A stretch of DNA of 64,000 bases, from NCBI GenBank assembly GCA_946965045.2, contig OX337237.1, positions 1,922,001-1,986,000 of the forward strand, written 5' to 3'. Below, one piece after another: positions 1-64,000 of the stretch. The notes under the pieces are model-generated. The model was not told the DNA's origin. It saw only the letters and a program-made list of their open reading frames with translations, and ran no database searches. The translations under genes and the position numbers were made by a program. The DNA comes from Epithemia pelagica (taxonomy: Eukaryota > Protista > Bacillariophyta). Position 1 is the first letter of the stretch. Every line of letters starts with the position of its first letter.

Positions 1-467
1 TCCTGCATGAGTCCATCTTCCCTGCTCCTGTCCTGTATCAAACTATCTTCATCCATGTCCAAGTTCTCATCGAGTAAGTCTTCATATGTCATTGTTGTTT
101 GAACAATTTCATTGTCGAAATGATAGATACGTCCCTTTTGTGCAGCCACTGTCGAGTTCTCACCAATATCATATTCGATTTGATCACCATGACCTTCATC
201 GACACCAAGCTCTGAAATATACTGACAAGAACTACCTTCATCCGTTGGATGTGTTGTTCGCGTATTACTTTGTTTACCAATCAATGACTGTTTCGATGTA
301 TGCTTCTTCTTACATGCTAATTCGTGCCTGGCTATTCCTTGTCTATGAAATCCTTCACCACAAAACGTGCAAAAACGATCATACTTCCCGCTATTCGATA
401 ATGTATATCTTGATTGCTCTGGATTCTCATTTGTACTGTGTGGGAGTTGCTTCCTCTTTCTTCCCAT
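1..467 (-). CDS. N-terminus of Plavaka-like transposase (copy 1; open to the window edge), with a C2HC zinc finger
   Basis: Manual translation from ATG at 467 gives MGRKRKQLP...CTFCGEGFHRQGIARHELAC...EDGLMQ with no stop. The homologous copy at 63456 leads into the Plavaka-like domain. Confidence 0.7.
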   Translation of the reverse strand, partial: MGRKRKQLPHSTNENPEQSRYTLSNSGKYDRFCTFCGEGFHRQGIARHELACKKKHTSKQSLIGKQSNTRTTHPTDEGSSCQYISELGVDEGHGDQIEYDIGENSTVAAQKGRIYHFDNEIVQTTMTYEDLLDENLDMDEDSLIQDRSREDGLMQ

Positions 468-901
468 GGCCGTTCTAAAGTTATCTTGTTATTCCCTTTG
501 GAATCGAATACAATGCAACAACCAACGAAGGTGGACGAAGAAAATAATGACATCAGTGTCGTGCGTACTTAGGTACGTGGTCAACCCTGCTTCCGGGGGA
601 GAAATATTATAAATATTTCTGGGGGATATAACGGTCGAAAATTTTTTTTCAACACTGGAAAGAAAATTCGTTGCAAGCGTGCAGGTCTAAAACGGGAAAC
701 CTGATTTCTCGGCTGTTGGCAAAATTTCAAACTGAAATAAATACAGAACGATTCCAACCAAAGCAAGTAAAAGAATTTCAAACCATGATACCAACCTAGT
801 CTGAAGACGATGTGTTTTGAAACCTGGAACCAGGACTCGTTGTTTCTTTCTAGTTCATTGATTTGGAACAGTGCTCAGGTTACCCATAAAGTGAAAGAAG
901 T

Positions 902-1387
902 GTGGACAAAAAGGCAACGACCGGTAGACGCGTACAGGTGGATCGAGGAGGAAGCAGTGCCCGTCAAAAGGCAATGAGTGACCGCAACCAAGCATACAGA
1001 GACAGACGCGAAAAAGATATAGAGAAACAAGAGAGAGAGGCCAGGCAACGCCAACAGAACCGGGAGAGACAGCAGGCTCAAGATAAGGAAAACCAAGTCG
1101 GAAATCAGGCTAACAATCGTCTCTCGTTATCTGGGCAAAGTACTAATGTTGGAAACGTACAAGAAACTGCATGTGGAGATATTGATAGATCGGTGGAGCA
1201 GGGTTCACATGACAGTCGATCCAGACCTCTGTTTGGAGACTCCACGATGAATGATAATATGAGAGATGACAGGTTGGGAGACTCCACGCTGAACGATAAT
1301 ATGAGAGACAGAACAGACACTACAGGTTTGAGAACACAGCCTACAACAATGTCCCAAAGGAACCCCACCAGAGACAATGGTGTGTAA
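902..1387 (+). CDS. Hypothetical R/Q/D-rich ORF of the element (possibly the first exon of the downstream gene)
   Basis: 161-aa ORF divergent from the transposase, with an internal in-frame 42-bp duplication (GDSTxNDNMRD x2). Its start is also present in copy 2. Confidence 0.4.
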   Translation: MDKKATTGRRVQVDRGGSSARQKAMSDRNQAYRDRREKDIEKQEREARQRQQNRERQQAQDKENQVGNQANNRLSLSGQSTNVGNVQETACGDIDRSVEQGSHDSRSRPLFGDSTMNDNMRDDRLGDSTLNDNMRDRTDTTGLRTQPTTMSQRNPTRDNGV

Positions 1388-1565
1388 TCTATCATTTTTG
1401 ACAATCGTCACATGGATCATACTCACATACTTGTCCCTCTAATGTACTCAACAGACACAAATCAACAGAGTATGTCTGATATAGCACAACCAGTCGGCAC
1501 TGAAGTTAGTAAGTTGTAATGAAATTCCTTTGAAGAAAGGTTGACATTCAAGCCATCGGCAGCTA

Positions 1566-2832
1566 ATGCATGTGGGTGATATGATGGGAACAGGTGGACA
1601 TGTCGCTCATGATGTTTCTTCACTTTCGGATATGTCCTTTACCACAGGTGGATTTTCCAATCGGAGCCATTTTACAGCTGTGACACATTCGACATCAGAA
1701 TCTCAAAAGGCAAGAAAAGACTCATCTGCATCTGGTGACATGCCAGTTTCTGAAACAACTTCCTTCAAATGGTTTGCTACCAGGAATTGTTTTAGGGTAT
1801 GCAAATATTGGAGTGACGAGGATAACATACCAGATGAGAAAGGGTTGTACAAACTTGCAAAGACTTACTTCAAGGAATATTTTCGAAGGAACGGGCTCAC
1901 TAACAAAAATATGAAAGAGACATGGTGGGTTGAATATGTTCCTCGCGTGAAAAGATATTTGGGAGTGAAAAGGTCGAATGTACTTGCCACATTCGCAAGA
2001 GCTTTTAAGGGTAAGACTCGTCCCAATCAGACTGCCATTGTGTTCTTCTTCTTGGCTTACTTGTGTCTCTTCATCTTCTGTAGCCCAAGTCAAGAAGGAT
2101 ATATGGAGATTTTACAAAGATGGCGTTCTCAAAAACACGTTCCCAACGATGTGCCCAAATGATGAGTATGGTAAAATGCCTTCGTTGGATGAGATGTTGG
2201 AAATGAGAGGAGATGATTGTAATAATAGTGCTTATGCATACATGATCTTGGTGTTTGCTCCAGCTGTCTGCGGAGAGTCAGTGACGAAGGAAGTTTTTGA
2301 TTTTGACCCTTCAGACGAAAATATACCAGAAGATGAAAAGAAGAGATGGTGGAAGAAGGCAGCAAAGAAAATTACACCAAGCGACGAGGCATTCATGTTA
2401 ACAATTCTTGAGGACAATTGGGATGTGTGGACATCAGAGGCAACCCTTCAGTTGAAATGGTCAATCAAGGCATTAGACCCTGTCTGGTATGGTGAAATGG
2501 ATGTTGAGAACGAACTAGTAAGTGAGCAAATGGATAAATATACATATTCCGGAAGAATGGGTAAAAACAGAAAGATGGATGCAAGAGGGTTGAACAGGTA
2601 TGAACAACTACAAAACAATGTCGTTGAAGACAGGAAGAAAGAGGTAGACAATGAATTTTGGAGATTTCTCAATACAGAGTATTGCAGAGTGATGAACTAT
2701 GGTAATAAAAGAAAGGGTGGTAGTACTGTGCAACGGAAGCGGAAGTTATATCTATGTGAGGAGACTGAAGATGAGGAGTCTGTGGATGGGGATGACAATG
2801 TGCAAGTGCAAACAGTATTAGTGCCAATTTAG
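1566..2832 (+). CDS. Spliced accessory gene of the transposon (intron 2011-2083), unknown function
   Basis: Removing a 73-bp GTAAGA...pyrimidine-rich...TAG intron joins ORF 1566 in frame to ORF 1978 (AFK|AQVKKDIW). The TPSDEAFMLTILEDNW motif resembles accessory ORFs of CACTA/Plavaka-type elements as I recall them. Confidence 0.6.
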
Positions 2833-3194
2833 GTAGAGGTTTTATGTCAGAATGAAGAATAACATGATTGCCAAAATGCCCGTATGACAAGTCCTAGTAT
2901 GCAGTGATGATGCCCATGAATTGAAAATAGTATGACCAAGTGAAAGCACATGTGTTGTTAATATCATGTCAGGGGAATGTCCATGTGTGGTTTATACTAT
3001 GACGGTGGAATGCTCATGTTGTTGTTTGTATAATGTGAACATGATGTGCCTGGGTATGTTCAGTATTGACTGTTCATGTCCATTTGTGTTCTGGTTTCAT
3101 TCATGGAAAGTGTACATACGGGTGGTATCAAATGGATGGCAATGTACCCCTATTATGAAATGAAAATGTGCCAACTTTCGGATAATTAACGCGC

Positions 3195-3305
3195 CCATTG
3201 GGGTAAATTATATGTATGAACTGGGGGCATTTTATGTACAATTGGGGTGCATTTTATGTACAAATGGGGGGTGCATTGGGGGTGCCTTATTACCCCCTCA
3301 GATGT
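3195..3305. repeat. Subterminal repeats, hairpin and candidate right terminal inverted repeat
   Basis: Repeated GGGG(T)GCATTTTATGTACA units; hairpin GGGGGT-8nt-ACCCCC at 3278-3297. The reverse complement of 3293-3305 (ACATCTGAGGGGG) matches 49777-49789 (ACATCTAAGGGAG) at 11/13. Confidence 0.55.
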
Positions 3306-6300
3306 TGTTTTTGGGGTTCACGACGACAGTTACTTGTGTCCTTGTTGCATCTTCAGGTAAACCGGTGAGTACCAGTGTTTTGCTGTCTTGTACAATCTTT
3401 TCGCCGTCGTAAGTCTGAAGCAAACTCTGTGTCGATAATAGTCTGACACTTGTCTTGGGTACCAGGAAGGCAGGGATTCGGAGTTGTCTGATGTTTCCAG
3501 CGGAATCAAGAATGCTCCACAAGACCTCTCCTCGGCCAATTGCTTTTATGCGATTGGCGATGCCTTTCACTTTGAAGTTCGGTAGTGGTTCGATCTTCCC
3601 CACGAAGTCTTTCTCGTTGTTGGTTATGGAGATGCTGGCGCCGCTATCCCAGATAATGGGATAGGACGCGTCGCTTGGCATCGCGCTCCTCAAGGCCATT
3701 GGATCCAGAAGGCACTCTTCCAAACCAGCAGGAATAATGTACCTCCATGAGTTGTAGTTGTGTGTGTTCCCCAAGACTTGAAAGGCATTGAAGGAGCAGA
3801 GTTCCTCAAGGTGCGCTGTCAAACCAAAGACTTGTCTTGGGGTTGATGACTGGCGGCTGCTCCTCAAGGCTTTACTTCGAGTGGGTGAGTGGTTATCGGT
3901 GTTTCTGTTACGACGATTGGGCGTCGTGAACGAGGTTCGGTTGTTGTAATGGAAGCGCTGGTAGCTATTCGTGGGAATCACAGAGCTGCGGGTTCCCATG
4001 GGTGGATTGAACCTGGTACGTACTGAGTTGTTGTTGTTGTTGTACGGAGTTGCACAACGAGGGAGAGGGATTGGCCGTGGCATCCGTTGTCGCATACGTG
4101 CTCGTTTGTGTGCCGGTGAGGAAGTCACGGATCGAAACGATGGCTTTCGCTTGACACGAGGGTGATTAAAAGGGAATGCAGTGTTCTTCCCTCTTTTCGG
4201 ACGGGTACTGACGGGTGCACACGGAGGAGCAGCATGCGTGGAGTCAAAAGAATCCAGATGCAACAACTTGCAAAACGACCCAACAATCAAACGGACGCAA
4301 ATGAGCGGAAAACGGTGGCTCATTGCATAGGCCAGGCCATTGCTCACCACACGCCACAATCCACCAGAGGACAAAGTAGAGGATGCCGGATGGAGAGTGG
4401 CACGGAAATGGTGGGCTGAAGGTGGCGATGTGGAGTTGAACAAAGGAGAAGGGTGGCCTGTCACGGGTGAAATGGTCTTTGGAAGCAAGATCAATACAAC
4501 AATCCAGCAGGAAAGCCAAGAAAAGAAGGCGGGTTGGCATGAAGGATGTGCCAAAATGCTCCAGAGCAAAGCCCATAGTCCATAAAATAAGGTCTTGGTT
4601 CCCATCCAGTAGTAGCCAAAGCTAGACATGATAGATGCCATGCCGTCTGTGAAGACTGTAGTTGCATAGCTGGAAGGTTGGGGCGACGGCAGAAGATAGA
4701 GGACACTGGGTACCACCATGATCAACGTGATGAAGCTAGCGCGTAGCATGTGATGCCGCAAGGATCTTGAGTCAACAGTAGTGTCGACAGGCGCGGGGGC
4801 GCGTGGTGGAGTCACATAAGGACGACCACGGCGGGTTGACTCGGTGTATGACACGTCAAAGGCAGCCATATAAACTCCCGCGTGGTCATCGGTAGGATAG
4901 GACTTGTCTTGGTCAACAGTTACAGTAGAGATGTCATTAGAAGAGACTCGATCGGGAGTGACGGTAAGACAAGGGCGATCCAGGTTGTACCACGGTGGTG
5001 GAATTGGTCCACATTTCGTCAGTTCATAGGCTAAATCATGGATGAGACTTAAACCAGCATGCTCGTAGGGCGACCCTGGTGTTTGCTCGCACTCAAGAAT
5101 AAAATACCACATGTCGCGAATCATGCGACGGGTATTTTGAATCCGAAGAGTCAAAAGATCTTTGAGTCCCGGGTCGGACGCATGAGAATACTCAGCATAC
5201 AAAAACCATAAGTGGTCGGCCGCACTTGTGATCAGCTCATTCATGGTGTCAGGATGGCAAGCTAGTTCGGCTTCATTTTCTGCAGCATCGTCACCTTGCA
5301 AGTTTGTGGTGTCTTCAAAATCCACCATGGCAACACAGGCACAGTATTTTGCAAATGGATTTTCACTGCGCTTTTTGGTTCGAGAGTCGTCGTCGGTTTC
5401 GCTTGTATCTGTTGGTACGTACAGTGCACTAAGTTGACTGTTGTCGACGAAAGAAGTGGATGAGACAGATTCATCAGCCATTTTCTCCAAGGTCTCACAC
5501 GCTGCGCTTCTTGAATGTAGATCGACGGGCGGTGGATCGGAAATATTCACTGGAGAAGGCGTGGCGTTGCTCTGATTCAGGAACGAGACAAATTGATCAT
5601 ATTGTTGATCAATAGGTCGGTGCTCCATGATTCGAGAGCGAAGAAGACAGGGAAGAGGAGTTGAGTGCACACTCATTTCTGGCCAGACGGGAGCTGGGTT
5701 TGGATGGTTCGGGATCCTGGTTCCATCAACGAACCATCCCACGAACCATTCTTCGTCCTTAACGCGCTGATAGGCGACAGCTACGGTAAGTTCTGGTTCT
5801 TGATGTCGAAGAGCATATACCGTGTATTGCGCCCTCTCGTACCTCATTCCTTCTCTTTTTGCTGTGTTGGCTTCTTGCTCGATGGAGATGCGTGGATCAC
5901 GTGGGCGTGGCCGAGGCACAAAACTTCTGGTCCACTGCTCGAGAGCTTCGGTGGCAGGAGTCGGAAATTGGTCATTGCGCAATGGCGTCGGGTTCGTCAA
6001 CGGTGAAATGTCGGGTCGTCGAAGAGCTGGCGGCTTCGAATCGTCCAGGAGTCCTTCCTGCAGGTTCTTTAGGTGAGTAAGATCGCTGGTATTATCATGA
6101 CTGATAAGCGATCCTTCTTGTGTATCCATGGTTGTATCCAAACCATTTTCAATCTCACCACTATCTTGTTCATCTTCCTGCTTGATCTTGGTGCTGTCGA
6201 AACTCTTGTCGTGCACAGCTGCGTTTGCCTCGACGCTAGGGAAGGTACGTTGGTCTGTGGCACTGTGGTCACTGTCGTACCACATGTCAATGTCGTCCCA

Positions 6301-6444
6301 CCTGTCGAAGTATAATGTCTTGGCATGCGATCCACTCAACTTTTGCTTCTTCTTTTCTTGTTCATCTTCCTTATTGCTTGCCAAACTTGGTAAGTCTTTG
6401 TTTGCCACAGCTGGTGTGAGTTTTCGTGCTACAAGTGGTGGCAT
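3306..6444 (-). pseudogene. pol: Copia gag-pol spacer plus aspartic protease, cut at ~3305
   Basis: YPIIWDSGASISIT...VKGIA...GRGEVLW...LLSTQSLLQ is a Copia protease motif. The ORF stops abruptly at the DNA-transposon end. Confidence 0.85.
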
Positions 6445-6589
6445 GTCAGCTTACTCATCTTTGTTGTCTTCGCTTTCAGTGGAGCTGTCGTCATCCTTGT
6501 GAGGTCGACAGATCGAGACTGTTTCATTTTTCTTTTCTTTTGTTTCTGTGTTGCAGGTGCATGCTTCATTGTTGTCATCCTTCTGGTTG

Positions 6590-7333
6590 CTATCGTTGTG
6601 ATTGGTGGCATCTGGTTCGTTGTTGTTGGGTGACAGGATGCGGCGCAATTCGGGGCAGTGTCCAGTCAGTGTCATCATCGTCATTTCCAGAGTTGGTGGA
6701 ACTGCAGTCCATGGACGAGCTGTCGTCGGATGGTGACATGTCCCAGATGGTGAAGAAGACGTAGTGATCGACGGTGTCCTTACAACAATCAACCAAATCT
6801 TCACAACAATCAACCGAATCGCAACAATCATCGTCATCATTCATCAAAGCTTCGCAACAATCCACAGAGGCAAGGGACATACAGTCGGGTAAAGTAGCGA
6901 CGGGCAAGGTTGGAGGATTAAGTTGGTCGAGGTCGAACTCGGTCTGCCAAGCGGATACTTCGAGTTCAAGCTTCTTCGCATGGGTGGCATTCCGAGGTTT
7001 TGCTTTGTCCTTGTCGCCAGGAGACTTTTTGTACCCAACAATATGATTTGCCGTGGTGTGAGAGGTGTTCCAACGGGTGCAAACACCACACCAGAACCAC
7101 CGCTGGCCCTGAATCGTCTGCTGGTCAGGTGCACCAGGAGCAGGAGGGACTTTCTTCCAAGGGTTAGCCTGGGATCGATCGATGCGAGTGTTGTTACGCT
7201 TGTGAGTGGGCTTTCCCTTCCTGTCGCGGTGATTGGAGCCAGGCTGGGTATTTGGTCCATTGCTTGGAGTCGGGTTAGAACCCGGCGGGTTTCGAAGCGT
7301 CTGAATGAGTGCATTTAGACTAGCTTGAGTCAT
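6590..7333 (-). pseudogene. gag: Gag C-terminal part with zinc-knuckle-like motif
   Basis: WFWCGVCTRWNTSHTTANH motif, a frameshifted continuation of the gag ORF. Confidence 0.75.
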
Positions 7334-8595
7334 AATAGGATTCTGTTTCTTCTTAGTCCTCGAAACGGTAGCCTTGTTAGCAGTGAACGATGAGGGGACG
7401 GATTTGGAATCAGGAGAACTTGTTTAGGTGACCATTCACCTTCCTTGATACAGATTAGGTACTTCTTGTTGGCCTCCTCGATAACATCCGTGTACAAAAG
7501 TCGCTCTTTCTTCATATGACTGTCTCCGATAGAGCGATCTAGAAACCAAAAGTGGATGATCCCGTCATTGACACGCTTGTTCAGAGTAAGTAGGTCGAAC
7601 TTAGGCGTGTCAGGCCATTCAGTCTTGAGGATGTTAGCTAGGAGGTTCTCGGTGAGAGTGTGGTCGTACTGTCCAGCTGCGATCAACGGTCGCGCTTTTT
7701 CCGAAAAATCTTTGGTCAACGCCATAATATCGTGACCAGGATACTTGTGAGGCACAAGAGCTCGCATCTCGTGCTTCACTTGTTCCCAGTGCTGCGGGGA
7801 ATCATGTGTCACAATGGTGACAAGGACCATAAAGAGCTCGGGGAAGCACGTCACTTCCCTACTTTGGTCCTCAACTTCATGCCGAAAGGACTTTTCCAAA
7901 CAGTCGAGTAAGTAGTCCTGGGAACTGACGTCGTTGTTCCGGTCGTACTTGTCGTAACTAACAATCTGTGTCTTCATCAATTCCTTGACCTTGCTCATCG
8001 TGTATTTCGGGTGTTCGATTACAATAAACAACATGTCTTTGGGATCATGAGGATTGGGAAGGTATGCGATCGAGTCCATTCCGTGTTTAATCAAGTGCTG
8101 CTTGATTTCATCCTGGAGACGGCTAAAATCACCGGTCTTCTTGCTGAACTTGTCATCAGACCCAATGATGCGATCATAATATTTCTTGTCGGTCAGGGTA
8201 CGTATCTGCATCGTCCGCAATGGCTCTGTTACCTTTACCTCTAACCCATCCCACTTGTACGTGGGTTTTCCTCCTGTCCAGGCCACCCATTCGTCCTTCT
8301 TGCTTCGGACCAGTCCGCCGATCTTCGGCGTGTCGGGGCGGTAGTCGATACCGGGTGGAGGAGAAGGAGTCTCGTCACTCATGGTGGTCTTTCTTCTTTG
8401 TCGTTGAGATGCAACAATCAAACCCTGATGTGGGGTGTCGTCGTTAGATGGACCTGGTGGAGACTCAACAATCTGCGAATCCGAAGCAGCAATACTCTGT
8501 CCTTGTTCGTCAACAAGGGTGTCTTCGTTCGTCGGATTGGCTACAGGTGTTGGAAGATCAGCAGATACTGTGTCTTCGTCACCTGGTATAGACAC
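7330..8595 (-). pseudogene. gag: CoDi-like Gag
   Basis: 421-aa ORF immediately downstream of the LTR/PBS, with WVAWTGGKPTYKWDGL and LIKHGMDSIAYLPNP motifs typical of diatom Copia gag. Confidence 0.8.
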
Positions 8596-8843
8596 GAGGT
8601 CGAAGCTTCCTGCACCACTGGAAGTTGGTGAGTCCTCGTCGCTCGTGTTGGTACCTTGGTTGGAGCCTTGTTGGCTTCCGGCGCGCTTGTTTGGATGCTA
8701 GTGGGACGATAACCACGTAGCAGATGGAGATTTGTCGTTCCCTTCCTGAGGAATACAATAATTCACACGGAAGAGAGGTCGATTCGGTCCGTCGATCTTG
8801 TCGGCAATACGATAGAGAAAACGTACGGTTCGTCAGCCTCTTT

Positions 8844-8857
8844 GGGCTCTATAACCA
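8844..8857 (-). promoter_or_regulatory. Primer-binding site (tRNA-Met-like)
   Basis: The minus strand reads ...ACATCA ag TGGTTATAGAGCCC, 2 nt after the LTR end, similar to the canonical TGGTATCAGAGC. Confidence 0.75.
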
Positions 8858-8859
8858 CT

Positions 8860-9657
8860 TGATGTATGTAGAAAACTAACGTAAGACGTGATGGTTAGTG
8901 CTCTGTACTTCTGTAGTCAACCGGTTCACTCGGTACACGATGGGGCCCTCACCTTGTACTAGGTTAGTATGGTTGACTCCTTCCTAAAGGTTGCTTACAA
9001 CTTTCAGGTTTTTATAAGAAGTGAGCTTATTCTATCGAAAGTGTTTGTTTCTCACGATTGCTCTTTCATTACTTCCTTTCAGTCATAAAGAGTTTACTTT
9101 TCCCGAACCGTTGGGCCCGGTGAAGAAACATCTTTGACTTCTAGGTAAGGCGCTACAGACGCTCTACGTTTAGGGACTAATGGAACCTGTTCTCCTAGTG
9201 CATAGAACCTGTTCCATATACTCAAACTGCGAGGGATGAAGGCGGAACTATCGACTTGAACCAAGGATCCATGATCCTTTGGTGAATCTTGTTGTAAGTT
9301 GGAGACGTGTATGTTTTAGGTGAGACATAGCCTGGACTGCTTCCGAGTGGAGCTCGTCCGGCTTTTGCCTGTCGTGGATAGTAGTGGGCATATGTAAATG
9401 TGTATCACAAAACACCAGGGTTATTCCAGGAGGGGACATTGTACCGCAGGCTCGGACATGTCACATACATGGGCACATATGGTTCAGCTTCGTCAGCCGT
9501 CCACGCACGTGTTCGCGCAAGCTTGCAGGACAGATGGCATAGCTATATCATGGTGGACGTGTACTCTCATAGAGTCTAGGTGTTGTTCTTCGAAAGGTAG
9601 TTTTAGGTCTATAACTAGCCGTACTTTAACTGACAGACAGTGTTCTTGTATACATCA
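8860..9657 (-). repeat. 5' LTR (798 bp)
   Basis: Bounded by the perfect 8-bp inverted termini TGATGTAT...ATACATCA (TG...CA rule) and adjacent to the PBS. Confidence 0.85.
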
Positions 9658-9814
9658 AAACTTGGATGTCATCCCAAAAGTGAAACTCCTAGTACATTCC
9701 TTCACTGCAAGGACTGAGTCAGCATTCTTTGCCATTCTTGTTGCCTTTTGTGTCTTTCTTCTTTTTTGCAGAGAACCATTCTTGCTTGTAGCAACCATCA
9801 TTTAATCACATTCT

Positions 9815-9997
9815 CTGAAGTGTGGCTACAACCGGTGCACACCGAATGCCATTCTTTACGGATCTCCTGAGTACAGTGGAATCGGCATGAGATCTTTCTA
9901 TGCTGAACGAGGGATAGCACAACAAGCGTATACCCTAATGGCCTTTCTACGTTCTGAGGGACTCCCATGTGACCTTGCTTTGATCATGATCTCGTAT
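9815..9997 (+). pseudogene. Ambal-like non-LTR RT C-terminal fragment
   Basis: Manual translation: LKCGYNRCTPNAILYGSPEYSGIGMRSFYAERG. Confidence 0.6.
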
Positions 9998-10140
9998 GGC
10001 TTCCGAATCTTCATTTTCTCGGAACTGTCGACTGCCGTCTTGAAATAGCAAGCACTTTTGTTCCTCCGCTGTAACGGGAAAACGACTTGTTTTTGATGGA
10101 CAAGGCCTTACAATTCACTTCCAATTCAACCAAACTCTAC

Positions 10141-10339
10141 ACCAGGAAATAGTTGGCTGAGAGGTGAGGTTGTCGAAAGGGTGAAAGGAGAGGGAACAAT
10201 CTGCTGGGACCAGGAAATAGTTGGCTGAGAGGTGAGGTTGTCAAAAGGGTGAAAGGAGAGGAAACAATCACCAGGAAATAGTTGGCTGAGAGGTGAGGTT
10301 GTCGAAAGGGCGAAAGGAGAGAAAACAATCTGCTGGGAC
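10141..10339 (+). repeat. Tandem repeat, 3 copies of a 61-68 bp unit
   Basis: ACCAGGAAATAGTTGGCTGAGAGGTGAGGTTGTC... starts at 10141, 10209 and 10270. Confidence 0.95.
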
Positions 10340-10861
10340 TGAGCGAGTGAGTCTACCTACCAAGATTGCCCAATCCTGGTTTGGCATTTGATTCATGGGT
10401 CTCATCTACATCAATTGATAACAATAAACACCGTTTGATTGTCATGTGCATGGGAAGATGGTCCGTATCCCTATGTTGGACTTGACAGTAAACGACAAGG
10501 AGAAGGATGATGATGATAAAGTTGCCGACACCGACTATCATGAATCCGAAGATGACGAAAACAATGACACGTGATCATAGCGTAGTACTACTTAGTTACC
10601 ATGTGCGTACTACCACTACCATGCATGTAGGACATGATACTTATAGTCAAGTGTACTTTAACTTCCCCAGCCTGTGTTAACTTCAAAGTCATTGTATTGT
10701 ATGTGCACCATCAATATAATAATACCCTGCTGACCAATCCATTTTCCAATACCTTCCGCGCCATCGATAGAAAAATTGCTGTCATCGAAATCTTCCAATC
10801 CATCCAACAGCTTTTTGCCCTTGAACTTAAGATTGTTCACAATGTCGTGAAATGAATGTGT

Positions 10862-11330
10862 CTAGTAATAAAGAGAGCTTCTGTATCTGGTCATTCCTCC
10901 GTATGCACAGCAGCTGGTGGTGGCTGTGAGGATTTTTGTCTTGGATTGGCAAAGGTTGAGACGAAATGGTCGGCCGAGTTCTTGCAATCGTTCCAGAAAC
11001 CAAGGGAGGTCTTGATATGGCAGACAGATGGATGCGTCATCCACGACGGACGTGGTGTGTGCGACGGGCAAAGGCACTTAAGAGTTCATGACGACCAGAT
11101 CCTTCCCAAGTCACTGCCCTGTCCCTGGACCCTTGCAAACCCCCAGCCGCATCACCCACGAAGACACGTGGGCGCCAACCTAAACACGCACATCCTGACG
11201 TCCCATTACATACGTATTTGACTACTTCATACTGCCAAAAGGCAGGTATCTACCCATGCCGAGAATGCAACTCCCCAGGCAAGATATATGCTGGCAACGC
11301 CCACCTCAAAGTCTCCACCTCAATGAGAAA
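10862..11330 (-). pseudogene. CRE-type non-LTR RT fragment
   Basis: VDDASICLPYQDLPWFLERLQELGRPFRLNLCQSKTKIL; paralogous to the fragments at 30020-30310 and 47370-48330. Confidence 0.6.
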
Positions 11331-14300
11331 GATGCACGTGAAAAAACAAATATTGATCTAGTAAAAACAACACTACGTAATCTACCCTGCTAATTTGAAC
11401 CAGCCTGGTCAACATCCCTAGAACATCTTCTCACACCTGCAAATGAGTCAGGAATTTCTGTTCAGGAGTTATGACCTTGAGGACATATTTCACAGATTGT
11501 CCTAGGCCACATGATGCTCTTTTTATGCACCTCCCAAATTCACACTGTTGGAGAGAAAGGCCACTTCCAATGTATTCTTGGAAATAATTGCAGGACCCAT
11601 CGTTGCCCTTGTCTTCCTGATTGTTCTTTTCAGCACCATGAAATGTCATCACAATTTGACAGTATTAAAATGGTATTGTCATCATGAAGTTTCTTGCCAA
11701 TTCCTAGAGATGCTGGTTTGATTGTCCTGCCAGGGACAACGATGAATATGATGCCAGAATGTCCAACATGAACTGTCTGTCCATCATTGCTAGATGCGTT
11801 CGAAACACACTCTGCTTATCTTTTGTGTTGAAAATGTCTGCCACAATAATAATATATCCATCCAATACCTTTTTGTCGACAGACGTCGGGCAGCTTGGGA
11901 CTAGCAGCACCATCAGACACAATATGAAACGAGAAACCACACGAAGCGCCACGGAGATCAAATTCTCTTCTTTGGAATGCAACACAAGGGGACCCAACAA
12001 CAGCAGTTGAGAACCCAAAAACCTGAACCCATTCTATGTCGATCTCACATAATCATCACATGTGTGCGCGGTGTGATTGTGGAAAAGTTTTTCATTTTCT
12101 CTTTCTTCGACAAAAATTCCAGAATCAAATTGGATTGGACTACTGGAAGAAATAATATTACACAAGCATGATGGTGAAGGCTTCAGGTGAAGGCTTTAGA
12201 GGCAATGGGTGAACCTGTAAAACGACCAAAAATGGGGCATAGCATTGCTGTTGCATACACGCGTCGACCAGGGCGCTTCCAACCGGGACAAAATGAATAT
12301 GGTATGAGGTTTTCCCACCATTTTCTGCCCAATGGATTATATGTAGCATGTATTCCTTGAGCATGATGCTTAACTGTTTCCATATTTCCAACGAAGCAAG
12401 AATAATCACCGTACTAATATAGTTATTATGGTCCCTCCTTAAAATCGGTTGATCGTAAGCGATTGAGTCTTTATACAAGAATTTTGGGACGTTTTTATCC
12501 CATTCACCAAGAAATATCAACAACGAAAAACAACGCGAGACCGATTCGACTAAGCACATACTGAACAAACAGCTCAGCTTTCAAGTTTGCTGGAGTTGTC
12601 GCATATAACCATATTCTTGTAGCAGAAAAGGCTATTGAAACAATCATATGGCAGTTTGGTTTGCAACATGTAGGTACAATCGACCGTAGAGTCGTCAGCA
12701 AATCCTTTGGGCTTCCGCCAAGACACGATCCGTTCTTTTTGGGCTTCCGACAAGACAAGGTCGAGGCAGCGGAGACGATTTTTCAAACAACATTTATGCG
12801 TCCCCTTTTGAATTGACAATAGCAAGGTGGGAACCGCCATGGCTTGAATGCTGTTCGAAGGAGATAAGTCATATGGATTTGACCCGTAGGTATAGGTAGG
12901 TGTTGTTACCATTGGTGTAATGTCCCCATACCAAAAATCAATTACTCGTACTACCTGAGAAAAATGTTTCCACTCGATGACCTTCGCAAAACTTGGCGAT
13001 ATTGTCTCCGCACGTGGAACAATGAATGATGATCTGTAAAACCTGAATCTGCCCCTTTCACGTAGTTCTGGATTTTGTGCTGGTCCGTGCGACAACTTCC
13101 AAAAGACTGTTATTCTTCATTACTTTCTGACAAAAATGAAGCGAAGATACAATGCGCTGTTCAACAACCTAGCAATGGAATGATCTGCCGTGTTACAATC
13201 GGATCCAGACACAAACAATGTCGGCTGCCGTTCGTTTTCTAGACGATTATTATATTAAGTTTCTCATTCTGAGGTTTTGAAAAGCTTACTATTTATCACC
13301 AAAGAGCCTCTTCTGAGATTCTTCTTCTTTTCTTTTCAAACATATTGAAACAAGCCGCAAATATTGAACAACGTCCACGCTTATTCCATGTGCGTAGACA
13401 ACGTCGTCCGTTGCGTTTGATGGATGATATTTATTTTCATCTTCTGTCCGCTACCGTTTTTCCTGTGATGACTTGATCATCTCATAGTACTGCTTTTGCT
13501 GTTCATAACTCAATATCATTCATTAACAGTGAATGCCGGATGGGAAATTAATGTTCACATGCATATGTGATTTGACCATTTCACGTAGGTAAGAATGGAT
13601 GAAAACCACTTGGCCTTATTTCATCCATTCTCAACCCACGGTAATTTTCGATTTAATCCATCCATTACATGTGAAGTATTAGGTCCGATTTGCGACCGCA
13701 TACTTTTTTGAAGACTATTACAGGATCTAACAGCTGGCAAATCTGCTTTAAGACTGAAGTGTACATGCGTTAGGGACTTATGTTTACATTTTTACATAAA
13801 GCATTCAACGGATGGTATCCTTGGAAGATATTCCATGCCATTTTCATCCTCTTCCCTCATGGTCGCTGAAGTTAGAGAGCAGCGACTCGTCATGTAAAGT
13901 TTTAGTTTCGTTTTCTAGCCTGGGCAATTCCAGTGCTTCGATACAGAAAAAGGATTCAATAAGCAATATTAGTTGCTCCCTTCGGCCTAAAACCCATTCT
14001 TGCCAGCTGTTTATTTTGGACACGTCGATCCAATACATTCTTTGAGGACTCACCGGAGACTATACCCCTCACATTGGATAAGCTTATAGCTCTGGGAATC
14101 ATTTACTTCTCTTTCCAAATCAAAGAGTCATTTATAGGACATGCAATCGATATGTCTCACCTTGAGTCTGAAATGCAGAGAGCAGAAAGCAGCAATGCTT
14201 GAGTTTATTTACGTTGATTTTGGGAGACCGTCGAAGGACCCTACGCTTTCGAGATCACACACAAGACCAATTGACTCGCCTGACTACCCTTCGAACCTGC

Positions 14301-15729
14301 TTCAACAATAACATATCACCGACGATACCAAGTCACGGAGCACGTACGAAGATGTTTAGCTGGGCAATCGGAGTGGACGACCAAGATTGCACCTAAACAA
14401 AAGCAGCTGACCTTTCTATTTTCTTAAATGCAATCTGGAGCGTTGTAACGTGAGAAGTTTCCTTCGGTTCGTCCAAATAAGATACTTCAAAGGGAGCTTG
14501 TCAGCACAGATGAGTTTGAAAAAGAACTATCCTGAATGAATTTCCTCACATATAAGCACTTGACAAGAGTGCTGAACTCTCACCGGTGATGTTAACGCAA
14601 CGATTGCCTTTAAGGCTGGTCCATGTCAGCATTTTGTGTCACGTCAACGTCATATATCCGGGTAAAACAGCATTTCTGGATTTGTTTGAACAAAACCAGG
14701 AATCCTGGTTTTCTTCAAACAAAATCCGGGAAATTCATTAGGGATAGTGTTTTACTTATGCTAGAGTAGAGGCTGCCTACAGTTTCGAATATGTCAGGCG
14801 GGCGCTTTTGGTATTCAATTTTTAAGTGAAGAGTGGGGGAGGATGGGGGACAGGATTCGAAAAGGCGCGGTCTTTTGGACTTGTTTTGCGAGAGCATGAG
14901 GACACGGCGTTAGGCAAAATTTTCAAAACCAAATGCGGCCCGGCCTGCACGGTTTGGTTTTGTTTAGCTCAAGGATCGGCCTAAGAGTTATATATTTGCC
15001 AGAATCCAGCCATCACAATATCCACAAACGAAGAAAACAATCTCTTACTCCATGGCATTACTTGGCGCTCTGTGATCCTCCATTCATCCACTGTCGGGGA
15101 AGCGGACAGACTGTGCATTCTACCAGCCAAATGAGAAATGGCCATATATGAGAAATGGCCAACCATCGATGGACGCTTCTTTTTGATGCACCACACACCA
15201 CACAAGATTTAGCAGTCTTGACACTTCGTGTTGAGGCAATGCTCAGGATGGAGAAACGGGATGAAGGCTTCTCGTGGTCTTTGGGGAGGGGGCTGATCTC
15301 ATCAGCAAACTTGATCTTTGAATGGCGCACTGGAGTGTTGCTCCCTCCGTTTGATCCTTGTTCCACTAAATTGTCGCGAATCTTGAGGATTGATGAGCCA
15401 CTCATTTCCATACCGTGGATCACACCCGAGAAAGATCTCCTCTTTTTTACAGTTTTTGCATTGTTGTTCTTGATGGCACCTTCTTGGGTTGGGCGCAGAG
15501 CGGGTTTTGACGTACCTGTTGCCATCGCAACACTCTTTCTTGTTGGTGCGGCTTTGAAGCCGCACACTAACCTGGCGCTTGTCAATGTAGAGCGACATAT
15601 CTTCTCGTTGTTGTCTCATTCTATAATAGTGTTGTCATTGCTACTAATCCTCTGTGCTTTTTTGTGGACACCCTTTTTATCAAGGTCACATGTTGTTTGA
15701 TTGATGGGATCAATCAAATCAGGCCTCCG

Positions 15730-17816
15730 AGGTAAAAATCTGTCACGCTGTAAAACGAGGATGGCACGCGGTGCAACAGATGGAATTTTCCCTAAGTACT
15801 ACTTGCCAAGGGACATAAAATCCTGTTTCTTGCACCAAAGAGTAAACCAAGCAATCTTGTTCGTGTCCCAGGTTTCTTTTTCTTTCAGGTACAGCAGAGT
15901 TGGAAACTGCTTTATCAAAGCTTGCCAGTTGAATCGTACAGTCCTTTCACAGAAATGTTTGTAGTCCTCGTACTCGTCCCACATACCTTCTTGCAGTGGT
16001 CGGCCACTGCATTGCCAGAACTATTGTTGTTGTTATCAAGATTGTCCGTAATGTCATCATCTTTAGTACCCAAATCAATGTCGTAAAAATATCAAACATG
16101 GAAGCAGCACCTTCATCTTCCAGAATCTCGTCAGAAACTTTGTTATTGGCTGCAGTGCCTGCATTTGTTGCTGGGTCTTTGTTATTGTTTCCACTATTCT
16201 CTGCTTCAGCCGGAATGGGTTGATAAAACTTCTCAATGTCATTCCAGATGTTCAATTGTTCAATTTTTTGAACATCAATGATCAACGGACCACTGCAGCA
16301 TAACAGTGGATTGGCAATCATCGCCTTTTCTGCATCAACATCCTTGGTTTTAAGCATATAGTGCTTGTATTCCCTGATTACTCAATCAATGAGGACTTGG
16401 GTAGGCTATAGGAGATTCTTGTATTCAACAAGAGTTCGTTTGGACTCAAAAACTTTTCATTGTGAGCTTAGCGTCCAAACTAGAACTCTTCAGATCCAAA
16501 ACTTGAACTTACTTGGAAAGGAGATTTCAATCAATGGAGCCGATGATGCAGAAGGGTCATTGGGTCTGTAGTGTCATGGAAGAGGCTTGTAAAGGTTGCA
16601 ACACAGCCTTGTATTTGGCTAGTTGCTTCCACTGTTCCAGGCTGGGAAACTTGGCTTTGAAGGCAGCGTCATTGAAGAGGGAGGATGCAAAATAATCCTT
16701 CATTATGAACACATCACGAAACAAACCGTGGATCATAATCAAGGTACCTCCGACTCTCGTATGGGTAGGGGGATTTCCACAATAGTCATACCATTTTTTT
16801 CAGCAAATTTTTCAAGTTTTCAAACCGGCTTCTTGCTTTTCTACTCATCAACCAGGATGAGAAGATATGGAAAACCTTGAAGAGATTCACAAACGTCTTG
16901 TTTTCATCAATGACTGTGCCCCCTCGACGCCAGACAGCCTGACCAGTGGCATGTTTCAAGATTAGCTTGGCACGATGCATATTGCACTTGCCAGCCTTGT
17001 TCTGGCCAATGATATACTTGCCGGCCAACACCCCAGAATTGGTACTGTCATTAATTGATGTGAATAAATCAAGACTTGTAAACCCAACTTGATGGAGCAG
17101 AGACTCAGTGTGATCTGCAATTTGGCAAGCCGTGTGCCCTTTCGTTTCCAACAAGCCGATGGGGATTTTGTACACTTGCAATTTTTGGGGTCAACAAGAA
17201 TCAAAGTGACACCCAGGATGTCTTTTTTTAATCCCTGCCAAACATCACGGGCAATGCTGGTGAATCTTGACCACAAAGTAGTTTGAAAGTGGATCGGATA
17301 GCATCAACAAGATCGTTGATCAGCTGTAAAAACTCAATAGGAATTGCGATTGCTGATGGAGCAATCCAAAGCTTTCAATAGGTTAGCGTTGTTGATTGTA
17401 AATTGGAGAAGTGACCTGAAAGCTTCCTTTTCCACAGTCCGGGTAGGAAAGCCCATGTCATTGACGAACTCAAATATTTTTTCGTGAAGTTCTTGTCGGA
17501 CGGATGCTCGAGTTACAGTGGAGGAGACATACGGCGACATCTTCTTCTGTCCTTGTTTCTCCATTATACTGTCTTTCCGGGATGTTGGCAGGACGGATGT
17601 TCTCATAGCTGGTCCTTGCCCAAGAGAGAACCAATCCTTTGGTCGATCTTGTAATGGCAAGAACTTAAAGTATATGTAATGATGAGAAATAAAGTTCTTG
17701 CCACACGTCTTATTCTGACACCTCAAGTTCAAACCTTGTATGTATTGTGGCCAGTTATCCAATTTGTATACCATTTTCAATGGACAAAGTTGTGTAGAAA
17801 TAATACTGGAGGACAA
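15730..17816 (-). pseudogene. hAT-like transposase remnant (frameshifted)
   Basis: Successive frames give GFPTRTVEKEAFRSLL, LGVTLILVDP, IPIGLLETKGH, INDSTNS...CNMH (CxxH) and QWKQLAKYKAVLQPL. Confidence 0.7.
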
Positions 17817-19139
17817 ACAATAGGGACATGGCCATTGTGGCTAGTGTGAAGCACTGTTAAGTCTGGTGCATTGAGTGCCAGAGCTAATTCCAAGTGATTG
17901 AACTGCCCGGCCCAGAAACAGCAACCTTTAATGTTCAACACCACACTCGATATCCCCGTCAGAGGGCATCCATGGGTGGATGGATGGTACCAGGAGACAT
18001 CTGAGGGAATGAAGGATTGGAGCCAATAGAATCTTTCTTTGTGGAATGTTTCCGATGTCAATGGTTTCTGCTTTAATCTTTTCCATCGATGACCATCTGT
18101 TCCTGTTCTTGACATTTGATGCAAGCCAACAGAGAAATTTTCAAAAATTGCAGCTACACCCTGGGTCTTTGTTTGAGGAAGTGCATGTTTTGAACAGTGA
18201 TGAAAAATTGGTGGCGGTGGTGAATCACTGTGCAATTCTGAACGCTAGTGCAGATGAGGTGGACAACTTCTTTGCTTTCTCGTGGGGAGTGGATACCACG
18301 AGGCAGGCCCAAAGGCGTTCATGTGCCAAAGCTACAAGTCTTAATGAGCTCAAGTTGAAGATTGAAGAGGTCAAGTGGAATTCTGGATTGTTGGTAGTGG
18401 ACGGGGCATCTGTTGCTCACGCGGCGGCACCCTTGGAGGATGATGAATCCGAGGAAGGGTGAAAAAAGGTGGTGAAAACACAGATCACGAGGACGAATTT
18501 GAGCCCTAGGAGGACGACGACGACGATGAAAATGACGTTGACCCAACCCGACCCCAATCCGTCACCCAACAAGAACAGCATGCCTTCTCCCACAGACGAC
18601 AACCTGCTTTCGTAGCCAACCACCAGATCCCAGACCAACACGTCAGGCCTGCACCACTGAATGCCCCCATGACGAAACCAAGCCCAAACACACCAACCTC
18701 CCTGCTTTCAACCGACGATGTCACCCCCTCCCTGCAGCAACACCAACACACAAAAAAGACCTCCATCCAAACACATTGAGAACCTCCACTCTCACATATT
18801 TGAATGGGTCATTCTTGTGGGGTTGTTTAAGCAACAATCCAACATTGGCTGGTCTGATGTTCCTCGTGTGCTGCGGGGCTAGACCAGGTGGCTCGATGTG
18901 CACATCTTTGCTGTCCTCACGAGGAGATCCATCTGTTACGAGGAGATTTATGTTCTTCTGATGAAAGACAAGAACTCCGCAGTGTTTGTACGTATGCTAG
19001 GTTGGTCGAAAGGGTGTACGGCATTGCGCCACACCATCTTTGACCGGTCTGGCTCACGTACTAACAGTATTATTCTAGAGTACTGTTTCTCATTTATGCC
19101 ATTTGGTTTCTCATTTGAGTAATGTACCATCATTTGCGT

Positions 19140-19255
19140 ACGCCTCAAATACCATCCATGACGAACTCTTCAACATTTTAGAAGAACTTGCTGCACACTT
19201 GTGCCACACTCGACCCAAGGACAATATCCACATTGAACCCCTCGGACTCCTTATT
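19140..19255 (+). pseudogene. CRE-type C-terminal (zinc/endonuclease-adjacent) fragment
   Basis: ASNTIHDELFNILEEL...IHIEPLGLL; paralog of 22090-22440. Confidence 0.55.
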
Positions 19256-19864
19256 TTTTGGACTCATAGTTATATTGCCCATGATTAATATAGACTCCTT
19301 ACTATCAACCTCGACTACTACCTAGGTACGCTTTTGCCACAAGTTAGTATTGATAGGCATGAATGTTTCCGTAGCTAGGTGACAAAGTTTGCAGATCAAA
19401 TTCCATGACATGAGATATCACACTCCAACAAAATTGATTTCAGACAACCATAACATGTATGTCTTGTTGCCCAGCTATCTACCCAATCGGGTTTGTTAGT
19501 CCAGAGGATCTGACGTACGTCTTTGTTATGAGAATGAAAGTGTGTGTCGTAACGCAGTATTTTTGACACCGTGTTGTCACAAAATGTCTCTGTAATATTG
19601 TAGCTATAGGTCTCAAAATATGGACACATACAGAAGAAAGGCAGAAGATGATGAAGTCCTTCTACCCATTTGGAACTTGGACAGTTGAGGATGCAGGTTG
19701 TTTCGGAGTGCCGAAGAAATTTTTGTCATATCCCGAAAAAGTGAAGATGACATCGTAACACCGGACCAGGGACCAAACAGTACCTTCACAATATATTTAT
19801 CATGATACATGACACTGATATTTGTTATATATTTTAAACAGACTACTAGCCATCCCACAACATG

Positions 19865-20194
19865 TTATACTATACTTTTAAATAGGTCAGACATAGTTTT
19901 TGTCACAATGGGTATCGACATTGAAGGCGGTCCTTGAGTAATCCCGCAATTTTGTGGAATGTTTGATATTTTCTTGTTAAGATGAGCAGCAGAATGTGTA
20001 GTACGTCCTCCAATGAGAGTTGCAGCAACACCACTCATTGCCGTTACTACAATTGCTTCACTGTTGTACTTGTAATTCAAATGATTGCAATATTCTCGTG
20101 CATATAGCTGTAGTAATTCAAGAACGGCCGATTTACCGCTCCCACCAGGTCCATGAAGAAAACACACCAAGTTTTTATGATTCATATCACACAT
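19865..20194 (-). pseudogene. PIF1-family helicase fragment (Helitron-like)
   Basis: Walker A FLHGPGGSGKS and the PIF1 motif TAMSGVAATLIGGRTTHS. Confidence 0.8.
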
Positions 20195-20959
20195 TCTCTG
20201 CTGTGTCGCCCTATTAGCGTGGGATACTCAGATACTACTCCTATTAGCGTGGTAAAGTTTGCTCTAGTTGGACTATTAACATGGTGACTGTCTTTTAGTG
20301 TTACTATGTAGTGGGAGATGGTGTGACTGTTGAGTTGGCGATTGCGGTTCTTGGAGTCGGTGTGCATGGACCTCGTTTCGTAGTAATTCCGTCTTCTTGG
20401 AATTTGCGATAGACACGAGAGATACCATGTTTTTTCAGTACCGGATCCCATTCTTCATAGAACGCTGCAACTCCGTCAGTCCAATCACCAACAACCACGG
20501 CATCGAATTCAACCCAGACAGCCAAAACACCTTTTCCACACTCTCATCAAGCAACCGCTACTCCATTTCGGAGACCACCCAGACGAAGAGTACAACGAAG
20601 AAACGGACCGTTACTACGACGGCAACCCGAACGCCCAACCACTGCCCTTCCTCCGCCAACCGCACCAAACGACTCGCCGCACTCGCCAACCAATTCAATA
20701 ACACAACACAACAACACCACCAACCATCCCAGCCCTCCACACCGGACACCGACACACCGACACACCAACACGAAAACGACCCGCATCTCCCAACAACCCG
20801 CCTACCACACCAACCAACGATACCAGCGACACCACCAACACCACCCCAATTGGTAACCCCACTTTCATTCACTCCTTCATCTCACAAAAAATCACAACCG
20901 TTTCCGCCAACCTCGACAAAGTGTTACTCCTCCCACACGCCCAAACCCGCACAATCATG

Positions 20960-21184
20960 TATCGTTTTTCCATCGCTACATGTATTGGCTCCTTGACAAC
21001 ACCGCAGCGTTTGATTGGTGGTTTCAACACATCCTCCACCCTCTGGAACAGTGGAGTTCCTATCGAGATCATTGCGTTTCGCCTCCGCTGGACGCAACAG
21101 TCCGTCGAGCACTACCTGCGAGACTGCTCGAAAGCTATCGGCCCTCTTACTACTAAGGTCATTATGGGCGTGCTTTCCACTTAA
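20960..21184 (+). pseudogene. Tyrosine recombinase C-terminal fragment (DIRS/Ngaro-like)
   Basis: SGVPIEIIAFRLRWTQQSVEHYLR resembles the YR box II (R-W...Y). Confidence 0.6.
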
Positions 21185-21679
21185 ATATCTCACTGTGTTT
21201 TAGAATTCTTCTACCTTCCTCTCTACATATGTTGGTTCCATCCAGACATTGTTCCTGTCCGCGCCATCGCTCCGGTGCTTCTTCCCCCTGCCCCGTCCCC
21301 GAGGCGCCGCACATTCGTCGGTGCCCGGTACACTTCCGCGCCACTATCTGTTTTCACCCGCACTCGGGCTCGTGTAACTCTCGTAACAACGCCCACCTGA
21401 TCAGCTATTGTCCTCTCCTTCCCTTCCGGCTGGTCCACCGAGACTCGATATACGGACACTTGAGAAGCGAACAGGACAACAAGGACGCAGTGCCCAAGTC
21501 ACCACCCAACCCCTACCGAACGAAAAAGGCAACGGCCCACAACACCACCGAAACGGAGCCCGCCCTCAAGATCCACCTCCACGTGGCCGTCAACCACAAT
21601 CCAAACACAGCAGTCGAGGCAACGCTACCTCGCCTCATTGAAATGAGTGCTTGTAGAATTACAAAAAGTTGAGCGTGGT

Positions 21680-22090
21680 AATTTTGACATGGGGATCCTT
21701 TATCAAGAATTTGTTTCGCTGCGGATGATTTTCGTTCCATATCGGTAATCATCCCCAGAATTATTTGACGGGAAGGTTTCCTCATTTCCTCTTCCTCGAA
21801 GAACAATGGAACCATGACAACAGGTTCTGCAGTGAATCTTCCATCACCGGTGGCATGGGTTTTGTCCATATATGCTATCAACCCCACAACAAAGGCTTCT
21901 GGATCATCTTTGTATTTTGCTACTGTCTGACAGAAAACATCTACATCTTGAATGTTTTGTATTTTGGAATTTGGAACATATGGTTTGTACAGATCTTCCT
22001 TGTCGAGGATAGTATTTTCTTGTCGTGTTGCTTTCTCTTCTTGTAAGACACGATGCAATTGACTAATGAAATCAAACACACCAGTGTTGA
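21680..22090 (-). pseudogene. Plavaka-like transposase fragment, paralog of 61403-62998
   Basis: VFDFISQLHRVLQ...AFVVGLIAYMDKTHATGDGRFTAEPVVMVP aligns directly with VFDFIHQLQRVLQ...AFVVGLVCYTDKTHATQDGRFTAEPVVMVP. Confidence 0.9.
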
Positions 22091-22440
22091 TCGTTTTGGG
22101 GCGGATGTTCGAAGGATGTGCGGGTAGAAGGCCGAGAGGTTCGATGTGGATGTCGGTGATGGAACATGTATGGCGGGAGTGAGGGGTGAGCTCTTGAAGG
22201 ATATTAAAAAGGCCATCACAAATAGTGTTTGATGCATGTGTCATGGGTGCTTTGCGACAAAAAAAGAGGTGATCGCCATATTTGTCGAGGTCAGTGGGTT
22301 GTTGGCAGGTGCAATGGTGGGGAGGCGAGAAAAGAGGGAGGCGTAATTTCCAAATGAGTGCTATGAGGTATAAGTGGTCCGGAATGTGGAAAGGTTGGAA
22401 GCGTCGTGGTTGGTGAAGGGCCGTTGTGGATACAACCAAG
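22091..22440 (-). pseudogene. CRE-type zinc-finger/endonuclease fragment, fused in frame to the Plavaka fragment
   Basis: HCTCQQPTDLDKYGDHLFFC...IHIEPLGLLPAHPSNIRP (CxC...GDH...C...RP motif). Confidence 0.7.
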
Positions 22441-23689
22441 CAACCGTTGGCGTCCTCACGAACCAGGGCTTTAGCACGACTACTGAGTTTCTTGCCTTCC
22501 CCATCAACGAAGTGAAGCCCATTCTGGGATGAGTTGACGCACTGGATGGTGTGTTACCATCGACAAGTCCAAGCTGAAGGCGAAGCGAGTGACCAAGAAG
22601 TTTGGATTCTGTTGTCGCATTGCGTTTGTGCGGTCTTCAAGCTACTGCGCGAGGCAAGGTCCCAAGAAGATGCAATATGGCATCAATGCTTTAGGGTATA
22701 GACGCGATGCCATCATGAGAATGTCCCCAACCATAACACTGGTCACAGCTCTACGACCTACCGGTGTTTGAAGGGATCTTCCCGACCTTCAACGCCCACA
22801 CTATAGAGCCAACAGGGTACAACTTGTACCTCAGAAGTGCGCCCGACACCTTCACGTTAGATGCAACCCAGTTACACCACTACCCTGGGTTCCCAACTGA
22901 ATTGCTTCCACCACCTGTCTGGTAAGAAGGTGATGAGGGGTTGTGTAACAACTTTGGCGAAGTGTTTGGGACACGATCGGCTCCAAACCCTCCATATCTG
23001 AATGATTTTGTGGCAGGTCATTTTGCATCTATGCAGGAAGGCTCCAAAATCGTCACATCTGACAAGTTAACATTCCAAGTGGGTCCAGTTGACATGGCGA
23101 ACAACCAACGGGAAAAGTTGAAGCTGGAGACTTCATCATGGAAACTTCTTGGAATCCAAAATGAGTGGCAAGCATTTGAGTCCTGACGTAGTTGACAAGT
23201 ACTCAAGTACATAGGAGACAAGGTCGTCTCGCAACATCCCTGTTGCCAGACGTGGTCGCCTCCTGCTTCCCATGACGTAGGTGCCATGGATTTGAACCCC
23301 TGGAAGAAGAAGTAGTACTCTCTGTAAGGGAGTGCGTTGGGGATGGGTGATTCAATGTGTTGGAAGAAGACGTCCCTCGTATGCAAACAAGTACGTACTA
23401 GAATGCAGTACGAGACGAGATCGTCTGGCAACACATTGGATCACCATCAACAAACTGATGTAAGTTGCCTGAAAGCAATATTGTATAAAATTCAGGGAGT
23501 CAGTTGGGAATAGGTGATTCGATGTGTGATAGGAGACGAGATCGTCTGGCAACACATCGGACTGACGGAGTGACCACAGCTTTCCGACCACGACCAAGCG
23601 ATCCGTTTCCTACGTTGGCAAGCGCACACGCGAGCGAGGACATTGACACACGGAATCTAAGAGCGATCGACGGCGACACCGAGATTCGC

Positions 23690-23830
23690 AACTTCATGAC
23701 TCCAAGTGTTTTGTGACTTTGGAACGCTGAAAGTTGTTTCAACGGATGTGGTGAATTGTTGTCGTTGAACTTGATGCTTATTCGGGGTTCAATTTGGCCG
23801 TTACATAAATATGGCAGATACAACAAGTCA
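23690..23830 (-). pseudogene. Ambal-like RT fragment
   Basis: PLKQLSAFQSHKTLG motif, matching the EARKTLGV region at 36100-36350. Confidence 0.5.
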
Positions 23831-24225
23831 CCATGTGTCTCAGGTTTTCAGAGGCATTGGTCAGTTGCTATTAGACAAGGCAGCTAATTGTTCACTTGTA
23901 CTTACAATGTTTTCTGTAAATATGTCCTTGAGAATATCTCTACCCCATCACCCCATTTATTGTTTGAGAGTATCATATCTATGCTCCAATCAAAGGTGGA
24001 GACATTTGCATGCCTTTTACTTTGTTCTAAATGTCCTCTTTTTCCTCAAAGCCAAAGCCTTGTATTTATTATGAATGCATTTGATTACCGTCAGTAACGT
24101 CACTAAAATGAATTGAGAATCGTTGCATCTAGCACGATAGGCATATTGTGCAAGTGTCATACAAGGTCACGAGGCGAGATCATCTCGTAACATACAAGTA
24201 CGGGCCGATTGTCATCCGTGACAAC

Positions 24226-24273
24226 TTAGAACTGAACTTGACGTCAGAATTAGAACTGAACTTGACGTCAGAA
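24226..24273 (+). repeat. Perfect 24-bp tandem duplication containing TGACGTCA
   Basis: TTAGAACTGAACTTGACGTCAGAA x2. Confidence 0.95.
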
Positions 24274-24789
24274 TTCTAAGTTTACTGTCGGGTGTGTTGT
24301 GACACTAAGTCAACGGAAGTGCCTGTGAGGAGATAGATGACATTTTTGGAATTACGACCGAGGTTTGTTAAATGTGACCATGATCCATCAATCATTGGCT
24401 TGTCAATTTTGAATTGGATACGAGACGAGATCGTCTCGCAAAGAAGTCATTGATTGTTATTGCGATATGGTCTCGCCACGATTTCGTCTCGTATATTGTA
24501 TTGCGATACGATCTCAGCTCGTATTGCGCTACGATCTCGAATTGGATACGAGACGAGATTGTCTCGCAAACTTATATTGTATTGGGATACGATCTGAGAT
24601 CGTATTGCGATACGATCTCCAATTGGATACGAGACGAGATCGTCTCGCAAAGAAGTACAATAGGCGAATCAATGGCGATGGAACACTAACCTCCAGTACA
24701 ATTACCACCGATTGTAGTGGCGATTTTGCGAACATCTTGACCAGACTTTCATTTGGGGGCCACCCCCACCCGGCGATGACCCCCACCCG

Positions 24790-25150
24790 GCGATGTTCAG
24801 TGTGTTCTCCGAAGCCGCTTGCGATTTATGCAACGACCTGACCAACTTGAATGAGTGGCATCCTTCTATATGCCGCTCCCCACTCCAAGACATGATGGGC
24901 GAGATTAACCGACTCGATGACTCCGTCCCTTTTCATCCGGGAAGACCCTTAGCCGTCGATGTTGAGAAAAAGCCTCGAGGCTTTCACGACGTGTACTTGG
25001 ACGATATGGTCCAACTCTTCATCGACAACGACGATAACATTCAACGCGCACCAAGCATTATTCCGTTGGTTTTGCACTTGCTCGTCCGCCCCCTGGCCGA
25101 TGACGAACCAATCCACCGCACAGCGATACTGGCAGAGGACAAGGTGAAAG
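24790..25150 (+). pseudogene. DIRS/Ngaro-like (YR retrotransposon) RT fragment
   Basis: SEAACDLCN...DVYLDD...HLLVRPLADDEPIHR...KVKAEG (YxDD core). Confidence 0.7.
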
Positions 25151-25241
25151 CTGAGGGCGCACCATCCGATCCTGGTTCGGTCCTCGCTTCCCTCGTCGCT
25201 TCGGCCTCTGTGGCCAACACCTCTGCGGCCGGGGCCGCCGT

Positions 25242-25347
25242 TCGCCCTTCTCCGATTGTGGTCAGATTACTTTCTCTTCTGACCTCTCTACGGATCGCCC
25301 TTCTCCGATTGTGGTCAGATTACTTTCTCTTCTGACCTCTCTACGGA
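25242..25347 (+). repeat. 53-bp tandem duplication
   Basis: TCGCCCTTCTCCGATTGTGG...CTCTACGGA x2. Confidence 0.95.
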
Positions 25348-25348
25348 C

Positions 25349-26162
25349 GTGCCAATGGCGGCTCAGGAATCAGAAACTGCTTTGTTTCAGGAACCTACCA
25401 TGGAATCCTCCTCCGTTGGACGATCCAACGCTGGAAGTAAGTTTGGTATTGCTGTGCTTCGCTCAAGCGAATGTGTGGACAAGTTGTTGTGTTTGGGGCT
25501 CAAGCGTGGTGGAGCGACCTTTTGCATCGACCCCAAGTGCGCTAAAGCCGGGGACCATGGAACTGGTTTAGCTCCCTACGACTTGGGCCCCACGGGAGGT
25601 CTGTTCATAACCAAGAACCCGGCCTCCGCCTTTTGTACTCCTGTTATCTCGCTGGACGAGATTTCCCAGGAGACTCTGGACCAAGTCCAGTGCAAAAAAC
25701 ATACCATGGAAGATTGGACGAAGAAATTTTTTGCTATTAAGCGACTTAACTAAGTAAAAAAGGAAGGCCATTTGGATGCCAGCCTGAAGGAAACGGAGAA
25801 GAGGATCTCCAAGGCTAATTCCCTTCGCACGCCTTTCACCCTCAAGAAAACCTCCACCAGCTCTGCATCCTTTATTGTTGAGAATTACTCCCCGCACCAC
25901 AAGATCCTAGATGGAGACCTGAAGGATGTGATCCGTAAAATTGCCAGTGATGCTTCGTTGGTGCTAATTACCCTGCGTGAAATAAAAGATTCCATGATGG
26001 AAGCAGGCGAAGTGATTCAGTCCCTTTCTATGGAACAACAAACATTGTCTCGAGAAAATACGCAAGCTGTTGAAGCCCTTGGAATCAAGTTCGAAAAGTT
26101 AAGCATGGAGATCGGCCCTCGAGAAGACTTGCCGGATGAATATCAAGCTCCGACTCTTTGGG
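25349..26162 (+). pseudogene. ORF1-like fragment, probably from a YR retrotransposon (one internal stop)
   Basis: Cys/His motif LCLG...TFCIDPKC...DH, then a coiled region ending PTLWG. The family call is from memory of diatom YR elements. Confidence 0.4.
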
Positions 26163-26410
26163 GATAGTTGAGCCCCTATTTCCAGAAGCCGAAGCACTGG
26201 AATCCGATGCCTACACACCGGAGGAGCTTGATGAATATCTAACTGCTGAAGTGAAAGTGCCCGAGCGACCATCATTGGACGCACTAAGCAGGACGCTCAT
26301 GGACGACCAATAGGTGAGCGAGACTCTAATCCTATCCTTGATACCCGGTACTACGATGTACAGTTGCCGGATGGATCGGTTGAGTCATACGCCACTAATA
26401 TGATCGCCGA
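26163..26410 (+). pseudogene. Copia integrase-RT linker fragment
   Basis: PEELDEYL...SNPILDTRYYDVQLPDGSVESYATNMIA; close DNA match to 32815-32990 on the minus strand. Confidence 0.85.
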
Positions 26411-27125
26411 TGTCAACGAAATCGCAGGTAACGACTTTTTAAAGTTTACAGCTGTGATTTGGGACCCATTCTCAGAACACGACACCTCCACAATTGACAA
26501 CAACAACATCTCCATCGCACAATCAAACACGTTCCCCTTCCTGGACATGGAAATGTACTGGGGCGACAACAAAGTCCTCAAGTACAAGGTCCACGTCAAG
26601 AAGAATCAACAACTAAAGTATTTGAACAAAGGAAGTTCTCATACTCCAGGCTGTTTTAAAGCGATCCCCAGTGGAGTTATCAAAAGATTGACAAAACTCA
26701 CCACAGTCGATGATGAGAACGCTGACAAGATACTGGCAGAAATCTACCCAGTCCATTTTGACGCTCTAACCAAAGCAAACCTAATCAAACAAGAATCCAT
26801 CACAACCCTTGGAATGTCAAACAAGCAAATGGAGAAAGAGAAGAACGACACCGCCTCGCAAGCCCTAAAGAAACGCAGGGAACGCGATCACAAACGAGCA
26901 GTCTACTTCAAGATTGGCTACTCAGACTTTTGGCACAAACCAATACACAAAATCACCAAAGAGATCAAAGGGAAATTCCCGTTCCTGGCTTGGCTGAGGG
27001 TATCTATGTCATACCATAGATTCAACAATGTCCGGGAACTTTTCCAAGGCGACCTAAACGCTAAACTCGCCGACGGACTAAGGTCCCTCGATTTCGAAGA
27101 TGTCGATTGCAACTGTCGCAACAGA
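26411..27125 (+). pseudogene. Penelope-like element RT C-terminal/linker fragment
   Basis: FPFLDMEMYW...KVHVKKNQQLKYLNKGSSH...AIPSGVIKRLTKLT...CNC. Confidence 0.7.
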
Positions 27126-27835
27126 GGGGAACCCCACAGCGTTGCATCGCAAGACCGGCGGCTCCATGGGCGATCCGATCGTAGCAGGACTTTGCATCAT
27201 TCGAGCAAAGGGCCCCTGGGTGACGCGACTGCCGAAAAATATCATAGGCCAGCACTTTATTGACGCATTGATATATGGCACTGTGTGCCTTGCGGCTGCC
27301 ATACTGTTCTGGAGCCAGCAAGCCGTTCCATTCAGAAAATTGCATCATTGCTCTCCCCATCAGTTTATTGTTGTGATTAAAATCGGCTTCGTACAGTAGG
27401 ATGGTACGAAGCCGAGTCACCTTAGCCACCCCGGGCTTCTTCTCGAGCATGACGTTGAGGCCTTGCATCCATCGCTGTGGAACGTACCCGCTCATCGTCG
27501 GTATGCGGGCCAGTGCTGCATCGACCATTGCCAAAAGGGGATCGGACGCGTTGGCCTGGAAATGGCCGAAATGGAGGCCAGAGGGACCGGACGAGGTAAA
27601 CTCATCCATGCGCTTCCAAGAGGCGGCGTACGTGGCAGTGCGGAAGTCAATCGGGATAGTGTCAGACAAAGCCAAGACCGAAGGGCGACGGTGGGAAGCC
27701 AAATAGGCAACAGTGGCCGGAGGTAGAGCAATATGACGAGTGGAAGCAGTCGAACCAGTGCGCAGGATGTCTTGAGCAAGCGCGGAAGTGCCACATGGTC
27801 CCAAAGCAAAGACCATATCCGGGGTAAGTAATTTC
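27126..27835 (-). pseudogene. Ambal-like non-LTR RT N-terminal domains
   Basis: SGPSGLHFGHF, VMLEKKPG...LRTILLYEADFN, EQYGSR and CSNDAKSCYDRI. Confidence 0.85.
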
Positions 27836-28089
27836 ACGGTCATAGAGAATGTAGTTAAAAGCGTTGGGTTTCCACTACATATCAAAATTTGAAGGTTGAG
27901 TTTTAGGGTGAAGGTAGCGCGTGTATGATCTCGATCGTTGGAAGCGGATAGATCACAGGAGGAACACAACGCATGATACAGGGCAGATAAGGATTTGAAG
28001 CACATAACAGCGGTGAAGGATTTCCACCAGAAAAGGTAAGCAATGGTTGTGCATGGGAAAGGTACATATGATTACATTGTTGATCTCAC

Positions 28090-28674
28090 GTGTTCGCAAG
28101 AGTATGGATGAAAGGGAACGTGCAAACGGGACGGTTCGGTGGCCACGATTGCCTCGCCGTGTCCATAACGAGCTTGAATGAGTTGGAACAATCCTTGAGA
28201 AACGCCAGATTCAATGAGGGGGAACAAGACCAAAATCTGCTAACGTTGTGCCAAAGTCCAATCACTACTGTTTATTCATTCAAACGATTGGAACAGCAGT
28301 CGTTGGTGATTCGAATGGGCTGCAATGGTCAGGGTGAAGAAGCGTTTCGTCCAATCGGTGTGACAACACATGCACTATCGTTGGTGGAACATCATCTTTC
28401 GGAATGTTACGAGATGGTTGTCGTTGATACCAAAATCCGAATCGATCCAAGTGCGCCATCGAACGGTTATAATCGTTTCAGCAGCATGGAGGAGTTCATC
28501 AACAATCGGTACGAAACAGAGAGATCGGAGGAACTTTGTTCCCGACAACGTCATGAATGGAGAGCGCAAGAAGGAGGGACAATCGGGCGAAGTGACGAGC
28601 GGCGTCGACTTATCGTTGCTGTGGTTCGAGTGCAAGCGCCAGAACTTCGTTCGGGTTTGCGCCACAGACGGTAA
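28090..28674 (+). pseudogene. Fragment of an unidentified protein family (copy A)
   Basis: VVDTKIRID...NGYNRFSSMEEFINNRYETERSE is paralogous to 29341-29889. Confidence 0.5.
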
Positions 28675-28859
28675 GAGCAAGGCCAACGGCCGACACGGGA
28701 AGGGGAATTCCTGCTCCCGGACCTCCGCCATGTCCACCACCGCCGCCACCACCGGCACCACCGCCGGCTCCACCTCCTCCTCCGGTGCCACCGCCACCAG
28801 CGCCTCCACCTGCGCCACCACCAGCGCCTCCTCCGGTAAGTTACCTCCCATTCCTTCCA

Positions 28860-29220
28860 TGTCCTGAAATGCCCTCGGAGATTCAAGTCCCAATTCCTCC
28901 TCTTCTCGCTCCGCCGCCAGGGTTAGCTCCTGGAGTCGCGCCGTGAGTGCGTCATCTTGTTCCTTGCGGAGAGTGTCATGATCTGCCGAGGTCAGGAATG
29001 GCCCCGACATCTTTCCATCCACCACTAAAGGAGTTCCTCTCCGGGGAAAGCGGTGGTAGTACCCGCTCGGGGCCCGTGGGGAATCCTCACGGTCGTGCCC
29101 AGCCTTGCGGCAGTCTCCTTGCAGCGCGCCGCAAACAGCTAGCACGGTCTCCCGGTTATGGCGCCGACTAAAGATTCCCCGGCAGACATCATTGCCGCTC
29201 AGGTTAACGAAATCTCCCAA
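28860..29220 (-). pseudogene. Cys/His-rich retroelement ORF1-like fragment
   Basis: CRGIF...VCGALQGDCRKAGH zinc-binding-like motif followed by a coiled region. Confidence 0.35.
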
Positions 29221-29340
29221 GTCTTCGTACGAGATTGCGGTTGGGTGTTGGGTGTCCGTTTCTAATGTTTCTAGGTAGGTTTTCTCAGCAGCAACAAAGA
29301 TCCAGTTACTTCAAATTGGAACACAAGGGACTACAAGGTA

Positions 29341-29889
29341 TTGTTGGTTGTTGATTCGAAGATCGAGATCGATTTGCTTGGAGCTACATCTAATGATTAC
29401 GATCGATACCAAAGCATGGAGCAACTAGTTGCAACCCGATACAACATGGACCGTAGCGAGGTAGTTTCAATGCCACAACGGATCGAATGGAGTTTATTCA
29501 AGGGTGAAACAACTTACAAAGACTTTGCTGACACACCGCCTCGTGAAAAATTCCCCGGTGATGGTTTCATGGTTGTTGTTGTTTGTGTTCGAAAAGGTGG
29601 ACAGTATGGATGGTTCCCTATTGAGGTTCATCATTGTGGTTTTGGTCATAGGATGCCAAGCTTATCGTTTGAAGTCAAGTTCGGGCACGAGACGTGGTCC
29701 GACACAAGGAATGAGAACGCGGTGTTGCTGTTGGAGGAGTTGCTTCCTACAAAATGGTACACATGGAATGAAGTGGGACAAATGGTTAATGAAGAAGGTC
29801 TGGCAGAGAATGGTTATGTTCCGTTTGACATTGCGAGGAAGCAAGCAGCTGGCGCTGCCTTGCTGCCATCTGCATACAATAAACCATAG
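29341..29889 (+). pseudogene. Fragment of an unidentified protein family (copy B)
   Basis: Shares its N-part with 28090-28674 and its C-part (WFPIE..C...SLSFEVKFGHETW.TRN) with 36370-37010. Confidence 0.55.
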
Positions 29890-30000
29890 TAGTAGCGTGC
29901 ACTTCTTTACAAATAGGAAAAGCTTAAAGGAACTTCTTACGGAAGTCAATCTAGTCTAGTACGAAAGGTGAGGGCCCCATCGTTCGTGCAACACAGACGA
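29890..30000 (-). repeat. LTR fragment related to the 8860-9657 LTR
   Basis: The reverse complement contains ACGATGGGGCCCTCACCTT..GTACTAG, also at ~8937-8963, with weaker similarity continuing beyond it. Confidence 0.6.
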
Positions 30001-30019
30001 GATTGACCTAAAGAAGAAC

Positions 30020-30310
30020 TAACACTGTGCACGAATCCACATCCAGTTTACGTATAACTTAAGTGTGTCCGAGAAAGCGTGTGCCTGTGGTAATCTCTTG
30101 ATGTGGTTGTGCACTATTGAGCATGGAGAGGGCCTTACAAAGGGCGTGAGCGTTGTCGTGGGAGAGGAGGTCCATTGGAGAGGTGCCGTTGATGGAGGTA
30201 AGGAGTTTTGTTTTGGACAAACTGAGGTTGATTCCGAAAAGCTTGCCGAGTGCTTGGAAGCATTCAATGAACCACGGAATGTCCTCGTATATACAGCCAC
30301 CCCAACTCAC
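30020..30310 (-). pseudogene. CRE-type RT fragment
   Basis: YEDIPWFIECFQALGKLFGINLSLSKTKLLTSINGTSP...TGTRFLGH. Confidence 0.65.
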
Positions 30311-31289
30311 TCATGTGCAAGAGATCCAGGCATTCCATGATGGAAACTCTTTCTTCCTTATCCTTCCATCCAGTGTACCCTTGAACACAGACACAGGGAT
30401 CATAGTTGCACATGTAGCATGTCTTGTGCTGTCCTACCACACCAAGAGCTGAACTCTGACTGTAGTTGAATGACAATGGGGTCTGATCCATATTTTGGGT
30501 ATGATAATCTTTGTGCCTGCAGGTCTGTGATACTTTTGGTCTTGTTGTGGCTATCCAATAAGATTACTATTTCTTCAGAGAGTTGCTTCACCAATTGAAC
30601 AGAATCCTCAATCTTTGGATCAAGTAGTCTTGTCCACCCATTGGATAAAACCACAACCTTCTGTGGCAGTGCCTTTCTTCCAGAGCCAAAAGTAGGGGTA
30701 GCAAGCACCAATCTGCTTTCAAGGCACACTGTCCGATTGATGAAGAGTTGGAATTGACTTGGTTCCACGTCAAACTTCTCGTCTGTGCTGATTCATGAGC
30801 GAGTGGCTTGCTCATAGTACTTTTATCCTTGTTTCGTGCTGAAGTCGAGTTGCCGACCGATTCCAGCTCGGAATAGGGTCCTGAGGAATGGTCCTGGTCC
30901 TCCTCCTCCTGCTCCGCCACCACCGCCCCATGCTGCTACTGCTGCTACTGCTGCAGCGGCTGTGTTCGCGGCTGTGTTTGCGGCTGTGTTTGCGGCGGCG
31001 TTTGCAATGGCTTGCTGGATTGCATTTTCCAATCGGAGCTCTAATTGTGAACAAAGAAGTTTGAAAATGTACCAATGGAGGACGACTCTAATATGGGTAC
31101 ACGGGGCCAATCTGCCACTCTTAAGAAAGGCTTTGGGAGAAACCACAGCATTGGATAACTTCTTCACAGATGTTGTGGGACCACCTCCCAACGCCATTCC
31201 CGCCCTTGGTTTCATCTCAAACTTTGAGTATGAATCCACCTTGGGCAAAGCGGTGAGCCCCTTCTTGCCCAGAAGGCACGGGGCATAAC

Positions 31290-31690
31290 TGTGTCGGATC
31301 AGGCAATGGTTGACATCATTGCTGATGCAAGTAGTTTTGCCTTCTTTGGTTGTGACATGAAACTCATCGGTTGATGCTTGATAGGTGATGTTGTGCTTCT
31401 TTTTGACTTGATGAAATGAAAGAATGTTGACGCATCCATCAGCATGAAACCATACATGTCCGTATTGATGTACATTGGCCATTTTTGATGTGACAATGGT
31501 GCCGCTGTGACCCTTTACTCTCATGGTCGTGTTGACTTGTTTTGGCGGTGTTTGCAATAATGATGGATTGGAGAAAATGTTGATGGTTGCTTGATTGTCC
31601 AAGAGGACCCATGTCTTGGGTATGTTAGCCTGGGAATGAGCGGCAAGAGAGAGACAAAGTGAGTGGCAATCATTTGACACACAATCAGGA
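31290..31690 (-). pseudogene. Copia (CoDi) protease fragment
   Basis: WVLLDNQATINIFSNPSLL...GHVWFHADGCVNILS. Confidence 0.75.
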
Positions 31691-32814
31691 TGTTGTGAAT
31701 TCGAACCTCGATTGGAGTTGTCATCACCATTAGGCGACTCGTCTTAACTATTTTGACCAGCAGTAGGATAGGCTAAACCGGTATTCTCGGCTCCCTGTGT
31801 CGTTCCGCCCGCTGCACCTTGATTGTTGTTGTTGTTGTTGAAATTTGATTCATGTTTGCCCATAAGCCCTCCTCATCGCGCCCCTCTACGTCGTCACTCC
31901 TAGCAGCAAAAGTAGAATTATCACTTCCGGAGTCTGTCTTCCCATGATGAAACAAAAGTCACAGCCTTGGAATATCAACCCATTGACCAAACACAAGTCC
32001 ATTCACGGCGTCGTGATACACGAGTGTCGTGTCTCTGTTTTCCTGGTTCTTTTTCAAGTTCAACTTTCTCTTGTCCCATCCTGTTCTATTTGCTCTACAG
32101 GTTCCAGTAGAGAATCCTCAGATGGTCGCGTAGGAACAGCCAATTTTCAGAGCACAGTACCAGTTATCCATAGCGCGATATGGTGGTACCCAGCAGTCAT
32201 TTTGTGAATATCAAGTTGATAACACACATTGACTACAGCCTTCATAGTTGTAGGTAGCTCCTGTGCTTGTTGATATAGTATGTAGGAGTTGGTTGTGTCG
32301 GCTCCTGTCTTACTTACTGGACAATATCTCGAACGACAACCAATTCCACCTTCGTCAAATGTCATATCTCTTGGCACATGGAAACATCTTCTTGAAGCTG
32401 CGTCCATGGCAGTGATAAATTTCCGGAGCGGATGGCATATGTCTCTGCCTCGTCAACTTGAACCCTCTTCCATATGGAAGGCATACCTGAAGAAACCAAG
32501 CAAGCCTTATCATGTATTGAGACGCCCCACCACTGCTGTTCTTTATCTCGATCATGGGTGTACCGGTACCAACGTTGTATACTCGGTTGGAGGTTTGACG
32601 TCGAGGTGAAGAGACATTGTAAGGATTATTCCCAGGAGTCGGGTCATCTCCTCCAAAGAAACGTTTTTCCATCGTTGGGAGTATTAATAACCACGACGCG
32701 AAAGGAGACCTGGTCGTATTTTCTTCTGGTGGATGTATTAAAATAATTTGTCACTGTTGCCATGCGAGCAATGACAAATCCCTCGATGTCGACTCCTTCC
32801 CGGAGCTGTTACTA

Positions 32815-33200
32815 ATTGGTCGTCCATGAGAGTCCTTAGTGCGTCCTATGATGGTCGCTCAAGCACTTTCACCTCCTCGCGGCAGCATGACTTTGGCGGT
32901 TAGATATTCATCAAGCTCTTCCGGTGTGTATGTATTGGATTCCAGTGCTTCGGCTTCTGGAAATAGGGGCTCAACTATCTCGCCTTCGTCAAAGAGATCT
33001 GGGGTTGGATCACTCCCAGGTGTACCATCAGATGGTGGCTCTTTCAGTTTCGACTGAATAGCGGCATCATAGTCTGTCAGCTGCTCTCCGATCGTCGGAT
33101 TCTTCAGATCGTCATCCGGGTAGATGCAATAATCCACCGGAGCAGGCAAAGCGCATGCTAGTTCCATGTGAATCGGACCAAGAGGCAAAAAATGCTGCAT
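32815..33200 (-). pseudogene. Copia integrase-RT linker fragment (second copy)
   Basis: EIVEPLFPEAEALESNTYTPEELDEYL; near-identical to 26163-26310 and carries a CGA>TGA stop. Confidence 0.85.
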
Positions 33201-33721
33201 TGTGGTATAACAAACAAAGTTCTATGTGTACAGTCAGTCTAAAAACCATGGGTCTACTCTTTTGGATTGGATGGTGGTGAGGGTGCGGGTTGGATGTATC
33301 TCTTTGCATAAGTTCCTTATTTCTTTTTCTTTCCCCCTTGCGTTGAAAGTGGTGACGGCTACATTGTCAGTGAGATTAGGTCTCAGTCGGTGTGGCCTTC
33401 CGAGTTCCCAGTCGACAGTGATGGTGCGAAACAAAGGTAGCCCGGGCAATAGCAGTGCAAGGACCAGAATCCTTCCACTAGTCGATTTCCCGGTCGGTTG
33501 TCAGTGTTACGAAGGTACGAGTCCCCTTGGCTTTGCAGATGCAGTAAAACGGTGTACAAAAACTCAAATGGGAGGTCCACCCTGCAACCTGGTGGAACTG
33601 CAAGAAGAAGAGGAATTTAATCAAGAACGACCAGAGCATTCGGAACATTGACACTTGTCCTTTCTTTCAGCTCGTCTGCCATTCCAATCACGCTATAATT
33701 AAAGCAGCTTGGGGCATCTGT

Positions 33722-34850
33722 TTGATTGTTGCTTGCTTCCTTTCAGCCTCCTTCACTCCCAAACCGCTACAACAGAAGACAAGTAAGAAGAAGAATCGCA
33801 CAAGTGAAACGCACGGGATCGTGGTAGGAATCCCAGCACAGGCCATCAAACATTGCCAGGCGGCAAACGATCTCGCAGGAGCGATCCAACACTCCCTGCG
33901 AGCCCATCTTCCCCGCAAGCTAGACTGGCACGATTTCTTTGACCATACTGGGATCCGCGCTGGGACATTCAGTGGGGACCTCAAGAACAAACAGAGGGGC
34001 CAGGTACCGGTGGTGTACATCACGGCCTCCTCACGCCAAAACTTTGAGTCGTTGCTATGAAGTTACAATGCATTTGTCGCGGCCAACAGAGAAAGCGAGA
34101 TTCTCTGGCACGACAACAAAGTCCAGATCATACCGATGCCCACAACGCAATCGAACAGAACAACAACCCTAGAAGCGATCAAAGACATCGATCGATTCTT
34201 CGGAGCAAGTGTGCGAATCAAGCTTCGTCCGATCAACGAGGAAGCAACGGACGGGGATTGGGCGCTGCTACGACACATGGAAGAATTCGTTGCACTCTTC
34301 CCGGAATACGACAACCTGGATCCAGATCCATGGTTCTACACCCTGGTGCTCCGCAAAACACCGGACACCCACCACCTAACAACAAATACCATTCGGCAGT
34401 ACCATGGATTCCCGACAAACATATTGCTGCCCACACTTGCAGCAGTGGCAGCAACTCCCCCCAGGTAACCAAACAACAACCAAGAAACACCAACGTCGTC
34501 CAGCCACACAAACAGACTGCTGGCTTTCACCGACAGACTCCTCCGAAATGGTTCATTCTGTTAGTTTGCAAGAACAGGGAACGGAGTGCCAGCAACACGT
34601 CACCCCGGACTCGGACCAGCCCCCCAGGAACACCTCCACCAGCCAAAAAACAGGCAAACCATCCAAACCACGACGACGAAGAAGAAGAAGACAGTGACCC
34701 GTATGACGACGGCACGGACTGGACCAAGGTAGCCTCCAGCTCCTTTCATCAGCCCCCGAGTCCAAAACAAAGCAAAGACAACGACACAAAACCACCGGCA
34801 AGACAGCCTCCAACTTGTGCTACAGTGGCAATATGGTGTGAGACTGCCAC
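33722..34850 (+). pseudogene. Unassigned TE-like ORF fragment (one stop at ~34058)
   Basis: ORFs 33722-34060 and 34136-34468 are in the same frame and form a protein-like stretch, followed by a low-complexity tail. Confidence 0.3.
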
Positions 34851-34939
34851 CTCATGGGATAGCTTAGGACCGTTGTGGTGCAGGAGCACCAGGCGGAGGC
34901 AGAGGAGCGCCAGGAGGCGGAGGAGGTGGAGGTGGAGGA

Positions 34940-35270
34940 CCAGCTGGACCACCACTGCCACTTTCCGTGGTAGGGATGGCCTTAACAGTCTGTGGGGCCA
35001 ATCCCTTCAAGATTTATGTGCTAGAGTACACCAAGAGGTTGAACATGATGGAATCGTATGGACGAATGACTGCTGACGACGTCACACAGCTTGCTTCGAG
35101 ATTGGAGAAACCCACGTACCCGTATGCTGTATCTCTTCCTACAAGTGTAGTCAAGAATGGCGGTGTTGTAACGTACGACAGTGTCGACGAGGCTGTGTTG
35201 CCGCAAAATGGTAGTGGTGTCTCCAGATTCCAGAGCATGATTTGTTCCTGGCAAGGCATACACGTGAACC
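34940..35270 (+). pseudogene. Copia gag N-terminal-like fragment
   Basis: MESYGRMTADDVTQLASRLEK resembles the CoDi gag N-terminus. Confidence 0.4.
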
Positions 35271-36099
35271 GGGGAAAGGGACGATAGACACAGTAGAGCC
35301 AGGAGCCAGAGCCATGGGTGCTGGCTTGGGCGATCCCGTGTGGCTCGGCTTTGTCGGACGACGCAACTGTGGCGACGGACAATACCGAAGGATCTTTTAC
35401 TCAACTCTTCGTTCACCAGCCGTTTCCGTTCCTGACGTGGTGGGCATCGCCACAACAACGCCGATGCCTCCCGCTCGCCCCCAACCCAGGTCCCCTAGTC
35501 GCACCGTTCAGCAAACCAATCCATATCTTTGAACGGAGTTGCTTCTCGCCCGCTTAGTGGAGGCCCGCTACGAACTGCATCTTCAACTCGCTCCCTCGAG
35601 TAACGCTGATGCGGAGCTGCGGTCGACTTTGGTGGCCTTCTTCTCCAAGACTAAGGAGTACGACTCGTCGTTGGTTATCCACCCGTATCCACCCGTGGTC
35701 TGATAAAGATAACACGATACTGGACAATCATGCATTACCGATTGGCATGTTTCTAGACCCTGGTAAAATTTCGTCCCCACAGAAACTCATCGATACCATC
35801 AATGCTTGGTACCAGCACTACGGCCACCCCTCTACACGCACATCCACCAACGATCAAATCGCAAGCTCTCTTGCATGGTTGGATAATCCTTTCACTACTG
35901 CGTGGCTTTCGGCAACATCTTCCAATGCCGACCAATTTGCCTGTACATGGCATCTGGACGTCCAACTGACATCAGACTATCCGGCCCTCTACTCATCAAC
36001 CGCTGGTAGTCTTCCAGTACCCCTGTCCCCTTCAATCCATCCCGCTGATGCCCTCTTCACGCATCCGAAATTTGTACTGGCAGCCGCGGTTTTCTAGTC

Positions 36100-36350
36100 C
36101 CAAGCAAGTGTCATTGGTACCTCGTGGATTACGCGTGGTCCAACGGTAAATGGGAATTACTCACCCCTTCTGAGGTTCCAGGGGCCATATCGATTCGTTC
36201 CCCATCGGGGCGTCAAGTGCCCATTGAACGAGTTGATCCCCACGAAGCTCGAAAGACATTAGGGGTGTGGACAGCGCCGGATGGATCAATGGATGCCCAA
36301 CTCCGTTATCTAAAGAAAAAAGTGAAAACGTGGGTGACATTCAAATCACG
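36100..36350 (+). pseudogene. Ambal-like RT fragment
   Basis: YLVDYAWSNGKW...EARKTLGVWTAPDGSMDAQLRYLKKKVKTW. Confidence 0.75.
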
Positions 36351-36369
36351 ACCACGAAAGGTCTGATAC

Positions 36370-37010
36370 TCCACCTGTTCATGGTCTTGAAAGACCCTCT
36401 CTTCAATCTGCCAGTCATTCGGATCATCATAAAACCAATTCGTTCCGGGTTCACGAGCACTCACAGATGCAATGATCCCAACTCGGTTATCATCCGTAAG
36501 CACAATCCGCCCACACTTGTAAAACTTGATTGACGTGTCCTCTTGAAAGTCTGCCTCTTCAAAACTGTAGACTGCTTCCACAACTGAAATGAAGCCATGA
36601 CTCTCCGTTACTACGGATTGTCCAATGCAACTCCATTGGCGCGAGAAATTCGTCCCATCGATCTGTAAATCACACTGATGATACAGCAGTTTTCAAAGTA
36701 GTTCTTGGCCATTGGCCACCATTTGCCGAAAAAATTCGTCACCGTAGCGAAAATGATCTGGGTCGATCACAAATTCGTCCAGTTTGTTGCGACAGAACCA
36801 TGTTGGAGGAAGTGTAGTACGCAATATTTTGGCAGCTAAGTTGTTTCGTGTTTCCCAAATCTCGTGTCCAAAACAAACCTTGAAAGGCAAGCTTCGATTT
36901 TGTGCTGTGCAAGGGCATTCATACAATTCCACAGGGAAATAGCCCCAATTGTAATCGCCACACCGAAGGCAATATCAATCGAAAGCTCCTCTCAGGCGAA
37001 TCCGAATCGG
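36370..37010 (-). pseudogene. Fragment of an unidentified protein family (copy C)
   Basis: WGYFPVELYECPC...SLPFKVCFGHEIWETRNNLAAKILRTTLPPTW aligns with copy B. Confidence 0.55.
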
Positions 37011-37190
37011 TAACTTCTTGTTCAATCGACTCCAATAAGGCTAGAAGTAAGGCCGGCGACATTGCTTGATCTGGGCGCCAGTCTTGACCCATTCTCCTAC
37101 GACAACCTTCCACGAATCGTGCAAACCACAAAGAGCCGCTCTCGTCTTGGCCCAACCTTGTGTAAGTTTTTCCCAGGTTGTTAGTCAAGA
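37011..37190 (-). pseudogene. YR-retrotransposon recombinase N-terminal fragment
   Basis: SLWFARFVEGCRRRMGQDWRPDQAMS motif. Confidence 0.55.
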
Positions 37191-37199
37191 TGATGGATC

Positions 37200-37700
37200 T
37201 CCCTGACACCAACGTAGAGGGCGATGATCTGACATGGTTTGAATAAGTGGCGAAATGTCCCACACCGCCACAGCTGTAACAGATGACCCGACTCATGTCG
37301 CGGCCACCACCCTGTGAGGAAGCTTGAGCGAATGCTGACCCGTCGTTCTTGGGAACCATTGCCGCCGGCTCGTCATCACGTCTGCGGAGAATGTTGTACG
37401 CCGCATGCACCGTCGCGGTATAATGGTTAACCTAGTCCAGGAAACTGTTCCTAAGGTGCTTGAGATAGCCCTTGTGGTTATCATTGACGCCACGGATGAA
37501 CTTCACCACCAGTGTCTTCTGCTTTGCTTCCTCATAGTCTTCATCTATAGGATCAGCTCTTCCGTTCCCATCGGCCACTTCTTCAACTTGGGCTTGATCG
37601 TGGATGGTAACTCCAACTTCATCCAATACTTCGACTTGGGCCAAAAATAATTCGTGATATTCCTCCAGACTCATGTTCCTTCCTTGTCTAAACCAATAAA
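37200..37700 (-). pseudogene. Copia gag fragment with CCHC-type knuckle
   Basis: FRQGRNMSLEEYHELFLAQVEV... and VICYSCGGVGHF. Confidence 0.75.
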
Positions 37701-37741
37701 AGGCTTTTAGAAGCAAGAAGCATGAAACAAAGTATTCATCT

Positions 37742-38413
37742 ATGAGAAGACTCTTGAGGAGGAATGGCGTTGTTATTAGAAGTAAAACACACGAAGCCCA
37801 AACACATCCCAGTGAGAAGATGGCAGAGGGAAGGGTCTTTGTGGCAAGAATCGTCCCTTCCATCAACCAACCCAACAGACATCAAAGCTTTTTAGCAAAC
37901 ATGGATCAGACACCCATATTCTTTTCCATGACTCCAAATACAACTTTGGAAACAGCTGGAGTGAGGACCGTCAATGTAAGGCCATCCTCTGGGAGCACGA
38001 CGCGACTTACTCTTGCTGTTTTTGTGACTGCTGCAGGTGAAGTCCTGACTCCATACATCAGATACAAGGGAAAGGCCGAAGGTAGGATTGCCAGAGACTT
38101 TCAGAATCCACAAGAAAAGGGCTACCCAGGTAACTGTTATTTTGCTTGCCAAGAGCGAGCATGGATGGATGAAAGGTGTTGCTTGGACTGGGTGACGAAA
38201 TGCCTCAACCCGTGGGCAGACATGGCTCCTCCAGGCGTCCTTCCACTGCTTCTGTTGGATCAGTACAAGTGCCATCTCATGGCATCTGTTGTACAGGCAA
38301 TCCACAACCTTGGAGTGGAAAAAGAGTTCATTCCGGGTGGTTGCACTTCCTTGACACAGCCTGTAGACGTGGGGATCAACAAACCCCTGAAGAATCGTGT
38401 GAGAAGCCATTGA
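37742..38413 (+). pseudogene. Pogo/Tigger (DDE_1) transposase fragment
   Basis: NMDQTP, LLLDQYKCH and QPVDVGINKP form the catalytic triad; no N-terminal HTH or TIRs. Confidence 0.9.
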
Positions 38414-38859
38414 GAGCAAAACAAACCAAGGCTCCAAGTCGTCAAGAACTTGCCCATTGGTGTGTCAAAAGTTTACAAGAGCTCAATGTTGAAATAGTGA
38501 GAAAATTCATGGTGACATGGGGATTTCCCCGTTGCTTCCCATTCCTATCGTTGTCTTGTATCTTGCGCCGTTTATAAGGAGCCTCTCACCATCACCGTCG
38601 GTTTCTTTGTTTGATAGCGTCTGCCGGATGGAGCTGCATCCCGCTACCAACGTGGCCCATCACCGGGCGGCGGCGGACCAGATGCGGCGGATGTCAGTGC
38701 CCTTGTAGCTCGGATGAGTTCGTGCTACATTGCTCATTCCGGCAGACCGGGTTTCGATTCTCCAATGGTACTCTCTGTCGTCCATGTATTACGGCTGGGG
38801 AACCATTAACATCTCGTCGTTTACATCGTGCCGGATTGACCTTTGCAGGCGAGTGTTGA

Positions 38860-39020
38860 GAGGCAAGGGAGCGGTCACGTGAATGGGTGTGCCGTACCAC
38901 CAGGCCTCCCGTTGTTGCTGGAGATCATTCCACCGCCAAAAGATGAGGGACGATCCGTGATCCCAGTCCCACCAGGAGGCCGCCAGAAGCTGAGAAAGCA
39001 TGGAGCGGCCCGCAACACAA
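38860..39020 (-). pseudogene. YR-retrotransposon ORF2 fragment
   Basis: SWWDWDHGSSLIFWRW motif, which I recall upstream of the RT in stramenopile YR elements. Confidence 0.55.
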
Positions 39021-39961
39021 ACCTCCGAGAATTGAGGTGGGGGCGCGACAGCAGTAGAATTTTGATGTTGTTGTCGGTCCACCTGGCGTGACGGCGGGGG
39101 CTTGTCTTGCACAGAATCCTTGGTGCCCGTAACTGCGGAAATGTCCACCTCGCAGAAATGGAAATCCGGATCTGCTTAAAGGATGGTGTTCACATTAAAG
39201 TAGGTTTGGGAGACACAACAGCCACTGACCGCATCCCATTCACACTTCAGGGACCGTTTGACCGCAGAAGGGGTGAAGAACTTGTACAACGCAGGCTCTA
39301 AGAAGGCAGATTCTTCTGGGGAGAGTGGCTGTAGATGGTGGAGGGAGCACTGATTCTGCAAGTAATGCCTGAGTAGTGGCACTCGTAAGTTTGGTGGTAT
39401 GTGCTGTAAGGGTGGCAGCGGCATCCGCATAAGAAACCTTCTTTGAGCCGGGTTTCCGGTTTCTGCGGTTCGAATCGTCCGGACGGTTGGGATGTCGTTC
39501 CCTAAATCCTCTTCCTTGGGGGTCTGGGTTGGGAGTTTCTTGTCCTTGCTTATATCGGAATCAGTGTTGGAATCTGAAGATTGAGGATTCAGAAGATGAC
39601 GAAGACAAAAACCCAAAGAGGTGCATCTACACAACAATTTCTTAGATGGCCATAACATCTACCTGGCTACGCTAGCCGATGTTCGTGCAATCATCGATGT
39701 GCGCATGGGACGACGAACAAACCGAGAGCGAAGTTATGCACATCGGTACAATAGTGATATTTATGTCACATCTATGGTGGCTGAGGATCTATCCACACCA
39801 AGCAACTTGAAGGCACTTGTGTGTATATCATCTCAGTCTTTCTCATCAGCAGAGAAAATCAAGTTTGAACCAGGAGACATATGTTTCTTCCATGGTGATG
39901 TTGTACACTGTGGTCCACCACCAATAAACACAGAGATATCTTTTTTTATATGTAATGCTTG

Positions 39962-40075
39962 ACTTTGTCGCTGGACACAAACAAACATGAAGAATTGTCT
40001 ACATGAAGAGCCATCTCATTACTTTGTCGCTGGACACAAACAAACATAAAGAATTGTCTACATGAAGAGCCATCT
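39962..40075 (+). repeat. ~59-bp-period tandem duplication
   Basis: ACTTTGTCGCTGGACACAAACAAACAT...GAGCCATCT at 39962 and 40021. Confidence 0.95.
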
Positions 40076-40078
40076 ACC

Positions 40079-40670
40079 TTGAGAGGGAAAGTCAATGAGT
40101 TGGAACGGCGTTTCGAGAAGATGACCGTAACACGAGGAACAAAGGACACTTATCCGGGCGTGGACATCGAGTTCAAGGGCGATGGAACCGTGGAGTTACA
40201 GATGAGCCAATACATCGACGAGGCCATCGCCGCGTTTGACGAACCGATCAGGAACACGGCCCCAACACCCGCCAAGAAAGACCTTTTCGATGTAAATCAA
40301 ACAGCCATCAGACTGCCAAAAGAAAAAGCAGACATGTTCCACAGCATCACGGCAAAACTACTATACATGTCCACCCGGGCACGATCGGACATTCAGACGG
40401 CCATCGCCTTCTTGACAACCCGTGTAAGCACGTGTACGGAGTAAGACCGAATCAAGCTCAAACGCGTGCTGGAATACCTACACGGTACAAGAAACTTGTC
40501 GTATGTCCTAGCTGCCGATGACATAAGAAATTTGGTCACCTGGGTTGACGCATCATATGCAATCCATCCAGACATGAAGAGCCACACAGGTGGAGCCATG
40601 TCCTTGGGACGTGGTGAATTGATCACCAAATCGAAGAAACAAAAACTGAACACGAAGAGCAAGTCGATCT
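40079..40670 (+). pseudogene. Copia RT C-terminus/RNase H fragment
   Basis: AKLLYMSTRARSDIQTAIAFLTTRV and WVDASYAIHPDMKSHTG...KQKLNTKS. Confidence 0.9.
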
Positions 40671-41394
40671 TGGTCGAAAGTCTTATCTGTCTATTGAGAA
40701 TCAGATACCTGACATGACCAATTTCATACATCTAGTTTTTAATCCAAGAATTCCTTAAATACTGCCAAGCATGACTCTCAAGTTGATGAAGTTGATGATG
40801 GGTTTGAAGATACACATGTATTGGGGTTCTAGATGGCCTCCACTGTCCGATCCAATGCATCTTGACTCAAGTGTCGATAGAAAAGGAACATACTGGATTG
40901 GGTTCAACACCTTCCAGACATCCCGTGTCTCCTTCGGGAGAATCCTGCCGACCCTATTATCGACAGTTCCCCGCGTCCTTCCGCATTGGAGGCTACTCTC
41001 AACCGGCCGCCTCCTTCCCCTGCCGGCAACCAGCGTTCCAACAATGTTTGCACGGGCCGTCGAAATCCCTGGCTGCCAGGAAAGATCGCTCCCGTTCTAA
41101 GGCCCGACGTTCCACTTCTTCCTCTCCCACCATGGCCCCGCCTGCGTCTCCCACTCGCGTTCCCACCAGTCCTGGCCGTGGAGGTCGAGCGCCCATTGTT
41201 GCTTCCCCTGGTCGTGGTGGTCGTGGAATGCCCAACACTCAGTCTCGTTGCTCGTCTTCTCGCCCACAGTCGTCTTCCCCAGTCGCTCCGCCCCGCCAGT
41301 CCCATACCCCGCCCGACACCGATGATCATCCCCTGGTTGTGGCTCTGGGACAATCGCTTTTTGCTTATTTGTCTTAATTTGTGGTGTTGCCTTG

Positions 41395-41730
41395 TTCGCT
41401 CAGAGTTGGTTCCACATGCTGGGACCCTTACCCACCTTCTGTGGACTCTGATGTTCTTGAAGATTTATGGGAAAGAGCACACAATGTGTGCTCTGGCTGG
41501 TGGCGTCGACCCAAGTACTTACAAAAAGTGGGTCTGGATCTTCATTGATGCCATTTTCCTCTTCGAAGGACAAGTGGTGAGTTTTACATGCTGCAGCTTC
41601 TTTTTGCTTCTCGTGTCTAAGATTCTGTTGCATACTATCTTTTAGATTGTCTGGGAGAACCAATTTAAGCTGGATAGGGGCAATGACTGCCTCATCAGCG
41701 TCGATGGTACGGACTTCAGGGTGGCTGGGA
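41395..41730 (+). pseudogene. PIF/Harbinger-like transposase fragment retaining an intron (41577-41645)
   Basis: HLLWTLMFLKIY...KKWVW...GQV|IVWEN...LISVDGTDF after removing a 69-bp GTGAGT...TTTAG intron. Confidence 0.7.
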
Positions 41731-41749
41731 ATGGACGAAAATTCTGTTT

Positions 41750-42829
41750 TTCCGGTTCGTTGATTGGCCCCATACGTAGACGTAAGAGACATGACGTAGT
41801 CGGGTTCTTTCATTGCAAAGACATGGAAGTCAATATTATTCATCTTCCCTTTCTAGGCGTTGCAATCACCGACATCTTTATCATTGAAGTGGGCTTTGAT
41901 GGTGTCGCCCTTGATGAACTTGGGCCAGTATCTACGCTTCTTGATCAAAGCAGAAGCGTAGACACCTTTCTTCCGTAGTTCAACAATGCCCTTGAGGACA
42001 CAGAACCCACTGTCCAATATAACAACATGCCCTTTCCCAAAGATTGGTGTCAGCACACGCTACAATAAACCGACTGTATTCCTTAGTTGTTGTATGGAAT
42101 CAAGCGACCACGCGGAGCATCCTTCCCCTCCACCAGCTCCATGCCCCATAGAATCCCAGAAATGGAGCAAACCGTGTGGTATTCGTTGCCCAAGGGATGG
42201 GGCTTTCTTGGAACAAACATCCATCCTGGGCAGGTGTACTTACTGATCCATGGACTCATGGACTCGTCCAAGCAACTGACCCAGGATGGTGTGAACTGAA
42301 CAGCCATGTTGCTGTTCCATTCGTCCACCATCTGTCTTACTTCCCAGAACTTGTCTGTGTACGGCAGCGCGTCTTGATTGGTGTAGAAAATTGATTTCAG
42401 AATGTCCTCAAATTGCTTCTTCGACATCAAATCGTTAAGACAAAATGGGGCACCACGAAATCGATTTGTTTCCATGATGGACCAAAAATCCATTCGATCA
42501 GGACCGTTGATTGTTCCCATTAATAGCCAAATTCCAAGCCAACGAAGAAATCCACCGTAGGATAATTCTCTGTGGGCACCATTGTTGATTAGACGCTTGT
42601 TCGTTTCCAGTATGATCACGTCCTTCACGAACGATGTGAAGAAAAAAAGCTCGAAGATCTGTAGAAGAGTCGGCTTGACTTCGGAAGGAAAGGCAAGTCG
42701 AGGCATTAGCTTCTGCCCTCCTGCCATTGCAAGATAGCATGCTCCTGAATGCTCCCACGCCTCAAAGATTCCATCCGTATCTTCACCTGGATTTCTGGTG
42801 TTCCAGTATCCCGAAGCCTCGGGCACCAT
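41750..42829 (-). pseudogene. PiggyBac-like transposase fragment
   Basis: CLDESM...FVPRKPHPLGNEYH, VILDSGFCV and KKRRYWP. Confidence 0.85.
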
Positions 42830-43157
42830 TGTGCTCGCTACCGATAGTCCGTCTTAGACCGCTTGCTGAACCATAGTTGGGACCTTATTTCTCTATGTTG
42901 GTCCCTACTTCAGTCTATGCCACGAATCAAATGCCATGAATCAAATGGGTCGGACGTCATGTACGCGGCCATCAAGACACACATGCCGCTCCCTTGGATA
43001 GCTGGACCCGACGCAATGTATTGATGGATAAACGAGGACGCAGACTCAGGTTCCGAAGACGACAACCACTCCCAGCCCCTGATCCCAACGGAGGACGAAA
43101 CAGAACACACCGACAATGACAGACTGGACTCGCAGCAACCGATGACGAGAAACAACT

Positions 43158-43225
43158 TATCCTGGACTACGTCCAGCAACACAACCCAGCATATCCTGGA
43201 CTACGTCCAGCAACACAACCCAGCA
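43158..43225 (+). repeat. 34-bp tandem duplication
   Basis: TATCCTGGACTACGTCCAGCAACACAACCCAGCA x2. Confidence 0.95.
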
Positions 43226-43559
43226 AGGCTCCCAGAGATCCGACAATACCTGAAGGGATTTGGTTGTTCGCGAACGACAGTGACGCGCAAGACGCGTGGG
43301 AGTTTGCCCAGTCATTGATCGAGACAGGCACTCCCACAGTCGCCGGCTCCCGCACCAGCCATTTGGTGTTCGTGACCCTAATGTCACTACTGGCTCTGAC
43401 GAGTCTGCTGATTCCTCCTGAGGAAGCGTGCCCTGCGCATCTGCTGCTGCAGTGAATAATGATAAAACGCATCTTATTGTTCAAAATGCATTTGTATGCA
43501 CCCAATTTAGTTATTCGAAACGTTTTGCACGTCGTCTATGTGCAATGAACACCGACGAA

Positions 43560-44010
43560 CATGGTGAGACCATTGAGTTGACCTGTGAATTAGACTCACA
43601 TGCAGACTCCATTGTCCAATGTTCCCATTGCGACTGCTGCTACTGTCTGGACCGACAGCGATAACCAGTCGTACTTGCTTGTTATCCACCAAGCATTTTT
43701 CTTTGGGGACCGTATGGGCAGTTCGTTACTCTGTCCGAACCAAATGCGTGCCAATGGTGTTGTGGTCAATGACGTACTGAAACAATTTGGCCCACAAAGT
43801 ACGCATAGCATCCGTGTGCCGGATGCCGACATGGTCATACCACTTACCATGACTGGTGTGATCAGTGGCTTTGCCACTCGTAAACCCACTTCTGACGAGC
43901 TTGAACACTTGCCACGCATAGTGCTAACTGCTGATAGCCCTTGGCAACCTCGTTCGGCCGCCTTTGTCAACGCGGAGGAGAAACTGGGTGTAGCTGCCGC
44001 TACTGCCGTT
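43560..44010 (+). pseudogene. Copia (CoDi) protease-region fragment
   Basis: ELDSHAD followed, after a frameshift, by VPIATAATVW...SLLCPNQMRANGVVV...RKPTSDEL. Confidence 0.75.
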
Positions 44011-45199
44011 CGCAATGGCGAGGTCGGTCGGAGAGGACGTTTTGACAGGGTCAAAGAACATTCCAATAGGCAGCATGTAATTATCCGGAAGCGGATGAGC
44101 AGCCAATAGAAGCCAAGTAAAGGCTGTTACCGACGTCGGGGAACCTTCCACCAGCGGTAGAGTAAGCGTTGGGACGCTTTCGTTCACTTCGTTCAATTTA
44201 GAATTGAGTGTAGTGATTTTAGCTGCAAGAGCAGGGAGAACCGTAGAAGACCCAGAGGGCGCGGTTTCAGAGGTATGCTCCAGAGGAGGATTGTCAGGCC
44301 CAGTGGGTATGGGAAAGGAGGGTGGAATTTGTGTGGAAGACCATCCAAGTCTCGATCGATTATTGCGTCGTGGTTCTTCCGTACCAGGGTTGCTATTTAT
44401 TGCAAACAAATCGCACAAGAGATGATTTTGGATTACTATATTGCTGATTCAGACGACAAATCAACGTCTTCAGAATTCGGTTTTCCTTTGTGCTTGAAAC
44501 CCTATGTTTCTGAACTGTTGAGAACGTTTTCGACGGAGTGTTTGCGTCGTAAATCTCTTATCAATTCAAGACCATCGAATGACACATCATTCCCATACAA
44601 CAATTATACTGATGACGACAATTCCACCAAACAAACCACGAAACAAGCCCATGCAAAGCAAACCAGTCCAAAATCTCGTAGAAGAAAACAACCACAGCAA
44701 CCCAAAAAGTCCCCGCCTTATTCCACCCACTCCTATTCAACGCGATACTGCAACACCATCATTACAAAATTCTTGCAATCTACTTCCCATTCCAAACAAC
44801 AAATCAAATATCCAGACTACCGACATCAACCAGGAGACCCCCCAAAGTTTACAACCCCCGCAAGATGGTCCCTTATCATGCCTCATTCCAAGTAGATACA
44901 AAGTCATCGACTACTACTGGTGAGCCTAATAGTGTTAGTACTAACAATTTGCAGAATTCTGTTTCTCTTGTTGTGCTGGGGAGGCAATTTGCTTTCACAT
45001 TGTCACTGGGGCGGCCGTCTGGTGATGGTGGCTCGGGGTTTGGTGCGGGACGGTGTGTCAATGGTTATGGTTCGTTCCTAACATACCGGCGGGTCAGGGG
45101 ATGCAGCGTTATCTTACAATATGGATTTGCCGCGAGGGGCCGTGCGTCTGGGAAACGATGTCCAGATGGCGGCGTGGATGCTTGGTGTAGTGCCTCTAT

Positions 45200-45640
45200 T
45201 GAACAATCGGCACAAGCAATACAGTCCCTCCCCAACAACCAAACAAAGAGCATCCTGTTCCGTTCCTCTGTCCTGCCCAAAATAGCACACCGCCTTGCCG
45301 CCGACATCATCCTCCACCTCCGAAACCTATCCAACAGCACTGACAACAACATTTTTGTGGGAAAACTACCTCTCCCCTCGACTTGACACAATCACAATCC
45401 ATTTCCTCCAACACCTCGCCAACACACAGCAAATACCCAAACACTCTTTATACCTCGCCCACTTTTCGACAGCATTTCCTAGATGATGTTGACTCATATG
45501 CGTTCTCTTTTGCTTCATCTTCCTTACAGGGCGCCGTTCCTCCTAATTGGATACTACTAGACAACCAGTCGACCGTGGACATAGTAGCCAACACATCCCT
45601 TCTCCGTAGCATTCACGACAGTGAAATCCCTATCACATTT
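45200..45640 (+). pseudogene. CRE-like fragment joined to a Copia protease fragment
   Basis: TKSILFRSSVLPKIAHRLAAD (CRE-like), then PNWILLDNQSTVDIVAN (protease). Confidence 0.55.
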
Positions 45641-45946
45641 ATGGCATGTGGAGTGCCAGACTTGTCATCGGTGAGAGGACGGGCGGGAGAAACCCCCGTT
45701 GGTCTGGTGTCGTTTCCTTTACGACCTGTGGCAAGAACACGTGTTCTTTGACCACATGACGGAGTTGGCAATTGTGGGTGGAGCGGTCGTACCGTGTGAT
45801 GTCGTATAATGCTTCGTCTGCGTACTCGGAGGCAAAGAGGAAAAGACCTTTTCGGAAGGCGGTGAGTCCTTGGTCCTCGCTCTGTTCCCAGTGCTTATAA
45901 TGGCATAACCCCTACACCACAACAAATTCGGTTTGCGTTTCACACA

Positions 45947-46290
45947 ATGGGGTCTGAATCCAAATACTACTATGAGGGGATTAAAGTGGGTGCAGAAGCT
46001 GTTGTGGAATGGTTACGATCAACTCCGGCAACGAGTTACTGTATTTGGGGGGCCCGTCCCCAGAACCTAGTAAATGACAGAGTCCAACGTCAAGCTGGTA
46101 TGGTATTCAGTGAGAACCAATCGGACAATGGCAAACGAGATGTCACAGACATGACAGCATTTTGTGCAGAAGTCCTTGATGAGTATTCAGCAGACATGGA
46201 AACACTGGAGGTCCAAGCAGACCAACATTTCTTTATCGCATGTGCTTGGATCACAAACAAGGAGAAGCGTATGTTCCGAAGATCGAAAGT
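45947..46290 (+). pseudogene. MULE-like transposase fragment
   Basis: FIACAWITNKEKRMF resembles the AW...E...F motif preceding the first catalytic D of MULEs. Confidence 0.45.
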
Positions 46291-46439
46291 GTCAAGCATT
46301 CATTGAGAAGGTGGAGGAGATTCTCAATACACAAATTCTTGACACCCCGATGCAGCCTCGGCGCAAAAACGTGGTAGGCACTATCACCATGGACAACGTA
46401 AAAGTGAGGAAAATCATTTGACATATCGACAAGCTATTT

Positions 46440-47150
46440 GACATTAGGTAGATTCTTACTCTCTTGTAACTTGGGATCGAGGACTTAGCTAGGACAGCCC
46501 CATACACATGCCCGTCGGAGTACAGTACAGTCCATTTTACTGCCAGAAAAGATTTCCATTGGTGAAAGATTGGTGTCTTCGTGGGGGATGTGGTTGTATA
46601 ACCAGGTCGCATATTCCATGGCCATGGGCCAAAGTGATGGAGCGAAAGCACTAGGCCAGCAAAGATGAAAGTGTATCATCATGGCACCATCATGGCACGA
46701 ACCATGTATGTGACTGTTTGGATGGCACGTTCGGCGCCTGCGTTTTCGTGATGTGCCCCAACACCGGAGAGTGTGCTGGATGGTGGTGGGAACGTATTGT
46801 GATTGGCTTGCAACGATGCTTGAAGCGCATCAGATGTAAATACCCCATTGTCCGAATGATACCGTGCAATGCGTCGTCCGGACTGGTGAGCAATGACTTC
46901 AAACTGATTCATGGAGTTGATGGTATCACTCCTGCCCAACGACACCTGAGGATAACAAAAGATAGCCTTTGAACCGTGGTCGAAGAAGATACTACCTCCA
47001 ACAAATCGATGTTCTGGACGTTCACGCCCACCTGTTTGTCAGAGATGACCTCGGACGGTGGATTCAAAGTGATCGATCGATACCATATCTCCTGGTGCTA
47101 GTTTGTGATCAAGTGGAGTCAAATGTCGAGCCTCAGGGTGTGGAGTATCT
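46440..47150 (-). pseudogene. Copia integrase core fragment
   Basis: PGDMVSIDHFES, YHSDNGVF, GAHHENAGAERAI, LWPMAMEYA and VWGCP. Confidence 0.9.
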
Positions 47151-47158
47151 GACTTGAC

Positions 47159-47370
47159 TTGCCCAACACAATTTGGGCAAAACGGTTCCTGGCTGAGCAG
47201 GGATATGACGTGAAGAGTACGTTTGCACAAGACAAGCAAAGTGCAATTCGCCTCGAAAAGAACGGCTTACGCTCCGCAGGAAAACAGCCCCGTGGAACAA
47301 GAAAGCATCGAGATCTTCTATTGTCCCACAGAACAGATGCTTGCTGATTTTTATACCAAGCCGTTAGGGC
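47159..47370 (+). pseudogene. Copia RNase H fragment
   Basis: IWAKRFLAEQGY...QDKQSAIRLEKNG, and EQMLADFYTKPL in the next frame. Confidence 0.8.
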
Positions 47371-48330
47371 TAGGGTTTATCCGAATGATAAATCACAAGT
47401 GATGGCGGATGAGCAGTGGCAGCGGTAGCCGAGACCACCGAGTGCTGGGGTATTGAGGTTGGCAATGAGTAGGGAGTGTAGGTGGACTTGGTGAGAGTGG
47501 GTGAGATGTTGCAAAAATTTGGTTGTGAAAGCGTCGAGTCTGTCGGTAAAAGCGATTGATTTTGTTTATGAGTTTGGTAGGGCCTGGAGAGCTTTGGCGT
47601 TGTGGGAAAGCTTGGTGAGTTTGGTATCAATGAAGGAGGCGATGAAGCCCGTGCTACCAATGGTTTGGCCGAGGAAACGGAGGCCGGTGGTGACTTCTGC
47701 GGTTGTGGGGTCTTCGGGATTGAGGAACGAGAGGGCGTTGAGGAGGTGAGTTTGTTGTGGTGGAGGTAGGTTCGGGTGCGGGCTTGTGCCGTTGGTGGAG
47801 GTTAGGATGCGGCATTTGGATTTGTTTAAATGAATGCCATATTACTGACCGAGTTTGTGGAATGTTTCGAGGAAGGGAAGCAGATCGGAGTGGGGAAGAC
47901 AAACCGACGTATCATTCATGACGCTGCAACTGTGAGCAAGGCCGCCTTTGGTGTCGTCGTATGGGTCGTTGTTGCGTAGTCGTGTGGAGGCGAGCTGTTT
48001 GAGGAGGGTGTTGATTTGCCGGTTGGGGGTGAAGAGAACTAAACAAGCAAAGAGGGGGCGGAGGGGGCACCCCTGGCTGAATCCTTCGTCTTGGTTTATT
48101 GTGGCGTTGTTGCCTTGTTGGTCCTTGTACCAGTTGGTGGTGGTGGTGGTGGCGGCGTAGAGCAGGTCGAAAAGGGGGAGGAGGGGTGTGGTTTCCTCGC
48201 GGGAGGCCAGGATCTCTCGGTAACGGGTGCGAGAGCACGCATTGAACATATTGGTCAAGTCCAATAGTAAGAGGGCGCGGGTTGGGAGTGCGTTGGGTGC
48301 AGTGGTGGTGAGGAACTTGTCGATGTGGGT
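47371..48330 (-). pseudogene. CRE-type RT fragment
   Basis: LDLTNMFNACSR...EGFSQGCPL (RT domains 3-4) followed by the domain 5-7 region. Confidence 0.8.
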
Positions 48331-48740
48331 CTGTGCTCCCCTGCAGTGAGCGCACGATGGGTGCTGGCCCGTTGGCAGTTGGCATAGCATGTCCCACGCA
48401 AGTGATAACTCAAGCAGATGGGAACCGTTGTGTTGGTACCTTGATCCGTCGTGGTAGGTGCATGCTCCCGTAGCTGCGCAATCCTGGTCCCAGAGTTTGT
48501 AAATGCCTCTTGCAGGGCCGCAACAGGGTTGTGGTTTTCCACCCGTTGTCCGGGATCCCGATGGTTGTTGTCCACCCGTGGGTTGTTCCCTCCACCACCA
48601 CTAGGTGGAGCTCCTCTTGAAGGAGGTGCCGGTGTTTCTGGCACCACTCTATATTTGGATGGCATGGGGGCAAACTGGTGAAAGGCTCGGGCGGTTACAA
48701 TCCATTCAAGTTCTTTGAAGCTGGGGACTACCACAGGTCT
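48331..48740 (-). pseudogene. YR-retrotransposon gag fragment with CCCH-like finger
   Basis: ICLSYHLRGTCYANCQRASTH. Confidence 0.6.
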
Positions 48741-48864
48741 CCCTTAGTTGATGGCTTGTAGGTAGGCCAACATCTCCAGCTGGATCTTGCGTAGGATGAG
48801 AGGCAAGATAGGAGTGTGGTCTTCTGAGGACAGGTTGAGGTGTGCTTCCAGTGTTGGCCATGTC

Positions 48865-49480
48865 TCATACGCTGCTATTGCCGACGCGAAGTTTACGGGC
48901 CACGGTCATTTCTCGTATCAACAATATGTTCACCGCCATCAGAAAGCTCATAATACATTGGCTGAACTTGATGAACCCGTTGCCGAAACCAAAAAGGTAA
49001 CCAATTTCCTCAAAAGTATATCGGATCCCTCGTTGGCGGCGGGAAAGACGGTCGTCAACGGAGATGCAGCAAAGCTTTCTGATTTTGAAGCATGCCAGCA
49101 GTATTTTGGCACGTTGATTGCTGCATCCCGTACCGACAAGACCAATGACGAGAATCGAAAGATTGCTGGTGTGGGTACGACTAAGACTAGTGGAAAGAAG
49201 AATGGTTGTAACAAGCAGAATAAAAAGAAGACACGTCATTACAGTTTGGATGAATGGCGCAAGCTCTCTGATGAAGAGAAGGCCGAAATCCTTCGTGCCC
49301 GTAAAGAACAGAAAGACGCTAATGGAAAGCGTAAGGCCGGAGCCGTGCGAACTGAAGATGAAAATGGCTCTCACAAGTTGAGTAAAACTGAAACTCCAAA
49401 GTCTGGTAACACGAAATTGGAGACCACTGACCTGGATGGTGACGACGCGCCGAACCATACTTGTACGGCAGAAATGATGG
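48865..49480 (+). pseudogene. Copia (CoDi) gag fragment
   Basis: FSYQQYVHRH...KKVTNFLKSI...YSLDEWRKLSDEEK. Confidence 0.75.
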
Positions 49481-49559
49481 CATGCATGTCAGATATAAGA
49501 CGCATCTTGGAGAGCTCATTTTTGAGGAAGTTCTGCAAGAAGTTTTGAGTTGATTGTTG

Positions 49560-49776
49560 ATTTTGTCCACCATGGCCACTCCAGCTGCAATGTGTCAGGC
49601 GTTTATTCGCCTTCAGTTCTCCAACCCGGCATCCAGTACCTAGTGGATCGCCAAGGCGAGCCGAAATCACGACGGGCGAGTGGCTTATCAAGCCTTGTTT
49701 GATCACTACCTAGGGCCCAATAATGCTAGGCATAAACGATTCAATTTTGAGAAGTATTGCAAGATTCACGTGAACC
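49560..49776 (+). pseudogene. Copia gag fragments abutting the left end of the Plavaka-like element
   Basis: AYQALFDHYLGPNN and RFNFEKYCKIHVN, with internal deletions. Confidence 0.65.
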
Positions 49777-49870
49777 ACATCTAAGGGAGGAAAACTCCCC
49801 CTTTTTCATAAAATGGGCCCCCAAATGCACAGGGGGAGCGGATTTTATGCACTCAAATGCACCTCCCAAC
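49777..49870. repeat. Candidate left TIR, hairpin and subterminal motifs
   Basis: ACATCTAAGGGAG; hairpin GGGAG-5nt-CTCCC; CATAAAATG..CCCC and AAATGCAC motifs inverted relative to 3220-3290. Confidence 0.55.
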
Positions 49871-50339
49871 CACTAAAATGGACCAAAACACACATTTAAC
49901 TACATTTTAAGACACTAAAAAGCAAAAAGTCGCTAATAAGATTTCTCTAAATGCACATTCCTGAATCTTATCATCTCAACAATGACTAGTATGCTCACGA
50001 CCCGCGACTAACACCCCATTTAAGCGACCAATCCATTCTACACGATTGCACACCCGACACATGTCAGACCAAAGACCCTGCACCATTCGTCAATTAGAGT
50101 ATTGAAGCGCTTAGGCGTGATGCATTTACAATGTTTTTCCAAGTGTACGCAATCAAATACCTATCACTCCATAATACTCACATGTTGTTCTCATCAAAGT
50201 CCCACCAACAGCGGCAAAAAGTATCACTCCAAACCCAACAGCAGCAGCACCAGCACAAGAAGAATGCTGCTTCATTGCTTTGCTTTGTTGACGGTCTATA
50301 ACGATCAGGTTGCTTTCTTCTTTTACTGAGCTTGTTCAA

Positions 50340-50700
50340 GAGAGAAGAGTATTGGATTGGATTTTCCCTTCGGTGATTGTGTTGAATTTATTCGGTGGAT
50401 TGTTGAAGTGTTGAAGAGAGGAGAGAAGAGAGAAGAAGAGGATCTCACCAGTACTGGATTGGATTTTTCCTTCGGTTTCTATTGAAGAGTGGATTGGATT
50501 TTTTTCCTTCGGTGGTTGTACTGAGTCTATAGAAGAGAAGAGTGGTACTGGATTGGATTTTTTCCTTCGGTGGTTGTGTTGAAATCTTTAGAAGAGTGGA
50601 TTGGAATTTTGCTTCGGTGGTTGTGCTGAATCTAGTGAGGAGTGGTACTGGGTTTATCTTTCCTTCGGTGGTTGTGTTGAATCTATTTGGTGGAATGTTG
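50340..50700 (+). repeat. Degenerate ~50-bp subterminal repeats (about 6 copies)
   Basis: Recurring GGATTGGATTTTT(C)CTTCGGTGGTTGTGTTGAA at ~50355, 50455, 50490, 50550, 50600 and 50650. Confidence 0.85.
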
Positions 50701-52079
50701 AAGAGAGAAGAGGATCTCAGCTGCAACAAGAGTTCCGGTAGTGACTTCTTGCAAAATCTCCATTGGAGTAGAAGTGTTGCCTGGTTCATATTTTGTTTGC
50801 TTGTACTGCATTGTTCCGGGTTTTGGGTACAGAGGCATAACAAGCAGGAGAAATGGTAGTAGCCTGTTGTGGGGTTTCTAAACCACTCTGTAACCTTTAC
50901 CTTCCTCAAGACAACTATTGGCTTTTTGTCACTTGACTTGTTGAACAATGGATGTTCCTCAAGTTTCTCGAAAACAAGCAACAGTAGAGGAAAAAGGCAA
51001 GATGGTGCCAAAAGGGGAAGAAAATGAGGGCAAAAAAGAAGACAATGGTAAGCCAATTGAGGATTTGATGCAAGAAGATACAGAAGTGTCCTCGACAGAT
51101 TCTACACTCGGTAATCTTTCTGTGCCAGATCCCAGTCGGTTGAACCAGGAATTGTCCCGAGAATTAGATGACTTCCTACAATCACCAATGACATTCGAAA
51201 TGGCCTTGGACAGATACGAAACCGTGTACTGGGATCGATGGTATTGGCATGAGGTAGAATCTCTTCCTATCTTTGGTCCACAAGGAATCCCAGAAACTTG
51301 TAGGCCGGAATTGCCAATCATCCATTCAGTATCTTGTCTCATATTGCCATATCTACACCTAAGATTAAATCGGAAGTGGGGTCTAAAAGACATGGGACAA
51401 TGGAAGAGAGAGAGATAGTGGCAATTGATTTATTCAGGAAGACTTTGTTCACTCATGCCTTGGATATGTGGACGCGTTGTTTCACGGCCTCTGGTGGTCT
51501 GCCGAATGAATTTGATTTAGTCACAAGAAAATTTGTCTGGTCACATGGTCTGATTCAGGAAAGTGACGATAAGGCACGTGCTTTAGCAAGGGCTTGAGGC
51601 AACATCTACTTCGGAGGAATATGAGGTATCGGAAGACTTTGGATGTTGACGTCCAAAGTATTGTTTGGACTTTGAAGCATATGGCCAATGTCTTTACATG
51701 TCTTCATCCAGATGGACTTACCATGAGTGAAGAAGAGATGTGCAAAAGTTTGGTTTATGCATTTCGTGGAGGGTGGTGTAAAGATGCACAGTTCCAGCCA
51801 TCTTTTCCAGGGTATCCCAATCGATCTTTCAATCAGATGATACATATATACACCCATTATTCTGTGTTCCTAAATAGACTTCCACAAGAAAAGGAAATAC
51901 AAGAAAGAAGGGGGGCTCGGTCAAGGAAGAACAGAAAATCTTCCAAATATTTTCCGAGTTCCGATTGTCAAGAAATGCTCGGCGATGTCACACCAGAGAA
52001 GAAAAAATTGTCTATCAAGCGTTCTGTTCTGGGATATTACAGTGAACCTGTCCAGAAAAAAAGAAAATTACTGCCGGAG

Positions 52080-52562
52080 GGACATGGTGTGGGTGGTATG
52101 GTGGGTAAAGGAGACAAATCGACAAAGCGACTTCTTCACTCTGAGCCACCACATGGTGGAGGTGGTATGGTGGGTAAAGAAGACAAATCGACAAAACGGC
52201 TTCTTCCCTCTGCGCCACCACATGGTGTATTGGCCATGATGCATACGGAAGACAAATCGACAAAACGGCTTCTTCCCTCTGAGCCACCAAATGGTGTATT
52301 GGCCATGATGCATACAGAAGACAAATCGAATAAGCGGCTTCTTCCCTCTGCGCCACCACATGGTGTATTGGCCATGATGCATACAGAAGACAAATCGAAT
52401 AAGCGGCTTCTTCCCTCTGAGCCACCACATGGTGTATTGGCCATGATGCATACAGAAGACAAATGGAATAAACAGCTTCTTCCCTCTGAGCCACCACACG
52501 GTGTAGGTGGCATGGTGCATAAAGAAGACAAATCGAATAAACGACTTCTTCCTTCTGAGTCA
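52080..52562 (+). repeat. Coding tandem repeat, 7 x 69 bp (23 aa)
   Basis: PHGVLAMMHTEDKSNKRLLPS(E/A)P units in ORF 51594-52928. Confidence 0.95.
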
Positions 52563-52937
52563 CTGGAAGATGACGGCGTTCCATGTAATGCTCTTGCTAT
52601 TGTTGTCAAAGAGGACCCCGAAGGAACGCTTCAGAAACTTGTTGATTGCGATCCCCAACCTCCTGGATTGGATGTTCAGCTTATACCAAAATCTCGAAAA
52701 CACGAGCAACGGTTTTTGTCGGTTCTGCCACGGGTTGGGCGAAATTACAGTGACTTTTGTGTTCATACCAAACCTTTGTCTAAGGTCGCTAAATCAGAGT
52801 TGTCTGGTCTGGCATACCCCTTGTTCCAATGCCATGAATGTGCAATATATAACAAGACATTGAGTGTCAAGGCTCCGCATAAATATATTTCATTCTTGTC
52901 TTTTGCGGAGGCTGATACAAATTCATGAAAAAAGCTA

Positions 52938-54227
52938 ATGCAGCATTGGATGACTGGACTAAGAGATGGAATGGATCAGCCATTTTCTCTTCTCGACAGC
53001 TTTCTAACATTGTGTTGCCACAATTATCACAATGGAAGAGTGTGTCTGTTTTACGTCTTGAAACCAGATCTTAGCAGACCGCCGAGAGAGATACTCGACC
53101 AACGATCATGGAAGACGGACAAAACTGAGAAAATCTTGGTTCTTCTTGGCTCGGGAAGTCCACATGTCGCGTTCCTTTGGATTGATTTGAAACAAGAACT
53201 TATAACATTATATGACACTGTCTCGCGAACAGAAGATTCATATTGGACTCATGCAATTCAGTACACTCTGTGGTACCTTGGCCTTGTTTCTGTATCTTGT
53301 TCCGATGTACCGAGTTTCGGACAAAAAAGCCAAGGTGGAAACTACAACTGGAACATGAGGTTCGACACACCATTTCAAGGTAAATCCGACGGTGTCTTTC
53401 CATCGATTGTGAGAGCATGTGCTATTGGTGAGTTTCTGCTTTCATACCCAGCAACAACCAAAGCAAGTTCAAACATGAAAACGATGTTTCAGGATTGCTT
53501 GCGGAAATTCCAAAAATATGGCAAGAAAGCTTTGTATTCTGAGTCAACACTTACTTGTGTTCAGAGAAAGGCGGTGACCACTATCCTTGACGAAAGTGTG
53601 CAACTCGACAAAAAGGATTCATCTAAAAAACATAAATTGGTTCCGCCTCCTGATATGAAACTAACGATCCCTCGCAAGATAACTGTCAATCATATGGAGA
53701 ATGACGCAAGTCGAATGACAGAAGAACCTGTTGACTGTGAAAAGGATAGAAGAACCCATGTTGCGATAGAAGTTCATATCCATAAGGAAAAGAAAATCAC
53801 CATGGGCAATGAGAAAGGGAAAACAAAAGATTCAGTCCAAAAGCAAAAGCATATTATGGGCAACGACACGGGGCAGACAAAAGACTCGAACTCCAAAGAA
53901 GAGAAGAAACGAAGCGGTAGGGAACTCCCAGTACAAAAAAAGAACACTACGGTGGGTGTACCGGTGAAGGATGACAAAAATGTTCCTGGTCAAGACAAGA
54001 AAACAAGTCTCGAGAATGGCGGTGCTCAAGAATCTGAACATTGGGAACCTCTGGGAATTGGACAAGAACACACCAAGATAGGTGATAGTCAAGAAAAAGA
54101 AACACAGATTCCCACACAAGACGATGGAAAAGTCACAACAATCAAGAATGGAAAACCAGATGAAGGACTAGACGACCTAGGGAAGAAGAGACAAGTTCTG
54201 ACACATGAGAACGAGAAGAAAATTTAG
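52938..54227 (+). pseudogene. Ulp1/C48 peptidase-like domain plus Lys/Glu-rich tail
   Basis: HVAFLWID...ITLYD and QGKSDGVF resemble the H-D-Q-(C) core, but there is no Cys before GVF. Confidence 0.5.
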
Positions 54228-54849
54228 GAACCCAAGAACACAAATCCAAACAAATTGTAACAACCACACTCACATCAACCACGACATACAACGAAGACTA
54301 TCGTTCCACAAAAAAGAGAACAGAAAAACTGTGACGACTGTCAAGAGAGCACCACAGAGAAAAACCATGGCGAAAAATACTCCAGCAGGCACTGGACCTA
54401 AACAAGTGGAAGCAGGAAAAACCTCTTAAACGAAGCTGTTTGCGGATCTAGATAATCAGAAACGAAAAAAGAAGGAGTTAGTGAAAGGAAAGGAAAAGAG
54501 TGACACCCGATATGCACAAGCAGCAGAACGCCGGAAAAATAGAGAAACCTGCAACTGAACAGAAATATGGACTTTATGACCCGTTTGGCTATTGCTCATG
54601 CCTGGGAGCCTGATGAAGTTTGTGACAGAGCAATATTTGTCTGTCACACCTGTGGAGTGTACAATAAAAACATGGATACTGACTATATGGGAACAGACGT
54701 CTTCATCTCACACAAGGCTTGTCGCAAAAGACACTGTTGTATGAAGGGATGTGATGTAGACCATTTCATAATGGAGTCTTTTATGACATTTGTATCAACA
54801 TCAAAACCATCAAGACATCTCTCTGTCAAGGAATCACCTGGTTTTCCTA

Positions 54850-56775
54850 CTCCCTCCGTTCCAAAATTATTGCAACAAGTTTTTTTGGTAAAATCAGTCG
54901 CACAAAACACCCTCGTAGGCCCTGGTACATTTCTACAGGGGGATGGCTGGCTCATTCGGAGTCGAATTTTGCAGATGAACATTCACTGTGACACGTGCCC
55001 AAAAATCTATCCAGGCCTTCAATCCTCACTCCCCATCGGCCAAGGACTTCACTCATCTCCGACCACGACCACCAAAAACTCACGAGCAGCAGCAACAACA
55101 ACACAATACACACAACGATCCTAATCCTAGGGTGACAATCATTGGCCGTGGCCCCTGGTCGCCTCCTTGTTCAAGTGGAGGTCGACCAGGTATTCTTGTG
55201 ACTAGTACTTTAAGTTCTAATCTTGTATATTGCTGTTTGTAGGACTGGTGAGGTCGTCTGTCACTTGCAGGACATGGGGAAGCTCCCCTTTCCTCTCCAG
55301 ACCCTGTTTGCCCATGTGTGGTAGTTTGTAGTCATTTCCTCCCCCTGCTTCAATTATTTCATTGAAGCAGGATTGGAGGGTGAGCCATGTGTGGTTCAGT
55401 CGCTCCCTGGGATAGGAATCAAAAGCATTCTGTACAGATTCCAGCAGCTGTGCCTCATTCGACCCAACAATCAAATTGCAACTCTGTATGGCCCTGAAAA
55501 AGCCCAGATCACATATGTTTGTGTCTGGGCTGTTGGGAGCTTGTGTAAAAAACTCGGCCCTCACTCCCAACTCTTTCATGGACCTGAGAAACTCAACAAA
55601 GTACATGTCTCCATCCTTGATATGGGACTTGGCGCCATCCTGTTGAATCCTTATGGTTCTCTTGTTTCTGTCTGCTTGTGGCCACTTCTCCAATATTGCT
55701 GGCATTAGTTTTTCCACAAGTAAATCCCTGTAGACCTCTCTGTTAACAGTAATGTTCTTCCATACCATAGTCCCCTTTTCCCTGTTGACGCTGTTCCTCT
55801 TAGCAGGGACCCACTCCCCAATGGGCCAAATGCCCAGTTTACCATCCCACCATTGATTGAGCGCAGGAACAAAGCGAGGGCGAGCCACAGCACAAAAGAA
55901 CATTACTTTTGTGATGTGGCTCTTGTGTTTGCATGTCCTCTGTGGATCCTCTTTATTGTCTGCCAAGACAAAACGCTGTGCATCCTTCGACACAAAAAAC
56001 CACTTTTCATCAACATGGATCATGTCAAGCATGTCCTGGTACTCACCGGGTTTCAAAGGGTTCACAAAGGACTGAGCCATGAGGTATCTAGTCATCTTGT
56101 TGGTCTCAGTCAAGAAGGGCTTCAAGGAGTTGGTGTGGCATCGTAGAGTGCCTTTTTTAACCCAACGATGGACTGTGCTCTTTGAAACACCCAAAACGGC
56201 GGAGAGTTGTTCCTGAGATCTTTGCTTCATCAATGGGACATTTTTAACCGCCTCTCTGACTTCCGGTGAAGAACAGATAGGAAGTCGTCCACGCGCGCGT
56301 GCGTTGGATGAAATTTCAGGAGAGTTAATTACGGTCTCCGTGCGTGATTTCTTCGCGCGCTCCCAAAGTCTACTTATGGTGCATCGATGCACACCAAACA
56401 TTTTGGCGACACCAGACAAAACACCTCTGGGCAAGGTGCCAGAAAGGTTGAAGGTTAGAAGGATGGCCATGGCACGTCCGCGGTCTTCTGCCCGCAATTC
56501 CTTATACTTTACCCCCCTCCGGGGCTGGCTGGTGCCATGGTTTGGGGTGGTCTGTGGGGCTAGAACCGGTACGCCAAAGTCAGGGGTTTTCTTTTTGCTT
56601 ACTTTAGCTCCCCGTAACTCTCCAGGATTGTGAGATGGAACATACAAATTATACATCGAAATGTGGGTCTTGTAATAAGCTTTCGATCTATATAATTTTT
56701 AGCGCCAACGGGCTGGCGCTTGAGACGTTACGTCATTTTTAGAAACTTGTTGCGATAATTTTGGAACGAAGGGAG
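54850..56775 (-). mobile_element. Complete Tc1/mariner element (plant mariner/Stowaway-type ends), 1926 bp
   Basis: TA target duplication at 54848-49 and 56776-77. The 33-bp TIRs (CTCCCTCCGTTCCAAAATTATTGCAACAAGTTT) differ by 2 mismatches. Confidence 0.95.
55217..56656 (-). CDS. Mariner-like transposase, intact, DD42D
   Basis: 479 aa with an N-terminal HTH, HVDEKWF, IQQDGAKSH and PNSPDTNICDLGFF; 42 residues separate the 2nd and 3rd Asp. Confidence 0.92.
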   Translation of the reverse strand: MYNLYVPSHNPGELRGAKVSKKKTPDFGVPVLAPQTTPNHGTSQPRRGVKYKELRAEDRGRAMAILLTFNLSGTLPRGVLSGVAKMFGVHRCTISRLWERAKKSRTETVINSPEISSNARARGRLPICSSPEVREAVKNVPLMKQRSQEQLSAVLGVSKSTVHRWVKKGTLRCHTNSLKPFLTETNKMTRYLMAQSFVNPLKPGEYQDMLDMIHVDEKWFFVSKDAQRFVLADNKEDPQRTCKHKSHITKVMFFCAVARPRFVPALNQWWDGKLGIWPIGEWVPAKRNSVNREKGTMVWKNITVNREVYRDLLVEKLMPAILEKWPQADRNKRTIRIQQDGAKSHIKDGDMYFVEFLRSMKELGVRAEFFTQAPNSPDTNICDLGFFRAIQSCNLIVGSNEAQLLESVQNAFDSYPRERLNHTWLTLQSCFNEIIEAGGGNDYKLPHMGKQGLERKGELPHVLQVTDDLTSPTNSNIQD

Positions 56776-57195
56776 TAAGTTGCAATCTTTGTCCAAACAC
56801 TGAAGATATGCTATAAGCATATGAGGACTATCATCGAGACTTGCTACACATGTTCAAGAATCAAACACCAACACCTAGTTTGATGTTGTTTCTACTTTCT
56901 TTCAAGGAAGAGGGAGAAAGATGTCCAACTGATCAAGCTTCGGAGTTTGAAATAATTCATAATCATTGTCTCCTCCTTCTATCTCCGGAGGAAAAAAAGG
57001 GACACTGTATGACCCGTCTGAGAATGGATCCATCGACAAATGGATCTACGGTATTCAGTGGATTCTCCATCGACTAGGTTTTTTGAATATCCAATCAAAT
57101 AAACCACCTCCTGATTTGAAGAATCCCAAATCAACGACATCTCAGGAAAGATCTGATGCTTCCAGGTCTCCAGGGAAAAAAAGGACATCGGTATA

Positions 57196-57834
57196 GTGAT
57201 TTCAGATTGGTATGCGAATCTCGATCAACGCTGCAGAATGTATATCACAAGGGAATCGTACATTCCATCAAAAATTGTTCTTTCAGTTGTGTTTACAAGA
57301 TTGTATGATGCAATAACCAAGGGCGCAAAATGTTCACATGGGAAACTATCTCTGGTGGATCTCCCTACTAACTGTGAAGACTGTCCTATTGCGCTCAACT
57401 TGCTCATTCAAGACAGTATTCTACATGCAAAGTCAACTTCCAGTTTACACCCTTTATCATTGACAGAAATTCCACATGATATTAAAGAATCTACAATCCC
57501 AGAGGATGCCACTAAAAATTATGGAAAGAGAGTCGCAGCAAAAACGCGAAAAGAAGGAACAATATACAAAGATAGTGGTTACAGCAAGGGTGTTTCTAAG
57601 GATGAGTTTACACAGACCTTATTGGAGGAAAATTCTGCCTATCATTTGGTTCAGAAGACTATCAAAGAGTTGCAAGAGGGTGGAGCGTGTCCAATTTGTC
57701 ACAATGATGTGGAAAGTTCTGAAGAAATGTATTTTTTGGAATGTGGTCACATGGTCCACAAGGTTTGTTGGAGTGTTCGGGCTGGTTTCGGCCAAGATAA
57801 TTCAAAATGTCCGGTATGTGAAGCATCCGTATAA
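57196..57834 (+). CDS. Segment ending in a RING-H2 finger
   Basis: CPIC...ECGHMVHKVC...CPVC (C3H2C3). Confidence 0.8.
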   Translation: MISDWYANLDQRCRMYITRESYIPSKIVLSVVFTRLYDAITKGAKCSHGKLSLVDLPTNCEDCPIALNLLIQDSILHAKSTSSLHPLSLTEIPHDIKESTIPEDATKNYGKRVAAKTRKEGTIYKDSGYSKGVSKDEFTQTLLEENSAYHLVQKTIKELQEGGACPICHNDVESSEEMYFLECGHMVHKVCWSVRAGFGQDNSKCPVCEASV

Positions 57835-59652
57835 GAAAAAAAAACAAAAGGCAGTAATTTCGTTTTCTGGTTTCGAATATGCCCTGGTCAAAGAGAACTT
57901 GATAGAAGCACAGGGTTTGGAGCAAGAAAACAATGATGAGAACAACGACGTCCCAAATACAGAAAAAGTCATGACCGGAAATAAAGATATGCAAAATGAT
58001 AGGGCAGGATTAGTAGACAGGGAAGACGATGAATCTGATAGTGAACAAGAACACATGGAGTCGAAGTCATCCAAGTCCGAACGATTAGATTTACCAATGG
58101 AAGAAGATCTAAAACCACCGGCCAAGGAGAATAATGAACAAATGGAAGAGGACCTCAAGCCTGCGGCAGAGGAACATACCAAGTTGGATGAAAACTTGTC
58201 GCCTGAGGAACGAATCAGGAAACAAGCTCTTTCTCAAAACGACAAAGGCGAAGAATCCAAGGAACAGAAAAAGAGGTAGAGAGGAAAGGCAAAGAGAAAG
58301 CCCAAAAGGAGGAAGGAAAAACACGGGAAACACGGGAAGGGCAACGCAAAGAGAAAGCCCAAAAGGAGAAAGGAAAATCTCAGGATGGGCAAGACAAAAA
58401 GACAATGAAAATTGACGGTCATACCACCAAGAACGCCAATTCAATGTGTGTCTTGGGTGCTACCAGAGGATCCCAAAAACAAGAGGAATGAAAGGAATGA
58501 AAAAGAAACTCCTCGAGAATCGACCAGAAAGAGCACGACAACAAGGGAACCAACACAAACAACACCTATCTCACAGTCACAACCCTCAATGCTTTCTCGA
58601 TTATCGAACTCGGTTCCTCCAAGGAACCATCCATCTTCACTAGAACAAGGTCCACTAAGTGCACCTGTTCCAAGAACATCAAGCAAAGAATTTCGTTCAC
58701 ATTCACGAAATTCTGTATCTGCACGAGAGAATTTTCCACGGTCATGAAATTCTGCTTCTCCACGTGGTCGAGTATCAATGGTGGTCATTAAGGGCAAAAA
58801 CGAAAATTCCAGGGTCCTCCAGGAAGAGTTCATCCACATGGTAGTCAAGGAGATCAATACCATGATTCAATGAGGGAAACTCTCGATTCCCAAAGTGTCC
58901 AACGAATTGTTGAATTTCCACCACCACCAGAAGGTTATATGTTGGTGCAGAAACCTGAATATCAAGAAAATCACATGTCATACCAGTCAGTACACCATCC
59001 AAATGATGGAGGTAGAGAAAGATCACTGTATTATCCAACCGACAGACATAAAGGATATCCAAGAGAATTTCGAGAATCGGGATGACATGACAAAGACTAT
59101 AGAAACACAAACTGGATGGAAAGAGGAAGTAGTAGAGAATATCAAGGAAAAGAGGAGTTCAATAGATCGAGAAGGGTGAGAGAAATACGAGACGTGAGAA
59201 GAAACGAAGATGAATGGTCTGTTGATCCCCATAGAAGTCCAGAATCTTCTAAAAACCGGAGTAGAAGAAGAGCACCACATAGATACGATCAGGAAATTGG
59301 AACTCAGGATGATGAGTATGATCATGCGAGTAAAGAGTATAGAGTGCAAAGAGAACAAGATTCTATCCCTTGAGGACACAGGGAGAGAGATTATCAAGAG
59401 AATGAACTCAGAGAAAGAGAATACCCAGGTCGGAGATCACAAGGGGAAGATGATTATGTACAAAGAGAAAACAGAGATAGAATTGACTACCCAGACGATC
59501 AGAATGAACGAAATAACAGAGAAAGTCAACCTCCCGAACACCAAAGGGAAAATGGAGAAGATTATAGTAGCGAAGAAGATCAAGAATATAGGTCAGTTCC
59601 TTCTTGAACAATTATATAATAAAACCAAGACAAGAAATATTGATCATTGATT

Positions 59653-62600
59653 CTATTCCTGTGAATTTAGAAAAATGAACGATATACAAGCAAATACACA
59701 GCAAGGGTTAGATTGTTCCAAAGCAGAACTTGAGAAATACATCAAGCAAAAACCACAAAGAGCCAGTTCGACTATATTGTCAATAACAAGACACAGTGAC
59801 GGTACTGGTTTAAGAATCGATAAGACTGGTATGATTGCCACGTCTGCAATCTTTGTTCTCCCATTATATTTCTTCCTCCATCGATGGAAGAGAACAGATG
59901 ATCTCTTTTTGTCTGTTGCCGTCCGTATTGCACAAGTTTGCACCATGGCGTGTGTTATCTGATTTCTCGTTGAACTGTTAGTTTGTGTGTTGCTCGGCTC
60001 AGGTAAACAGAGGAAACAAATAACCTGGCAGAGGGAATTTGTCATTTCATAATTGCTTCTAAAGGGTGGACGACCTTCCTTTGGAACTTTTGCTAACACC
60101 CAATCCCTCCACGGACCATCACTCTGATAATTTGGATGAGACCGTATGGTACCAAGTTCTCTCTTTTTGTTCTGGAAGGAACACTCGGTACATCCTTCAA
60201 TCACAAAACATTCATCTTCGGATTCTATCTCCAGATGGGCTCTCACACTTTCTAAGTGTATCTGCAAGAATTCTTTTGCGAATGCTGGGAAAGTCATATC
60301 AAGAGAAGTTTTACCCACATACTCAACTTCAATGACATCTCTCTTATTACTCGCATCTTCTGTATGATTTTCGTTTGGAAGACTTTGCAACAAAATTTCA
60401 TTGTTGCCAGATCCTTCTTCAAAGACAACCGCTCCCTGTGGTAGTTCGATATTTGATGGGACATTGATTTTCCTGTTACTATTGGAACCACTTTGTTCAA
60501 CGGTACTAACTTTGGACACCTTCTTGAACGATATATATATATATATATATGTACTGGTTGGTCCGTGTGTCACGCTATGTTGGGAGATATTCCGAGGGTG
60601 TTTTTTCTTGCGAACCTCACTTGGAACCTGACCATTTTTCAAGATACGAAGTTCCTCTTGATCAATTCCCAGAGCCACCCGAAGTATTTCCAATGCCTGC
60701 ATCAGCCAAATGGTATTCCCAAGTTGGCATGTGAAAACACCGTTACTCCGTTTCTGCACAGTCTTTGCATTCCTTTTCACGATCTCTTTGTGGTTACTTT
60801 CCTCTGATTTGACGTCAATCCCTTTTAGCGGTCCAAAATTTGTGATTTGCATTGGAATATGAGAGAGATTGTGGTACATCAGAAATTTTCCATCCGTTGG
60901 ACATAATACCACCTTTTTATCAACTCTGGGAGCCAAACGACGTATCCCCTTCATCATGATCTTTATGGAATTGTCTGATTTGGAAGATGTCTCCATCGCA
61001 TTCATTGAAGTTGCATTGCTTTCCCAGAAAACATCCTTAAGCACCCAGCATTCTTTGAAGTTGCATTGCTTTCCCAGAAAACATCCTTACGCACCCAGCC
61101 GTGAAAGCATAATATCGTCTCGAACAAATGAAGGTAATCAAGGTAAGGCTCTCTGTCATCATCATCCCAAATGGATCTGTATGCTTCTGGGTCGTCTTGA
61201 AAGGTTGGATCTATAGTAACGTGCGTTGATGTGACGGTGTTTTTGTCGTCGTCTTCTGGATCCGGTGTAACCCCGGTTATATCCACGGCACTCTCATTAT
61301 CACTTTCCTCTCCTCTTGTATGTTCCACTAGTTCTCTTTCATTTTTTGATTGTTTACTCTCTCTTTTCTTCCATTCACCAACCATTTTTTCCCATTTCTT
61401 TTTCATTGTATCCGCAAATATAAGCTGTCCCCTGATAGTGACACAAACATTATTCCAACCCATTCATTTGCAGTGATGTTGGATACATTACTGATCCCAG
61501 CAGAAAACATCGTCTTGGGGCAACCATGTGTTGAGGAATATGAAAACAGTGTTTGGCGATTCGCGCGGAAAATTGAATTGTACAGGTAATCGAACATTGC
61601 CCTTTCTGTTTTTGTCATCATATTGAAAAAGTTCATCATGATATACCTGACCACACCTGTTTTCAAAGTATGCATTACATCACAACAAGCGGCTGTTGTG
61701 ATCCCATGTTCTTTATTCATGCCTTCACCCATATACAATTGAGTCAATATACTGTCTACCTTGTATTGGCCTATTTCTTGCAAGATTTTTTCTGATTCTT
61801 TCACCTTGACTGTAATGTCCCGATTGTTATGGCTTTCTGACTCGACAAGTGGTTCCCCATCATTATTCAAACCCATTGCAGTTAGACTGAGTTCTCGTAT
61901 TTTATCACTTCGTAAGTTATGACATTCATGCCAAGGATAACTTGCTTCGACGGGAAGAATATCACAAGCCCATGTAAGACGACCGACCTTGGCATGGTTT
62001 GAGGCATATCGACCAACCAAATTATCCTGTGATTTGGCATCACCTTTAATGGCAATCAAGGGTAAGATCAATTTGACAACACGTTCATGACCGTGTAAAC
62101 GGAGTCTCATCCATAATCCTCCTTTCTCATGGATCCGATGAAGGGCTTGGAATAAGACTCTTAGTTGGGAATGATAATTGCGACAGGGTGCTCCTTTGGA
62201 TTGTATATGTTTTGCCGCGGATGATTTTCTATCGAGATCAGAGACCAAACCCAATATTATCTGGCGTTCTGGTTTCCTCATTTCAGATAGAGTCAAGAAA
62301 GACGGAACCATCACAACAGGTTCTGCCGTGAATCGGCCATCTTGAGTTGCATGAGTCTTGTCTGTGTAACAGACCAAACCAACAACAAAAGCATCTTTGT
62401 CACACTTATACTTCTCGACTGTTTTCTGGAATACCATTCCATCCTGGATATTCTCAAGTAGAAGGTTTGGTTCATATGGCTTGTAAGGGTCATCTCTGTC
62501 GAGTATTGTATTCACTGGTTTTGACACTTCAGGATCTTGTAGCACTCTTTGCAGCTGATGGATAAAATCAAAAACAACCGTCTTGATGGATTTCTCACTT

Positions 62601-63456
62601 GATGGAATCAGAGTTCCTTGTTTTTCGGTATATTCCAAAGGAACTGCTATTCGCCCAGGTTTTGGAAAATCACTCAATTTATTCTTTAAAAAACGCGAAA
62701 CAACAGTCTCCCGTTTTGGTTGTTTCGTTTCGAAAAAAGACGGACCGCATCGAATATATATCTCTCTAGCCCATGATACAATTTGGTCAAAAAGATAATT
62801 CGGACATCCCGCTGAGCGCAGTATCAAAAGAAGCAATGTAAGGGCACGGTCATCCTCTGAAACCACCACGGTATCATGTTCCAAAAACAGTGGAAAATTG
62901 ATTGGATTTATCTTTGAATTGAAGTTGATAATAGTTCTCATGTCTCCTGGCATATTACTATTCAGGTTGTTGGTTTTTGCAGGATCTCTCTCTTTCATTG
63001 TCGTCTCTTGCTCTTGGTCTTCCTATGACACATCATGCCTGTCCTGCATGAGTCCATCTTTCCTGCTCCTGTCCTGTATCAAACTATCTTCATCCATGTC
63101 CAAGTTCTCATCGAGTAAGTCTTCATATGTCATTGTTGTTTGAACAATTTCATTGTCAAAATGATAGATACTTTTTCAGCCACTGTCGAGTTCTCACCAA
63201 TATTATATTCAATTTGATCACCATGACCTTCATCAACACCAAGCTCTGTAATATATTGACAAGAACTACCTTCATCCGTTGGATGTGTTGTTCGTGTATT
63301 ACTTTGTTTACCAATCAATGACTGTTTCGATCTATGAAATCCTTCACCACAAAACGTGCAAAAACGATCATACTTCCCGCTATTCGATAATGTATATCTT
63401 GATTGCTCTGGATTCTCATTTGTACCGTGTGGGAGTTGCTTCCTCTTTCTCCCCAT
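59653..63456 (-). pseudogene. Plavaka-like (CACTA-related) transposase, inactivated
   Basis: YTDKTH...FTAEPVV, AIKGDAKSQDNLVGRY, CDVMHTLKTG and KF..YH...FG...ESNHK motifs. Lesions: 45-bp and 7-bp deletions, TAG at ~63022, a frameshift at ~61430 and a 50-bp duplication. Confidence 0.8.
60998..61099 (+). repeat. 50-bp tandem duplication that frameshifts the transposase
   Basis: GCATTC.TTGAAGTTGCATTGCTTTCCCAGAAAACATCCTTA.GCACCCA x2; KDVFWESNATS appears in two frames. Confidence 0.95.
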
Positions 63457-64000
63457 GGCCGTTCTAAAGTTTTCTTGTTATTCCCTTTGGAATCGAATAC
63501 AATGCAACAACCAACGAAGGTGGACGAAGAAAATAATGACATCAGTGTCGTGCGTACTTAGGTACGTGGTCAACCCTGCTTCCGGGGGAGAAATATTATA
63601 AATATTTCTGGGGGATATAACGGTCGAAAATTTTTTTTCAACACTGGAAAGAAAATTCGTTGCAAGCGTGCAGGTCTAAAACGGGAAACCTGATTTCTCG
63701 GCTGTTGGCAAAATTTCAAACTGAAATAAATACAGAACGATTCCAACCAAAGCAAGTAAAAGAATTTCAAACCATGATACCAACCTAGTCTGAAGACGAT
63801 GTGTTTTGAAACCTGGAACCAGGACTCGTTGTTTCTTTCTAGTTCATTGATTTGGAACAGTGCTCAGGTTACCCATAAAGTGAAAGAAGTGTGGACAAAA
63901 AGGCAACGACCGGTAGACGCGTACAGGTGGATCGAGGAGGAAGCAGTGCCCGTCAAAAGGCAATGAGTGACCGCAACCAAGCATACAGAGACAGACGCGA
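63042..64000 (+). repeat. Direct repeat of 1-1011
   Basis: Alignment by eye gives ~11 substitutions plus 7-bp and 45-bp deletions, all within the first ~480 bp. The remainder is identical. Confidence 0.98.

Follow-up and report, generated by a model that had tools for sequence, protein, structure and literature searches.

Flamenco-type clusters are reported to have the character of an archive of TE pieces, and comparable structures are otherwise known from piRNA clusters, EVE loci and ciliate concatemers. Transgene and endogenous pararetrovirus arrays hold many short pieces at a single site, in random order and orientation and with microhomology joins. Helitron and Pack-type capture arrays bring together unrelated fragments in mixed orientation inside a mobile element, and hence occur in several copies. 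The piRNA clusters of the Drosophila type (flamenco, 42AB) and, in Aedes aegypti, a flamenco-like EVE cluster (PMC7161354) span tens of kb, are dense in truncated pieces of many families, include inactive lineages and are heritable. Mosquito EVE loci of more than 50 kb carry short foreign pieces among TE fragments; they are thought to have been captured as recombinant TE-virus DNA and to act as small-RNA templates (10.1101/127498, PMC5497376). The circular concatemers of excised IESs in Paramecium consist of short transposon-derived DNA pieces that the end-joining machinery has linked end to end, and they template small RNAs (PMC5346157).

The locus described here lies in a 64-kb stretch of diatom DNA (the window) and is confirmed as a real, inherited mosaic of ~30-40 kb in which short internal fragments of many unrelated TEs are joined end to end (window positions 9658-49776; G000:C10:1931658-1971776). 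It resembles these systems in structure and differs from each. piRNA clusters arise mainly through nested insertion and decay, and collinear remnants are seen in them, whereas the diatom mosaic has no sibling pieces among those tested; flamenco-type clusters are strand-biased and all piRNA clusters are defined by their piRNA output, whereas the mosaic is mixed-strand and defined by its sequence. The mosquito EVE pieces come from viruses, share the orientation of LTR elements and are ascribed to copy-choice by reverse transcriptase (10.1101/127498, PMC5497376); those of the mosaic are all TE-derived and in mixed orientation, with no poly(A)/T or telomere runs and no sign of an RNA origin. The Paramecium concatemers are transient, extrachromosomal and developmental (PMC5346157), whereas the mosaic is chromosomal, inherited and, set against allelic divergence, old. 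Unlike scrambled exogenous or viral arrays, it yielded no vector or viral pieces and, among the ORFs sampled, no host-gene pieces, and it draws on TEs of the kinds that the organism itself carries. Unlike Helitron and Pack-type arrays, its junctions are unique in the genome among the matches listed, and no carrier termini were seen.

Own-genome DNA searches, run in 3.5-10 kb chunks with the best 39-40 candidates scored per large search, and blastn and tblastx with a TE library of 23 source loci placed at least 57 pieces, which are 105-1059 bp long with a median of 314 bp. Together the pieces account for 55% of 9658-49776 (64% within 19.6-49.5 kb) and represent at least 25 TE lineages and at least six superfamilies. 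Both strands are used (~17 pieces in plus and 15 in minus sense), with no bias of the uni-strand type, though a cluster of dual-strand type may still fit. Together with 16 tight junctions, this bears out the sequence-only reading, which had described short fragments lying end to end on both strands. The left quarter (9.6-19.6 kb) is a weakly supported part of the mosaic because hardly any genomic relatives of 11070-14560 appear among the matches listed. The features are, from left to right:

9824-10119: Copia-like piece at the sparse left edge
10656-10914: Copia piece (L001 family)
10913-11063: RVT_1 piece
11097-11423: repeat of no named family
11424-14562: putative mosaic member; genome relatives only for 12849-12991 (70%) and a 55-bp repeat; Pfam and Atlas blank
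14563-14985, plus: short non-coding repeat with at least 35 copies at 85-89%, right TIR-like end kept, 84 bp deleted internally where a 3x20-bp direct repeat lies; may be an ordinary insertion of MITE-like kind
15135-15851, minus: repeat-family piece, 72-77% to C1:682184 and others
19955-20212, minus: PIF1-helicase piece, 96% to C7:1595653, from within a source ORF of 899 aa
21614-22099, minus: piece B3, 94% to C16:2021602, from within a source ORF of 578 aa, dN/dS 0.18
22089-22532: RVT_1-family piece 22089-22428 (75%) adjoining Copia piece 22417-22532 (89%)
22723-23509: three adjoining pieces, 22723-22932 (88%), 22940-23138 (protein-level match only) and 23147-23509 (91%)
24660-25169, plus: piece B7, 72% to C4:2702735, from within a source ORF of 1127 aa
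25163-26164, plus: piece B8, 75-79% to ~10 copies, 3 stops, perfect 53-bp tandem duplication at 25242-25347
26163-26410, plus: Copia pol piece B9, 87%, inverted repeat with 32881-32979
26407-27129, plus: Penelope-like piece B10, 95% to five copies, from within an ORF of 780 aa that has a weak C-terminal GIY-YIG match; 0 stops in 240 codons, dN/dS 0.11
27128-27831, minus: piece B11 of a family of 1900-2000-aa polyproteins, nearest relative 72% in protein, fully open
27833-28634, plus: piece B12, 83% to C17:2264274, dN/dS 0.11
28633-29100, minus: Copia piece B13, 89% to C16:2032401 (1607-aa ORF, weak RVT_2), dN/dS 0.06
30324-31330: piece C1, 86-87% to C7:1835385 and C2:2239588
32807-33120, minus: Copia pol piece C2, 82-95% to many copies
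33787-34806, plus: piece C3, 77% to C11:1195817, 2 stops, several indels, dN/dS 0.09
34834-35158, plus: Copia piece C4, 87% to C9:2127887
36067-36336, plus: piece of B11's polyprotein superfamily but of another lineage, nearest C9:2886223, 77% in protein
37701-38525, plus: pogo (DDE_1) transposase piece, 70% to nearest copy
38837-39031: short piece, 93% to C3:962436
40092-40660: piece, 76% to C8:369753 and C10:3130784
41364-41745: piece adjoining the PiggyBac piece at 41745, 68-70% to ~10 copies; the overlapping ORF is a weak Harbinger lead
41745-42803, minus: PiggyBac (DDE_Tnp_1_7) piece, the internal 1.06 kb of a relative's 731-aa intronless ORF, 70% in nucleotides, one frameshift
43317-44032, plus: Copia pol piece D1, 80-90%, ~80-bp internal deletion, no intron
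44338-44877, plus: piece of a family with 596-aa ORFs (transposase-like size), nearest 69% in protein, fully open
45642-45902, minus: RVT_1 piece, collinear with 47548-48288
46444-47161, minus: Copia piece (L001 family), 71% in nucleotides, 2 stops, one frameshift
47548-48288, minus: RVT_1 piece, 46-56% in protein to L016
48309-48866, minus: piece D2, 96% to C3:2179813, from within a source ORF of 426 aa
48866-49458, plus: Copia gag piece D3, 94-97% to at least 30 copies; source ORFs gag (527 aa) and pol (1418 aa, bearing RVT_2)

The sources include several Copia lineages, supported by RVT_2 and gag_pre-integrs, an RVT_1 retroelement and a Penelope-like element with a GIY-YIG match below the Pfam cut-off. 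Pfam also supports the PIF1 helicase piece, DDE_1 the pogo piece and DDE_Tnp_1_7 the PiggyBac piece. The 50 window ORFs searched against Pfam returned only PIF1, DDE_1, DDE_Tnp_1_7, a weak zinc knuckle and, in a flanking ORF, a weak Pol_BBD; many source ORFs were blank in Pfam, as were tRNA and Rfam scans of the locus. Copia, Penelope-like, PIF1, pogo and PiggyBac thus stand from the superfamilies first proposed, with Harbinger a weak lead only, and hAT, MULE, Plavaka, CRE, Ambal and YR/DIRS are unconfirmed. The traced pieces are internal to source ORFs of 426-1733 aa, and for about half of those compared the matches listed include no close copy at another place in the genome. The locus keeps pieces of TE lineages gone from the rest of the genome, which makes it useful for reconstructing TE turnover.

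Sixteen neighbouring pairs adjoin within 12 bp (for example at 25163/25169, 26163/26164, 26407/26410, 27128/27129, 28633/28634, 41745 and 48866). Seven junctions were read base by base; they are blunt or share 1-4 bp of microhomology, and none has a TSD. No LTR or TIR pair of at least 60 nt lies inside the region. The claimed lack of paired ends and TSDs holds, apart from the TIR-like end kept at 14563-14985. In the own-genome DNA searches, no match spans any junction among the matches listed. Five junctions (25168, 26163, 27128, 27832 and 28633) are bridged by short-read unitigs from three runs on two samples of one study, at the ~110-130x of single-copy DNA. The mosaic is therefore not an assembly chimera. 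A variant contig that is ~1% different likewise crosses 26163, and this junction is therefore older than allelic divergence.

About 10 of the 57 pieces are at least 89% identical to extant copies (89-97%) and most are at 67-88%, among the matches listed; the youngest are 94-97% identical to living copies, and none among these matches exceeds 97%. Where the pieces differ from their nearest relatives, the changes are mainly synonymous and concentrated at third codon positions (dN/dS 0.06-0.2), and the pieces are therefore little decayed. The open frames noted at first sight are found in several pieces (0 stops in 230-255 codons), whereas others carry 1-3 stops or frameshifts. The CpG o/e of the region is 0.79, compared with 0.94-1.07 in intact retroelement ORFs, and runs 0.75, 0.59, 0.91, 0.94, 0.69, 0.78, 0.85 and 0.76 in successive 5-kb bins. 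Nearest-copy identity, CpG o/e and dN-based decay are all non-monotonic, giving no age gradient from one end. The youngest pieces have no indels in ~3.3 kb, compared with 12 piece ends.

Twelve pieces traced at the DNA level each match their 10-kb source locus once only, and none has a sibling (0/12), a count made with the small library of 23 loci and with 45% of the region unannotated, so that some siblings or termini were possibly missed. None of the 19 neighbour pairs in 19.6-29.1 kb comes from the same element, and two pieces of the same superfamily (B11 and 36067-36336) have different nearest relatives. The sole candidate for an interrupted element is the RVT_1 pair 45738-45902 and 47548-48288, which is collinear around other pieces. 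The sequence-only reading that no element resumes after an insert is thus upheld by the neighbour pairs and the sibling count and qualified by this one pair. Its view that the mosaic does not consist of collinear leftovers from a small number of nested elements withstood both counts, each lineage being present as one short internal piece.

Simulated full-length insertion followed by deletion left 60-81% of pieces with a sibling and 15-42% with same-element neighbours. Random insertion of single pieces left 43-50% with a sibling from the same insertion, and insertion of chains of 5-20 pieces left 4-16%. The simulations were simple, with uniform positions, exponential sizes and no inversions. 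Set against the observed 0/12, these rates reject in-situ decay and random single-piece insertion, and chains fit best.

We see about an even chance that the locus is an inherited chain of short internal TE pieces, ligated by end joining, that entered mostly as pre-joined chains. Extrachromosomal or broken TE DNA would have given rise to short pieces, most likely pre-joined into chains of several before or during insertion. Entry could have taken place in a few episodes, through double-strand-break repair or concatemer integration, and would have been followed by mild ageing only, with some CpG loss, a few stops and small tandem duplications and deletions. Nothing at the locus shows continued acquisition of pieces or any function. 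Against a chain origin stand the microhomology deletions known here (80-84 bp in two pieces, 750 bp on C13) and the collinear remnants that lie directly beyond the window's right edge. Furthermore, the pieces differ in age and thus require several events. We know of no natural process that joins only TE pieces into chains. If true, a chain-wise origin would be a natural route to a compact TE catalogue without nesting and decay.

The locus may instead be an ordinary TE graveyard, in which full-length insertions into a tolerant, probably heterochromatic mid-chromosome region were trimmed by microhomology-mediated deletions and rearrangements. We consider this somewhat unlikely. The mosaic sits at 56-58% of a 3.43-Mb contig, where TE-rich DNA extends over at least 84 kb (10 kb of each flank besides the 64 kb of the window), and such deletions, the differing piece ages, the moderate CpG loss and the RVT_1 pair all suit a graveyard. 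However, pieces of 0.4-0.6 kb need mean deletions of ~0.9 kb, which would leave 40% same-element neighbours and 80% siblings where 0/19 and 0/12 were observed. No traced piece has an element terminus, save the possible MITE-like repeat at 14563-14985, no piece is longer than 1.06 kb, and the indel-free youngest pieces contrast with their many ends.

A dedicated TE-memory locus, whose chain would be transcribed into small RNAs that silence matching TEs, with or without active sampling, is in our judgement unlikely. We know of no master silencing locus described in diatoms and of no PIWI pathway in them. The comparison with a CRISPR array found no support: there are no repeats between pieces, no age polarity and no strand bias (17:15), and even the youngest pieces reach just 94-97% identity with living copies, which together argues against an active sampler of this kind. 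Most pieces, at 67-88%, may be too diverged to guide silencing of extant copies, with ~10 at 89-97%. A memory function would suit the presence of a single short piece for each of many lineages in several superfamilies, some of these lineages without remaining full copies, and the stability of the locus in both alleles; an archive character is also reported for mosquito EVE loci (10.1101/127498, PMC7161354). In Phaeodactylum, 25-30-nt small RNAs map to methylated TEs, yet they come from hundreds of TE regions and no master locus (PMC4247016). A broader version, which we rate as distinctly improbable, would make the mosaic a stramenopile counterpart of piRNA clusters: a heritable archive with one piece per invading lineage, built from end-joined extrachromosomal TE chains and directing methylation through small RNAs. 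Such an archive would explain why many of the archived lineages now have no full copy. If the locus were a small-RNA source, the recognition of new TEs by diatoms could be put to a direct test.

Very unlikely, in our view, is a one-off, chromothripsis-like shattering of a nest of full-length TEs, randomly re-ligated with most of the DNA lost. The random order and orientation and the end-joining junctions are consistent with it, and destruction of a sole copy here would account for the many source lineages without a full copy. Retention of ~11%, however, predicts that ~60% of pieces have scattered siblings, as against 0/12 observed and one tested pair whose nearest relatives differ, and the pieces differ in age.

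That the extreme mosaic structure reflects a chimera made during assembly or amplification, or laboratory DNA that became integrated, is scarcely credible, given the unitigs bridging five junctions in two samples, allelic variant included, and the lack of a match among 72,556 plasmids, even though the sole other public record (ENA ERZ21939226, ctg1359l) is 100% identical to the locus and therefore no independent haplotype or strain.

Two ORFs cross joins, 21516-22553 (minus) and 26250-27260 (plus); in-frame fusion was rejected for both, as the extensions are antisense or chance frames. Intron loss or a cDNA origin was likewise rejected for the 80-84-bp gaps in 14619-14985 and 43361-44021, which lack GT..AG and resemble slippage deletions. 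The PiggyBac and pogo relatives are intronless and carry no information on intron loss. The region also contains five perfect or near-perfect tandem duplications of 17-59 bp, which we take as traces of repeated repair.

Window 9658-49776 is a mosaic of short TE pieces, an observation that own-genome searches, junction reading and read unitigs confirmed as a whole. DNA searches of the region, cut into chunks of 3.5-10 kb, against its own genome returned sharply bounded matches that are 100-1050 bp long and fall in a different repeat family each time, with neighbours meeting within a few bases. Together with blastn and tblastx against 23 fetched source loci, they mapped 57 pieces (median 314 bp, maximum 1059 bp) that cover 55% of 9658-49776 and 64% of 19.6-49.5 kb. 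As the sequence-only reading had described, the pieces lie on both strands (sense orientation ~17:15, plus:minus) and are joined end to end, with 16 tight junctions. Window 11070-14560 is almost without relatives in the own-genome DNA search, so the left quarter of the proposed library is weak.

Abutting pieces and tandem duplications in the mosaic
24660-25169, 25163-26164, 26163-26410, 26407-27129, 27128-27831, 27833-28634, 28633-29100: abutting run
41364-41745, 41745-42803: abutting pair
48309-48866, 48866-49458: abutting pair
24226-24275, 24762-24795, 25242-25347, 39962-40075, 43158-43225: tandem duplications

Base-by-base reading of seven junctions showed blunt joins or 1-4 bp in common, and target-site duplications are absent at all seven. 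No LTR or TIR pair of at least 60 nt occurs within the mosaic, which bears out the reported lack of paired ends; its sole inverted repeat is formed by two pieces of a single Copia family that are independent of each other. The five tandem duplications are two-copy, perfect or near-perfect and 17-59 bp long; they suggest later repair events (error-prone break repair) or slippage.

Short-read unitigs from three runs (two samples, one study) were placed on 24000-29900, where their depth is uniform at ~110-130x in unique parts. They cross the junctions at 25168, 26163, 27128, 27832 and 28633 in two samples, and a contig ~1% different likewise crosses 26163. The unitigs on this interval showed no alternative joints. 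Because of this bridging, including that by the variant contig, the junctions are part of the organism's DNA and predate allelic divergence. Two runs match the assembly exactly on 24000-29900; contigs of the third, from the same sample as one of these by record, show ~0.5-1% SNP-like differences, mostly transitions, and are probably the second allele. A second public record of the stretch is 100% identical and gives no independent support. Integrated laboratory DNA is very unlikely, as the stretch has no match among 72,556 plasmids.

Pfam profiles run on source and window ORFs identified Copia pieces of several lineages (RVT_2, gag_pre-integrs and SH3_retrovirus, some matches below the Pfam cut-off), an RVT_1 retroelement, PIF1 helicase, pogo DDE_1 and PiggyBac DDE_Tnp_1_7. 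A 780-aa source ORF with a weak C-terminal GIY-YIG match is read here as Penelope-like. The superfamily list drawn up from the sequence stands for Copia, PIF1 helicase, pogo and PiggyBac; its hAT, MULE, Plavaka, CRE, Ambal and YR entries found no confirmation, and Harbinger is an Atlas lead only. Two formerly unannotated ORFs proved to be TE pieces in a protein-level search, and no ORF sampled has host-type domains. The mosaic contains no poly(A) or telomere runs, and tRNA and Rfam scans gave no matches.

Traced pieces sit within long source ORFs (426-1733 aa), with both ends internal. A possible exception is the short non-coding repeat 14563-14985, which has a TIR-like right end. The loss of 84 bp at its 3x20-bp direct repeat looks like slippage, and the repeat as a whole may be an ordinary insertion. 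Its family has at least 35 copies of ~0.5 kb; TIR-like ends of 17 nt are present in source locus L002:4875-5370. Intron loss was rejected, as the 80-84-bp gaps are no introns. At another source locus, L011 (C13:2712000-2721999), shortened copies of one Copia family are stacked side by side, one 750-bp internal deletion being joined at 4 bp of microhomology.

The pieces are 67-97% identical to the closest copy in the genome. By codon, differences from the nearest intact relative fall mainly at third positions, with dN/dS of 0.06-0.2 for pieces B3 (21614-22099, minus), B10 (26407-27129, plus), B12 (27833-28634, plus), B13 (28633-29100, minus), C3 (33787-34806, plus) and C6, and therefore most divergence arose while both lineages were functional. 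In B7 (24660-25169, plus), B11 (27128-27831, minus) and 46444-47143, dS is saturated and dN low. Neutral decay after fragmentation of ~0.3-5% agrees with the stop counts, B10 and B11 having none over 230-255 codons and other pieces 1-3; the young, open-framed appearance first remarked on is upheld by the decay and dN/dS values but qualified by the stops outside B10 and B11. The mosaic has a CpG o/e of 0.79, versus 0.94-1.07 in intact retroelement ORFs.

Since divergence mostly preceded fragmentation, about half of the compared pieces come from lineages without a close copy in the assembly. The best of all 105 candidates scored for B11 reached 72% protein identity, in a family with intact 1200-2000-aa ORFs, and piece 44338-44877 behaves like B11. 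L005:1-5199 (C8:1938000-1943198) and ~16 other places carry intact members of a diverse family, each with one open frame of 1200-2000 aa; this family has 62-72% mutual identity and is entirely unrecognised by Pfam.

Three regimes were simulated for a 40-kb region. Observed siblings were counted for 12 DNA-level pieces, each compared with its own 10-kb source locus across the whole window.

Same-element neighbour pairs and pieces with a sibling
Model A (5-kb insertions plus random deletions): pairs 15-42%, siblings 60-81%
Model B (single 0.55-kb pieces, random insertion): pairs 0-13%, siblings 43-50%
Model C (chains of 5-20 pieces, en bloc): pairs 0-1%, siblings 4-16%
Observed: pairs 0/19 (19.6-29.1 kb), siblings 0/12

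Model C fits best. None of the 12 pieces has a second match to its source locus in the window, and B11 and 36067-36336 come from different lineages, as their nearest relatives differ. The claim that no interrupted element resumes holds for these 12 pieces; a candidate exception is the RVT_1 pieces 45738-45902 and 47548-48288, a single remaining collinear pair with 1.65 kb of other pieces between them, as would be expected had an older piece received a small chain. We give roughly even odds to an origin in which short TE DNA pieces would have been linked by end joining into chains that entered the locus in a small number of events and have decayed only mildly since. The main rival, which we consider unlikely, is an ordinary TE graveyard whose siblings are hidden by the sparse source-locus library; the observed counts stand against the model A values and, as first proposed, speak against a nest of few decaying elements. 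Under model A, moreover, pieces of 0.6-0.8 kb require a mean deletion of ~0.9 kb, and ~24% would then carry a terminus. Local shattering of a former TE nest is disfavoured, as ~60% of pieces with scattered siblings would be expected at 11% retention, against 0/12.

The proposed CRISPR-like array was not borne out. There are no repeats between pieces and no monotonic age gradient (identity, CpG o/e, codon comparison), the two young blocks (19.6-29.1 kb and 48.3-49.5 kb) having older blocks between them, and none of the pieces compared is >97% identical to a living copy. With the balanced orientation, this argues against an active polarised sampler or a uni-strand cluster. Yet a single Copia subfamily counts at least 27 members that share 97-98% identity with a truncated copy (L011).

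The composition of the mosaic is like that of piRNA clusters and of the EVE loci of mosquitoes; for the EVE loci, capture of TE-virus hybrid DNA into TE-rich loci >50 kb is proposed (10.1101/127498, PMC5497376, PMC7161354). Paramecium IES concatemers, which template small RNAs, likewise arise by end-to-end ligation of short TE-derived DNA (PMC5346157). Membership of the locus in any of these classes is not supported by our analysis. Phaeodactylum sRNAs of 25-30 nt, when mapped, are spread over 359 methylated TE regions, with no single master locus (PMC4247016).

The assembly spans 60.5 Mb in 23 contigs; contig C10 measuring 3.43 Mb, the mosaic lies at 56-58% of its length. A 5.8-kb direct repeat, in two copies 94-99% identical at 63-kb spacing, encloses it together with flanking elements.

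Flanks of the mosaic
4945-9631: left-flank Copia copy, 93% to C17:2260000-2269999
Right flank: stretch with long ORFs
55217-56653, minus: right-flank ORF, DUF7769 and HTH matches, some transposase-type (Pfam)
1-3304 and 60477-64000: window parts of the 5.8-kb repeat copies (C10:1919497-1925304 and C10:1982477-1988297)

The 10 kb beyond the right end hold further TE remnants that are longer, older and partly collinear compared with the mosaic pieces. More copies of the 5.8-kb repeat lie on C13 at 2.95-3.05 Mb. The 444-aa ORF 51594-52928, with no Pfam match, contains 7-9 tandem 69-bp units at 52015-52635.
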